Assembly: GCA_021613535.1 (NCBI GenBank) | Contig: CP075492.1 | Coordinates: forward strand, 1,984,001 to 2,048,000 | DNA length: 64,000 bases | From: Adineta vaga | Lineage: Eukaryota; Animalia; Rotifera | Direction: 5' to 3' | Part shown: positions 1 through 64,000 of the stretch, piece by piece | Position numbering within the stretch: the first letter of the stretch is position 1 | Layout of the letters: each line of letters begins with the position of its first letter | The notes under the pieces: model-generated | What the model was told of the DNA's origin: nothing | Databases searched by the model: none | What the model saw: only the letters and a program-made list of their open reading frames with translations | Made by a program: the position numbers and the translations under genes

Positions 1-303
1 CGATTCTAGCTTGATTACCTTTAATTGATTTTCTAATATCATCGCCTAAGCCCCTTTGAGTGTAACGACATCGAGCATAAAAAAGTCTTTATTATATGAA
101 TAAAAATATACGATGTTTTAGTCGTTCTACGCACCCACATCCGTCCTGTAAAAACGAGTCTGTTCTCTTATTTTCTTTGTCATTTGCTCGTTCTTCTCGT
201 AACATTAATATATAAAAAAAAAAGCACGCCACAACACAAGAAACGAACGCAGTTGTCAATAACATACTCTATCGTCGTGTATTTACGACTTCTTGGTATA
301 AAC

Positions 304-1389
304 ATGGCGTCTCGCTTCAAAATACTTCTGGTTGAGCCAGAATCACAATCAGTTCTATTTCTCTTGGCAAATCTTTTGGTATTCATTTATGTTTTCTTCT
401 TTTTTATCGCGTGGCCTTACACATTGTTTTACTTGATTGCTCATCTTGCCGTCTTCTTTGTTATTAATAGACGCTTGTCAGGTGGCCGTTTATATATACC
501 AAGGAAAAATTTGAAAAAACAAACTGTCGTAGTTACAGGTGCAGCTACAGGAATAGGGCGAGTCACTGCTCTTGAGTTGGCTAAACTTCAAGCACATGTT
601 ATTGTCGGTATACGTGGTCAAGAAAGAGCTGAACGTGTGGCTCAGGAGCTAAGCAAAGAATCTCATGGAAATGTTATTGGTTATCATCTAGACTTAAGTG
701 ATTTATCAAGTGTTAAAGCATTTGCTGAAAAGATTGACGAAGTTGATATTTTGATCAACAATGCTGGAGTTGTAAAACAAAATAAAGAACTGACCAAAGA
801 TGGTTTAGAAAGTACTTTTGGAACAAATCATAGTAAGTCATATTTCTATAATTATTTATTATTTATCTGTCATCTTTTCTTAGTCGGTCACTTCTATCTA
901 ACTCAACTTCTTCTTCCTTTACTGATTCAGTCAAATGGACGAATCGTTAATGTGAGCAGTATCATGCACATTTTCGCTAGTGAAAACTTTGATTGGTCAA
1001 AAACTAATACTTACAACCACCATGTAGCATACGGGGATTCAAAATTAGCTAATATTCTGCATGTTGTCGAATTGCAACGACGCTATGGTGATCGAGGTAT
1101 CAAGGCCTACTCACTTCATCCTGGTGTCATTATTTCGACTAATCTAGGTGGCGAGAAAACACTTCTACTATCAGTTTTAGCAGCCTCAGTCGGTTTTTTC
1201 TCGAGAACGATCGCCCAAGGTGCAATGACAACCCTGTATTGTGCTTTGTCGGATGAAGCGCAACCTGGAAAGTACCACTCTAACTGTCGAGTAGCTCAAC
1301 CTAGTTCAATTGCCTACAACTGGGAAAAGGCTCAAGAACTGTGGGACTTCAGTGAACAAATCTTAAATGAAAAAGCAAAATATCTGTAG
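304..1389 (+). CDS. Short-chain dehydrogenase/reductase, RDH11/12/14-WWOX-like, with N-terminal membrane anchor; intron 833-883
   Basis: TGAATGIG (TGxxxGxG), NNAG, YGDSK (YxxxK) and LHPG motifs. ATG at 304. Removing the 51-nt GTAAGT...TTAG intron restores GTNHIGHF. Confidence 0.9.
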   Translation: MASRFKILLVEPESQSVLFLLANLLVFIYVFFFFIAWPYTLFYLIAHLAVFFVINRRLSGGRLYIPRKNLKKQTVVVTGAATGIGRVTALELAKLQAHVIVGIRGQERAERVAQELSKESHGNVIGYHLDLSDLSSVKAFAEKIDEVDILINNAGVVKQNKELTKDGLESTFGTNHSKSYFYNYLLFICHLFLVGHFYLTQLLLPLLIQSNGRIVNVSSIMHIFASENFDWSKTNTYNHHVAYGDSKLANILHVVELQRRYGDRGIKAYSLHPGVIISTNLGGEKTLLLSVLAASVGFFSRTIAQGAMTTLYCALSDEAQPGKYHSNCRVAQPSSIAYNWEKAQELWDFSEQILNEKAKYL

Positions 1390-1721
1390 TTTTTTTTTCA
1401 ATATCATAATCACTCACAACCTCAGACAGACAGGTGACAATCTTTTCATAAAGATAAAAATAGAGAAATGCCTACTGTATCTTCGCCTACACCCACACTC
1501 ACCATCTTTTTTTTTATTCATGACGTTTGAAGCATTAGTAATATCGTCGTTCTTATTTTCTTCCTATAGGTAAAGAAAAAAAACCGGAATCAAACGATCA
1601 CTCATATTACTAAAGTGAATCGTGTTTAATGATGTGCATTATACGAATATAGAGAAGAAAACAGAAAATAACTATTTGCATTTTTTATTTACATCAAATA
1701 AAGTAATCCTCTCAAATATAC

Positions 1722-3712
1722 ATGGCTACTGAATGCAATAATGTATTCGAGACGATCACTAGAAAATCTATTCGACGATTTCAAAATATTACAAATGATT
1801 CTGGAATTTATACAGTGATCTGGCTTAGGAAGAATTTCAATACAGATAGTGAACGTTTTGAAATACAGAAGAAATTGAAACGAGCTATCAATCATTTCAA
1901 AATTTTTGATGATTTAGATGAATGTGTTGATTATTTAACTGATTTAGAGAATCAAATAGTAATGTTAATAATCTCCGATGCATCTGGACCTATTATTATT
2001 CCTGCTGTCAATGACTTTCCACAACTGAAAGCTATTTATGTTTATAGCGTTGATAAGAAGATGGCAGAAGAATGGACGAAAGAAAATAAAAAAGTAAACT
2101 ATTTTTTTCTTCTAAGTTTCTAATTGATAAAATAATGATTATACTCTCTTCCTTCAAGATAAAAGGCGTGTATAAGCACTTCAAAGATATAATCACAGCA
2201 GTTTTAATAGATCGCCAAGTTCATGAACACATTGATTCTGATCCAGTTATGATTAATGTCTATAGCACACAAAGTACTGGTAATACATCAGAAGAAAGAG
2301 ATTCAAAAAATGCTGTCTTCATGTATTTTCAACTATTGATCGATATTTTACTCCAGATGTCCAATGATCAGAATTTAACAGCGAAACAAGAATTAATTGA
2401 TCACTTTAAAAGAATATATGAAAATGATGAAGTTATAGAAGAACTTGAAAATAGATATCAATCAGAACAAGCAATTTGGTGGTATTCTCGTCCATCTTTT
2501 CTCTACAGTACACTTAACAAAGCATTACGAGAGTCTGACTATGAAGTTCTCCTAGCACTTCGTTTCTTTATCAATGATCTATATCAACAACTAAAATATG
2601 AACATCAAAAAATTTTAGATACGCATAATAACAATGATGATGATCCTATTTTAAAAGTATATCGTGGGCAAAGTATATCTACTGATGAATTAAGTTATAT
2701 ACGTAAAAATGTTGGACAATATATATCGATGCAAAGTTTTTTAAGTACCAGCGTTGATCGACCAACTGGTCTTTTCTTTGCACAAGCAAGTGCAATTCCT
2801 TCACTTGATACAACACGTATACTATTTCAATTTAATATTAATACACATATGACTAATATAAAACCATATGTTAACATCAAAAATCTTTCATACTTTCCTG
2901 ATGAAGACGAAGTATTAATTACTTTAGGATCGATTTTTAAAATAGATCAAATAGAATATAATGAAAATGAAGAAATATGGATTGGTATTCTTTCTCTTTG
3001 TAATGAAGATGAATATGAATTAAAAGAATTAATGAAACAAATGAAAGATGAAATCAGTGAAGGAATTGGATCACTTGGATGGTTACTTTATAATCAAGGA
3101 GAATATGAAAAAGGAATGAATTATTTTCAACAAGTATTATTAGAATCAACAATCGATGATTTTGATAGATTACAATGTTATCAAGGACTTGGCGCTATTT
3201 ACATTGCACTTCAAAATTATGATCAAGCGTTGCAAAATTTTCAAAAGGCTCTTGAACTATCATCTAAAGACAATGACACAGGATCTAATGCACCAATTTA
3301 TGCAAAAATTGGAGAAATATATTTCTTTAAAAAAGAATTTGATTTATCATTGTTTTATGAACAAAAAGCATTGGATATTTTTCTCCCTTTAAATAATCCT
3401 GAATTATCTGATGTCTATCGTACAATGGCTCATATCTATTATGAGCAAAATAACTTCAATTTAGTTCTTGAACACTACGAAAAAGCATTGGAAGTAGATC
3501 ATCAACATCTTCCAGAAAATCATTATAATTTTGGAATTACATATGAAAGTATGGGCTCAGATTATCATAATATTCGAAATTATCGAAAAGCTGTAGAATG
3601 TTTTACCAAAGCTCGTGATGTTTACTTAAAATCATTACCACCAAATCATTCACGCATTTTAATTTTAGAAGAAAGTATTTCTAAAGCAAAAACTAAACTG
3701 AATAATAATTAA
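1722..3712 (+). CDS. Receiver-like / mono-ADP-ribosyltransferase (R-S-E) / TPR protein, copy 1, intact (exons 1722-2093, 2159-3712)
   Basis: The 65-nt GT-AG intron 2094-2158 joins ENKK|IKGVY in frame. ART motifs VYRGQ, FLSTS, DEDEVL. C-terminal TPRs. Confidence 0.85.
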
Positions 3713-3889
3713 ATTCATTTGAAATATCTATTGTATCAAAGAAAAAATAAAGTAGAGTACACTATACAGCGCGTCATCTATTAAATATTTTCGTAATTTG
3801 TGTATAACTGTATACTACCAATCCCAATTTTTCGTCTGGTTCGATCTTCGGTTTGGGATTCGACTATAATTATTATTTGTTATCTATAA

Positions 3890-6346
3890 ATGGAGAGAGA
3901 GAATAACATCCGTCAGGTCGATACAAATGTCGTATCATCGTTAAATCTGAAAATAGCTGATAATTTTGTTGAATATATTGTAATAATCGTCGGTTTGAAT
4001 CATGATAAAAATTTATATGACGATCTTACAAAAGTGGTTAAAAATGATCGTATTAAATCATTCGAGGATATTGAAACAAGCCTTCCATTTATTCAATCCG
4101 AATTGAATAAAGATATTTTCTTGATTATTTCTGGTACGTTAGGAGAGGAATGTATTAATCGAATTGTTCATGAAATGCAGACTGTTGCTGTTTATATCTA
4201 TTGTATGGATGAAAATAAACATGAAAAATGGACAAAATAAATTCAAAAGGTTCGATGTACAACATCCGATTTAACAAAATTAATTCGTCAACTTCATCAA
4301 GATATCAAAGAATTCTCTAGTCGATGGCCTTTTGAGGAAAAATCATTTGAAAAATCTTGGACATTTTCATCTCAATGGTATCATTTATTTCTTTATGTAA
4401 TTTGTAATCGATCGGAATCGATAACATTATCGTATCACAATATGTTCAAAGAATGTCGCGAATATTATAAGAATAATTCATCGATGATTAGAAAAATTGA
4501 TCGATTCGCACAACAATATCAATCATCAAATGCAATTCAAGAATATACACGAGATAGCTTTCTTTATCGTATTGTTAACCATGCTCTACGTACACAAAAT
4601 ATGAGACTTATCAGAATATTTAGTCCGTTCATTCGAGATTTACATTATCAACTATCTACATGGAAAAAGAAGAATTAATACGAAGTGTTTATCGAGGACA
4701 ATATTTAAGTGTTAAACAGTTGGATCATCTTCGTTCAGTATGGAAAACAAATACTCCGATTATTACATTAACCACATTTAGTTCCACATCACTTGATCCT
4801 GATGTTGCATCGAATTTTGCATCTGCTCCTGATAACTTAATTTCTTGTTTATTTGAAATTATCATACCTGATAGTTATAATCATATCGAGAAAGATTTTT
4901 TCCCGAATAAACAAGTGTTTGCAAATATTTCTTCACTGTCCGATATGCCAGAAGAACGAGAAGTACTCTTTTCTCTCGTTACACATTTTCGTATAAAAAA
5001 TATCGAACATCAACATAATCATTTCAATCATTCTTGGTTATTAATTACACTGGAATTGGCCATGGATGAAGAAATTCGAAGTTCTTTTAGTGCTTACTCT
5101 ATCATTGAAGAATTAGAAAAACTAAAAGATTCACAAATCTATCATGATATTTTGGATATGTTAGAAGAAATCGTGAATGATGAGATGAAATTCAATAATA
5201 CAAACTGGACAATATGGTGGAATAATCTGAAAACTCAATGGGATCAGTGCCTTAAAGATGAAACACCATTAAATGTTATATTTTACGGCTGTTTTACTAA
5301 CTCGATATTTTGGTCAGAAAAAGTCATTGAAATGCACAAAAATCTCCTACACAGAATTCCTAGAATTGAAAACAACCAATCTTCATTTGATGATTTATAC
5401 ACATTTTCTAATTTCGGGAAGACAATACCAACAAGACGGATAGCTTTTTTTAAGAGTTCTTAGAAAATATTTGCAAACCAAATACCAAAAAGGTCTCATT
5501 ATTTTCGAAATTGCTGCAGATATGTATTCAAAAATTGGAGATATAGATAATGCATTAAAATGTTGTTGAAGAATATTGAACTTCGATCCCAATAATCTTG
5601 AGATAGGAAGAGAAATCGAAAACTTCGAAAAACCTCGAGAAGCTAACCAGACGAAAAATAAAGAACACAAAGAAGTACCAAATGATGATCACGAAAATGT
5701 TTCAGCAGCGGATGAAATGCAAAACACATTAGAATTAATATACCAAATTTTCAAAGATAACTCCACTGACATTTCTTCTATAGAACCATATGTTATACGA
5801 ATCTGTCGTTTGGCTGTACGCATGCAATCATGGTATGATGCATCTGATAGTCGAATTAATCTTCATTTACCATTCGAAGAGAACGACGATTTAATTTTCT
5901 TTCAGCTGTAAAAAGACATTTCAACAGTGACTAACGATGGAAGTAACAACCGTTCACTTTCATTATATCGTTATGAAAAATATATGCATGAATGGATATT
6001 ACTTGGACAATTAAAGTATTTTTTACTATCATTTCACAATAAATTTACAAATATTACCACTGAATTTCTTCTTGAAATCAATCGATTAATGAAAAAACTC
6101 GATGTATTAATTAGTATATGTACGATTTATATATGTATTGAATCAGACAGTAATGAAGTTAATGTGGATAATATTCAGTTTATCAACATGAGTAAAATAC
6201 AAACAACACACCATATTTTATCTGATTTTTACAACAGCGAGTTAATAGCTGCACTTAGAGTTACTGAATCAGAAAGTTCAATAACTCATAATGATATTCC
6301 AGACAACAAAAGAATAGTGCCAACAACCTTTGATAACTTTCTCTAA
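3890..6346 (+). pseudogene. Receiver-like/ART/TPR paralog, copy 2, disrupted
   Basis: In-frame TAA at 4238-4240, frameshift near 4660-4678, and further stops/frameshifts near 5460 and 5567. VYRGQ, FSSTS and EEREVL are retained. Confidence 0.75.
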
Positions 6347-6638
6347 ATAAATGAACAAAACTTGCGAATGCGGGATTAATATTCAAAACTACTACTAACA
6401 CCCACACCCTTATTCTCTGTTTTCTCTTCACTCGGTTTTTATCTACACGTGGATATATACACGTATCTTTTTCTTTCTTTTTTTTGTTATTGATGTCGAT
6501 GTATGAATATTTTTCTTTACTCAAGAATAAACACGTTTGTGCTAGCTTTTTAGGTATAACGAAATATTTTGTTTATCAGATCATATTTTAGATTTCAATA
6601 AGAATTACAATTATAGAAAACGCTGATTCTATTTTGCT

Positions 6639-7439
6639 ATGAATCTCATCGATCATATTGTAATCAATACTCGTGATGGCATCGATGAAGCAGTGACCTT
6701 TTTTGAACGCATGGGCTTCACTATCACACCACGCGGTTATCACTCAGTAGGTTCCATTAATCATATCATCGTTTTTAAAACTGACTATTTGGAACTGTTG
6801 GGATATCCAATCGGGAAGCCTTTAGAACAGTTGTCTGAACTTATTCAAGGTCCAGTAGGTTTGGCCGGTATTGCGCTCAAAGTTGATAATTCCGATCTGA
6901 TGCGAGAAACACTCATAGAACGTGGATTGACACCACGACCAACGTTCAATCTGTCGCGACCCTTATACTTAGGAAATAATCAAATGATGGATGTTAAATT
7001 TCGAGTGACTACCTTGGAGCCGAATTCAATCCTCGGAAGTGATCTCTTTTACTGTCAGCATATCACACCGGAATTGGTATGGCGTCCTGAGTGGCAGACA
7101 CATGCGAATGGTTGTATCGGCATGACGCGGCTTAGCATCAATGTTAACGATCTGAAAGCAGCTTCTGAATTATATCTTCGTACTATGGACGTCATTAAAC
7201 TCGAGAATACTGAAACACATAATTGTATTATCCGTTTACCTAATTTTGAAATTACACTAGTTCATAAGAGTGATAAACCCTTGGGTATGTTCAAACTGGT
7301 ATTCGGTACAGATTCATTAGAAAAAGTGACTCATACTCTTACACAAAGTGGAGTCAACTACCAAAAAGAAGGTGAACGTATTATTGTTGATTCACTACCT
7401 TATATCGGTTGCATACTGGAATTTGAATGTATAATTTGA
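6639..7439 (+). CDS. VOC/glyoxalase-like (Glyoxalase_3-type) protein, bacterial-like, intronless
   Basis: DHIVI...GFTITPRGYHSVGSINHIIVF..DYLELLG and FYCQHITPELVWRPEWQTHANG signatures. Confidence 0.8.
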   Translation: MNLIDHIVINTRDGIDEAVTFFERMGFTITPRGYHSVGSINHIIVFKTDYLELLGYPIGKPLEQLSELIQGPVGLAGIALKVDNSDLMRETLIERGLTPRPTFNLSRPLYLGNNQMMDVKFRVTTLEPNSILGSDLFYCQHITPELVWRPEWQTHANGCIGMTRLSINVNDLKAASELYLRTMDVIKLENTETHNCIIRLPNFEITLVHKSDKPLGMFKLVFGTDSLEKVTHTLTQSGVNYQKEGERIIVDSLPYIGCILEFECII

Positions 7440-8040
7440 AGAATATATTATGTTATAATTCTTTTTTACATCCATCTAAACTTTTAAGATAATATGTTTA
7501 GGTGATTAGAAATTGTAAAATAAAGAGTTTAAGATATTATTGAATGTGTTTATTACTGTTATTAGAATAGGATAGGTAAACTGTGCCTATATAGATGTAA
7601 ATCAAATACTATGAAAGCTATTTTTGCTAACTGAAGGTATAAAAATGATTATCAATAGTATTCCAAGAGTAGGAAGAGAGATCAAATCTTAAAAGTCATG
7701 TCCTAAAACAATAATATTGAACGTAACTACTGAAACGAATGTGCGTCAACATTCTGCCATTTTTCTTTCGGTGGGTGTGGGTTATGAGCATAGCCTAATA
7801 CATCCACACCGAGCCTATAACCCTTTCTTTCAGAAATGGGAATATAGTATCATTAACTTTCTTTCTCAGGTGTAGAAAACTCTCGAAAAAACTGATTTAA
7901 CGCATATACAAATTATTGCATTCACAATAATTAATAAAAAGTGTATGCTCACTGACTATTCTTATTCTTTTATTTGTACTTTTCGTTTACATATTAAACA
8001 TATTAGATTTTGTAGTTCTCTTTGAAAATTCACATATATA

Positions 8041-9231
8041 TCATTTATCTCGATTAATATTATTTGTTATATATTGTCCAATTGGTATTCCAATATAAAG
8101 ACTATGAACAATACTTCCAATAGATAAAAAAACATTTCGACCAGTTTCATCAAGATTTGCCATACAACAAATAATTATAGACCAATTTTTATTTAATAAA
8201 TAATATGTCAATGTATCATAATGTTTTCGTTCACCCATATTATGAATATCATCCAGCCATTGACAACTTCCATCAGTCCATTTATAATTTCGGTGATGTT
8301 TTTCAATAAATTTAGCTTTAACGAATTGAAATGCACTGGCTGTTTTGTCAAGTGGCGATTTGAGTTGATAAGGTGATGGTATTGTAGAGATTCTTGTATC
8401 ACTTAGTGTAATCAAATCGTTTGAAATATTATCGAGCGTTTCAACAACAGACGAAGGATTTTTATATGATTCTAATGTGTTGCGAATTAATTGTAAACCA
8501 AAATCGAGTTGTTCAATAGTCCATTGACGATCTGGAAATGCAAAGGCTTTATCAGATGTTGTCATCAAATACAAATATAACCGTTTTGCTGATGTATCAT
8601 GTTCTGCATCCGGCGGATCTATGAAAATAAAGAAAATATAAAGAAGTTCATTAAATGATTCATTCTAAAATCTCAAATCTTGATAAAAAAATGGTTTTAA
8701 CATTAGAACTGGACAAGTCAATTCAAGTGAAACGTTTTTAAAATGAATTATAACAAAATCATTTCTTGTACATACGCGTTATACTCGAAACTGTATCAAT
8801 AATTTTCATATTAATTTTTGTTGATACTTGTTGATGTGGTGCTAAGTTTGTATTTTTATCTCGATTATTTCCTTGGACTATTTGTGTTATCATCCAAAAG
8901 AAGATTGCACAAATACTTGATGCATCAATTGTTGGACTACGTCGAATAAAATAAAAGAGATCATTTTTTCTTTTGCACTCATATGAGATATATCTTGTTT
9001 ATCTAATTGAGGTACACGATACCATCGATTACGTCTTTATCAAATGTTTCAATATATGCTAAACCAAAATCAATTACAAATAATTGAGTGTTCTCAACTG
9101 GATCACCATATTTTTCAAAAGTAATCATTATATTATCAGGTTTAAGATCACGATGCACGATTCCTTTCGTATGAACTCCTTCCACAATATGTAATAACTT
9201 TTCTGTAAGACTAAGTGCATCAAATAAATTT
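8041..9231 (-). pseudogene. 5'-truncated protein kinase fragment plus downstream exons
   Basis: HRDLKPDN and DFGLA in 9003-9231. No N-lobe seen. The reading frame begins at a telomere-like hairpin (9232-9295). Confidence 0.55.
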
Positions 9232-9295
9232 GGGTGTAGGTGTGGGTGTGGGTGAGAGTGAAGTAAAGAGCATACACCCACATACACCCACACCC
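9232..9295. repeat. Telomere-repeat-like hairpin (representative copy)
   Basis: GGGTGTAGGTGTGGGTGTGGGTG...CACCCACATACACCCACACCC. Confidence 0.8.
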
Positions 9296-9472
9296 TATTG
9301 TGCCATTATCAAAGACCGTAGAGCATCTATAGCACGACCATCGGCGACACGTACTTGAAGAAAGAGATTGACATCTAAAAGAATAGTGCATCGACGATTG
9401 ATGTAGTGCTCGTCAACTTCTAAGAATACAGGACACTTTCTGTAGAGATGCGTTGGCAAAAAGTCATAGATA

Positions 9473-9620
9473 CAAGGGGGGAAAAGCGCTACTCCGATAC
9501 TCCAGTCTACTCCACTCATACTCCAACGTACTCCAGCGATACTTCGCTAATACTCCAATCGTACTCTAGCGTACTCCAGAATTATTTTTGGAGTATTGGA
9601 GTAGCGCTTTTCCCCCCTTG
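9473..9620. mobile_element. 148-bp hAT-like MITE
   Basis: About 32-bp TIRs CAAGGGGGGAAAAGCGCTACTCC(G/A)ATACTCCA, exact 8-bp TSD CATAGATA (9465-9472, 9621-9628), internal TACTCC repeats. Confidence 0.85.
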
Positions 9621-9810
9621 CATAGATAGCAATGGAACATACATTGTTGAAAGCTAGTTGTTGTCTTGAAGTTAATACATCAAATTAAAATTTTCGAAAA
9701 AAAAAACCTAAAACCTCTTGCCAACTTAAAATGATAGAACCACATGAATCGAAAAAACTATGTTTTTTATTAGCAAGAAAAAATATTTGACTTTGATTGT
9801 CTCTTATAGA

Positions 9811-10452
9811 TCACGAATTTGGTTCATAAAAATTGGCCATACTTGTCATCTTCGAACTATTGGCTCTATTGGTCAGCTGGATCTGTGTCTGTCCTAGTTC
9901 TATCGATAATCTATGTTTTTCGTTAAAATCAAACAGTTCTTGTCTCAGATAAGTTTGAATACGATATCGATGAATACATAACCATCGGAACCAAACGAAT
10001 ATGATACATGCCATTGCCAAACTGGTACATCCAACTAATATATATTTTAACGTTTCAAGTTTAATTCCATTGGTGGATGAACATGCCCAAAAGATGACAG
10101 CAACAAATAGCCAAATAAAAATACCTGTGATAAGCACCAATCCAGTAAAATGACGTTTGCCGGAAGAAAACTCATATTTGATCATTAAATTATCTAATTG
10201 ATGAAGTAATTTAAAGACAATCATGAGAAAAATGATGGCGAAAAAGAGCAGTAAAAACAAATTTGCTTCAAACCAATCGCGTACACCAAATACGTTTACT
10301 TTTATGCGATCTTCAATTATGGAAACAATTGTATTACTAACATGTTGAGCTTTATCACCTATAGGATCGATTTGTTGAAAAATGCTATCCACCATTAGTT
10401 TCATCAAATCTTCAAGATTTAAGAGTTTAATTGACATGAAAGTTGATACCAT
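9811..10452 (-). CDS. Hypothetical membrane protein (about 3 TM)
   Basis: 213-aa ATG-initiated ORF with three hydrophobic stretches. Confidence 0.55.
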   Translation of the reverse strand: MVSTFMSIKLLNLEDLMKLMVDSIFQQIDPIGDKAQHVSNTIVSIIEDRIKVNVFGVRDWFEANLFLLLFFAIIFLMIVFKLLHQLDNLMIKYEFSSGKRHFTGLVLITGIFIWLFVAVIFWACSSTNGIKLETLKYILVGCTSLAMACIIFVWFRWLCIHRYRIQTYLRQELFDFNEKHRLSIELGQTQIQLTNRANSSKMTSMANFYEPNS

Positions 10453-11160
10453 TGTAATTGGATCGCTAATATGTTTTGATAAAGTTGAATTTGCAAGGAA
10501 TAGCAGTCACTTTTGTCACTCGGTTATTAGCAAACGTTCTTGACTTATATAGTATTGGAGAAGGAACGAAAATTGAAGAAAAATATAGGCAATATAGATA
10601 AATATCAGCTCCAACAATTCATCCATGACTTTTTGTGACTCATAATATCGACTTACGTACTGTACGGGCACCATTTTTCACACCTATACACGAACATATA
10701 CCTAAAGGTTTCGTACGCGTACTCAGTTTCGGTAAATTGCCTGTATACCTATTATTAACGATCCGTAACCTGTAAGAACTAGTCGTCCTGAAGATTCTTC
10801 ATCGCTCCTATAGTATACACTATAAAAATAGTATAGTGTTGTCCTTTGTGAACAGAGCTAGGATGCAAGTATTTGCGCTTGTACTTGATTTTAAAAGAAA
10901 GTTAACAGATGTGATTACTTCAATCTACTGATAGTTGATACCTTGCTGTACATTATATTCTCTCATGCTATGTGGGTGTGGGTGTGATTATGAGTGATTA
11001 AAGAGAAAACACCTACACCTACACTCACGCATTTGCTATTTCTTTCAGTTTTTATAAAGGAAAAGGAAAGGAAGAGAACATTATTTTCTACGTTATATTT
11101 TGCATTATTTAGTTTTATTCAACGTTAGCTCAAACAAAAAATACTTTGCCGACTGATGCC

Positions 11161-13451
11161 ATGGTAAAAGAAAGAACTTCTGGAGACACGACAGAAAAGC
11201 AGTGTGGCAATAATGTTCTATTTCACATTATTCTTCAGTTTTTTTAAGTAGCAACAAGAAAAAGAAACATTGCTTCTCGCAGAAATGACTATGATTTGGC
11301 CGGATAATGATATCACACACAGTGAGTATCAGCAGAAAATCTTGGATGAAAGTCGTTTTTATTTCAATGATTATAATCTACGTTTATTCAATGATCCTGA
11401 TCAATGTCTGGATTTTATAACAGATCTCCCTAAAACACAGGAAGTACTTCTTCTTATCACCAGTCGACAGCTTATCGAACAAATTATTCCGCTGATATTG
11501 ACAAACCTTTTCACGAAAACTATCAAAAGTCGGAGGTTTTCTTGATTTATTAAAGCTATTATCATATATCGTGTACCAGTAGATTTCTCTTTTCTCAAAA
11601 ATAGTAGTTTGCCTTTCAAAATGCAGCTTATGCTGTTAAAGGAAACCATCGGAAACGCAAAACCTTCGAAGAACCACTATCGCGATATTCCTTTTGTCTG
11701 TATGCGAATCTTTTAACGACTCCTTCTTTCACACGATCAGACCGATTCCGATGCTCGATGTGATATGTTTAACTATTTACGACAGAGATTCAAGGAAAAT
11801 TCATCCCAATTAGACATCATCGATAAGCTTGATCAGACGTTCCCCAGCACGTTAACCGCTATTGAATGGTATAAACGCAACACATTTCATCACGAAATAC
11901 TCAATACAGCTCTCTTCGAACAAGATCGAATGGTTTTATACAAAATGAGATTCTTCATACGACATTTGGATCACGAACTCACGAATCTTGACAATCAACA
12001 ACAATCGGCCAAGGAATAAGATACAATTATAGTTTATCATGGAAAATGCATGCGCCTTTGCGAGATTATGGATTTGAAGAATCGTGGTTCTGATACTTCT
12101 TTGCACTTTGACAATTTCCTTTCGACAGGCAGAGACCGAAAATTTGCTCGTCTCTTTGCAGAAAGTGCGTCCCAATCAAAACAATACGAAGCTGTGTTGA
12201 TGAAAGTGACGATACCACCGTTGTTGACAGATGCCGAAGTTTTTCGCTGTCCATTTGCTGATATTGTGCGTTCTGGTGATGAAGAAGACGAGACAGAAGT
12301 TCTTTTTTCTACTGGTGCTCTATTTCGCGTGCAGAAAGTAGATATAAAACATAAAGAAGCCATACTCTGTATTGTAACTGTAACATTAACTCATGATCTC
12401 GATTTCGACGATGATTGCATAGAAGATCTTCTTACTTTTTTTTAAGAAAAAAATACGACAAAATACCTTTGACACTGCTTGCACTCTCGCATCTAATGCT
12501 CGAAATGGGTGATTATGACCAAGCAGAAGAATTTATTTACCAGTTAATTCAACAATCAATGACGACGAGTGTTACGGGACCTAATAGTACGCGCTATCTT
12601 TTTCTTTCTTTACTGTTCACTATACCTAGATGATGATATCATAGATATCTCTCTCTCTCTTTTTCGAATCCTCGTTTCTTTTTTCTCAACGCGTATATAA
12701 ACATATGTGTTTTCTCTCCTAGTCAGTCATGTATATGATTCTTTCAAATAAAGGTGAATAAACCCTAACAACGAGCTATCTGATTGGTCCAGCTCTCTCG
12801 TTGCTTGGACAAATGTATACCAAACAAAAAGATTATATTAGAGCATTTCGTACCCTTGAAATAGCACTGAAATATTCACTGTCCGGTGATCGATGCTATC
12901 TATCTGACACTTGCGCAGCTCTTGGTGAAGTGCATTCAGAACGCAATGATTTCGATCGAGCTTTGTTTTATAGCAGAAAAGCCTTAGAAAACGCTGACAC
13001 TCCAGAACAGATCATTCTTCGGTGTATTGAATTCAGTATAATTCAAGAAAAGCGGAATGAATGGGACGAAGCAAAATCTTACCTAAGAAGAGCGTACGAT
13101 CAACTTCAAACTAATTTATCTAAAAACCATTCTTTATGGATTCATTACTACAAGGAGAAGGGACAAATTAAGTTCGTACGAGGAAAAATTGTTGAAGCTA
13201 CATTATTGTTCTTAATGGTTATGCATCATCCCGCACTGATATTAGCCAATCAACCGCTTACTATAGTTAACATGGCTCAACAACTAGCTAAGTTTGCAGA
13301 TACGATCGGAAATTCGGATATGGCCAAAATGCTCTGTAGCGCAGCTATCTTGATCGCTCAACATCTTCCGAAATACCATAAAGTAGGCAAAGAAACTGAA
13401 CAATATTTCATTCATATTTTTGGAAAATCGACAGATCCGCCACCAGAATAA
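11161..13451 (+). pseudogene. Receiver-like/ART/TPR paralog, copy 3, disrupted
   Basis: FNDPDQCLDFI receiver-like segment, AIEWY..., VYHGK, FLSTG, DETEVL, then TPRs. In-frame TAA at 12017-12019 and a frameshift in the T-run near 12440. The 5' end is uncertain. Confidence 0.65.
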
Positions 13452-14186
13452 AATGAGATTTCGAGAGTGGATGAGGGTGATGTGCAAATATGCTACTCTT
13501 ACCTACATCCGTCTTTGGATTTTTGTTACATATCGGAATTCTTGCTGATTCTAATGAGTTGCCAGTGTTAAAATGTCTTTTTCTTTGAACGAAACAATTT
13601 ATGCAAACTTCGTTTACGTTCAGTACGAAACGATTTTGTAGAAAAACTGAATAATGGTGATAAAGTTATTCGAATATACGTACAAAAGATTGTCGTTGGA
13701 TTAAAAAAATGCTTCGATTTCACTTCAATCGATATTTTGCATAGTGCTTCGTGTTAATTTATTATAAATTCGATAACAAGCAATTGGTAAACGAAAACAT
13801 ATATATATATATACTTATTTTTATAATTAATACAATTATTACATGTCAATCCTTGAAACATTGAAAATTTCTTAATAATTGTTTAGTTTTCTTCAATATT
13901 GTCGTATACAAACAAAAGTTTTATTTTAATGAGAACAATTTTGTTCGACTCGATGGATATGAGGGTGGATGCGAATGTGATTGGAAAATCATTACAATAA
14001 TCATACTCTCACCCTCACTTATTCTAGTATGTCAGTTTAATGACAAAACGAGTTTGAATAGTTTATTAATAAATAGAACAAAAACCAGACGGAGATTACT
14101 CTTGGATGAAGGGATTTATACGAATTGTGCAGGAAATAGATCATGTTTTTATTTTGTCAAATGATAAATCATAATCTCATTTCTAA

Positions 14187-15176
14187 TTATATTCTGGATG
14201 AAAAACGTATATTAGCTTGTTGTTGATTTGTATTGAACACGATGATATCTGAATAAACACGATGTTGATTGAAAGAAAACAAAGATTTGATATTTCTTCG
14301 AAAGGGTTTAGAAACAACAATATAAGTGTAGAAAGGTAAGCTGAATGTGCTGAAAGTAAAAAGATTCAGGATTGAAGACAGTACATTTTCTTGTGCATGT
14401 CGAAGAAGACTCTTTGATATAGTTCGTGTATAGAAGAAATATGTCTGCCCGACAAGATTAGGCAGTGCTGTAAGAAGAACCATAATAATTTGAGCAAACA
14501 ACAGACGTGTTATACTCTGTTCAAGATTTCGATTTTGTAGTAGATTATGTCGAACATTGTACCAGGTAAGTGCAGAAAAGATAACTAGAAGAGGAATCGG
14601 AATGAGAGTATAGATAATGATAGCTAAATATGTATAGTATTCAGCAAAAATAGGATTGATAACATAACAAAGAGTAACATTACCTGAATTCTCCACAAGT
14701 GTATAGAAGATGAGAGATGGACTGATAAATCCAATGCAGATTATAATAATAAAAATAATAATAAATACAGCTCGTCGTCGAGTGATCAATTCTCGATATT
14801 GAACTGTTCGAGATGTAACGAGATATTGGTTCATAACTGCCAAACAGATACAATATAATCCTAAAGTACCACCAAGAGGTCCTAAACACCATCGTAATTT
14901 GCACAGAACTACAAATGAAGTCAATGGATCACTGCCACTTATTGGATATATTAAATCAAATAGAAAACCACCGAAAAGATCGACTTGACCGAAAATAAAG
15001 GAAGTGAGGAGAAAAATAGAGGTGGAGACTTTGGTAAATTGTGGGAGACGAGCAAATGCCAATATATTGAGAAAGTTACCGATGGTACCACCAATAAACA
15101 TTGGTAAACCAATTGAAATAAGAAGAATTCGTGATATTAATAACAAACGAGTAATTTCATCGGATAGATTGGACAT
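14187..15176 (-). CDS. Rhodopsin-family (class A-like) 7TM GPCR, intronless
   Basis: Seven hydrophobic segments, GNFLN in TM1, CKLR before TM3, PFYTY..SKPFR at the end of TM7. Confidence 0.8.
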   Translation of the reverse strand: MSNLSDEITRLLLISRILLISIGLPMFIGGTIGNFLNILAFARLPQFTKVSTSIFLLTSFIFGQVDLFGGFLFDLIYPISGSDPLTSFVVLCKLRWCLGPLGGTLGLYCICLAVMNQYLVTSRTVQYRELITRRRAVFIIIFIIIICIGFISPSLIFYTLVENSGNVTLCYVINPIFAEYYTYLAIIIYTLIPIPLLVIFSALTWYNVRHNLLQNRNLEQSITRLLFAQIIMVLLTALPNLVGQTYFFYTRTISKSLLRHAQENVLSSILNLFTFSTFSLPFYTYIVVSKPFRRNIKSLFSFNQHRVYSDIIVFNTNQQQANIRFSSRI

Positions 15177-16331
15177 GTTCAATAATAATTTGCTGTTGAT
15201 GACTACTTTTTTACTAAAGTTTCTCGTACATTTGATTTCTAACTAATTGCTTCTTCGAAAAAGAAAATTGTTAGAGAAACGTCTTGAGACGACAAAAGCC
15301 TCACAAACATAGATTCATATATTATCATAAAAAATATTTGAAGCCAACGAAGATTTTCTTTTTTCTCTACTTTGAACATCACATCATCCAAAGCAGAGGA
15401 TTACACGCATTTGTCGGTTATCAGAAGTTCTGTCAAAACAAACGCGTTATGCAGTATGTCGCATCATTCTTTTTTTCATTCTCATATTGTAATTAAAAAT
15501 AAAACTTCTTATTCTAAGCATAAAACTGATGTAAAATATTTATAGACTTTTATCGACTGCAAAAGTATTTAGAGAATCTGTAAGAGACGTTCAAACAAAG
15601 AGAATTAGTTTGATTCATTGAGACATACAAAAACTAATTACAATCTTTTAAAAATATCTTTTCAGACAGTTTATTGAATAAAATTCATTTTTAAGCAGCA
15701 GCAACACGAAGAATGTTCTTTGTAGTTGGATGTAGTTCCCTTGATTGAAGAGAGGGTGATACAAAAAAATAAACGAAAAAGATTTGTTTATGGCAGGTGA
15801 ACAGTTACCAATACAAAATATATTACTCACATTTGTATTCTGTAGCGGTACTCTTGAGTCTTCATGTACTTTGAAACTGAAATTCACCATGGAGTAAAGG
15901 ATTTAATTGTTATGCTAACTATTCGAATTGAGAGAGAAAGATATGAATTTGGATGTAGAGTGGCGGCTCCCACCCATCCACGCCCACACCCACTGCGCCG
16001 CAATTACGATGCAGTCGTTAAAAAAAAGGTGACATGGGTACTCACTACGTCGCTTAAACGATTATAAATAAGCAAATGATGTACGAAGAAAAAGATAGCA
16101 TACCTGAATGAGATAAGGTTTATCACTAGTTCTTTACCTTGTAGATGAATATACATACAGATAACAGAAGCATCAAATTTCGACGTTATGCATTTGAAAA
16201 AAAGCAGCTTGCAATCAGGTAGAATACGGGTCCTCTCTCTATCTATCTATCTACTCGTATGCGAACAATGAAATTGTTTCTCTTTTTAAGAGTTTTTTTT
16301 AAAATTGTAGATATTTTATAACGCTTAGAAA

Positions 16332-19143
16332 ATGACGTATACTATAGCAGCATTTGTGTTGCTATTGATTTATCTGAGCAGTATGCAGCTTACAATTGTT
16401 CAGTCCGCAGACTCAAGCTTTCTCATTCGCGACAGTACAGGTGACTTTGGCATTGGCCTTCTTGGCAAAAAAGGTACAGTTGCATATATTCGTCCTGACT
16501 TACACGATAACGTCTTCAGCTTTACCGTTAACGATACGTGGCCTAAAGATCGTACTCAGGCACTATACCATAGCACCGGAGATATTACATTAAGAATTCG
16601 TCCTGCCAACTCAACAGAAAATTACGCAACATTCTCCACAACAGATGCGTATGGAGGCGCAGCTCAGATCGTGGAAGTGGCTGACTCATTGATTGCTTAT
16701 GACGTGACGTCCCTCCTGCATCCAGGGCATGGACTTAACATCAAACGTATCTACAGACAGGCAGCAGACAATGATGGCGGCTTTATCATTCAAGTGAATT
16801 TGACAAATACTCAATCATATGCACAGCAGATTGGTGCATTGGGCATGTCGATGGTATTTAACAATGATTGGTCTAATCTAGACCTGAACTCAACGGCACA
16901 ACGTTGTAGTTTCACAGAACCAAACATTGGTCAAGATGGTGCATGGGTTAAGGTGACAAGAGTAACTGGTGATGGACGTATTTTAATGGTGTTACCGGCC
17001 GACAATGGCGGAATGAATGCTTGGCGTCCGTTATTGACTGATCCCACGCCACGATCTGCTACTTTCGAAGGATTCTATGAATATACATTTCTTGCTGACG
17101 CCTATCGTACAAACGAATGGAGTGCAGTGCCCGATGAACGATTATGGACGCTTACAGATTCTGTCCTCCTACAGCCTGGTGCGTCTGTCACCTATGGACT
17201 CCGTATGCGATTATTCAATGGTGTGAAAAATGTCGAAGGTGGTCTCGCACAGATGCAACGTCTCGTTGTTAAGGTCGTGCCTGGATACGTTGTCGGTGTT
17301 GACATGACAAACATCACATTATACGTGCTACCCGGTCGATATAAAGTGAGCGAAATCACCGTGAGTAACAGCAGCATTATGGATATTGAAAACACTTCGA
17401 CAATATTGAGTTCCGGTTGGTATTCTTATCAGCTGTACCCCCGTGCCTACGGACGTGTGCGTGTCATTGTACACTACACTGACAACAGAGCGGTAGAGTA
17501 CCGACAGGTTGTGAGTATGTTCGTATTGCCATCCTTTCGGACACATGTACAAACATTTGGTGAATTCTGCGCTAAGTATCAATGGTACGAAGATCCGACT
17601 GATCCGTTCGGTCGTAGTCAGTCAATAATGCCCTACAATTGGCACTTGGAGAAACTCGTACTTCAGGAAGGTCGTTCGTTCGTCGTCGGTCTTAGTGATG
17701 AGTCAGGTGCGGGTCCTGGCCTAGGATTTGCCATAAAAAATCTTTATGCTCCTGATCCAGAGCAGGTACGTTTGATGGATCTTTATGTGAACAATACATT
17801 GTTCGGCAGCAAAGGTCCCAATCAATACGTACCATTTGAGACACGCGTGCAATGGAGCGACTACAGTGTTATTGCCAGTACATTCTGGTATCCTGGTATG
17901 CCAGGTTACAACTATACAGTTACCGACGGCTGGGATCAGAAGCGTGCCAACACTACGTGGCGTTCATACAATTACGTTCATCCTGCAGCGATCTATTATT
18001 CTTTATATCGTATAGCACGCGATAATCCAAATATGAATACTCTCCACTCGTGGTCATGGTATTTGATGCAAGCATATCGAACATATATAGCCATGAACAA
18101 GTTTGGATCATACTACGCTCAGTTTGGGTTGATGGTCGGATCGGTTTTTCCGCGTATACTAGACGCTTTACAACTGGAAGGTTTCGCAGAACAATTTAAG
18201 CAAATGACAGCTTTGGAGCAAGCACGACTCACCATTTGGCAGTCGTTGCCGTTTCCATTCGGTTCGGAGTTTCCTTGGGATAGTACTGGTCAAGAAGAAA
18301 TCTATTTGACGGCTCAACACTTTGGCTTCTACACGCTTTCAAACAGCACACTACAAGCCGTGCTCGCCTATACGCATAGTGTTCCTAACTGGGGTTATCA
18401 TGGTGCGGCAAGACGTTTCTGGGATTATGTTTACAATGGGTGCGAAGAACTGAATAATGGTATTGAACGAGTGTTGCATCACTACGGTTCAGGTCTCAAT
18501 GCTCTTCCGTTAATGCACGCATATGATTTAAACCCGGACGATATTTACTTACTAGAAGTTGGTATTGGTAGCATTACAGGACCGCTAACAAATATTCAAT
18601 TGAATGGAGCCAGTAGTATGGGACTTCACGGTGATCCGAGCAAACTGATACATGACTATTGGGATGCTGACTATGGCATGTCATTCTATGGACTCGCCTC
18701 GCTTCAAAGTGCCTACGCTGTCAACCACAGTACGCTCGGTCATGCGGTCTGCTATTTGTGTGATCTCATCGTCTCAATGGAAGCGACTGTATGGAATGTT
18801 ATACCACGTGATGCTTTCCACCGTCGCATCTACATTGAACCTCTAGGGACGGCTTTCATTGGATGCGGGTACGATTGAGTCGCTAGTAGTGAACTGGCGT
18901 GCACAGACTGTGGTGATAGTGTTGAGTGCAGTACCTACTCCCGAGCCGTTCAAGGTCTATCGGCTACATGTTGACCATCTGGCTGCGTGTACGGCGCGAA
19001 TGGCCTGTGACATTGCCATTGTATCGCCTGTTTCTCCACCTATTGTAAGAGGTGCATTTGAGATAGCTGTACAGCCATATCCACAGACTGTGGCAGTTCA
19101 ATTGAGATGGGGTGATAAACATGGATTAAAACACCATGTATAA
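16332..19143 (+). CDS. Secreted DUF5695-type putative glycoside hydrolase with a frameshift near 18855
   Basis: Signal peptide, GLSDESGAG, WRSYNYVH, PFGSEFPWDSTGQEE, HHYGSGLN. The C-terminal LDAGTIE segment continues in another frame (18859-19143). Intronless and visibly more GC-rich than its flanks. Confidence 0.75.
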
Positions 19144-19882
19144 CAGTTATTTGATGAGATGTTTCAAGATTCATCCTAATTAATTCAATCCAAAACAGAC
19201 TAACTTTATATCGAAGACGCAATTTAATCCGTGTCTTTCAACTCTTTTTTTTCAGCGATTCATTTTTTGAAGTTAAACAATAAAAAAAGTGATTTAGTTA
19301 CTATAAGTGTATGAAAAATGTTAGTTTACAAGCAATTTTTGTCTCCGCATCATACGTTGAGCACGTTGTTAGAACAGCATCTACGGTGAGATATCTCTGT
19401 CTTGCAATGGATGGGAGTTCAATTTAAATAGTACCCACCCTCAAGATCGCAAGCGGACTGTTGCGCCTTTAGTTCGGTTTTTTTCAGGTACCTCGTGGAA
19501 AGTGCCGACCTGCAGTGCACGCGATTGTTGGATATGTATCAATAGAGAACATGTTATACTAACGCTCTTCACTAATGATTACAGGCGTGTAATATCTGTA
19601 GACGTAGCGACTCTAACAGCAACACAGGAAGGCAAGAGAAAACCATTAGGGAAATGAAATCATTCGTTCTTTGTCTTCGTGTTGCTGTTATTCATGCTTT
19701 AAATGTATAGTGAGTAACGTAAACAAATTGCCAGTGTAAACAGCGAAGAAAACATTCGTTGGGGTGCGATGTAGAGCAGTCACCTTTTTCTCGTTTACAG
19801 ATACTTTAGAAAGCGTCCCTCCTTCGAAGAGAAGATTCCTGAAACTTTTTGACAGGAGATATTGTTATCCGATATTTTCTAT

Positions 19883-22102
19883 TCACCCTCTATTCATTTT
19901 CATATAAACAAAAAACATATTTAACAAGCATATCTTTCTCATCCATTCGAGAGTGTTTTTCCATAGTTGAAAATACGGATGATTCGCAGATAATGCTCGT
20001 TGCCCAATATCCACGGCTCGTTCACAAAACGAAAGTGCTCTCGAGAAGTTACCCATCATAAAATATACCTCAGCAATATTGTAGCAAGAACCAGCTAAAT
20101 TGGGGTAATCTGGAGAGAGAGCTTCTCTTAAAATTTCATATGATTTCTCATAATACGAAAGTGCTTTCGGATTGTTCTGCATGATGCTATACATGAAACC
20201 GATGTTGTTGTAAGAGGTAGCCAAATCGGGGTGATCTGGAGGAAGAGATTGTTTATAGATTTCTAGAGCTTTTTCATGAGACGCAAGTGCTTTGGGGTAG
20301 TCTCCTATCTTGTCATACACTAAACCGATGTTGTTGTAAGAGGCAGCCAAACTTGGGTGATTTGGAGGAAGAGATTTTTCATAGATCTCCAGAGCTTTTT
20401 TATGAAATGAAAGTGCTTTCGAGTGGTCTGCCATCTTCTCATACACTAAAGCGATATTGTTGTAAGACATAGCTAAATCTGGATGATTTGGAGGAAGAGA
20501 TTTTTGACACGTCTCCAAGGCTTTTTCATAATAAAAAAGTGCTTTTGAGTTATTCGCCTTGTTATCATACACCGAACCGATGTTGTTGTAAATACGAGCG
20601 AAACTTGGATGATATGGAGGAAGAATGTTTTGAAATATTTCCAGTGATTCGTCATAAAATTTGATTGCTTCTTCATATTCTCCTAGATGATCTTTGACTT
20701 TTCCACTATGATGGTAAGCAGGCGCTCTCTCACTATCAGACGATGCCTGTTCAAGCAAGAACTCATACACTCGTTGTGCTTTGTCTGGCTGACCCAGTGT
20801 CAATAGCAATTGACCCAGTCGACACCATCCTTTTTCGTAGGGAAAAGTTTCTTGACGAATGTACTTAGTCAAAACACAAAGATCAGGGTCGTTGTCACTG
20901 GTCAATGTCAACTCCACTTGCCAGAGATATTTGTTTTCATCCAAGAGTTCAAAAGTACCGATGCGAAAAACCGTGTGCATCGAAAAGAGTACTTCACCTT
21001 CCTCTCGAAAATTACTAATGCTCTCAATGGAGGCGAAAGGGGTGGTCGATAACGACGGATTAATGTTCATAACGAATAGAATGCCTATTAAATCAGGATT
21101 CATCTGGATACTTTCGGCGAGCATCAATGAAACAGCACGAATTTTACTTGTGGACAAAAAATTGTTAAAGGACAGCAGACCACCTTTCGTTTTCTGTAGT
21201 TTATCAAAATCTACCTTGGAAAGACCTTGCCCCCGATAGACAATGAAAGGGTGTCCATTGTGTTCGCCCAGAAATTGCACGTGGTGCAGTTCACTGATAT
21301 GGTGATGGAGATCATTCATGAAGAAGCCCGTTTTAATGGTTAAATCCACGTCCATGACTCGCAGAGCTCGGTTGAGCGTTGAATACAAGAAAATTTCACG
21401 CGTGTACCAAAAAATCGGTGTGTGATTGCGATATTCACGCTTGAACTTTTGAACATTTGCCAATTGTGTATCACCGGTGCTTTCTTTACGATAAAATTCT
21501 ATAAACTCGTTGAAATGTTGTTCTTCGAATGTGATGGTAAGTAAGATCTCTTTGAGGATCTGCGTGTACATAAACGAGCATTCCAACTGATCGAGATTTT
21601 TATTCGATGCCCTATCAGAATCACTGGTGGAAATAAAGCTGATAGGGATGGTATTTTCTTCACACTGGTGAACGAGTACCTTGACAGCTTGGTAAATGGA
21701 CGCGATCTCTTTGAACATGCCCTTTATTTTAGACCAATCTTTTGCCCATTGTTGAAGGTATTTTTTAGTGGTAAAAAAGATGAAAATGGAATCCAGTTGA
21801 GATATATCGTGCACCAGAGGTACAACACGTTGTGCAAGTGAATCTGAAATAATCATAATTACCTTCTCATTTTTCGTTTCCAGAAGAAAGGTCACGCATT
21901 CATCAACATCTTCGAAAACGCTGACACCATTGACGACATGTTGTAGTTGTCTAACGCTATTTTGGCCATCTTCGTGATCTTCTTCATTGATGCTCAAGTC
22001 TAGTAAGATCAAACGGACATTTTGTTTCGTACGTGCCCTTGCTCTCGTAACGGTTGTATCACTAGCAGAGCTACCCGCTACGGATGGGTTTTTCTTTTCC
22101 AT
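19883..22102 (-). CDS. Receiver-like/ART/TPR protein, copy 4, intact, no intron in CDS, 42-aa TPR array
   Basis: Probable ATG at 22102 (MEKKNP). VYRGQ, FLSTS, EEGEVL. Repeated SYNNIG.VY..KAL..KALEI..KSLPPNHP units. Confidence 0.88.
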   Translation of the reverse strand: MEKKNPSVAGSSASDTTVTRARARTKQNVRLILLDLSINEEDHEDGQNSVRQLQHVVNGVSVFEDVDECVTFLLETKNEKVIMIISDSLAQRVVPLVHDISQLDSIFIFFTTKKYLQQWAKDWSKIKGMFKEIASIYQAVKVLVHQCEENTIPISFISTSDSDRASNKNLDQLECSFMYTQILKEILLTITFEEQHFNEFIEFYRKESTGDTQLANVQKFKREYRNHTPIFWYTREIFLYSTLNRALRVMDVDLTIKTGFFMNDLHHHISELHHVQFLGEHNGHPFIVYRGQGLSKVDFDKLQKTKGGLLSFNNFLSTSKIRAVSLMLAESIQMNPDLIGILFVMNINPSLSTTPFASIESISNFREEGEVLFSMHTVFRIGTFELLDENKYLWQVELTLTSDNDPDLCVLTKYIRQETFPYEKGWCRLGQLLLTLGQPDKAQRVYEFLLEQASSDSERAPAYHHSGKVKDHLGEYEEAIKFYDESLEIFQNILPPYHPSFARIYNNIGSVYDNKANNSKALFYYEKALETCQKSLPPNHPDLAMSYNNIALVYEKMADHSKALSFHKKALEIYEKSLPPNHPSLAASYNNIGLVYDKIGDYPKALASHEKALEIYKQSLPPDHPDLATSYNNIGFMYSIMQNNPKALSYYEKSYEILREALSPDYPNLAGSCYNIAEVYFMMGNFSRALSFCERAVDIGQRALSANHPYFQLWKNTLEWMRKICLLNMFFVYMKMNRG

Positions 22103-22262
22103 TTTTTTTTTCAAATTGATGTTATCGATGTAAAAGTAGTGGTAAAATAAATCTTGAGAAGAGAAGAAAAAACAATTTATTTTATAGACGCTAACTACTT
22201 CTCTCAATTCTTCTTGTCAACGTCATTTTTGTTTTCTCTGCTTGTCGTTTCGGAATTCCCTT

Positions 22263-22428
22263 TGTTATAGTTGATGACATCTATCTACATTTTGTTATTT
22301 CTTTCGTTTTCATTTTCTCTTTGTTACTGTTATTATATAAGTTGTTGGAAAATAAAGATAACGGCCTGTTACGTTCTAACGGACTATATTCACTCACGTC
22401 TTTCTATCTCGATATAGCGAACATAACA
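22263..22428 (+). repeat. 5' LTR
   Basis: TGTTAT...ATAACA inverted termini; contains TATATAA and AATAAA; matches 30912-31077. Confidence 0.95.
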
Positions 22429-22429
22429 G

Positions 22430-22447
22430 TGGTGACAGTGGTTTGTA
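22430..22447 (+). promoter_or_regulatory. Primer-binding site (tRNA identity uncertain, possibly Leu)
   Basis: TGGTGACAGTGG one base after the 5' LTR, complementary to a tRNA ...CCA 3' end. Confidence 0.75.
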
Positions 22448-22591
22448 AAGAGGTTTAATTATCTCTTTAAATTCGGAAACAACTACAAAATTTTGAAGAA
22501 GGAATCCTTCTTTATTAGGAGTAGATTCTGTCGTCGTTGCACATTCGAATCCACATAGTATCCACTCACATTTTAATCTGATAATATATTC

Positions 22592-24109
22592 ATGATGGAT
22601 ACCGCAGAAGAAGAAAGAATGGCTATCACAAACAAAGCAGTTATGACGTCACAAGAACAACAGTCCTATGATCAAGAAATAGTACGGAGACATATTCATA
22701 GTCTAGGTGAAAAAGATTCATCTGATATGGATAAATGGCTATCCACGTTAAACACATTTTATGATGGTTGGAAGTATTCATCATCACAACGTTTAATTAA
22801 TGTTGTCACACATCTGAATGTCGATCAAAAAGCATGGTATGATAAAAATAAAATTGAAATTGATGGAGATTGGACATGTTTTTGTGAACGACTGAAACAA
22901 TATGCATCTGACCACAAGATAAATTCGGTGAATATTTCGACTACAGATAGTTCAATGTTAAGTCATACTGAGTCGGTTATGTTAGAGGAACTAATCGACA
23001 CGAAATTCAACAAATATTCCGGTATTGGGGATGCAAAAATTTGGCTGTTACAAACCATGAATAAATTTAAGGAAACTGGTTTAAGACGAGCTGATCAATT
23101 TGTAGCTGTACCTTTATTATTAGAAGGAGATGCTTATTTATGGTATGCTGAACATGCAGAAACAATTCTTAATTTTGAAAAATTTAGCAAGATGCTTCTT
23201 CAACAATATTCATCAACAACATTATTGAAGGAAAATATTACAGAGGGTACAGTTGGTTTAATATCGGCTGTACCTGACAATTCATCTACATCACACTTAC
23301 AACGAACTATGGCAGATGAAATTATTAAACGACCAACATATTTTCGTGGATCGCAAGATGATGTACATGAATGGTTGGATAAATTAGAACAGCGATTTGC
23401 AATGGCACAATGGAGTGATGAAAATAAATTACATTACATATCCATACATCTACAAGATGATGCTTATCGATGGTGGATACAAACATCTTCAACAATTAAA
23501 ACTTGGTCTTCATTTACAAATGCAGTTACACAAGCGTTTGGTTCAACACGAGCACAAGAATTAGCATTTGAACAATTGAAATGGTACAAACAAACAGTTA
23601 ATCAGTCTATTACACAATATTATGACAAAATTATTGAATTATGTAAAAAAGTTGATTCTGCAATGCCTGATTCTTTGAAATTGAGATATTTAATGGCTGG
23701 AATTAAACAATCATTGAAGACACATGTTGCATTACAAGATCCTCAAACATCAGCAGCATTCTTATCATCAGCAAGGAAGATTGAAGATGTATTATCACTC
23801 ACAAGTACAAGTAATGAATTAGTCGACAATGATATTACCATCATCAATGCAGCCAATTATCAAACACAATCATCAAATCAAACAAACTTCCAACGAACAT
23901 CTAATGATACATTTGATCCGAATTCTGAATATGGGAATACAGCACAGACTCATACAACTTACAATCGAAATACATCAGGTGGAAACAATGCAAATCGTCA
24001 AAATAAATTTTCGAAGTACACCAAATCAACACAACGATCGAATGTTTGTTTTAATTGTGTTACTTTCGGCCATTATGCCCGAGATTGTACCCGTCCCCAT
24101 TTTCAGTAA
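22592..24109 (+). CDS. gag: Gag (capsid-like modules plus CCHC zinc knuckle)
   Basis: FRGSQDDVHEWL...LQDDAYRWW capsid motif, KQTVNQSITQY, CFNCVTFGHYARDC. Confidence 0.92.
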   Translation: MMDTAEEERMAITNKAVMTSQEQQSYDQEIVRRHIHSLGEKDSSDMDKWLSTLNTFYDGWKYSSSQRLINVVTHLNVDQKAWYDKNKIEIDGDWTCFCERLKQYASDHKINSVNISTTDSSMLSHTESVMLEELIDTKFNKYSGIGDAKIWLLQTMNKFKETGLRRADQFVAVPLLLEGDAYLWYAEHAETILNFEKFSKMLLQQYSSTTLLKENITEGTVGLISAVPDNSSTSHLQRTMADEIIKRPTYFRGSQDDVHEWLDKLEQRFAMAQWSDENKLHYISIHLQDDAYRWWIQTSSTIKTWSSFTNAVTQAFGSTRAQELAFEQLKWYKQTVNQSITQYYDKIIELCKKVDSAMPDSLKLRYLMAGIKQSLKTHVALQDPQTSAAFLSSARKIEDVLSLTSTSNELVDNDITIINAANYQTQSSNQTNFQRTSNDTFDPNSEYGNTAQTHTTYNRNTSGGNNANRQNKFSKYTKSTQRSNVCFNCVTFGHYARDCTRPHFQ

Positions 24110-27100
24110 TGGAAGCATCGGTCGATGGTGTTGCTTCCAAAACTTTAAATGACAATCCATCGACATTAAACACATCATTGCTTTATCTTGATGTTCTTAT
24201 AAATAATAAATGTATGAAAGCAATGATTGATACAGGCGCAAACCGAACTTTTATTTCCTTACAAGCATTACCTACGTTAAATAGTAAACAATTTATTAAT
24301 CGAAAATACAAAAGTGCATCTTTGGCGGATGGACAATCATCCATTTTTATTTTAGGTACTTTAGATTTACATATTATTATAGGTGATATGACAACTTCGA
24401 TTAGAGCATATGTAGTGAAAGATTTATGTACTGAATGTATATTAGGAATGGATTTTATTAGCAGATATAAAGTTATAATCAATGCCAATGATCCGGTTAT
24501 ATCAATATGTGATAACGAAAAACGTATATCATTACAATTCGATGTTAATCAAGAAGAAATTCGTTATCCAGCACGAACAATTCGCCATACTTATATTCCA
24601 CCAAGGAGAACAGTTTCAATACCAGTTAATGTAGGAATATCATCAGCCAAGGTTTCATTTCGTCCATCATATGAATTATCACGACGATCACCAATGATTT
24701 TATTAAACAATATAGCAACTGTCAATCAACAGACATCACATATTTCAATATATAATCCAACATCATATTCTTATACTGTACCAAAAGGTCTCATACTTGG
24801 TACAACAACAGTTCCTGCATTATCCTTTAGCAAATGTACATCTATTGATCGTCAACTAGTTAACGACAACATCAACAAGTTAACTCGACACATTACCAAT
24901 TCAACACAAAGAGAAGAAATCGAGGCAATCCTCCATCAACATGAAAAACTTCTCGATACAAGCAAACCTGCAATAGCTATTAATGTGAAGCTACATGAAA
25001 TTAAAACACTTGATCATCCACCACCATCATCTAGACCATATTATTCAACTCCTCACAAAGAAGAAGAAATGTACAAGCTCGTTCAGGAACTATTATATCA
25101 TGGTTTAATTCGGAAATCTTATTCTCCATATGCAGCACCAGCATTACTGGTAGCTAAACATGATGGATCATGGCGTATGGTAGTCGATTACAAGAAATTA
25201 AACAACATCACAATCAAAGATAATCATCCATTACCAAACATGGAGCAAACAATACGACGATTAGGTAGTGGTTACAAATTCTTCTCCAAATTAGATATGA
25301 AGAGTGGATTTTGGCAGATACCAATCAAAGAAGAAGATAAACATAAAACAGCATTTATTACTGCTGATGGTTTATATGAATGGAATGTATTAGCTCAAGG
25401 ATTGAAGAATAGTCCACCATCATTTCAAAGAGTTATGGCAGATATTTTAAAACCTTGTCGAGAATTTTCATTAGTTTATATTGATGATATAGTCGTATTC
25501 TCTCATTCATTCGAAGAACATCTCGATCACATACGACAATTATTATATGTGTTATCCAAATATAATTTTCAACTGAATCCACCGAAATGCAAATTCTTCC
25601 ATCGGAAAATCGATTATTTATCTCATATTATATCAGAAGAAGGTTTTCAACCAAATAATGAAAGAATACAATCAATTATGAATTTAAGGGAACCTTCTAC
25701 ATTAGTAGAAGCAAATAAGTTCCTGGGAGCTTTATCATGGTATAGGAAGTTCATTCCTCAGTTTGCATCTATAGCTGCACCTATACATAAAGTAACAAAT
25801 TTAACCAAAGAAAATAGGAAAAATTTCAAATGGCAAGAACCACAACATGAAGCATTTCAACGATTGAAACAATTTCTAACAACAACACCATTATTTCTCG
25901 ATTATCCGAATGATAATTATCCAGTTATCTTGACAACAGATGCATCGAAACTTGGTATTGGAGGAACCTTACAGCAAAACATTAATGGTGAAATTAAGAA
26001 TCTTTATTATCATTCACAAGTAACATCTTCCACCCAAAGAAGATATGATCCAATTGAACTAGAAGCATTAGCAATATGGATGTGTTTTCAACGTATGCGA
26101 CCTTATTTAATAGGAAGATCAATTATTATTTACACTGATCATTGTCCATTATGTAACATGATGAATTCGAGTGTGAAGAATCGAAGAGTTGATCGTATAT
26201 CAATATTATTACAAGAATTTAACATCGAAAAAATTATTCACATCAAAGGTCAACATAATTGTCTAGCTGATTATCTATCTCGTCATCCGATTCTAAGAGA
26301 AGAAGAAATATTTGATGAAGATTATGGTATTATTCGACGAAACCCAGGGGAACCGACTGATATCGGACGTGTTCCTGATGGAATTCCTCCACTAGCTGGA
26401 GCTGTTGTAACAAGATCAAAAACAAAGAAATTACAATTAACACAAGATCAACATTCAACAACAAGCGCACCAACAAAGAAAAAGAAAACACCATCATCAA
26501 TTGCAATAGAAGAAACCGATGAAAAGAAAGATTCTCCATCTCAAGATGGTGAGAAAAAAGAATTCGATATGGAACAATTGAAAATTGAACAAGAAAAAGA
26601 TCAAATTATTCAGCAGACAATCGTGGAAGTCAAGAAGAATCCAGGTGCAAGTTCTTATGAAGTAAAAGATGGTTTATTATACAAACTATTAATGATGCAT
26701 GTTAGTTGTAATACGAAGAAGAAATTAATTTATTTACCTTCATCTATGATACAGAAAATTCTTCAAATCTATCATAGTCATCCACTCAGTGGACATTTTG
26801 GTGTTCAAAGAACATATTTAAAGATCAAAAATAGATTTTGGTGGCCAAATATGAAGCAGTCGATTACTCAATATATACAATCATGTTTACCTTGTCAACA
26901 ATACAATGTTAGTCGCTTGAAGAAACCTGGTCGATTACAACCAATTCCTCCACCTGAAGGACCGTTTCAATTAATCGGAATGGACTATTGTGGTCCACTT
27001 AAGCAAACATCTCGCGGAAATCAATATGTATTATGCATTACAGATTACTTTACAAGATGGATAGTGGCTGTTGCTGTACCTGATTGCTCAGCACAAATAA

Positions 27101-27801
27101 CTGCTGAAGCATTATTTAATGAATATATTTGCAAATACGGGGTACCGGCAGTTATATTATCCGATCAAGGAACACACTTCCACAATCAATTGATGGAAGC
27201 GATGTCAAAATTAGTTGGATATAATCACACGTATTCAACTACATATCACCCGCAATCGAATGGAATGGTGGAACGATTTAATGCTACATTTATTCCACAG
27301 ATTGCCAAACTTCAAGACAGAGAAAACAATAATTGGGATGAATTTTTAGCACCAGTAGTATTTGCATATAATACTGGATGCCATTCGACAACTCAATATT
27401 CACCATTTGAATTATTATTTGGACGAGAACCAAGATTACCTGCAGATCGACCAAAATCAACATTTACATTTCGAAAGCCAAACGATTATTATGAGCAATT
27501 GAAGAAAAATGTGAAGTTGATACATCGAAATGCACACGAAAACATTATGAATCGACAACATCAATACAAAACACGTTATGATAAACAACGTTCTGATCCT
27601 CATTATTCAATCGACGATCGAGTTTTGATTCGAAAACATGGATTAAAGAATAAATTAGAACCAAAATATTCAGTAACACCACAAATTATTATTCGTGATC
27701 AACATCCTGTTTATATCGTTAAAGATGAAATAACTCAAATTGAAACACAAGTACACATAAATGATATTAGACCCATTTATGTCGTGAAATCAAATCAATA
27801 A
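24109..27801 (+). CDS. pol: Pol polyprotein: aspartic protease, RT, RNase H, integrase
   Basis: IDTGA; LDMKSGFWQ and YIDD; TTDAS/ELEALA/YTDH; HHCC (GHFG...CLPCQ) and the D..D..E integrase core. The ATG at 24109 overlaps the gag stop. Confidence 0.96.
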   Translation: MEASVDGVASKTLNDNPSTLNTSLLYLDVLINNKCMKAMIDTGANRTFISLQALPTLNSKQFINRKYKSASLADGQSSIFILGTLDLHIIIGDMTTSIRAYVVKDLCTECILGMDFISRYKVIINANDPVISICDNEKRISLQFDVNQEEIRYPARTIRHTYIPPRRTVSIPVNVGISSAKVSFRPSYELSRRSPMILLNNIATVNQQTSHISIYNPTSYSYTVPKGLILGTTTVPALSFSKCTSIDRQLVNDNINKLTRHITNSTQREEIEAILHQHEKLLDTSKPAIAINVKLHEIKTLDHPPPSSRPYYSTPHKEEEMYKLVQELLYHGLIRKSYSPYAAPALLVAKHDGSWRMVVDYKKLNNITIKDNHPLPNMEQTIRRLGSGYKFFSKLDMKSGFWQIPIKEEDKHKTAFITADGLYEWNVLAQGLKNSPPSFQRVMADILKPCREFSLVYIDDIVVFSHSFEEHLDHIRQLLYVLSKYNFQLNPPKCKFFHRKIDYLSHIISEEGFQPNNERIQSIMNLREPSTLVEANKFLGALSWYRKFIPQFASIAAPIHKVTNLTKENRKNFKWQEPQHEAFQRLKQFLTTTPLFLDYPNDNYPVILTTDASKLGIGGTLQQNINGEIKNLYYHSQVTSSTQRRYDPIELEALAIWMCFQRMRPYLIGRSIIIYTDHCPLCNMMNSSVKNRRVDRISILLQEFNIEKIIHIKGQHNCLADYLSRHPILREEEIFDEDYGIIRRNPGEPTDIGRVPDGIPPLAGAVVTRSKTKKLQLTQDQHSTTSAPTKKKKTPSSIAIEETDEKKDSPSQDGEKKEFDMEQLKIEQEKDQIIQQTIVEVKKNPGASSYEVKDGLLYKLLMMHVSCNTKKKLIYLPSSMIQKILQIYHSHPLSGHFGVQRTYLKIKNRFWWPNMKQSITQYIQSCLPCQQYNVSRLKKPGRLQPIPPPEGPFQLIGMDYCGPLKQTSRGNQYVLCITDYFTRWIVAVAVPDCSAQITAEALFNEYICKYGVPAVILSDQGTHFHNQLMEAMSKLVGYNHTYSTTYHPQSNGMVERFNATFIPQIAKLQDRENNNWDEFLAPVVFAYNTGCHSTTQYSPFELLFGREPRLPADRPKSTFTFRKPNDYYEQLKKNVKLIHRNAHENIMNRQHQYKTRYDKQRSDPHYSIDDRVLIRKHGLKNKLEPKYSVTPQIIIRDQHPVYIVKDEITQIETQVHINDIRPIYVVKSNQ

Positions 27802-29031
27802 AACCAAATGTTTCAATATTTTTAATAATATCTTTATTAATATTTTTACAAATATTTTATCGATGATTTTATCACCATTATCATTTATTAATTGATAATT
27901 ATTTTCATGTTAATATTGGAAATGAATCATCATATGATATTTGTATTGATTTGAATTAGTTGGTGCGCAACGACTGATATAAAACAATATGGAATATCAA
28001 GAAATGAAGTACATTGAAATTTCAATAAGTGCACACTGAATTATCAATGTTATATCAAGAATATTAATTGTGAAAAGGGTTGAAATTTATGAATGAAAAA
28101 TCAAAATTTACGAAATAAATTGAATGGGAACCTTCTTTCGAGATTCGTTCCTGAGTCGAGCCAACCAGATTAAGGATTAACTCATCAAGATGTTAATGAC
28201 ATCTATGGTCAACATTATGTAACAAGTGAATTTCGTTCAACAGAATGACCAACGGCTATTGATCACATCTCTTGACCAATGGCTATCGCTGATAGTTGTC
28301 GGCCAATCAATAGTAATTATATTCCACGAATTAACAATGGACTGATCGATATAATCCATGGTTCACTTACTTATTATTTATTATTTATTTCCAGTGTTTA
28401 TTGACATTAATCATTTGTTTACTTGCACACATATTTATTTATTATTTCTATTTATGTTTAGATTCGTTCACATACATCAACACATTTTTTAATTCAAATC
28501 TAAATCTTCATTGACGATTCAAATTTAAATCGTTTACTTGAACATCTGGTTATTTATCAAGAATTATTTTCTTTTTGTTGGATCGATTTAGTGTTTTACT
28601 TACACCTACATCTTCATCTCGTACGAAAAATTCATTATCAATTGTTGTTTATTCGAATTTGAATTATATTATTATTGGTCAAATTCTCCCAACAATTCAT
28701 CTACTTGCTCATCTATCTTCATTGTTATTTGGCTTTCTATCGAAAAATTCAATTATTCACCGAGATCATGGTTTATCTTCAAAATCTATCTTCATATATT
28801 GAATTACACTATATGTTTATTTATGTTGAATATGACTTACTTATTATGAACTAAGTGGAAGAAAGAACAAACATTTTGAATTATTATATAGCGCATTTGT
28901 TTATTACATTATATTCATTTATTTGTTCGTGAACCTGGACATGAGTATTTGATTCCTGATCGATCTGGTCAAATTTGTTCATCTATTGATTTATTACTTT
29001 GGGAATTATATTTTCTTAAATAAACATTACT

Positions 29032-30720
29032 ATGTCTGGATCACATCGTCAATATTCACGATCACATCGCCAACATTCACCAGCACATTATCACCATTCA
29101 TCAACATCATCACCATATCATCGATCTTTTAGTCAACAACGTACAGCAGCAAAAGCGGACAGAAATCTCCAACTTCAACAAAAATATAGACCATTTCATG
29201 TACCACCAGATATGTTTGAGATAAAATATGTTAATAAATATACTACTAGTGATAAAATTCATACGATAATTAATCACGTTAAGCAATGTAATCAGTTCAC
29301 CATTGATACTGAAGGAGAAAAAACTACGAACAACGTAGTGATCATCCAAGTACAATCATTACCACGTGTTCTGCCGATGTTTGTAATTCTATTCGAACTC
29401 GAGCACATGCCATCAAATGATTCATCGAGTAAAGTAACGATTAAACAATTGTTTGAATTAATCTTTAGATCTACTAATACAATTTATTCTTGGGGCTCAA
29501 TGGATTACGAATTATCGTTGATTAAAATCAATGATTTATTTAAATATCCAATTGAAGCAACTCAAAGAAATATTCAATTATTATTTCCATCATGGTATAA
29601 TTGGGCACTGTCCCGATGCGGGACAAGTGACCTGTCGGATGATCAACATGTTGATACTGTTGTAGCAACAAGAATGAACAACTCTTTATCTAGCTGCACA
29701 TGTCATGAAGCTAGTCCATATCGATTAACCGAAAAATGGTCGCTGCAATTAGCATTGGCTTATGTTGCTCATGTTTTTATCGACAAATCGATAACCGTTA
29801 ATCACTGGTCTACATCGATTGATCCAAAACACTCGCCATTATCAAGTTCAACACGAGAGAAATGGGCGAATTATTTGATTTATGATTGCTTGGCGACAAC
29901 ATATCTAGTTAAACCTGTCATGGAATATTGGACATTTGAAAAATTAGAAAAAACTAATCTTGTTGAATTATTTCTAGCCTTACCAACATCTTCATGTATA
30001 CCATCTTCTACACCTGCACCATTTAGATCTTCTACAACACCATTTACCTCATCAATCATCAACAACAGTAACACAAGGAATGGAAAAAAAGTCAAGAATA
30101 TAGATGGTCAATTATTTAGAAAAGTATTGAACGATGATTTAGAAGATATATCGGATGAAGATGGAAATGAAGAAATTTATCTCCATCAACTGGTAGAGCC
30201 ATTAGATGCTGAACATAAATTGGGATCAGTCGATGAACCTCGACTTGATCCTGAAAATATTCCTGATGGTCCACGTGAAACAATTACATTAGCAGCTGCT
30301 GATGATACAAATCAACAAGTTGAATCCGATGGAGTTTTAGTTATACAAGATGTTCAAGATATTATTGATGATCAACAAGTTGAATCGAATGAACCAGCTG
30401 AATCTCAACGAAAATCCGCTTATCAAAGAAGAAGTCGACCAGCAAAAATTCGACACAACAGAAAACACGCTCGACAACAAAAGAAACACAGATTCGATCA
30501 TCCAATACGAAGAAAATTCTATTATCGATTCAAAGCATTTATGATTCGAAAAATTCTTCGATTATACCAAATACCATTTGTACATATGAAGAAGGATAAT
30601 GATGACGTGGTAGTGGGCTTACGAAATGAAGATACTCAACGACAAGCTGAACATGATTTAGCAACAAGCATCTTTAATCGTCGAAGCTTTTATTATTACA
30701 AAAACAAATACCGATGGTGA
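29032..30720 (+). CDS. ORF3: DEDDy/RNase D-like 3'-5' exonuclease with a basic C-terminal domain
   Basis: FTIDTE (ExoI), YSWG, SLQ, YLIYDCLAT (ExoIII YxxxD). Lies in the env position inside the LTRs. Confidence 0.75.
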   Translation: MSGSHRQYSRSHRQHSPAHYHHSSTSSPYHRSFSQQRTAAKADRNLQLQQKYRPFHVPPDMFEIKYVNKYTTSDKIHTIINHVKQCNQFTIDTEGEKTTNNVVIIQVQSLPRVLPMFVILFELEHMPSNDSSSKVTIKQLFELIFRSTNTIYSWGSMDYELSLIKINDLFKYPIEATQRNIQLLFPSWYNWALSRCGTSDLSDDQHVDTVVATRMNNSLSSCTCHEASPYRLTEKWSLQLALAYVAHVFIDKSITVNHWSTSIDPKHSPLSSSTREKWANYLIYDCLATTYLVKPVMEYWTFEKLEKTNLVELFLALPTSSCIPSSTPAPFRSSTTPFTSSIINNSNTRNGKKVKNIDGQLFRKVLNDDLEDISDEDGNEEIYLHQLVEPLDAEHKLGSVDEPRLDPENIPDGPRETITLAAADDTNQQVESDGVLVIQDVQDIIDDQQVESNEPAESQRKSAYQRRSRPAKIRHNRKHARQQKKHRFDHPIRRKFYYRFKAFMIRKILRLYQIPFVHMKKDNDDVVVGLRNEDTQRQAEHDLATSIFNRRSFYYYKNKYRW

Positions 30721-30898
30721 TCTTCCAGCTGCCGGTGTTAATTTTCTCTCTCCTTTCCTGTACCTATGTGTTCTTTCTTTGTGATATTTGAAATTGTTAT
30801 TTTCTAGTCGTGAAATGTTAGATTCTTTTGTCGAATTCTTCATCTAGTCTTTCAAAAAAAAAAAAAAAGTTTTTTGTTAACTAAAAACCTTTTTTTCT

Positions 30899-30911
30899 GG
30901 AACAGGAAGGG
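30899..30911 (+). promoter_or_regulatory. Polypurine tract
   Basis: GGAACAGGAAGGG immediately before the 3' LTR. Confidence 0.85.
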
Positions 30912-31077
30912 TGTTATAGTTGATGACATCTATCTACATTTTGTTATTTCTTTCGTTTTCATTTTCTCTTTGTTACTGTTATTATATAAGTTGTTGGAAA
31001 ATAAAGATAACGGCCTGTTACGTTCTAACGGACTATATTCACTCACGTCTTTCTATCTCGATATAGCGAACATAACA
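30912..31077 (+). repeat. 3' LTR
   Basis: Identical by eye to 22263-22428. Confidence 0.95.
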
Positions 31078-32077
31078 CCCTTCATTTTCTCTGTTAGTTG
31101 CCTGTTAAAGAAAAGCAACGAACGAACAAATGAGAAAAAAGTCTTTTTTTCTTTTCTTTTGTTCAATTTATTGTGGCACGAAAAATGCCAGTATGTCAAA
31201 TAGCGTGAGCTCTCTCTATCGAAGATCTGTCTGGAAGAAGTGGAACGAGAGTGCGCTGATTGATGAATGTGTATGAGATGAAGGAAAAAAGAAAAAGACA
31301 AAAGTGAGAAGCCAAGAGTCCTCTACTAAAATACATGCACATGTGTATACAGAAGAAAAAGAGAGAGAGAGAGCATTATATCGCAGCCAACATTCTTTCT
31401 TCAAAAAGAATCGATGAAACAACAAGAAATGTGTTGTCAAAGAAATATGCTGCTTGTAGGGGAGAGAAATTATAATGAGGACATTCGCTATTGCTAACAA
31501 CTAGAAAGCTGTAATAGAAAATTCAGTTACATTGTGTACGCAGAAGCAAAATGTAAGATGACACTTTTTCTAAAACAACATGTCACGAAGGTGTCAAAGT
31601 GTACAGGGTTGAGCATTAATTTGTGCTAAGGGGTAACGCTATGATTTCAAACATAATGAGTCATTAGTTTTATACCATCTTGAGGGTGGGTATGGGTGAC
31701 GGTGGGTGGATAATATATGTATCGGAGCTTTTATTTTGTAATCGTCAAGTTTGTATTACTGAAAAAAGGCATTTACGAAAAATAGAAAAAAAAATAATAA
31801 GAAGTACAAAGGACCGGATGCGAGGTTCGAATTCCCTGCCTTGTGCATGATGCACTTTTGAGCAATTCAACCATCTAGTACTCTTAATAGATAAACGAAT
31901 ACTAGAGTGGAGATTGATTTATATATCATCAAGAAGAGGTTAGGTTCTTTTGCGTTCTCTTTATCTGTCAAAATAAACATATGTGATTGAACTTTTAAGA
32001 AAACGTTTTCTATGGAATCATAAAGGGATTTCTTAAAATTATCATTCGGTAGAAACATAAATATACTTTGACTAAAT

Positions 32078-33185
32078 TTAAAAAAGTTCAACAAATAAAA
32101 CTAAAAAACACATCAAAATTATTTTATGAAAATTCATTGAATGAACTGTTGATACAGCAGCTGATGTTCTTTTTAAAAACGTCTTAGCATCAAATTCAAT
32201 TTGGATATTCTTAGTAATTTGGTTCATATTATTTGCTGAACTACAATTAGGTCCTTGACAATGAATTATCCATTTATGTGATCTAGTCTGATCTTTTAAA
32301 TCAAATGTCACCTCATATCCTAATCGATTTTGTGGATAAATTATAGTATAACAAAATGCGTTTGTTGCTTTCCATCCATCCTTATAGGTAAGATAATTAA
32401 CGCATTGGTTACAATTCTGTGAAGCATTACTTTGCAAATAACTCACGTTTCCAGAGGATAGACACCATTGCCGATCAAATGTCTGATTTGATTTAAGAAG
32501 ATGTTCAAGTTCATTCAATTGATCATTCATTATTAAAGATTCTAATAAAGATTTTAAAACGGCTGGTTGATTACATTGATCAGTTGGACAGCTATATCTT
32601 AAGAAATGTCTTACTTCTCTTTCGAATCGATTTGGATCATGGGGTATATACGCATTTACTTCTAGTGTATGGGGTGGAAAACTCGACCTTGGATATGGAT
32701 TTGTATAACCTGCTAATCGAATAGTAGTTTCAATTTTTGGATCTTCTTTCCATTCTATCTCAACAAGACAATACAGTTGTTCGGTTTCTATTGTACAATT
32801 ATTTAATTCTGTTGGAATATTTGTGACAATCTCTCTGACATGCGCTGTACGCGTGATACGGTTTTTCTCATCTGATCGATTATCCTGATGGTATCCTTAC
32901 TTCAGTACATTTTTATGTACTTTGACATAATATTCTCTTGCGTTCTCTTTTACGGACGAGTATATAAGCGTATGTTTTGTATCAGAACGATGCGATTTTA
33001 GAGGAAGAAATAAATAAACGCGTAGTTCCATCAGCGCATACATCTCTTCCATCAGAAATCGTCACAATATTTTCTGCCGTAATATTGTATTCAAAACTAT
33101 TGATTTCGCGAGGACAAATATAACATGAAATTTTACATGCTACTGGGTGTAATAAGACGAAACTGATAAATACATGAATGAACAT
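32078..33185 (-). pseudogene. Secreted, probably GPI-anchored Cys-rich protein (two Ly6/uPAR-like modules) interrupted by a 245-bp insertion
   Basis: Removing 32822-33066 plus one TSD gives a continuous 285-aa ORF (...TAENI|PTELNNC...CPTDQCN...CQGPNCS, hydrophobic tail). Confidence 0.75.
32822..33066. mobile_element. Solo-LTR/MITE-like element, family A, copy 1
   Basis: TGTGAC...GTCACA termini and exact TSD ATATT. Confidence 0.85.
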
Positions 33186-33641
33186 GTTTAGATGATCTAG
33201 AATAAAATTCTTAATTTATACGGGTGAAAATATGTAACTGAATCATGAATGTTTTGTTTTGTACATCATTGAAGCAAGCGTGTTATCATGTGTTGACACA
33301 CAGAACTAAAGTGAATAAGGCAAGTTAACGCTGACGTTTGATATTTAATACTTATATCGTCTTTGTTGTTTTTTGATTCATTTTGAGAGAAAAAGAAAAT
33401 GAAGAATGGTGATATGTTTGCTTATCTATCATTGGATGTATGAGTTTAGCTAATCAAAAAAAAAATATTTACTCACGACAGATTCTGTTTTTTGTTGAAA
33501 TTTTATAAATATTAGATTTGTATGAAGAAATATTCATATTAACTGTCGTGTGTTCATCTACCTTAAGGGATCTTTTTTCTCTTTATTAAAAATGTTCTTC
33601 TAAAGAAAATCTCTAACTCGAAAAAACTCAGGAGACAATCT

Positions 33642-33864
33642 TGTGACGATTTCTGATGGAAGAGATGTATATCCTGATGGAATCATGTCATTCTTTATTT
33701 CTTCCTAACATTAATCGCATCTTTTACATACAAAAACACAAGCTTATATACGTGCAACCAAAAGAAAGAGAACGAGGGAGGAAATTCATGAGAGAGAGAT
33801 AGATAAGAGAAAGAGAACAGCCCAAGTAAATGGATAGAACGATATCATCACAGATATCGTTACA
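33642..33864. mobile_element. Family A, copy 2 (opposite orientation)
   Basis: About 130 bp homologous to 32940-33066. TGTGACGAT...ATCGTTACA termini; TSD AATCT/AGTCT. Confidence 0.75.
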
Positions 33865-34633
33865 AGTCTCTTTTGAATTATCATGCTAATTTTCTGCACA
33901 TATATTTTGTAGATAAAAGAAATATTTGAACTATTAATTCAAATCTCTTCAGTGCAAGATAGCACCGCATTCAATTTTTTTTTCGATTTTCTCCCAGCAG
34001 AAACACCTGAAAAGAGAATTGAGATATCTCTCTAATGAATTGCAAATCACGTTTTCTGATCTAAATCGTATCCGTTTGTAAAAACCTTAGACCCTCATTG
34101 ATCGGGACTGACTTGAAAATTTGAGAATAGGAGTATTCCCACTAAATTTTAGAGTCAAGTTGAACATTTATATAATAGCACGAAAAAAGTTAGTCACAAT
34201 TAGGATATCAGAAGAAAATATTAATCACTTATGGAAACGAAAACAGCTTCTTGATTTGAATAGCAGGTTCCTGAATTTTCACATGATTTTCAGTAAGAGA
34301 CCTCTGATTTTGTAAATTTGGCTTTGGCAACCCTGATAAAAATATATTTCGATCTAATTGATTATTAAAAAAAGACAAAAAGCTTCTTGAATAAACATTC
34401 AAAAAAGAAATTGAATTATTAAAGATCTTTCCAGGGAAGGAAAAAAAGCAATTCATTTCAAATAATTCGAGGGTGTGGGTGAGTTAAACTACCATGACGC
34501 GTTTCGATCTAGCTTAAGGATCTCATCAGATGACTTTGAATCCTAGTCTAAAATTACTGAAGTGTGTTAAAGAAGATATCAATGATGTAATTATTTTTTT
34601 ACGGAATGTATATCTGCTTAATTGATATGGTAT

Positions 34634-34688
34634 TGAGGGTGTGGGTGAGGGTGACAATTCATCTTCTCTTTTCCCACACCCACACTCC
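34634..34688. repeat. Telomere-repeat-like hairpin
   Basis: TGAGGGTGTGGGTGAGGGTG...CCCACACCCACACTCC. Confidence 0.75.
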
Positions 34689-35001
34689 TAAGTTTCATTC
34701 GAACAAAAATATTTAGATCCTTTACATTTTTTGTTATTTAAATAACTTTATAGAATTCTTCAATATCATCAATTACATAATCTCATACACCATGTTGAAA
34801 ATATGATTTATACATTGAAATATACGGTTTTAATGGATACATATAATGCATTTTTTGATAAAGGAAAAAGTTTAGAAACTAGAGTGTGATCGAGGGGTTA
34901 GAAAATTAGTCTTTCGTACATCCAAACTCACCCATACTCTCAAAACACAAAAATCGCTAGATAAAAAATAAAGAAAGCGAGATTATAAAGAGCAAAAAAC
35001 T

Positions 35002-35445
35002 TTAAAACTTTGACACGCTCATTGCCATGCCAATCAAGACTATAATAAACAAATTAGAAATGTTAACATCTAATTTAGCGATCCCATTTTTCAGTCCTAA
35101 AATACTACAGAATGGGTTGTCCCAATTGGTTACAGTAAAAAAGCTACTGTCTGCATTGAGAGTGACCGAAGTGTTTGCAGAAAATACAACCATCCATCCT
35201 GTATAACCATTTATATGAAGGTAGCCCGAGTATGTAGTGACACCATTACAATCACTACCACTCACAAGAGAATTAACCGTATAAGTGTTTGCTGAAGTAC
35301 TTGTAAACACTATTTGCCCCACTAGGCAACAACAAGATGTAGTATCACATGCTAGTTCAGTCGTATAAATCCCATTCCATGATTGAGAATGAACTACGTC
35401 GAGAATTGATGCTATGAGAAGAAGTAAAAATGTTGAATAGAACAT
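35002..35445 (-). CDS. Small secreted Cys-containing protein with hydrophobic C-terminus (possible GPI anchor)
   Basis: Signal peptide, CDTTSCCC, C-terminal hydrophobic tail. Confidence 0.65.
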   Translation of the reverse strand: MFYSTFLLLLIASILDVVHSQSWNGIYTTELACDTTSCCCLVGQIVFTSTSANTYTVNSLVSGSDCNGVTTYSGYLHINGYTGWMVVFSANTSVTLNADSSFFTVTNWDNPFCSILGLKNGIAKLDVNISNLFIIVLIGMAMSVSKF

Positions 35446-35749
35446 GTTTCTGTCAATTGATATTCACAAGGTTTGAATGAAAAGTTATTAGAAATATAAT
35501 CGATGAAATTTATACCTTTTATATATATTTAATTGCATTTATTTGGTTAGAAAAATATACGAAAAACAAAAACATATCAGTTGACTTCTAGAAAAACAAT
35601 TATATCCGCTCGTTCTTCACTTCGTTTTGACGTCAATCTTCTGACAGATACGGACAAATTCTGTTAATTATTAAGAGCTGACGCTTGCTTTTGTTTCACA
35701 CGTATGATCCGGTTATAAGGCGAATTTTGAATGCAGCAATTGCTCTTAA

Positions 35750-36450
35750 ATAATTATTCATTTCTTGAAAAGTTCCAGTCATATTATGGCACAATTGATG
35801 AAGATCTAGATGGTTATGAGGAACCGAGTTCCTATGCAATCACTTTTGTATGTTGACCAAGATCAGATTAATTATGCGGACAGATTTTACGTTGAATCAT
35901 CGGAGCAGAAGTTGAGTTATTTAATTCACTCTAAGCAATGTCCATATTATGAATAATCTGCGTATACCGAAGAACATCAACTGAACTCGTTTTTGATAGA
36001 GTTGTGTGGAAACATTCTATACTTAGCTGATGATTTCCCAATTGTCCGGCAATCATTCTGCGTTGATTATAATAACTCGATAGTTCATTCGACTCTAGTT
36101 GGCCAAAAATTCGTGTACATTGCTGATCAGCTTCCATTGGTTGACTCATATCGAGTAGAACATCATCACATGTTGATAAAACCTCATTTCAACCATCGCT
36201 CAAATGTTTCCATATTGAGAAGATAAGTATTGACAAGAAATAATAATGCAGCATGACGATTTAGATTTGTAGGAAAATATGAGTTGATCGAAATGAGTTT
36301 GTTTATTGAATTTTGAATTCGATCTACTTCACCTTTTGACATCCATTGAGCGTGGAAAACTTTCATGACTGTTTTCAATTGTTGTATGTTTCTGCATATT
36401 GATTAATCTTCATGATATATTTGACGATAAAACTGAATCAGTTCGCTTCT
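35750..36450 (-). pseudogene. Heavily decayed ART/TPR remnant, copy 5
   Basis: KVFHAQWMS..EVDRIQNSINKLISINSYFPTN parallels VYRGQ...MQSFLSTS of the intact copies. TPR-like fragment at 35931-36149. Boundaries approximate. Confidence 0.5.
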
Positions 36451-37741
36451 TTCAGATATTTTTGTTTGGGTGAGAGTGAGGGTGAGAATTCGTTTTCTCC
36501 TTTCCCACATTCTCACCCTCACACACACACATACCATTTAGTATGCACGCTGATGAATAGAAACCTACTGGATCTTAAGTAGTATTCAGTTTCAAAGATA
36601 AAACACTATCGTTGAGGGATGAAAAGTTTCTTTCGATTATTGGATACGATTATAACAACTGTGCATTTTATTGCTATTTCTCTCAAAATATAATTCTTAA
36701 GTAGAATTATTCCTAATAAGCCCATGTATTCAAAATCGCCTCGGTTTTGATGACGAACGTGAAAGAACAATGCAAAGAAAAGATGGATGACGCGAAGAGA
36801 ACAGAGAGAAGAGATGACAGGAACGATTACACACACACACACGTATATATGTATTGTATATATATGTGATACAGCTGGAATATCCCGACAGAAAAAAAGG
36901 AAAAGTACATATAAAGAAAGGAAGGAACGACACAGGGGAGTAATCCGAATATCGAACGTCACTACATCACTGATAAAAAAGATGTCGAAACAAGAGTGAT
37001 ACAATTAAAAATAATTAACTATTTCATCTCATATTATTATTTTTTTACATTTCTATCGTTATGAAAAAGAAAAATCCAGTTGCTATTGATTTATTTTTCT
37101 TCAGAAGATGATGTAGTTTTATTTTAAATGTTTACTGGAAGAAAATGGAAAGATAGTTTAAAATACCAAAAAATATACGTGATGTATTCGAACGATATCA
37201 CTCGAAAACAAATATTCACTTATGCTTCGCAAAAATCCAGCCGGAGAGATAAGACAGAACGCAGAAAAGGCGATGACTCATACTTGGGAAAAAACCAACA
37301 CAAGAAAGAATAAATACCTAGTAAAAGACTATGTCGTATATATACGCTGTCGACTCAAATCTGGCGCAAAACGCAACACAATATTCTCCTCGCATTCATC
37401 ATTTATTTTATTTTTTTTGCAATATAAAGAACTGTTGACAGATCAAGTAATAAAATATCAGCATTGCAACGTTTCATCTAATAGTAAAGTTTAAAGAAAC
37501 CAAAGATCACTAAATTCTATGTAATTTGCTAAACATTGAGAAAACGACAACGATATGTAGTAAAAAGATAAGATATTTACTTCTGTTTTATGACTCTATA
37601 GCAGGCTGACCTGAATTCAATTTGATATAAATCAGTCTCTTTTTCATTTAGTCCATTTTCAAAAATTGTTCTATATTATGATTCTTATCGATCTTCTTCT
37701 TTGTTGTTGTTTCTTTCCGTGATAACGTTCATCAACAGTTG

Positions 37742-38293
37742 ATGTTGAAGTTCCTACTATTGTTTATTTTATTGTTCACACAGTACTTATTAGTCTGAAT
37801 GGCTTTGTTCTGTTTCTGAGCCCTTATTTGCTGTTCGGTACGCATCTTTCGTTTACTCAGTCATTGAACTCTTGGATACTTGAGAGAAGTCATGAGGCTT
37901 CTAGTGCGCAGATGTTCACTAATGGTGATATGAATACTAACGAGGAATTGTAAGATTCTAAGTCCAATTAGCGTTAAAAGCTCTGTATACACTATTTATT
38001 CATAATTGTAATGTGCTCTTATTTACTATAGCATGGACGACGACATCAGCGTGAATCAGTTGAATAAAGCTATCCAACAGGGTAAGGCTCCTAAGACCAT
38101 AATCCGCATCGATCCGGCTAACCCACCGCGGTATGATCGCTACATTCATGCTCACTTCACAGATGGTAGTGCACTTTACATCAACGGCGAGTGGAAGCAT
38201 CCTCCGAAACCCGGTTCAAAGGTCTTGACGAACGACGCGAGGGAATGGCTGACGAAAAACGGTTGGAAAATGCCACCAGATGGCAACAATTAA
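37742..38293 (+). CDS. Predicted secreted 133-aa protein: signal peptide, acidic spacer, bacterial polymorphic-toxin-like domain (exons 37742-37792, 37861-37949, 38032-38293)
   Basis: MLKFLLLFILLFTQYLL leader. GT-AG introns of 68 and 82 nt keep the frame. The last exon encodes QGKAPKTIIRID...HAHFTDGSALYINGEWKH...EWLTKNGWKMP. The exon 1 donor (GTCTGA) is weak. Confidence 0.6.
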
Positions 38294-38699
38294 TTGTCAA
38301 CTAATTCAAAAACTGACTTCTAAAATAATTCAACTTCTATTAACCTTGGTTCGTGCTTTCGGTAGAGACTATCAGAGTCTAGTACGGTCTACCATTATCT
38401 ACAAGAATCCAGTTAGTCGTATGATGTTGAGAATGATGAGAGCGAAAACACATACATGTTAAGAGGCTATATCACCTGGTTGTGGGAGAGGGTGTAAAAA
38501 ACACGCATCACACTAGCATAAGAACATAGAGAGCAAAATATCTAAGATTCAGGTAGATGCCGGATAGATCCTAGTAGACTCTGATAGACTTTTATAGATA
38601 TCTAATAGATTTCTATGTATCGTTGATTAGCTATTGTACACTATAATCGATTCGTCTTGAGGGTGTGAGTACTGTTTAAATTGAGCCCACACCTAATAG

Positions 38700-38826
38700 A
38701 TACTGGAACTTTTTCTTTCTCTCGTATTTGATATTTCAAACTGAGAATTGTGTCAGTAGGTTGAACTTCACATCCTCCAAGTCGCCCTGAGGGATTTATT
38801 ACGAATATGTACATTGGATTTTCCAT
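38700..38826 (-). pseudogene. Ubiquitin-like N-terminal fragment
   Basis: MYIFVINPSG...EVQPTDTILSLKYQIREKEKVP parallels ubiquitin residues 1-37. No C-terminal half found. Confidence 0.5.
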
Positions 38827-39094
38827 TTCATAAACAATTACAACGCAATTCTTCTGTAAGTAGAGTTTTTATCGACTTGCTTTTATCTATACGATCGTAA
38901 ATATTGTAATACATATGAGCTAGTTGTAAATTTATTGTGCTTTGAGAAGTTTCGAGTTGTCTTTTGAAATTTTATCCATAATTTTACGTTTAATTCTACT
39001 GTTATATATCTAATGAAATTAGTTTTTATTATGTTAAAATAAAACAAAAGATAAAAGACAATTAATATCGATCTTTATTTCCATTCACATTCCT

Positions 39095-41899
39095 CTATTC
39101 AAAGTTTTCATCATCAATTTCCTCCATAATCAATTCTGATGAAATATTCCGACCATGTAAACTGCGCAGAGTTTCTTCTAGAATCTGCTTTAGTTGTTGT
39201 TCTGTAATCGGTGCTTCATCATACGCTTTTTGTAATAATTCGTGTTTACGATTTGCTTGGACACTTTCTGTTGCTTCTTGTAAAGTAAGGAGAAGTTCAA
39301 TGGATTGTTGCATTTCTCGAAAGTTAGAAGTAGGAGGTTTAACATTCAAAAACAAACGTAATGCTTGTTGACAATATTGATAAGCTATTTCTTTGTCGAG
39401 CATTGAATTTTGTTCAACATAATACTTCGCTATATACAAATAACATTCTCCTGTTTCTTCTAAATATTTTCTTCGTAAAGTAGCTAAATCTGTAACATAG
39501 GTAAGTAGATAGAAGCATCGAAGGAAGAAACGTTTTCTTCTTTGTAAATAACCTAAACGACTATAACAAATAGCAAGTTCTGTCGACCACGTTTCTTCAA
39601 CCATTGATAGTTCGACAATAGCTTGTTCATACAAACTTTTCGCTCGTATCGGATCATCCGTACAATAAACATGAGCTAAATACATGAAGAATTCACCAAA
39701 TGATTGATCATCTTCTTCAAGTAAATCTTTCCAACGATCGTAGCAAATAAGAGTCTGTTCTTTATTGTGCACAAGATACCAATAAGCATGTCCAAGAGCG
39801 CGATATCTTTCCATAAGTGCACTTCTAAATAATGCCATGTCTATAGATCTTTCTTGACAATGAACGTAAATATATTCCAAATAATTAAATACATTTGGAT
39901 ACCAGATTTCCATTGCACGTTCTGACTCAATATAAGGTAGATCAGTAGCAATGTGAGTAAAGATATCGAAATTATCTTTATCCGGGCCATCGAAACATTC
40001 ATCTAATAGCTCGCGATAGATTGACCACGTTTGTGCATATTGACCCATCATTCTGTAGACTTGAGCAATATTAATCTATGAAATCATCGAAAATAACTGA
40101 AATAAATAATATAGAAACTACTAGTTTTTCATTTACCTTTCGTGCAATAATTGTTGGCATATTCTCAATGTGATAGGTCTGTGCTTTTTCATAATAATCT
40201 AGAGCTCGTTGAAATTCACCTTTTTCTTTGCACATTGTTGTTAAACAATCCCAAAGTGCAGCGAATGTGTCAGCAGAAATAGTTGGCTTATGAGCAAGAG
40301 AATTTCTATTAAAAGATTTCAGTCCTTTCAATAGAAAAAGTGCAGTGACTGCATGCTTTGTATTCCCTTGAATTTGAGCAGTTTCATCCATTGTCACAAT
40401 ATTCCCTTCTGGAATAACAAGTTCATCGAGGAGGATGGATATTCCATTAGTAAATATCTGACACATTTCTTCATTGGAATTATTATCAGAAGAAGAAGAA
40501 GAAGTGGAGGACATCAATATTCTAACAGCAAGATCGAGTTTAATCAAACGTTGATGTAATAATAGAGATAAATTAGTTTCATCACCATCCACGCTACATT
40601 CAACTTTCCAAACATGTTCATCATCATCGTATTCTACTTGTCTAACCGAGAAGCTATACAGAGGCGAAAAGAGAATTTCTTCTTCATCCTCATTATCACT
40701 ATGATCTTGTATATTTGCAACACCTCGTGAGAGCTTTAATGAAGAACAATTAAAATGAAAAAGAACTGGTTGAACAGGTTCATCTTTTTCAATGGCGCCT
40801 GATCCAGAAAACATACGAGCAACTTCGATATTCTTTGTTGTTGAAAGAAAACTTTGGAAGAAACCTTGTTGATAACTCACTTTCAAATCCTCAATTTCAT
40901 CGATAGACATCCGTTGACCGCGATAAAGATTGTCTAGTTGTTCCCAATTGATATTTTCAACTTGTTCACTTGCCGCAAGTAATTGAAGATCTAAATCTCG
41001 AATAAAAAAATGTAAGAGTAACAAAGCTTCGATATTCTGTTGACGCAAAGCTTGATTGACTAAAGTATATAGAAAACCATTACGTGTATACCAATAAATG
41101 GCTCGATTAGGGATGTAAGTTTGATCGAATTCATCAACTATACGAAGTATTGATTGTTTATTCACGAATAAACGACGACATTCTTCGACAAAAACTTCCT
41201 TTCCATTTGCATTTGCTTCAGTTTCTGTTAACGTATCAAGAAAATTAAAAAAATAATCGTTATTTGAACCTAATTTGACACATGCAGTACGTTCCGTAAC
41301 ATCGGACGAAGATGTTGAACTTGCACTTGATTTGGCAACAAAATTCTCACGACCTATTGTAATAGCTTCTCGTGAAACTAATGAAAATAATTTTGTCATA
41401 TCCTTATCAACACTTTTTATCTGAAATTTTGACAAAAAAGATGGATTATATTGAAAATAATTAAGATGGATACCTTTTCATGATTTTTTATAAGATCCAT
41501 ATCGCCATTCACTGTGTTTTCATGAATATAAATTGAATTGACAGCTTCGAAAATAGTAAATAATTCCGTAAGCTGTAACAATGTAGTAGTATTAAAAACA
41601 GAAACAATCATAATAATGTACGATCTATCATTCGTTAGTGACTGAATATAATCTCTACATTTGTCAATGTTAGCAAAGCATTCAAGATAATCGATGACTC
41701 CACGACGAAATTTTGAATTAATAGTATAATATTCTAATGGATTTGTTTGCTGTTCGTTGACCCAAATGATATGATATTTCATTAAAATGTCCAGTTGGCT
41801 AAAAACAGATATTGTTTCACTACATGACTTTTTTGTTGAATGTTCTAATGATGATTTGTCAGAGAGACTTCTCTTATTCAAATGCGACGAAGTAGCCAT
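39095..41899 (-). CDS. Receiver-like/ART/TPR protein, copy 6, intact (exons 41899-41474, 41420-40137, 40075-39095)
   Basis: Two in-phase GT-AG introns (53 and 61 nt). AIYWYTR, LYRGQ, FLSTT, DEEEIL. TPR-like helices. Confidence 0.82.
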
Positions 41900-42587
41900 A
41901 AAAATAACTGACTTAGTCAAGATTGTTTACGACAGACACGCCGGTTTTATTTCTTCCAACTTTGTCGACAGTTACCAACATCTTTTTTTTCTTTTCTTCG
42001 TCGATTCGGAGAGGAAGATAAAGAGAATAAAAAAAGTTCTACATTTAGTTGTATTAAAGAAATCTGTCGGCTATTCGTTTTATCGTAAATTGGACCCTAA
42101 AATTAAAAGAGGCGATGGTGATGTACGTTGGTATTTTTTTCTTCAACAATCTCCTGACTTCTACTCGCACCCATACCCTATGGAAATTGAATGGATGAAT
42201 TTCTAAATGTATTGAATATGTTAAAATTTGGATTTATTTTTGTTAAATTAAATGAAATAAAAATGAAGTTGTAGATTTATTCGGTAGAAGTTACTTTGCA
42301 ATTATTTGATGGTGTGAGTGAGTGTGAAGCCAAATGATTCTCACTTTCACTCTCACTCTCACCTACACCCTCGAATGAACATTTTCGTACTGATATTTTA
42401 TTCAAAGAATTTTATGTTAAGGAATAATTTCACAACATGAACTCGACTATAACATTATCTTATGAGAAAAGGATTTTAAATTAAATTAAACTTAATCTTA
42501 TAACAATTATACAAATTTTAATGAAAATATTAAAAATATCATATTTTCACAAATTGATAGTTGTCATAATTGATGTTAAGTATAATT

Positions 42588-43804
42588 TTAATCTGAATCT
42601 ACTTCAAATTTTTGTATGCGACAATTTCCTCTATCAGTAACAATCAAGTTTTCTTGGCTGTCGAAAACAATATACCAGGGATCATGTAAGTATTCTGACC
42701 ATCTGCCATAACCATTCTCATTAATAATAACTTCACCTTGGATGTCTCCTTCACGCCACCGTAGAATTCGATGATTTTTCGAGTCGACAATATATAATTG
42801 GCCCATTTTATCCATTGCTATTCCTTGAGGATAATTCAATAATTTTTCATTTCGTTCTTTATTAATAATAATTCCTTCTGTCGCATCCTTCGGCCATTTC
42901 ATTACACGATCGTTCGTCGTATCTGATACATAAATAGTATAATTATCATCAACTAGAATAAATGCAGGGCTATCGAGTTGATTAAGTTTATTTCCAACAC
43001 CATGTCCACCTGCGACTATTGTTCCATCTTTCTCTCCTTGTTTCCACCGCCTGACACTATTACGATCAGCATCAACAATATAAAGAGATCCATTTTTATC
43101 CAATGCTAAACCACAGCACGCAATATCAGTAATCATAATTTGTGGATTTATCTTCTTTTCAGGAAACCATCGAAGTATTCGATAATTTAGACGATCACAA
43201 ATTATTAAAGAATTATTATTATATTTATCAATTATAACATCTCGTGGAGAATACAATTGATCGCTACGATTTCCTCTCCCATTTTCACCCAAAATAATTT
43301 CCCCACTATCCGATCCGATTTTCCATTGAACAAGACGATTATTCATTGCATCAACAATATACATATTTTTATTCTCATCATCGATACACATACCTGCTAA
43401 GCTATGGAATTGATTGGATTTATTCCCACAGACTACTCCTCCAGCAATTGTCATTCCTTTTCTTTTCCATGTCATTTGTTTTTGAACTAAAAAGACAAAC
43501 ACGCAATAAATAAACATTGCATTCTAGTTTATGATAGCAAAAAAGATCTTGAGGATGAATATGTGACTATGAGTCTCGCTGCTACAAACTATTCTCATGC
43601 ATACCTCCAAGATCAAAATCGAAAAATTATAACATACTCGTTGTTGTTGTTGTTGTTGTTGTTTGTATCGATTTCGTTGTTAAAGTTTCTTTGACACTTG
43701 TATTTTCTGATTTTATAATAATGATTGGAATAATTAAAGCGAGAATTGAAGTAATCATCAAAAACATAATCCATAAACATTTTTTTCCTTCAATAGTGTT
43801 ATAG
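42588..43804 (-). CDS. Membrane-anchored NHL-repeat beta-propeller protein (5' exons uncertain)
   Basis: Six NHL repeats (IYVSDTTNDRVMKW, LYIVDSKNHRILRW). The upstream exon 43804-43638 encodes a TM and poly-Thr stretch and splices in phase to 43486. Confidence 0.8.
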
Positions 43805-44301
43805 CTAAAATTATTATTATGTATTATGATTAAATAATCTCGGGGAAATAGAGAGAGCCCATCGAGTTATTGAAAAACTATTGATTTATATTCTAAGATT
43901 TCAATTTCTGACTCATTTATCCCAATATTTTCAATGAAACATTAATTAAAACAAGAGGAGTTTATATATATTCTTATTGAATCTATTTGATAAGATACAT
44001 ACCCTGTTTCTAATTGGACAGTCATCGTTTGATCAGTATCGATTTCAAGTAATTGATTCTACAAGAAAATAATATAAATAGCATACTGCACGTTTATTGT
44101 GGAACTCACATCATTATTATTCGTTTGATTACGATACATTATTGATGTTTCTATAAAAAAATTTCAACAAATTCTTATAGATTTTCACACTTAAAATCTG
44201 AAAATTCATCGGCTTTGAAATAGTTAGAAAGTAAATATATTTCTCTTAGAAAAAATGATCAAAATACAAAATCATTGTAAATATGCAGCTTATCGAGCAG
44301 T

Positions 44302-44533
44302 CATTCTATTCCGGAATTCCTTAGCGAAATTCAGTTATGTTTCGTATAGGAGATAACTCTGTAACACAAGACAATACGTGAGGGGGAAGAGATACGGTAT
44401 GTTCCATCTGGGAATTTTTAAATTGACAGGAAATAGGTTCTAGGAATTTCGGAATTATATGAAATGATCATTAGAAAAAAGTTCATATTCGACGGAACTG
44501 ATTCTCGATTGTGCAAGATTACGGAATAGAATG
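44302..44533. mobile_element. Probable MITE
   Basis: 15-bp imperfect TIR CATTCTATTCCG(G/T)AA and internal GGAATT motifs. TSD not evident. Confidence 0.45.
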
Positions 44534-45069
44534 TATTCTCAGCCTATTATGATGGTTTCGACGATATTTACGCTTCATATTGCTGATTTCCAATGAATAT
44601 CGGTGAATGATTTTAGATCTAATTTTTCTCTATTGCACTTCACATGAACAAGAATTGAAATATGATTAAAATAATGAAATCTAAAATAGATATACAAAAT
44701 TAGTTTTCAAAAATAGCTTTTCAAGTCCATATTTTCTACACAAGCAAAACTAAAATATTCAATTAATGAAAAAAGAATTCGAGTTTATTCATACATAGAC
44801 AATTTGACGAGACATTAAGCGTATTGAAGAAAATCGTATAGAGAACAATTCATCAATTAATTACGACACAACACAGAAAAAAATCTCACCTCAAAATCAA
44901 ATATAATTCATAATGATCTAACTGTCGTTATTTTTACATTACAGGATGAAATTCGTGTGGACTAAACTGATTTAAATGACTAATTTTTAAATAGATTGTT
45001 CTTTAAACAATCAAATAGAATAATATTTGTAATGGATTAGAGTTTTTTTGATAAAATACTTAATAAAGA

Positions 45070-48000
45070 TTAGTGCGAAGTAACATTATTGTTGAAATTA
45101 CCGATACCAGTCAAGCAACATTGACATGTATTGAACAATATAATAAGAGCACCAGGATAGCTCTTTTGGACGGCTAGATCGCTATATCCGTCATTGTTAA
45201 AATCATTAACCAACGTATTGGCACTTTGTCCCCAGGCCTGGAGCATTTCAGTATCAACTATTAGCCTGTATCGGAAATCTTTGTTTCTTGATCCCATTAA
45301 TGCACCTACATTATATTGAGAGGACTCAGCAAGAATAATGTCCAAATGTCCATCACAATTAAAATCCGTAACAGCCACTGGATGGACTGTTTTAGCACCA
45401 GGAATGGTAAGTTTATTTACAATACCGAAAGTTCCGTTACCATATCCGTGCATGATACCAATTATTCCATTATAATAATGAAAAATAACGTCTAAATGAG
45501 TATCATCATTTAAATCCACGAGAAATAGCTGCTTCGCCCCAGATTCGTATCCAGGGGAGAAAATCGAATATTCACTAAAAATAGCATCACCATGTCCCAA
45601 ATAAACAGCAATATCGTGAGAATATTCAAGACTAATCATGATATCTAAATGTCCATCATGGTTTAAGTCATCCAGTGTCATTGATGATGGGGCACTGTTG
45701 TGTTCAAAGTATAGTATAGTGTATAGTAAAAAATTTCCGGTGCCATTTCCAAGCAACACACGAATCATGTCTTTCCAAGTGCATATATACAACATATCCA
45801 AATAATTGTCATTATTTAACTCAATTATGATTAGGGCTTTTGCACCTTCGTCTGATAATTGCATTGTATTTACTAGTTCAAAAGCTGTATTTCCCTTACC
45901 GAAAAATATGCTTAACTCGCCTTTGAGAATATCTAAACCGAGTATATCATTTTGTCGATCATTGTTAATGTCAGCCACACTTATATGGAAAAAGCGATGA
46001 CCGCCTTCCACTGGATAGATTTTTTCAGTCCTAAAAACTCCATCTTCAGACGACATTAACATGTGAATAGCTGAAGTATTGTCACAGAAATATATCAGAT
46101 CCAATAGAAAATCATTGTTCAAATCTATAACGGTTTGTGCACGTGTTATATCACAAGCGGTTGTTTTTATTTGTATTGCTTGGGTTGATATTGGACAAAA
46201 TGATACTGAGAAAAAAGAACATTTCCAATAGTATTCTATCTGTATACTACGTATGATTCTATTCAGATTGATTCATGAATAACTCACTTGTAGCAAAACT
46301 AACATAAGATGAACAATGACAGAACTTTCTTGAATTTTCGAAATTTATATTACAATCATTTATACATATCTATACAGGGAATAATTCATGTTATTGACTG
46401 GCAATATCTCATATTCCCGATGCGAAAATAGGCACTAATGCTTGAAATATTTTTATCATAAACATAGAAACTATATCAATACATTCTATACCTCGACACA
46501 CGCATCTGTTTTTACGGTATTATTCTTTATTTATATTGTGCACAAGATAAATCTACGCACCTTCTGTGGATGTTATTGTTTCTGTTTTTGTTGTTGTTGA
46601 TGTACGTTTTGTTATCATCATATTTTTATCTACTGTTACATTTGATGAAGATGCTAATAAATATAAATAGGTAAAAGAAAGCAACTTATACATATATGTT
46701 CATAAGATCGAAAAGATTTTACCTTTTGACGTAATAAAAATAGTAAAATGAATAAGAGATATAGTCAGAAATACAAATATAAAACAAACATTGATAAATC
46801 TATATGAATATTGAATAGAATTTCTTCTAAAGAAAAAGATAAGAGTTGTCTAACAAATCAAACGATATAGAGAAAGAAAACATGTACTTGTCGTTTGTTT
46901 CAATTGTTGAAGTTTGCTCGGTTGTAGGATTATTTTTTTCTATCGATTGAGAATGAATAATATTTGATCGTTTCTTTCGATATTGATAAACTTTCACAAT
47001 AACTTGAACTGTTCTGGGACAAATCCAATTTAGAACAATTCCTAAACCGGCTTGGAAACCAAGTAAAAATGTTATTAGATCAAGTAAATTATATCTTTGA
47101 TTATAAGTATAAGAACAGAATGAAGGTAAACATTGATTAAAGTATGATAAATAATCAATATTTATTAACCATGATTCAACAAATAGATCATTCATCAATT
47201 CATTGACTGTTTTGTTAATTAAAGATTCGTTAGTTGAAAAAGAAAGTGATGAAATAATACCAGTTGAATTTGTATATTGTTGAATAAGATTTAAACATGA
47301 TTGATTATAGAAACATTCAAGAGTTGAAAGACGAAATGATTCACTTGGTAAACAGCCCGTTTTCAATCCTTGAACTGGGATGAAGTCCATCGAATTAGTT
47401 TGATTGAAAAAACCAGCTTGAGTTGTACAATTGGAAGTTAATCCACAAGTACAATTATTATCATAAATCATCGGTTCAGTTGGCGCATAAACCTTATTAA
47501 AATGATCCCAAGGGAAAACATATTTGTAATTTGATTGATATTTTGATATAAAAGCATTTCCATGATAAACAATCAGAAGTAAAGAAAAAAGATTAATAAA
47601 TTCTATTGGAACATTGGACTTGGTTTGTTCAACAATATGATTTATGCTTTCATCAAACTCTTTTTTTGCTAAAAGTTTTTTTGTAATTAATAATGTTGAA
47701 TTAAATTGATCAATTACATTCTTGACAACTTCCATTGAATTCCTACATAATCCTTGAAGAAATTTCAAATGTGCTAAAAGAAAAACACGATAATCATTTT
47801 TTTCATAAGTAAACAAATCAGAAATAAGTTTTCTTGTCACATTCATTTGCCATTGATCAGAAACAAATGGACTTGTACAAATCTTAAATTAGATAGAATA
47901 AATTTTTTTAGTGACGTCATATATCAATATTTTGAAGATGTTATTATTATCCACCATTGAATATGGTTTGATCTTTACCTCATAATGTTTTGGTTGAATT

Positions 48001-51000
48001 TGAATAAATGTTTCATACTTTGATGCTATGTTTGAACATGAACATTGTAATTTTTCACCATGAATCTCTACAAGATGATGATATTCACTAATTGAAGGTT
48101 GATCATATGAGTTTGTTGTAGTTTCTGATTCAATAACATTATGAAGAATAAATATAAAATTGATAAGAATAAATAAGCCAATATAAAGACGAGTTGACCA
48201 TCGACCGAGACCTTGAGCTGACTCTCGAGTAATATTACTACTAAAATCTCGCACATGAAATAAGTTTAAACTAAATATAGTGTTAATAGAAGTTGTTAAT
48301 AATTTCCAAATGATCCTTTTCAATTTATCAAAAAACTTCAGTTGAATCACATCTAAACATAAACAAATGAAGTTTTCTTTAATGTTACTTTAATAAGAAT
48401 AACTAATCAGAATTTTTATAGAAAACACAATACTTCAAAATGAACGATTGAATCATGAGTTGCCTAATTCGAATTATAATATAAATTCACATTCAACTGC
48501 CTTATATCAATTCGAAAATAAATAGATTTAGATTTAGTTATTCTCTGTGTCATAGAGAAAACTCTTGCAAATATAAATTGCCTGCTTGCTTACTTACTTC
48601 TGTGTGAGCACTCACTGAATGGTCAAAAAAACATTTTGTACGTTATTTATTGGGACCAAGGGCGCTTTTTTCCCAGAAAAACATTTTTTTTTATAACGTT
48701 TGACAGGAGCGTTATCGAGGCAAAGAAACCGGAATTTAATAGGACGTATATTTTCAGTTATAAAAGAAATTCTAAGTCACAATTTCTAACGTAAACTAGA
48801 ACCGATGTTGAGGTTACTATTTTGGTTAGGGTGCCACGCAGGGTGTTGGCCAGTGTCTCTCGGTGAGAATCTTGCAGAGAATGTTGAGGATAGTCTCTAG
48901 TGTGGGTGCTGTAGAGGGTGTTGTCAGGAGCCCCTCAGTGAGGGTGCTTCAACGGTATTACGAACAAAATACTTTTCAATTCAAATTGGAATTGACCGCT
49001 TAGATTTAAACTGGATTCAGCGTTCAAGTTCCACACTCACACCCATCGAATAACTTAAAGATGTTCAACTTATAGAAGCGTATTTAATTGCGTCACTAAT
49101 ATAAATCAATATTTACCTAGCTCTTGTTGTGTGTGATTTTGTTCTTCGGATCGTTTTTTAACAATTCGTTTCCATAGATAAAGAATTAACTTAATAAAAA
49201 GCGGCGTAGCTAAACGCACTGAAACAATGACACCACTGATCATCGATATCAATGTTATTATTGCGTCAAAAAAATTTTTGATATGAACTCGTTTCGTATA
49301 TGTACAATGAGTTGGTGCACAGTTTTCATAAAATTTTTTGTATGAGGTAGATGAATTCCATCTTTCGATCATTATATCGGCGATGATATCTCTAATTAAC
49401 ATATCTGGATAAAAACGATCAACTGTCGAATTGTAAACAAGAGGACGAGGTTCATACCAAGAAACACGTGTAATAAGGGTATAGGTTAAGATAAATAATG
49501 TTTTTACGTGACGTAATAAACGTAGTAAACAATCCACTGAATATAAACATTCGAAGTTCGATAACATAAAAGAATCCATAGGTGAACAACTTTGCTTCCA
49601 CCCCGGCAACATATAAGAAATTGTATAAGTAGAATTCTTGTTGGAATCATAATCGTAGTTATATATAGGGGCTGGTCTTTGACAATGAGGATTAACAATA
49701 CAGACACAATCAGTAAATGTTGAATTAGTGTCATTGTTTTGCATGAAACGAAATACGAACTAGATGAAAGAAATTTACATTATCTATTTATAACGGATAT
49801 GAAAAGAGCTTTCGACTTTTAAAAATGTGCTTAATTTCATGATACTGAGAACTTCATTTAGTATATTACAGATTCCATGTATCTTTATAGTGTGTAAAAC
49901 AATGCAAAGCAAGTGTGAACTGAACTATGTATACCTCTAGTGTAGCAATCACGTTATTTAATCCCTTTTCGAACATATACAATCATTACTTTATATAAAA
50001 TGATAGAGAAGGTAAATTTTCGTAATGTTCAGTGTATTTGTCAGATTAAAATACTTACATGATGTAACAACGTAAAAAAGTGCCTCACTATGTCATATTT
50101 CCAATAAGAAGAACTTTAAAAAGATTAACGACAATTCCTTTTCACTCACTTTTGATTTCTCAAGCTTTATTACAATGAAATTGCTTACAAAACTAATCTG
50201 CTTATATATTTGAATAGTAACTTACATTCAACGAATTTGTACGATTAGTTTTATTTGATACGACGTGTGCCACTAAATTTGGATGGAACGACTGAACTAA
50301 ATGATTAGATGATTTCATATAAGGCTGATCAACGTTTTCAAGAAGACGTTCTACAGCAATGAGACGACTAAAATAGAACTTGGTTGATTGAGAAAACTGC
50401 TTGAGTATTTCATTGAATTGTGTAGAAAATTCCGTTTCAGTAGGTAAATTAGAACTAATAAAGAATTGCATCATAAATTGATCAATAGCATCCTTGACAG
50501 TCTCATTTGCCAACTTGCAAAGATCTGATAAAAATTGAAATTGTGAAAATGCTGTATTGCGCCAGTCTAGTGCAGCATAAGGGTGTACGGTCTCCTTCAG
50601 TACGTCAATCCATCGCTTGTCAATAAAATCACTCTGACATACTTGATGAAATATTGGTACTAATGAAATAATTGTTGTATAAGGTGTTACCATAGTAGAA
50701 CAAAAGCATTTCAATGTTTTAGAATATAGACTGTGTAGTTCAGTGTATTTGACTAGTAATGGTTTCTCTTCAGTTATTATCTTTATTTCATAAGTTAATA
50801 AAATAAAGAGAAAGATAGTCAGAAAGATACCTATAGTAAGAAAAGAGAAATATTCGTGTAGCGAGATTGTGTTGCTATAGTATTTAAATATTTCAAATAA
50901 ATGATGTAAAACATGTATTTTAGATAGACTTCACTATAAATACTAAAACAAGAGGCATATCAAATAAAAACAATCGTACCTATTAACAAAATTAGATAAA

Positions 51001-53629
51001 CATATGTAGTGAGCTTTTGTTCCTTAATATCGTTTTCTGTCCGTGCAATGGTATCTTTGAACAAATTCAATGCCTTAATTGACTGGACTAGTTTCTGCAT
51101 CATGCTGTTTTGTGGAACTACAATATACATTCAAACTTCAACTATTTTGTCATCTAACAGAAATTTACCAAGGTGAATTTTTTTATGCGCCAATCGATTT
51201 CTAAATTCTAAAACAACTTTGACTAAAAATGTTGTAATCAGACGAAGTATGATAATGAGACCACCATAAAGACTAATAAAAAGAGTAATCACATACGATG
51301 GATTCATCTGATCTGTTTTTGTATATGTGCAATGTAAAGGAGAACATTTGTTAAAATATTCTAAATAATTAGTTTTTATTGACCAATTGAGAATGAAGAG
51401 ATTAGATAAAAGATTTTTCACAGTAACTAGTGCTTTATTTGAAGATAAAACGCAATTACTCCAATTTGAGCTAGTCTTAAAAGAAGAAGAATTAAGGCAA
51501 AATATAAAATATTTTACATACATGATTAAGAGTTGGAAAATATTCGAACAAGAATTTGAGACAATCCATGTCATACAAACAATTAAGTCTACTTGCATAA
51601 GCAGCTTTGAGAACAGTACAGCTTGTGCGAAAACCAGTAACTTCATCGTTTTTCTGAACATCTTTCCAAGTTTTATGATTTTTTACATATGGATCGTTGG
51701 CAGTATTTGCTAGAGTAAGAGCCGCGTGCTTATTTACATCTGCATCCTTACAATAAACTTCACGTGAACCATACAGTAAAGCAGGCTTGGTAATGTATGT
51801 CTCTTGCAGTATAGCATTGTACTCATATTCACGTTTCACAATTTCCAAGAAGCCATTTGTATTTAGAGCCGATACGAGATAGTGAGCCCTATTGACTGTT
51901 CCCAAATAGTTAAGAAAAGTATAGATTTGGACAGTTGAACTATTCTTATAATATTCAATAATAGCGTTAACTTCCGATTGTATTTGTTTCTCCGTATGAA
52001 GATGAATAGTGGCTACTTCATATCTGTCAATATAAATCAGATTCGAAGCGATTGTATTTTTAGCGAGAAAACAAAAATCGGCAAGAATTGAGAACTAAAA
52101 AGACAAAAAAATAACAACAAATCATGGACTATAATATACCGAATGTTTCAACAAGGATGGTTCTATAAACATGTGATTTTTTTATCGGAAATGATAGGTA
52201 AGTACAGATACAAACAATTCGACTATTCGTTTTCTACTGATTTCGAATAGATTTAGATATATGTACGCACCAGACTCATTCATTCGAACTATCTTGAGAG
52301 TGTGGGTGTTAGTGTGGGTCAAGATATCTCTTCTCTATCCTCAACCATAGGAGGACCCAAGAGTATCCCGAGGGTGTGGGTGTGGGTGTAGAAGAGATGA
52401 GTTTACCTTCACCCACACTCTCAAAATATTGCTCAATATGGTGAAGTTCTGCAATCATCACTGGTTACCTCCTCTCCCTGCTAGTGTACTTATAAGTCAC
52501 TCACAGCCTATATGAGGTAAGAATGTATTTTAAACAAAATAATTAAAACTTACCAGATGACTAGCAGTTTTGCGAAAATCATCTAGAGGATATCGATTTG
52601 CCATTGGTGAATACAATGCTTCAATCCATTGTTTACTAATGAAAATGCTTGAACAAAGTGGGTGAAATATGACGTTGTTGTTCACAAAATCCCCCAAAGG
52701 TATAGTCGTTTTGGAACATGGACATGAAAGTGATTGATCAACATCTTGATAAAGTTTACGAAAACGAGAAGAATTAATTTCAGATACCATCCTCGTTCGA
52801 ACTTGTACTTTTGTGATTCCAATGGAAAAAATTAGATAAATACAAACTAAAATAAAATGAGAACATTTGAAAAGTTACTCTTATGGGTCCATAAAGTTTG
52901 GCTCGAGTTCAGTGTTAAGAACGGAATTGTCTACATAGTTCTTCTGTGGGAACTGCTAGGTATCTTCACCTGCTCTTGTATGGAGGTATACTCTTAAGTC
53001 TTCTAGTCTTAAAATAAAGAGTATATGTTACAGGTATGTACATACACATGCCTTCACACACTCTTCTCCGTTTGTTTTTCTACTATCATCAATACATTCT
53101 TTTTCATATGGTTTCGAATAAACAGATTGAGATTCGTCTCTCCAGTGAAGACATCACTAATATTATAGATATGTGTTCATGGTCTATTTCACGGAAATAC
53201 TATATAAGATAGCATATCAATATGCGACGTCTCTTTTGCAGAGGAATTTATTGTACAGCTTTTTCAAAATGGACTACTTGGACAGTTCGATAGTTCATTT
53301 GAACGGATTTTGTACTGCCTTCAATTATTGTTGAACAAACACTTCTTATTTAATACATAAAATAATCAATTGTTCTGATATCCTATCGATATAGTGAGGG
53401 AAAATATTCTGTTTGATCTTAGTCAAGCGCACTTTCACTTATCATTCATACTAACTAAAAAGCATTTTGTCTTACCGATGAGTAAAAAGATGTACAACCA
53501 AGTTGAATATTTTTGTTCTTTTAAGACACTTGATGATTGTTGTTTTTCAATATCATCTTCGGCTATAAACAGATTATAATCATAAATATAATTATAAAAT
53601 CTATGAAATATAGATTTCAGCTTCATCAT
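45070..53629 (-). CDS. Large multi-exon membrane protein: three tandem TM/Cys-rich ectodomain/TM modules, then TM, Thr-rich linker and FG-GAP/VCBS-repeat propeller
   Basis: Each module has NLF...T..Y..L (TM), CxCS, CxSxF, SxLECxYxxxC and (F/Y)xxCxPxxCxY plus TM. The junctions at 51168/51117, 49117/48352 and into exon 46205-45070 are in-phase GT-AG. The last exon has DLNxDGxLD repeats. Confidence 0.7.
48826..48950. repeat. Degenerate about 38-bp tandem repeat (3 units), intronic
   Basis: GGGTGTTG...CTC.GTGAG..T.TT.AGA pattern repeated three times. Confidence 0.4.
52294..52424. repeat. Compound telomere-repeat-like hairpin, intronic
   Basis: TTGAGAGTGTGGGTG (52294) is the exact reverse complement of CACCCACACTCTCAA (52410). 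A second G-arm starts at 52370. Confidence 0.75.
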
Positions 53630-54435
53630 TGCAATAAATCAATTAGAGTTAAAAATAATGAAATGTTGTGTTGAACTTAACATAAATTGTTACACATCCA
53701 TCATTTCAGAAAAGTCATAATTAACTAAATCACAACGTTGGTAGATGACAATTAATTTGCAAAATCCGTTTCATTTATATCAAAGAATCAATGACGTCTA
53801 TTTTATTACTAAATATTGAATAAAACCTTCTAGAATTTCGATATCGCTTTTAAAACCATTTCAAACGGATGTAAACACAACATATACGTCACAGAAAATC
53901 GATGAAAAACAACAAACGATGAATATTTTCTCTTATTACTACATATAGTTATCGTATATTAAAATAAAATTTCTATCCGTATTTATGATAACACATGTCG
54001 TTTTGCGCATTTCCTTTCTCTTGATAAATCAAAAAAATAATACAGAGGTGTTAACAGTTGTTCTAAATGTAGAGAAACTATCTACTTTTTTTGTATAAAA
54101 GTAATTTCAGCACATATCTATCTGCGATAATAGAGATTGACCTAGGTTAAAATCGACTGAAAAAAGTTAACAACGGCAATATGTATGAATATTTCTGATT
54201 AGTTCCAGCTAAGGATATCCAGTTTTCAGAGATGTCCATCACGGTTGAAAATCAGTCGCTGCCGTGCCGCTGAGGTTTCGGAAAAATTTGTACCGCGCCG
54301 CGCCGCGACACGATGGTTCTTAAAAAGTCCATGCTGCGCCGCTGTCGCACCGCGATGGTATTAATAATGTGATTTTTGGAATGTATTTGCCCTGGAAAGC
54401 AGACTTTACGTACCTTATTTCTTTTACTACCTGTA

Positions 54436-54711
54436 TTAAGTGAGAAGAAGGCCAATGTACTTTATATTTAATTTCAAACAATTCAGAGGAAGGTTATCGA
54501 TGGACATAACACTTGCTTCATTATTTATTGTAATTAATTGGGATTTATAATTAAATGAAATGATTCGCCCACTGGATAAATCGAACTGGACAGTTAAATA
54601 TTCATTAGATAATTCAAATAAATTTTTATCATGAACACGATTGATTACTGGATTCGAACTAGTAATAAAAATAAATGTCAATGCAAAGTTGATATAAAAT
54701 ATCACATGCAT
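54436..54711 (-). pseudogene. Signal peptide plus beta-sandwich N-terminal fragment, reminiscent of a polysaccharide lyase/glycosidase N-domain
   Basis: LSNEYLTVQFDLSSGRIISFNYK. The ORF ends after 91 aa, next to a GC-rich transposon-like remnant (54228-54360). Confidence 0.3.
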
Positions 54712-55611
54712 TTTTCGGAATTTTATTTAGAAGAACTATAGAGAATAGACACTAACGATGTGATGATGAGCCTCTGTGATTGCGTTGTGCCTTGTGGCTA
54801 GTAGTGTATATTTAAGGTACACTCACTTATCATACAATTTCAAAGACAACTTTTTCTTTTGAGACCTTTGACTCACCTGTTGTAAATGAATCTCTGTAAT
54901 TGTCTTTTTTCTTGCTTTCTTTTTGTCTCTCTGTTATCATTTTATTTCATACGAACAGCATCATTACAGAAAAAAAACTCTTCACATTATATAAAACGAA
55001 ATGATGTTTACTAACATGAATTATATCGTACAGACTCCTTCTATCCACGTATCAGAAAGCTCTAACACCGATTCAATAATTTTCTATTGTGCGAAATTAA
55101 AAACAGTTGTAAACGCTAATTATGTCGGAAAAATGAAGCTGAAAGAGAACACTTCTACTGTATACTAGATTTTTTCGATAAGATCGCCAGCTGGAAGAAT
55201 AAAAAAAACATTTTTCTAATTCATTTAGCAGAAACCATGTAATGTTTGAACTGCTACAACTGTCAGTATTTTGAGGGTGTGTGCGGGTGAAGCTTTTTCC
55301 TCTTCTCTCAACCACACCCTAATTATTCTTGAGTATATTTTTGTTTATACAGATAAATGTCATAGATGATTCGAAGATGTATGATTATACTAGGCATAGC
55401 TAGTTGTTTTAAGATACTAATAATTTTATTTCATATTATTTATTGGTAAATATTCAAGCAAAGCGACTACGATAAAGCAAAAGTATGAGAAAGATGATTA
55501 CTTATTAGTCGTACAATAAATATGTATAAGATGAAAGAATATCATAAAACTTGCAAATTATTGGTAGATATGGCGTGCGCACGTTGATCATCAGTCAGGA
55601 AAAACGAAAGT

Positions 55612-56577
55612 TTATCTGTGATTGATTTTGTCTGCTTGATTAGTAGCCTTGACTTGAATAAATTTGGGCTGTTTTGCATGCGGCAAGTCGGAATCATTGA
55701 TGCCGGTCGGTCGATTTCCACTATTTGTCAGCATTGTCACATTACCAACCTTGTTTTTCGGAGTAGGTAAAATACAAAATAAAACTAATCCAAAGACTCC
55801 TAATGCGGCGCCTAAAGCAAAGATTGCATACGTTAAAGGAGCGAATGATATTTTTAATACCAATAATACGATCATCATGGTAATACTAGCTACAATATAC
55901 ACTATAGATAGTGCAATTGTTTTCTTACATTTGCCAAGATAAACAACGACAGCTAACATTGTTGTAAAGAAACCAATAAGAGCGATAGCTACTCCCAATT
56001 GATCTAAGACACTTTTCGTTGACTGATAACGAATGATCCATGCATAACACCAAGCAGTAGCATCGGTTATATTGACAGGAAATTGAGCTTTCGATAAACT
56101 TTCGCAAAGAAAAGTTGCATTTTGTGTTATAGGAGTAAAAGCACTACCAGTGAAAACAAAACAACCCATCGGATATTCAGGACAATCATCATCAGGTAGA
56201 ACTCGAACATCAGTTAAGACACAACCTTGAAACATCAGGACGGCAGTTATAGACAATATCAAGCCTCCAAGTAAGCAGCAAAAAATACCAATATAAAAGA
56301 CTGATTTTTGTTTTACTTGAGTCAACCATGGTTTCGGAGCGGAATTATATTCATCAGGATCTGAGAACAGATTTTTACCGTTTTGTTGTTGACTATCATG
56401 TTCATTGTAATCATCGTGCGCTTTTGTTGGATTAACACCAATAACTCGTTCAATGACAAATTCTTGACCTTTTTTTGAGCTGAAAAAGGTGGCAAAAACG
56501 CCGATAATACATGAGAGTACGAGAGCAATCGTAATACCATAATTCGCTACAGTATAAGTAGTATATGTCCATTCCAT
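55612..56577 (-). CDS. Hypothetical multi-pass membrane protein (about 5 TM) with a Cys-containing loop
   Basis: 321-aa ATG-initiated ORF with several hydrophobic segments. Confidence 0.65.
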   Translation of the reverse strand: MEWTYTTYTVANYGITIALVLSCIIGVFATFFSSKKGQEFVIERVIGVNPTKAHDDYNEHDSQQQNGKNLFSDPDEYNSAPKPWLTQVKQKSVFYIGIFCCLLGGLILSITAVLMFQGCVLTDVRVLPDDDCPEYPMGCFVFTGSAFTPITQNATFLCESLSKAQFPVNITDATAWCYAWIIRYQSTKSVLDQLGVAIALIGFFTTMLAVVVYLGKCKKTIALSIVYIVASITMMIVLLVLKISFAPLTYAIFALGAALGVFGLVLFCILPTPKNKVGNVTMLTNSGNRPTGINDSDLPHAKQPKFIQVKATNQADKINHR

Positions 56578-57406
56578 TGTGAAAACTCAATGTTGTCGCT
56601 TAACAATAAAATTGTGTGAAATGACTATATATCACCAATTTTCTTTTCTCTTCAGAAAAATCTGTTAGTATAGTGCGAAGAAACTATGGTGACAAAGGTA
56701 AATGAGAAATATTAATAAGTATCGGTGACGGGAAAAAATTGTTTTCTCTGGTATGCACTTTTTCCTGTGACCTTTCATCGTTTCCTTTGTTTTCTGCGGT
56801 GATTATATAGAGAGAAAATACAAGCAACGTTATAGTACTCGACACTTAAACGACGAGAATAAATATTTTTCTTTGTCTAAGAAATGTTCATTTTGTCTCA
56901 TGTAAAACAAATGTCATGTTTGTTTGAATATCATCAACTCGACAAAGTCATATAGAAATCAAACAACCCATACTCTACCGACAAGATTCTTAAAAACAAA
57001 GAACGTACTACGTAACTTATCTTAGGTCAGGATTTCAGTTTTGTTCCAAAACATTAGAATAAGATACAGATGGATGAGTTATGTCGAGTGAATGTCTCAA
57101 GAGTATAGTATATACGATCAATGAAGAAATGTTTTCTAGAATAATTTTCTGTGTGTTGACAACGATTGTTTTTGCGTCATAATTCTTTATCTTTAGAATG
57201 GATTGGTTTTAATCCATCTTGAGGGTGTGAGTGTGAATGAAGAAAAGAGTTATCGTGTACACGGCTGAACAGGCACACTGACCGATTATAGCAATGTACT
57301 CACTTTTTAAATACACTAAAAAAACAACGATACACATCAATTCAATTTATTAGTTACGCAATATATGTGTGAATATTCGTTTATTTGATAATGTAAAAAA
57401 GTCAAA

Positions 57407-58457
57407 TTAAAATTTCAGAATAGATCTTGTTAACGGATGTTCACTAATCCATCGATGATCTGCTCTTTGATATGAATTTCGTTGAAGACAATGATGAAGA
57501 ACATCTTGAACAAGACTCGAACGTGTTGGACGAGAACCCATGGGTGGTTGTGAACTTTCATATAATGGTCCTATTCCATAAGTAATCAAATATAAAATAG
57601 CACCAATTGACCATATATCAGCTTTTGATGTTATCGGAAATCCACTCCAAAAACATTCTGGTGCACTATAAGGACGTGTACCACCCGTTCCTTGATATCG
57701 ATTGTATCTTTAAAAAGAAAAGAGAAACATGAAAAAAATACACAAAAATACTGAAAATTTCAGTTACCTATCATATTCATCGATTGCAATACCAAAATCA
57801 ATAACTTTTAAATTTGAACCAAAAAATAATAAATTAGCTGGTTTTATATCACGATGAATCTATTAGAAAAATTCAAATAGAATTGAATCATTTCTTTCAA
57901 ATCTAAAATGAAATATTTACTTATAAGATTAACTTACAAAACCATATCGATGAAGTGTTAGAACAATATTAACTAATTGAATCCATATATTTTGTCGATC
58001 ATCTGCTGAAATATAATCACCAGAAAGAGATAGTCTTGATTTTGAATGCAAATTTTTGACTCGATCTGAAAATGATTCATCAGCTAATTCCATAACAATA
58101 AAAGCAACACCATATTTTGGAATATATTCATAACCATACATTGTTACAATATGTTCTGTTTCATTGAGCATTCGTTCAGCTACTTTGATTTCAGTTCGAA
58201 ACGAATTTAAACGTTGCGTTGCACTTAGACGATTTCTTGAACGATTAAAATCAAATACTTTTACAGCAGCATAATCACCTAAACATATCAAATAAATATG
58301 TTTTGAAATTAATCAGAGAAAAAAACTTCTTACCATTTTGCGTCGTTGATGTCCAAACAGATCCATATGCTCCAAATCCTAATCGATTAATTAAAGTATA
58401 GAATTTATCTTGTATCTTATATGTATGATTTGCATGGACAATCTCTTTTGGAAACAT
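57407..58457 (-). CDS. Ser/Thr protein kinase, kinase domain only (exons 58457-58334, 58278-57938, 57859-57768, 57707-57407)
   Basis: GFGAYG, AAVK, IHRDIKPAN, DFG, YSAPE, DIWSIG. Three in-phase GT-AG introns. Confidence 0.9.
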
Positions 58458-58967
58458 TTGAATAATTAAGAGAAAGGTTTTACAATTCTCTTTTCTCTTT
58501 TCTAAGTAAACATGTTTTTATCAAATGAAAGAAAATATCGATAATGATTTTTTTTTCTATATAGAATAAATATTTTCATTGATTTGATCAAATCAATAAA
58601 AATAAGTCAGTTCCAGATCGAATTCTAATGATGAGAAATATAGTGTCAATTTCCACAATAACAACATTTATTCAGCAAAATTGATGTAAAAACTAATATG
58701 TGGAAACAAGGCATCCACACCTTCAAGAATAAGAAGTGATGAGAAAAAAATACAATTTTGTGTTGTGATATATTTTTTATGCATTAGAAAATGGTCGATT
58801 GTGAGCGCCATCTATTAGATTTATTTACATTTTTTCAGGAAATATACAAGATTTTCAATGGTTATTTCGACTGTGTATAAATGATTTTTTTTCCCAGTAG
58901 CTTATTTTTATGTTTGAGAAAATATGACATAATTTATTCGTCCTAACAACAAACTAAGGACATAACA

Positions 58968-60695
58968 ATGTCTTTCGAGTTGTTACCTAACGAAGTATTA
59001 TTCGATATATTTAATCTTCTTTCAATTCCTGACTTTCTTCATGCATTTTCTGAACTTAATCATCGTTTCGATAAACTTATATGCGATCATCTACAAAATC
59101 AAAAATGTATTGATCTACGGACAACAACAAAATTTAATTTTGATCTTTTATGGAAACAATATTTTCCAAAATTAATCGGTGAAATAACTTCACTTAGTTT
59201 ATCGAATAATATCAATACTTTCGATCAATTCTATTCACATGGTTTCACATTACGTCAATTTACTCGTTTACAATCACTTTCACTATTTCATATTCATTCA
59301 AATGAAGCAATTCAAAATATAATGAGAGATTTACCTCATTTATCGACTTTGACTCATATGACTCTTGAAAAATGTACTGTCAATGATTATTCGTTTGTAG
59401 ACATTATTTGGAGTCTACCTAATCTTGTTTATTTTCGTTTCAATACATTCTTTGATTCACCATTGACTTTTAATGCACCAACAGTAACTTCATCAACTGT
59501 TAAATCCGTACATGGTTTTTGCGACGAACGTGGCATAAGTATAATTGATTTGTTGCAACGAACACCAAAAGCTCGATACTTATCCATTTGTATCAATTCA
59601 TATCCTTCATTTACTGATTTATCAACAAACTTAACTTCGATAACAAAATTAAATTTAGTATTTTTAAGTTCATTATTTAGTGCATTACTGAATTTTTTAC
59701 GTCGAATACCAAATCTAACTCATCTGAAAATTGATATGAAAGAGCATTTTATCCATGCACAAATATGGGAGAGATTAATTCAGAAATATCTAACAAAACT
59801 GAAGCATTTGCAATTTAAAATGAAATCTACAACTGTTATAGAGAATAGCACAGCAGAACAACAAGTCAAAAGAATTGTTGATGATTTTCGAAATTCATTT
59901 TGGCTTGATGAACATCAATGGTTTGTTCAATGTGATTGGAATCCAAGAAATAGAAACTGTTATGTATATACTATACCATATACATTTGAAGATTTTAATA
60001 TTGACTTTCCCATTTATTCGAAATCCACGCATGCACATGATAATGCTCAATGTCTGTTTGAGTGTGTGCGTAGATTGACATTCGACACAACTTCTTACGA
60101 TCTTCATGAATGTTTAACATTTTCTTATATTCAACTTCCTAATATTGAACATATTAGCATAAAACTCCCTATACAGAATCCTCTCTGGTATACAAATGGT
60201 CAATGCCATCCATCGGTTTATAAATATGAATTAAATTGTCTAAATCAATTACAACACTTACTCGAACAATATTCTCGTTTAACTTCATTACATTTTCAAG
60301 GATGGCCATCGGCGATTCTGAATTTATCGAAATGTCACATTAAGAATATGTCAGTGTTCGAACTGATTTCACGATGTCCTTTGGGACATGAATATTATTA
60401 TACGCGAAAAGAATGTGATCAATTTACTAGTTCAATACTTAGTAATCAATGTAAAATTCTTAGTATCGATGTCAAAGATTCGTTTTGTGTTTATGATCTT
60501 ATTATTAAAATGAACAAGCTTGAGATGTTAAATGTTAACCTTAAAATTAATCTATTAAACTTAAATCAAACTTCAGATAGCGAAAATCTTGTGAAATGGT
60601 TGAATAGGAAAATGCAAGGTGTATCGACCAATATAAAGAATATCACCACGAGAACAGCATTACATAGAAGTTATTTGTTTATTGAACGTTCATAA
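58968..60695 (+). CDS. F-box / LRR-like protein
   Basis: FELLPNEVLFDIFNLL F-box start, then LxxLxL repeats. Confidence 0.8.
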   Translation: MSFELLPNEVLFDIFNLLSIPDFLHAFSELNHRFDKLICDHLQNQKCIDLRTTTKFNFDLLWKQYFPKLIGEITSLSLSNNINTFDQFYSHGFTLRQFTRLQSLSLFHIHSNEAIQNIMRDLPHLSTLTHMTLEKCTVNDYSFVDIIWSLPNLVYFRFNTFFDSPLTFNAPTVTSSTVKSVHGFCDERGISIIDLLQRTPKARYLSICINSYPSFTDLSTNLTSITKLNLVFLSSLFSALLNFLRRIPNLTHLKIDMKEHFIHAQIWERLIQKYLTKLKHLQFKMKSTTVIENSTAEQQVKRIVDDFRNSFWLDEHQWFVQCDWNPRNRNCYVYTIPYTFEDFNIDFPIYSKSTHAHDNAQCLFECVRRLTFDTTSYDLHECLTFSYIQLPNIEHISIKLPIQNPLWYTNGQCHPSVYKYELNCLNQLQHLLEQYSRLTSLHFQGWPSAILNLSKCHIKNMSVFELISRCPLGHEYYYTRKECDQFTSSILSNQCKILSIDVKDSFCVYDLIIKMNKLEMLNVNLKINLLNLNQTSDSENLVKWLNRKMQGVSTNIKNITTRTALHRSYLFIERS

Positions 60696-60907
60696 TTTGT
60701 TTTTATTGACACAAACATGATTTACTTGATAGTTTATTCAAGATTTTAACAATAAAAAGTTAATACACTAGTAGAATCGGTCAGTGTGTTCGTCCGTATA
60801 CACAGTCAACGCAACAAAAATAAAACGAACACCCTAGATAAGATTGGTCGTCTCTATCTGTAAACCGTAATTGTTAACAAGTTATGGAAAAAAAACTCCG
60901 ACATTTC

Positions 60908-61129
60908 TGTAACGATATAGTTGTATCCATTTTTCTTAATTCTTCTCTTTCTGTCAACTATATATCTCTCTCTCTCTCTCTCATTCATTTGTTCCATTCG
61001 TTCTCTTTTTTTGTTGCACTTATATAGCTGCGTGTTTCTGTCTGTAAAAGTTGCGATTTATGAGAGGAAGAAATAATTAAAGGCGTGGTCCCATCAGCGC
61101 ATACATCTTTTTCATAACATATCGTCACA
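60908..61129. mobile_element. Family A, copy 3
   Basis: Shares GAGGAAGAAATAA and CCATCAGCGCATACATCT with copy 1. TGTAACGAT...ATCGTCACA termini; TSD ATTTC/TTTTC. Confidence 0.75.
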
Positions 61130-61561
61130 TTTTCTTCGCAAAACAAAATTACAATGAATTGGAAAGTAAACGATTTTTCTCGTCTATCTGTCTCTCTTTG
61201 ATATTATATACACAGAACTAGAAGAACAGTCCTGGATTCACTGACTCATCTAACAAACGCGCTCGCTTGCGTACACTGTATACACAATAGTTGTCTTTCT
61301 ATGGAAACCAGTGCTAACCTTTTTTTTTCTTTTCTTTTCGTTGTACGAGCATATAAATATATACTCTCTGTGAGAACTATACGATTATCGAGGGAGAGAA
61401 ACAAATAAAAGGGAACTGTCAGCAGCGGAATCTTTTCTTGCATTATAAATCGTCATATACATTTGCTTACTTTTTTTAGATCACTTTAGATACTACGTTT
61501 TGATTTGTAGTAGATCTATCGATCGCCCAAGTACCTGATAAAATCAATTCATTGCTGAAAA

Positions 61562-62212
61562 ATGATGAAACAGTTTACAACGGCTTCGGAACAAATTCGC
61601 TCTGCAGTAGCTGGAGTTGTACAATCAACATCAAATATAATTACGACTGTTATACCCCCACCAAATAGAAAGGAAAATGGCATCTTAGTTTTTTATCCAA
61701 ATGTGGAGTCCAATAAGAAGGATAAATGCATCCTTTATCATAACACTCTTCTTGAACAATTTGACAAAATTACTGGTACTGAGCCTGAAAAAATCTTGAA
61801 GATTGCAGTGTATAAGACACCACTGATTCCGGTGGCGTCTTCTATTGAAATACTCTATCACGCGTATCTAGTATTGCAAACCGAAACATGGTACTACTCA
61901 TTAGAAACAAAGACACAACAGATCACATTGCAGCGATCAAAGTGTCCAGAAGATGTTCGTGATATGTACGAAGGAGCATCGCGAGGTACCGTAACTGATA
62001 ATACTGCACCTAGCCTCATAGTTGAAGCGAAAGGCGAAGGAACTATCAGAGACGTGATGGAGTATCTCTACAAAAAGCAGCGTCTGAACGTTGACTTTAA
62101 TTGGTTTTGGGAAAACTGCAAGGACATGGCCAAATGGATTTTTGACGAATTCAACTCAGAAGGAAGAACACTCAAACTCACATTCACGAAATACGGTAAA
62201 TCTGACAATTAA
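61562..62212 (+). CDS. Putative permuted papain-like (PPPDE/LRAT-type) peptidase
   Basis: YHAYLV...YSLE followed by FNWFWENCKDMA, i.e. His before the NC catalytic motif. Confidence 0.55.
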   Translation: MMKQFTTASEQIRSAVAGVVQSTSNIITTVIPPPNRKENGILVFYPNVESNKKDKCILYHNTLLEQFDKITGTEPEKILKIAVYKTPLIPVASSIEILYHAYLVLQTETWYYSLETKTQQITLQRSKCPEDVRDMYEGASRGTVTDNTAPSLIVEAKGEGTIRDVMEYLYKKQRLNVDFNWFWENCKDMAKWIFDEFNSEGRTLKLTFTKYGKSDN

Positions 62213-62605
62213 CGACACTAAAATGAAACTTAATTTTGTTTTTATTTGCGTTCATCTATTTTACGACCGATTTCAAACAACTTTATATTTCGTGAATCTT
62301 TGGATGACGCTCTTCCGATTCGTTTTCTCATATGTTTTCGTGGAGATATCATTGGTCTAGGATCATGATGTCTTGCTGTCGTTATTACGTGCTACTTCCA
62401 TAATAACGACATCCAGCTAATTTTTCCCCCTATCTACGATAGCAAGACATCATGATCGTAGACCGGTGATATCTCCGCACGAAAATATATCAATCGAGAG
62501 AGTGTCATCCAAATATTCACCAAATATAAAGTTGTGTGAAATCAGTCGTAAAATACATGAATGCGAATAAAAACAAAATAATGTTTCATTTTAGTGTCGT
62601 TATTA
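62210..62605. repeat. Long imperfect inverted repeat (about 170-bp arms) formed by two inverted MITE-like units
   Basis: 62210-62382 is the reverse complement of about 62436-62602. The terminal motif TAATAACGACA/TGTCGTTATTA occurs at 62377, 62401 and 62595. Confidence 0.85.
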
Positions 62606-62987
62606 GGGAGAAGTACTGTACTAACTAGATTTCGCTACATATTCATTTCCCGTTGAGTACAACATATACTCTCTTTCATTCTTCCATTTCTTCCGCATCT
62701 CGATGTTGCTGTATGCCCGCTTCATAAAACTCAATTGATTCCCTATTCATCTCACCGATGAAAATATTTTTTTGCAATAAAATTCATTCTATCTTCGCTA
62801 GTAGCAAAAATTCCTTTCCAGCTATGGTTATGAGACAGTTGAATACTATCCAAGCACCCTCGTTCGTCAAACTCAATTAATGAATACTTTTATTTATATA
62901 TTGTTTGAAAAAGCTTACATATACAAATTATTATAAGAGAATGTCGATGTCAGGATGAATATCAAATGAAAGCATAAGTATCTTTAA

Positions 62988-63041
62988 GAGGGTGGGTGTG
63001 GGTGACACTACACTCTTGACCAACACCCACTCACACCTTCA
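62988..63041. repeat. Telomere-repeat-like hairpin
   Basis: GAGGGTGGGTGTGGGTGA...CACCCACTCACACCTTCA. Confidence 0.7.
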
Positions 63042-64000
63042 ATTCATTATAAATTTTGATAATTTGAACTGATACTATGATATATCACAATAAGCACACC
63101 TCTTATTCATTCAATGAAAATGTTATATGGAAAAATCCATTGCATAATATTTGTCGCAATCGATATTTTTCTTTTTCTTTTCATGAAAACGAACGTTGTC
63201 ATACGCTATTGGCGTCAGATATATTCATCAAGATTAATTCGTGTTTACTCACTAAAGAAAAACTAAATATGCAACTGAAAAAGCAGGTAGTATTGTTGGC
63301 AGTCAATATATGTGATAATTATTTGACACGCCTTCCTGTTTTAATATGATGTAACTTATAGAAAAAGAAATATTTTCTGTATGATTATAAACTGATGTAA
63401 GTTGGAAGAAAATCTCTTCATGTGTTTTTACCCACTTATTTGTTATTCATATATTTCCTATTCAAACAAAAATACACAACCAAGATAAAATGCTTTGAAT
63501 GCAAGTAAATAAATTATTATCGTTGATTAGAATAACTATAAAAGAACAGGGATTGTTTATCAGATAGACACAAGACACATTAACGATATTCTACCGCTTA
63601 ACTCGGTTTCGTTTCTTCTATATTATGAATCCAATAGGATTAATATGATCGAGCCTCACCAACTATGTTATTCAAATACTTAGCACGGATCTTTTATCTG
63701 GTTTTATTAATAGCAATTTCGAATATCGACTGAAACTTGTTTTCATAGACGGATTACAAAGATTCGTTTTCGTATAAAATACATTTCTGAGAATATATTT
63801 AGCAATCAATAGCGAGAAATATTGGGGATAAAGAGTAGCACAGGAATTATTATTCAGTTGCGAATGTTTTCGCTATCAATTTGATTTTCAAGGAAGACTA
63901 AGTATGGATAAGCGTTTGATTTTGACTTATGTATAAATGCTTAAGCTGAGATATGTGTTCTTATACTCTCGAATTATTACGGAAATAGTGGAGAGCTTCA

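What the first reader, a model, noticed from the sequence alone, without database searches (positions are those of the whole stretch)
7769..63041. Dispersed family of 45-65-bp hairpins whose arms are telomere-like repeats
Seen: a G-arm of (TGTGGG/TGAGGG)2-4, a variable 15-30-nt spacer and a complementary C-arm recur about every 3 kb. Copies: 7769-7811, 9232-9295, 10971-11030, 13465-13511, 13960-14017, 15951-15991, 34634-34688, 34881-34941, 36468-36530, 38657-38697, 42311-42372, 52294-52424, 55272-55322, 62988-63041. Half sites lie at about 1486, 6399, 31681, 34469, 49030, 57220 and 58712. Consensus is roughly TTGAGGGTGTGGGTGTGGGTG-N-CACCCACACCCACACCCTCAA. They avoid intact coding exons and the young LTR element. 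Established: TGTGGG and TGAGGG are reported bdelloid telomeric repeats. Inference: a REP-like/mini-MITE family, binding sites for telomere proteins, or scars of telomerase/Penelope-RT-assisted repair of desiccation-induced breaks.
Basis: partly seen in the sequence, partly recalled or inferred. Interest (0 to 1): 0.72.

Follow-up and report, generated by a model that had tools for sequence, protein, structure and literature searches.

The report
Self-copying telomere seams at repaired breaks
This stretch of the bdelloid rotifer Adineta vaga carries about 14 short pairs of telomere-like repeats facing each other, one of them exactly where a gene was cut off mid-exon; they are likely seams where two broken, telomere-capped DNA ends were rejoined, probably by copying a short linker from an older seam or a retroelement RNA.

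Summary
In detail: 10 strong G-arm/C-arm pairs against 0 in the reverse order, about 0.1 in shuffles. The window is Adineta vaga. They are not selected hairpins or MITEs: own-arm pairing barely beats cross-pairing (p=0.037), there are no target-site duplications, and arm lengths run from 11 to 219 nt. They sit at breakpoints: 9232-9295 lies exactly where a kinase pseudogene is cut mid-exon; 7769-7811 abuts a truncated repeat; a metagenome copy replaces a foldback element's loop. The core between the arms is oriented and recurs in subfamilies at unrelated loci (24 similar pairs vs 0.3), which points to copying from a donor spanning both arms. One 'half site' (34469) is an Athena/Terminon-type hammerhead-plus-repeat 3' end. 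Best reading: repair seams of capped ends with a templated linker; the enzyme (telomerase or Athena RT) is unresolved. The scan noted this family before in other bdelloid genomes; my ten literature searches found no description of it. No genome-wide count or allele test was possible.

The parts
7769..7811 (.). G-arm/core/C-arm pair; its C-arm abuts a left-truncated dispersed repeat (7812-7844)
   Evidence: score 10.3; table 7: 17 contig ends of run X1 continue that repeat leftwards from 7810-7812 with a shared stretch that is absent left of the element (best match 7 mismatches of 19)
9232..9295 (.). Strongest pair, core with AAAGAG; sits at the mid-exon truncation of a kinase pseudogene
   Evidence: (20.1)
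7965..9230 (-). Kinase pseudogene remnant (frameshifts; everything upstream of subdomain VI missing), homology begins 2 nt from the G-arm
   Evidence: homologues align from 9230 or 9227; no hit for four upstream query pieces at the locus (best hit anywhere E=0.001, unrelated place)
10971..11030 (.). Pair, core with AAAGAG, between divergent genes
   Evidence: (11.8)
13465..13511 (.). Weak, decayed pair 14 nt after a TPR frame's stop
   Evidence: not called
13960..14017 (.). Pair downstream of a GPCR gene
   Evidence: 12.7
15951..15991 (.). Weak pair (good C-arm, poor G-arm)
   Evidence: not called
34469..34483 (+). G-arm that is the C-rich tail (minus strand) of an Athena/Terminon-type 3' end
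   Evidence: architecture as described in PMC6431247
34491..34534 (-). Minimal type-I hammerhead motif: full core, 4-bp helix II, palindromic 2-bp helix III, 5-bp helix I; 7-nt linker to the C-rich tract
   Evidence: only such motif with helix II >=4 bp in the window; other loci of the same organism share it up to 34529-34532 and one has its own G-arm and linker; not found by Rfam; cleavage untested
34634..34688 (.). Pair; core shared with 36468; may cap the truncated retroelement copy to its left (inferred)
   Evidence: D8; 17.6
34881..34941 (.). Decayed pair
   Evidence: 6.7
36468..36530 (.). Pair; core shared with 34634, flanks unrelated
   Evidence: (15.8)
38657..38697 (.). Short decayed pair; extra G-arm at 38477-38497
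   Evidence: 7.4
42311..42372 (.). Pair; extra C-arm at 42163-42179
   Evidence: 13.3
52294..52424 (.). Two units in inverted order (52294-52345 and 52367-52424), between two open frames of a long gene, likely an intron
   Evidence: (17.6)
55272..55322 (.). Pair with GAGAAGAG-type core
   Evidence: (14.1)
62988..63041 (.). Pair
   Evidence: 13.0
1481..1506 (-). Single C-arm
6393..6415 (-). Single C-arm; a 35-nt indel variant lies at 6410
   Evidence: table 5c
31681..31709 (+). Single G-arm with ATCT outer edge, directly after a piece resembling a repeat end seen in L008
   Evidence: (E=7e-5)
49029..49047 (-). Single C-arm
57220..57256 (+). G-arm with ATCT outer edge plus AAAAGAG core, no C-arm
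58711..58725 (-). Weak single C-arm

Best explanation
These head-to-head telomere-repeat pairs are likely seams of chromosome-break repair, in which both broken ends received a few telomere repeats and were then probably joined by copying a short core from a template that spans both arms. Shown: fixed G-then-C order, no target-site duplication, free arm length, position at breakpoints in three cases, cores that recur at unrelated loci, and an Athena/Terminon-type hammerhead end in one cluster. Inferred steps: (1) a break; (2) telomerase or the Athena reverse transcriptase adds 2-30 repeats to each 3' end, which gives G-arm left and C-arm right; (3) two G-rich overhangs cannot pair with each other, so one primes on the C-rich strand of a donor (an older seam, as DNA or as transcript, or a Terminon 3' tail) and copies core plus some C-rich repeat; (4) that C-rich tail anneals to the other overhang and the gap is sealed. 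Ends of one break give an insertion or small replacement; ends of two breaks give a deletion, as at the kinase. Single arms would be one-sided events or decayed pairs. The seams then decay neutrally and survive only outside working exons.
For: Order 10 vs 0. No TSD: mean 2.64 nt vs 2.76 +/- 0.34 (14 pairs). Arm lengths 11-219 nt, uneven even among copies with the same core; left/right correlation rho 0.29, p=0.09. 9232: kinase homology starts at 9230, inside a stretch that is one open frame in homologues P0092, P0093 and P0095, and the upstream part is absent. 7769: truncated repeat at the arm edge. L068: the seam replaces the roughly 95-nt loop kept by a related foldback copy beside it. L060: seam starts directly after codons homologous to 18 relatives, and an exon-like frame with a splice donor goes on behind it (p=0.035, suggestive only). 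Cores: 24 of 1035 pairs score >=7 vs 0.29 in shuffles (max 3), 7 clusters, flanks no more alike than background; a 9-nt core with both junctions in phase in 6 of 37 metagenome loci, an identical 16-nt core in 2. ATCTT precedes 7 of 37 and 3 of 13 GAG-starting outer edges, background 0.25%. Hammerhead end at 34469 and another locus with G-arm + AGAGAA-containing linker + the same hammerhead. Neotelomeres and Athena pieces at deletion breakpoints are reported in A. vaga (PMC13564844, passage).
Against: Only 2 of 14 window pairs have a flank whose former state I could read; the rest are untestable non-coding DNA. No empty allele was seen. A shared core is also what a mobile element family gives. 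The core null (letter shuffle) does not keep arm-phase letters at core ends, so it overstates the excess for some clusters. Only 1 of 23 sites has a hammerhead. In 54.7 kb flanking the metagenome copies only 2 further pairs scored >=8, one of them in a non-rotifer-looking contig, so the high density may be local. The metagenome copies were selected by a pattern that fixes 13 nt of each arm, and their rotifer origin is inferred (L024 matches window ART-TPR genes; others by resemblance only). PMC5405514 reports not finding TERT in A. vaga (passage); I recall that Gladyshev and Arkhipova 2007 cloned it (recalled; paper not held).
Confidence: 0.55

Rival explanations
1. Same seams, but made by telomerase alone: the core is read-through into telomerase RNA beside the template, followed by plain end joining (vertebrate TERC-ITS type B).
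For: One dominant purine core (AAAGAG in 12 of 50) and a non-telomeric ATCT outer edge could be the two neighbours of one template; outermost units are more often TGAGGG than inner ones (11:5 vs 7:14, p=0.049). Type B and head-to-head loci exist in vertebrates (PMC8537989, passages).
Against: Both core junctions are fixed in 6 of 37 loci, and distinct 11-nt and 16-nt cores recur at unrelated loci; one RNA with random joining predicts one sequence with ragged ends. Rotifer telomerase RNA was not found in my search.
Confidence: 0.2
2. A tiny non-autonomous DNA element (MITE/REP-like) with telomere-like terminal repeats, moved by a transposase.
For: Shared oriented cores and subfamilies, recurrent ATCTTGAGGG edge, dispersed non-coding positions, apparently clean insertion in L060.
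Against: No TSD; arms uneven, 11-219 nt; weak arm covariation; flank loss at 9232, 7769 and L068.
Confidence: 0.14
3. Selected cis-acting paired sites for a telomere-binding or KLF/Sp-type protein (GGGTGTGGG resembles the CACCC box; recalled), acting as boundary, promoter or telomere-seed elements.
For: Roughly one site per intergenic interval here; strict orientation; 0 of 23 in long frames.
Against: No preference among convergent, divergent, tandem and intronic positions; one copy destroys an exon; very low density around metagenome copies; decayed copies are common.
Confidence: 0.08
4. Chance juxtaposition of GT-rich microsatellites.
For: One C-arm runs into a (CA)n tract (36468).
Against: 9 pairs vs 0.39 by random placement, 0 in reverse order; shared cores.
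Confidence: 0.01

Closest known systems
Short interstitial telomeric sequences inserted at double-strand breaks in vertebrates, including TERC-ITS (PMC8537989, passages read; PMC2246262 and PMC7215372, listing only)
   Same: Few telomere repeats at internal sites, no TSD, flank deletions, extra templated sequence beside the repeats; head-to-head form occurs.
   Different: Head-to-head is 3 of 41 loci there and the main form here (14 pairs, 9 single arms); density here is one per few kb; the core lies between two arms and recurs in several versions; its source RNA is unknown.
Athena elements / Terminons of bdelloid rotifers (PMC6431247 and PMC8557442, passages; original papers not held)
   Same: 3' end = hammerhead followed by (ACACCC)n or (TCACCC)n that pairs with G-rich overhangs; copies 5'-truncated by short telomeric stretches. 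34469-34534 has this layout. A published A. vaga hammerhead is followed by AACUCUCUUUU (PMC4209133 supplement), whose complement resembles the purine core (by eye, not tested).
   Different: 22 of 23 sites have no hammerhead; none has a retroelement body that I could detect; Terminon chains are head-to-tail, these are head-to-head.
Neotelomeres at deletion breakpoints in A. vaga (PMC13564844, passages)
   Same: Telomeric repeats and Athena fragments at break sites, said to leave scars.
   Different: One-sided caps; no paired, re-joined form or shared core is mentioned in the passages read; the supplement was not held as text.
MITEs and bacterial REP palindromes (features recalled)
   Same: Short, dispersed, palindromic, non-coding.
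   Different: No TSD, no fixed length or termini, weak arm covariation.

Membership tests
MITE | Target-site duplication | tested here: not met
   2.64 vs 2.76 +/- 0.34 nt, 14 pairs
MITE | Matched terminal inverted repeats and uniform length | tested here: not met
   own partner ranks 1-13 of 14, p=0.037; arms 11-219 nt
MITE | Autonomous partner with the same ends | not testable with these tools
   no genome held
Break-inserted short ITS | Host telomeric repeat at internal sites | tested here: met
   TGTGGG is the A. vaga repeat (PMC8494291 passage)
Break-inserted short ITS | Insertion with flank deletion or replacement, no TSD | tested here: met
   9232, 7769, L068; 2 of 14 window pairs readable
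Break-inserted short ITS | Empty orthologous or allelic locus | tested here: inconclusive
   only a related sister copy in L068 and protein homologues; no second allele to compare
TERC-ITS | Flank copied from telomerase RNA | not testable with these tools
   no rotifer telomerase RNA sequence found
Athena/Terminon 3' end | Hammerhead directly 5' of a C-rich telomeric tract | tested here: met
   site 34469 only
Athena/Terminon 3' end | The same feature at the paired elements | tested here: not met
   relaxed hammerhead scan: 0 of the other 22 window sites, 0 of 37 metagenome loci
Athena/Terminon | Athena RT and accessory ORFs upstream | tested here: not met
   29 long frames scanned: RT domain only in the LTR element; no long frame at 34535-34633
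microRNA or other Rfam family | Match above gathering score | tested here: not met
   best is mir-297, 29.8 bits vs 90, E=0.37

The most novel reading that the evidence does not exclude
Bdelloids have a self-templating end-joining route: any existing head-to-head seam is a ready-made splint for two freshly telomere-capped ends, because its two strands match both G-rich overhangs. Seams would therefore propagate their core without a transposase, as a minimal replicator riding on telomere capping and Athena reverse transcription, and turn capped fragments back into whole chromosomes after mass breakage.
Probability: 0.3. Interest if true: 0.82.

Novelty: new variant of a known kind. Interest (0 to 1): 0.52.

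Why it matters
How bdelloids rebuild shattered chromosomes, and how foreign DNA and rearrangements enter their subtelomeres, is an open question. If these are repair seams, every copy marks a past germ-line break, so break history can be mapped from sequence alone, and the core tells which template was used. It gives a sharp prediction for induced-break experiments and a sequence lead to the unknown rotifer telomerase RNA or to the Terminon linker. The general idea (telomere repeats inserted at breaks) is known from vertebrates, and this scan has noted the family in other bdelloids, which caps the score.

Tried and rejected
No whole genome was held, so copy number and enrichment could not be measured genome-wide. 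Allele test: 34300-38800 is covered by one full-length contig per DNA run with no differences, and 9592-14071 by single contigs, so there was no second allele; none of the joints shown (15 of 23, 3) skips an element. Expression: no RNA holder listed; the guessed RNA run X15 gave no informative cover of a pair. Viral contigs: 0 hits for the pair pattern, 4 chance hits for arm + hammerhead. Prokaryote genomes: 56 hits for the core motif, fewer than the 139 expected by chance, none with arms. Of 120 metagenome loci, 80 with GC >= 0.48 were set aside as other things; of the 40 low-GC ones, L033 and L058 (not rotifer-like) and L119 (duplicate of L044; still counted) were dropped. A 3'-end (terminator) role was considered and dropped once strands were tallied. 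G-U bias to one strand: RNA folds favour + in 9 and - in 6 of 15, no pattern sought further. L107 looked like a cut coding exon, but no homologue was found. Joints linking arms to paralogues of neighbouring genes are too few to show positional conservation. The two original Athena/Terminon papers and the 'Telomerase lost?' review were not held.
Full report
Setting. The window is 33% GC and holds ART-TPR, NHL, FG-GAP, kinase, GPCR, glyoxalase and DUF5695 frames and an intact LTR retrotransposon. A window kinase piece is identical to an Adineta vaga protein on a 20.35-Mb scaffold, and the glyoxalase's closest named relatives are Adineta. Several genes are broken by stops. Papers report more TEs, foreign genes and TGTGGG in such regions (PMC8494291, PMC7943196, PMC11258130; passages).

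The observation. All listed sites are present. G-then-C pairs number 9 against 0.39 by random placement and 0 in reverse order; a second matrix gives 10 vs 0, shuffles about 0.1. Four listed pairs are weak. None of 23 sites overlaps the 43 long frames tested (14.1 expected; the interrupted kinase frame was left out). The pairing is real and not a microsatellite effect.

Not selected hairpins, not MITEs. A G-arm fits its own C-arm only slightly better than another copy's (21.1 vs 19.3, p=0.037; own partner ranks 1 to 13 of 14). Flanking direct repeats are at background. Rfam gives nothing above threshold. Copies lie between convergent (7769, 13465, 13960, 38657), divergent (10971, 15951) and tandem genes (34634, 34881, 42311, 55272), in a likely intron (52294) and at an exon break (9232).

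Relatives. 80 are GC-rich and of two other kinds (long bacterial-looking palindromes; TTAGGG/TGAGGG palindromes), set aside. 40 are AT-rich, many with rotifer-like genes (origin inferred), and show the same layout with mostly TGAGGG. Arms are 11-219 nt and uneven. Their 54.7 kb of flanks hold only 2 more pairs at score >=8, so the density seen in the window is not general to those contigs.

The core is templated. Cores are purine-skewed on one strand (0.43 vs 0.25 +/- 0.03) and hold AAAGAG in 12 of 50 cases vs 0.5. Among 46 cores of 8 nt or more, 24 of 1035 pairs are similar vs 0.29 in 200 shuffles, in 7 clusters, two of them inside the window (34634/36468; 42311/52367), with unrelated flanks. 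Six of 37 metagenome loci have a 9-nt core with both junctions in the same phase; two share a 16-nt core. The shuffle does not keep arm-phase letters at core ends, so some clusters are softer than the count suggests. Outer edges often read ATCTTGAGGG (7 of 37 and 3 of 13 GAG-starting edges; background 0.25%). Fixed junctions on both sides of a core need a template that spans both arms (inference).

They sit at breaks. At 9232-9295 kinase homologues align up to 9230, two bases from the G-arm, inside what is one continuous frame in P0092, P0093 and P0095; the upstream part is found neither beyond the element nor elsewhere in the window. The automatic gene model bridges this with an unrelated upstream frame (P0089). 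At 7769-7811 the C-arm touches a dispersed repeat whose other copies (17 contig ends in run X1) go on leftwards with shared sequence that is missing here. In L068 the seam stands on the axis of a 283-nt inverted repeat and replaces the loop that a related copy beside it keeps. In L060 it begins right after conserved codons, and an exon-like frame ending in a splice donor follows (p=0.035, suggestive). The other 12 window pairs had no readable flank, and no second allele was available.

An Athena/Terminon end in the cluster. The 'half site' at 34469 is followed by an antisense minimal hammerhead (34491-34534): complete core, 4-bp helix II, palindromic helix III, matching the description for rotifer Penelope-like elements (PMC4209133, parts 1-2 of 4 and supplement hits). 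Other loci of the organism share it, one with its own G-arm and an AGAGAA-containing linker. [quoted passage not shown] So a G-rich 3' end was exposed here and used as a primer (inference); the next G-arm at 34634 may cap that copy. No other site has a hammerhead, so the pairs are not themselves Terminon ends.

Mechanism. G-arm left and C-arm right is the order that two capped ends give when joined. Two G-rich overhangs cannot anneal. If one primes on the C-rich strand of an older seam (DNA or transcript) or on a retroelement tail, it copies the core and some C-rich repeat, which can then pair with the other overhang. This one model covers order, free arm length, no TSD, flank loss, single arms and recurring cores. 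Steps 1-4 are inferred; no enzyme was tested. PMC5405514 did not find TERT in A. vaga (passage), whereas I recall a cloned bdelloid TERT; Athena RT is the alternative. I put 0.75 on 'seam of capped ends' overall and 0.55 on the version with a donor-copied core.

What is known. Vertebrate break-inserted ITS are the closest kind; head-to-head is rare there (3 of 41; PMC8537989, passages). In A. vaga, telomeric repeats and Athena pieces are reported at deletion breakpoints (PMC13564844, passages; supplement not held as text, and its fig. S25 may bear on this). Ten searches returned no description of a dispersed head-to-head family with shared cores in bdelloids; the two original Athena/Terminon papers were not held and may mention it. 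This scan's own notes record the family in Adineta steineri and Rotaria, mostly as repair scars; they moved me to test breakpoints and are not counted as support.

Verdict. Real, a new variant of break-inserted telomeric sequence, already noted by the scan on other DNA. New here: a base-precise exon truncation, core subfamilies that argue for copying from a donor, and a hammerhead-bearing retroelement end inside a cluster. Interest 0.52.

Noticed in passing
window 22263-31077: Young LTR retrotransposon: identical 166-nt LTRs, CCCTT target duplication, intact gag and pol frames, and a third 566-aa frame without a Pfam match.
   Followed up: partly
window 7812-7844: Short dispersed repeat, many copies in the genome's run contigs, here truncated on the left by the seam.
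   Followed up: partly
window 9470-9623: Small MITE-like element with 35-nt inverted ends and internal TACTCCA repeats.
   Followed up: no
window 62192-62620: Long imperfect palindrome (129-nt and 53-nt arm pairs, about 85% complementary).
   Followed up: no
window 32960-33857 and 60903-61465: Two copies of a foldback/MITE-like family.
   Followed up: no
window 6430-16027 and 34300-38800: Run contigs cover these stretches as single haplotypes at about half the depth seen at 1-6000, as if hemizygous; contig depth is a rough measure.
   Followed up: no
window 6627-7439 and 16329-18878: Glyoxalase-like gene with many bacterial relatives and an intron-poor, GC-richer DUF5695 gene: likely horizontally acquired.
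   Followed up: partly
window 2090-6346, 11252-13451, 19883-22216, 39095-41926: Five ADP-ribosyltransferase/TPR-type genes, some interrupted by stops.
   Followed up: no
L002, L003, L005 and about 50 more GC-rich loci: A family of long, nearly perfect palindromes (about 105 nt, core GAGGGTGAGGGTGATCGGG) in bacterial-looking contigs; REP-like, unrelated to the finding.
   Followed up: no
L001, L016, L029, L030, L034, L070, L095 and others: GC-rich contigs with head-to-head TTAGGG/TGAGGG palindromes, possibly algal; a parallel case in another lineage. One search for a description found none.
   Followed up: partly
L010:122-2837: Bacillithiol-synthesis-like frames (by resemblance) next to a seam in an AT-rich contig, perhaps a transferred gene pair in a rotifer.
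   Followed up: no
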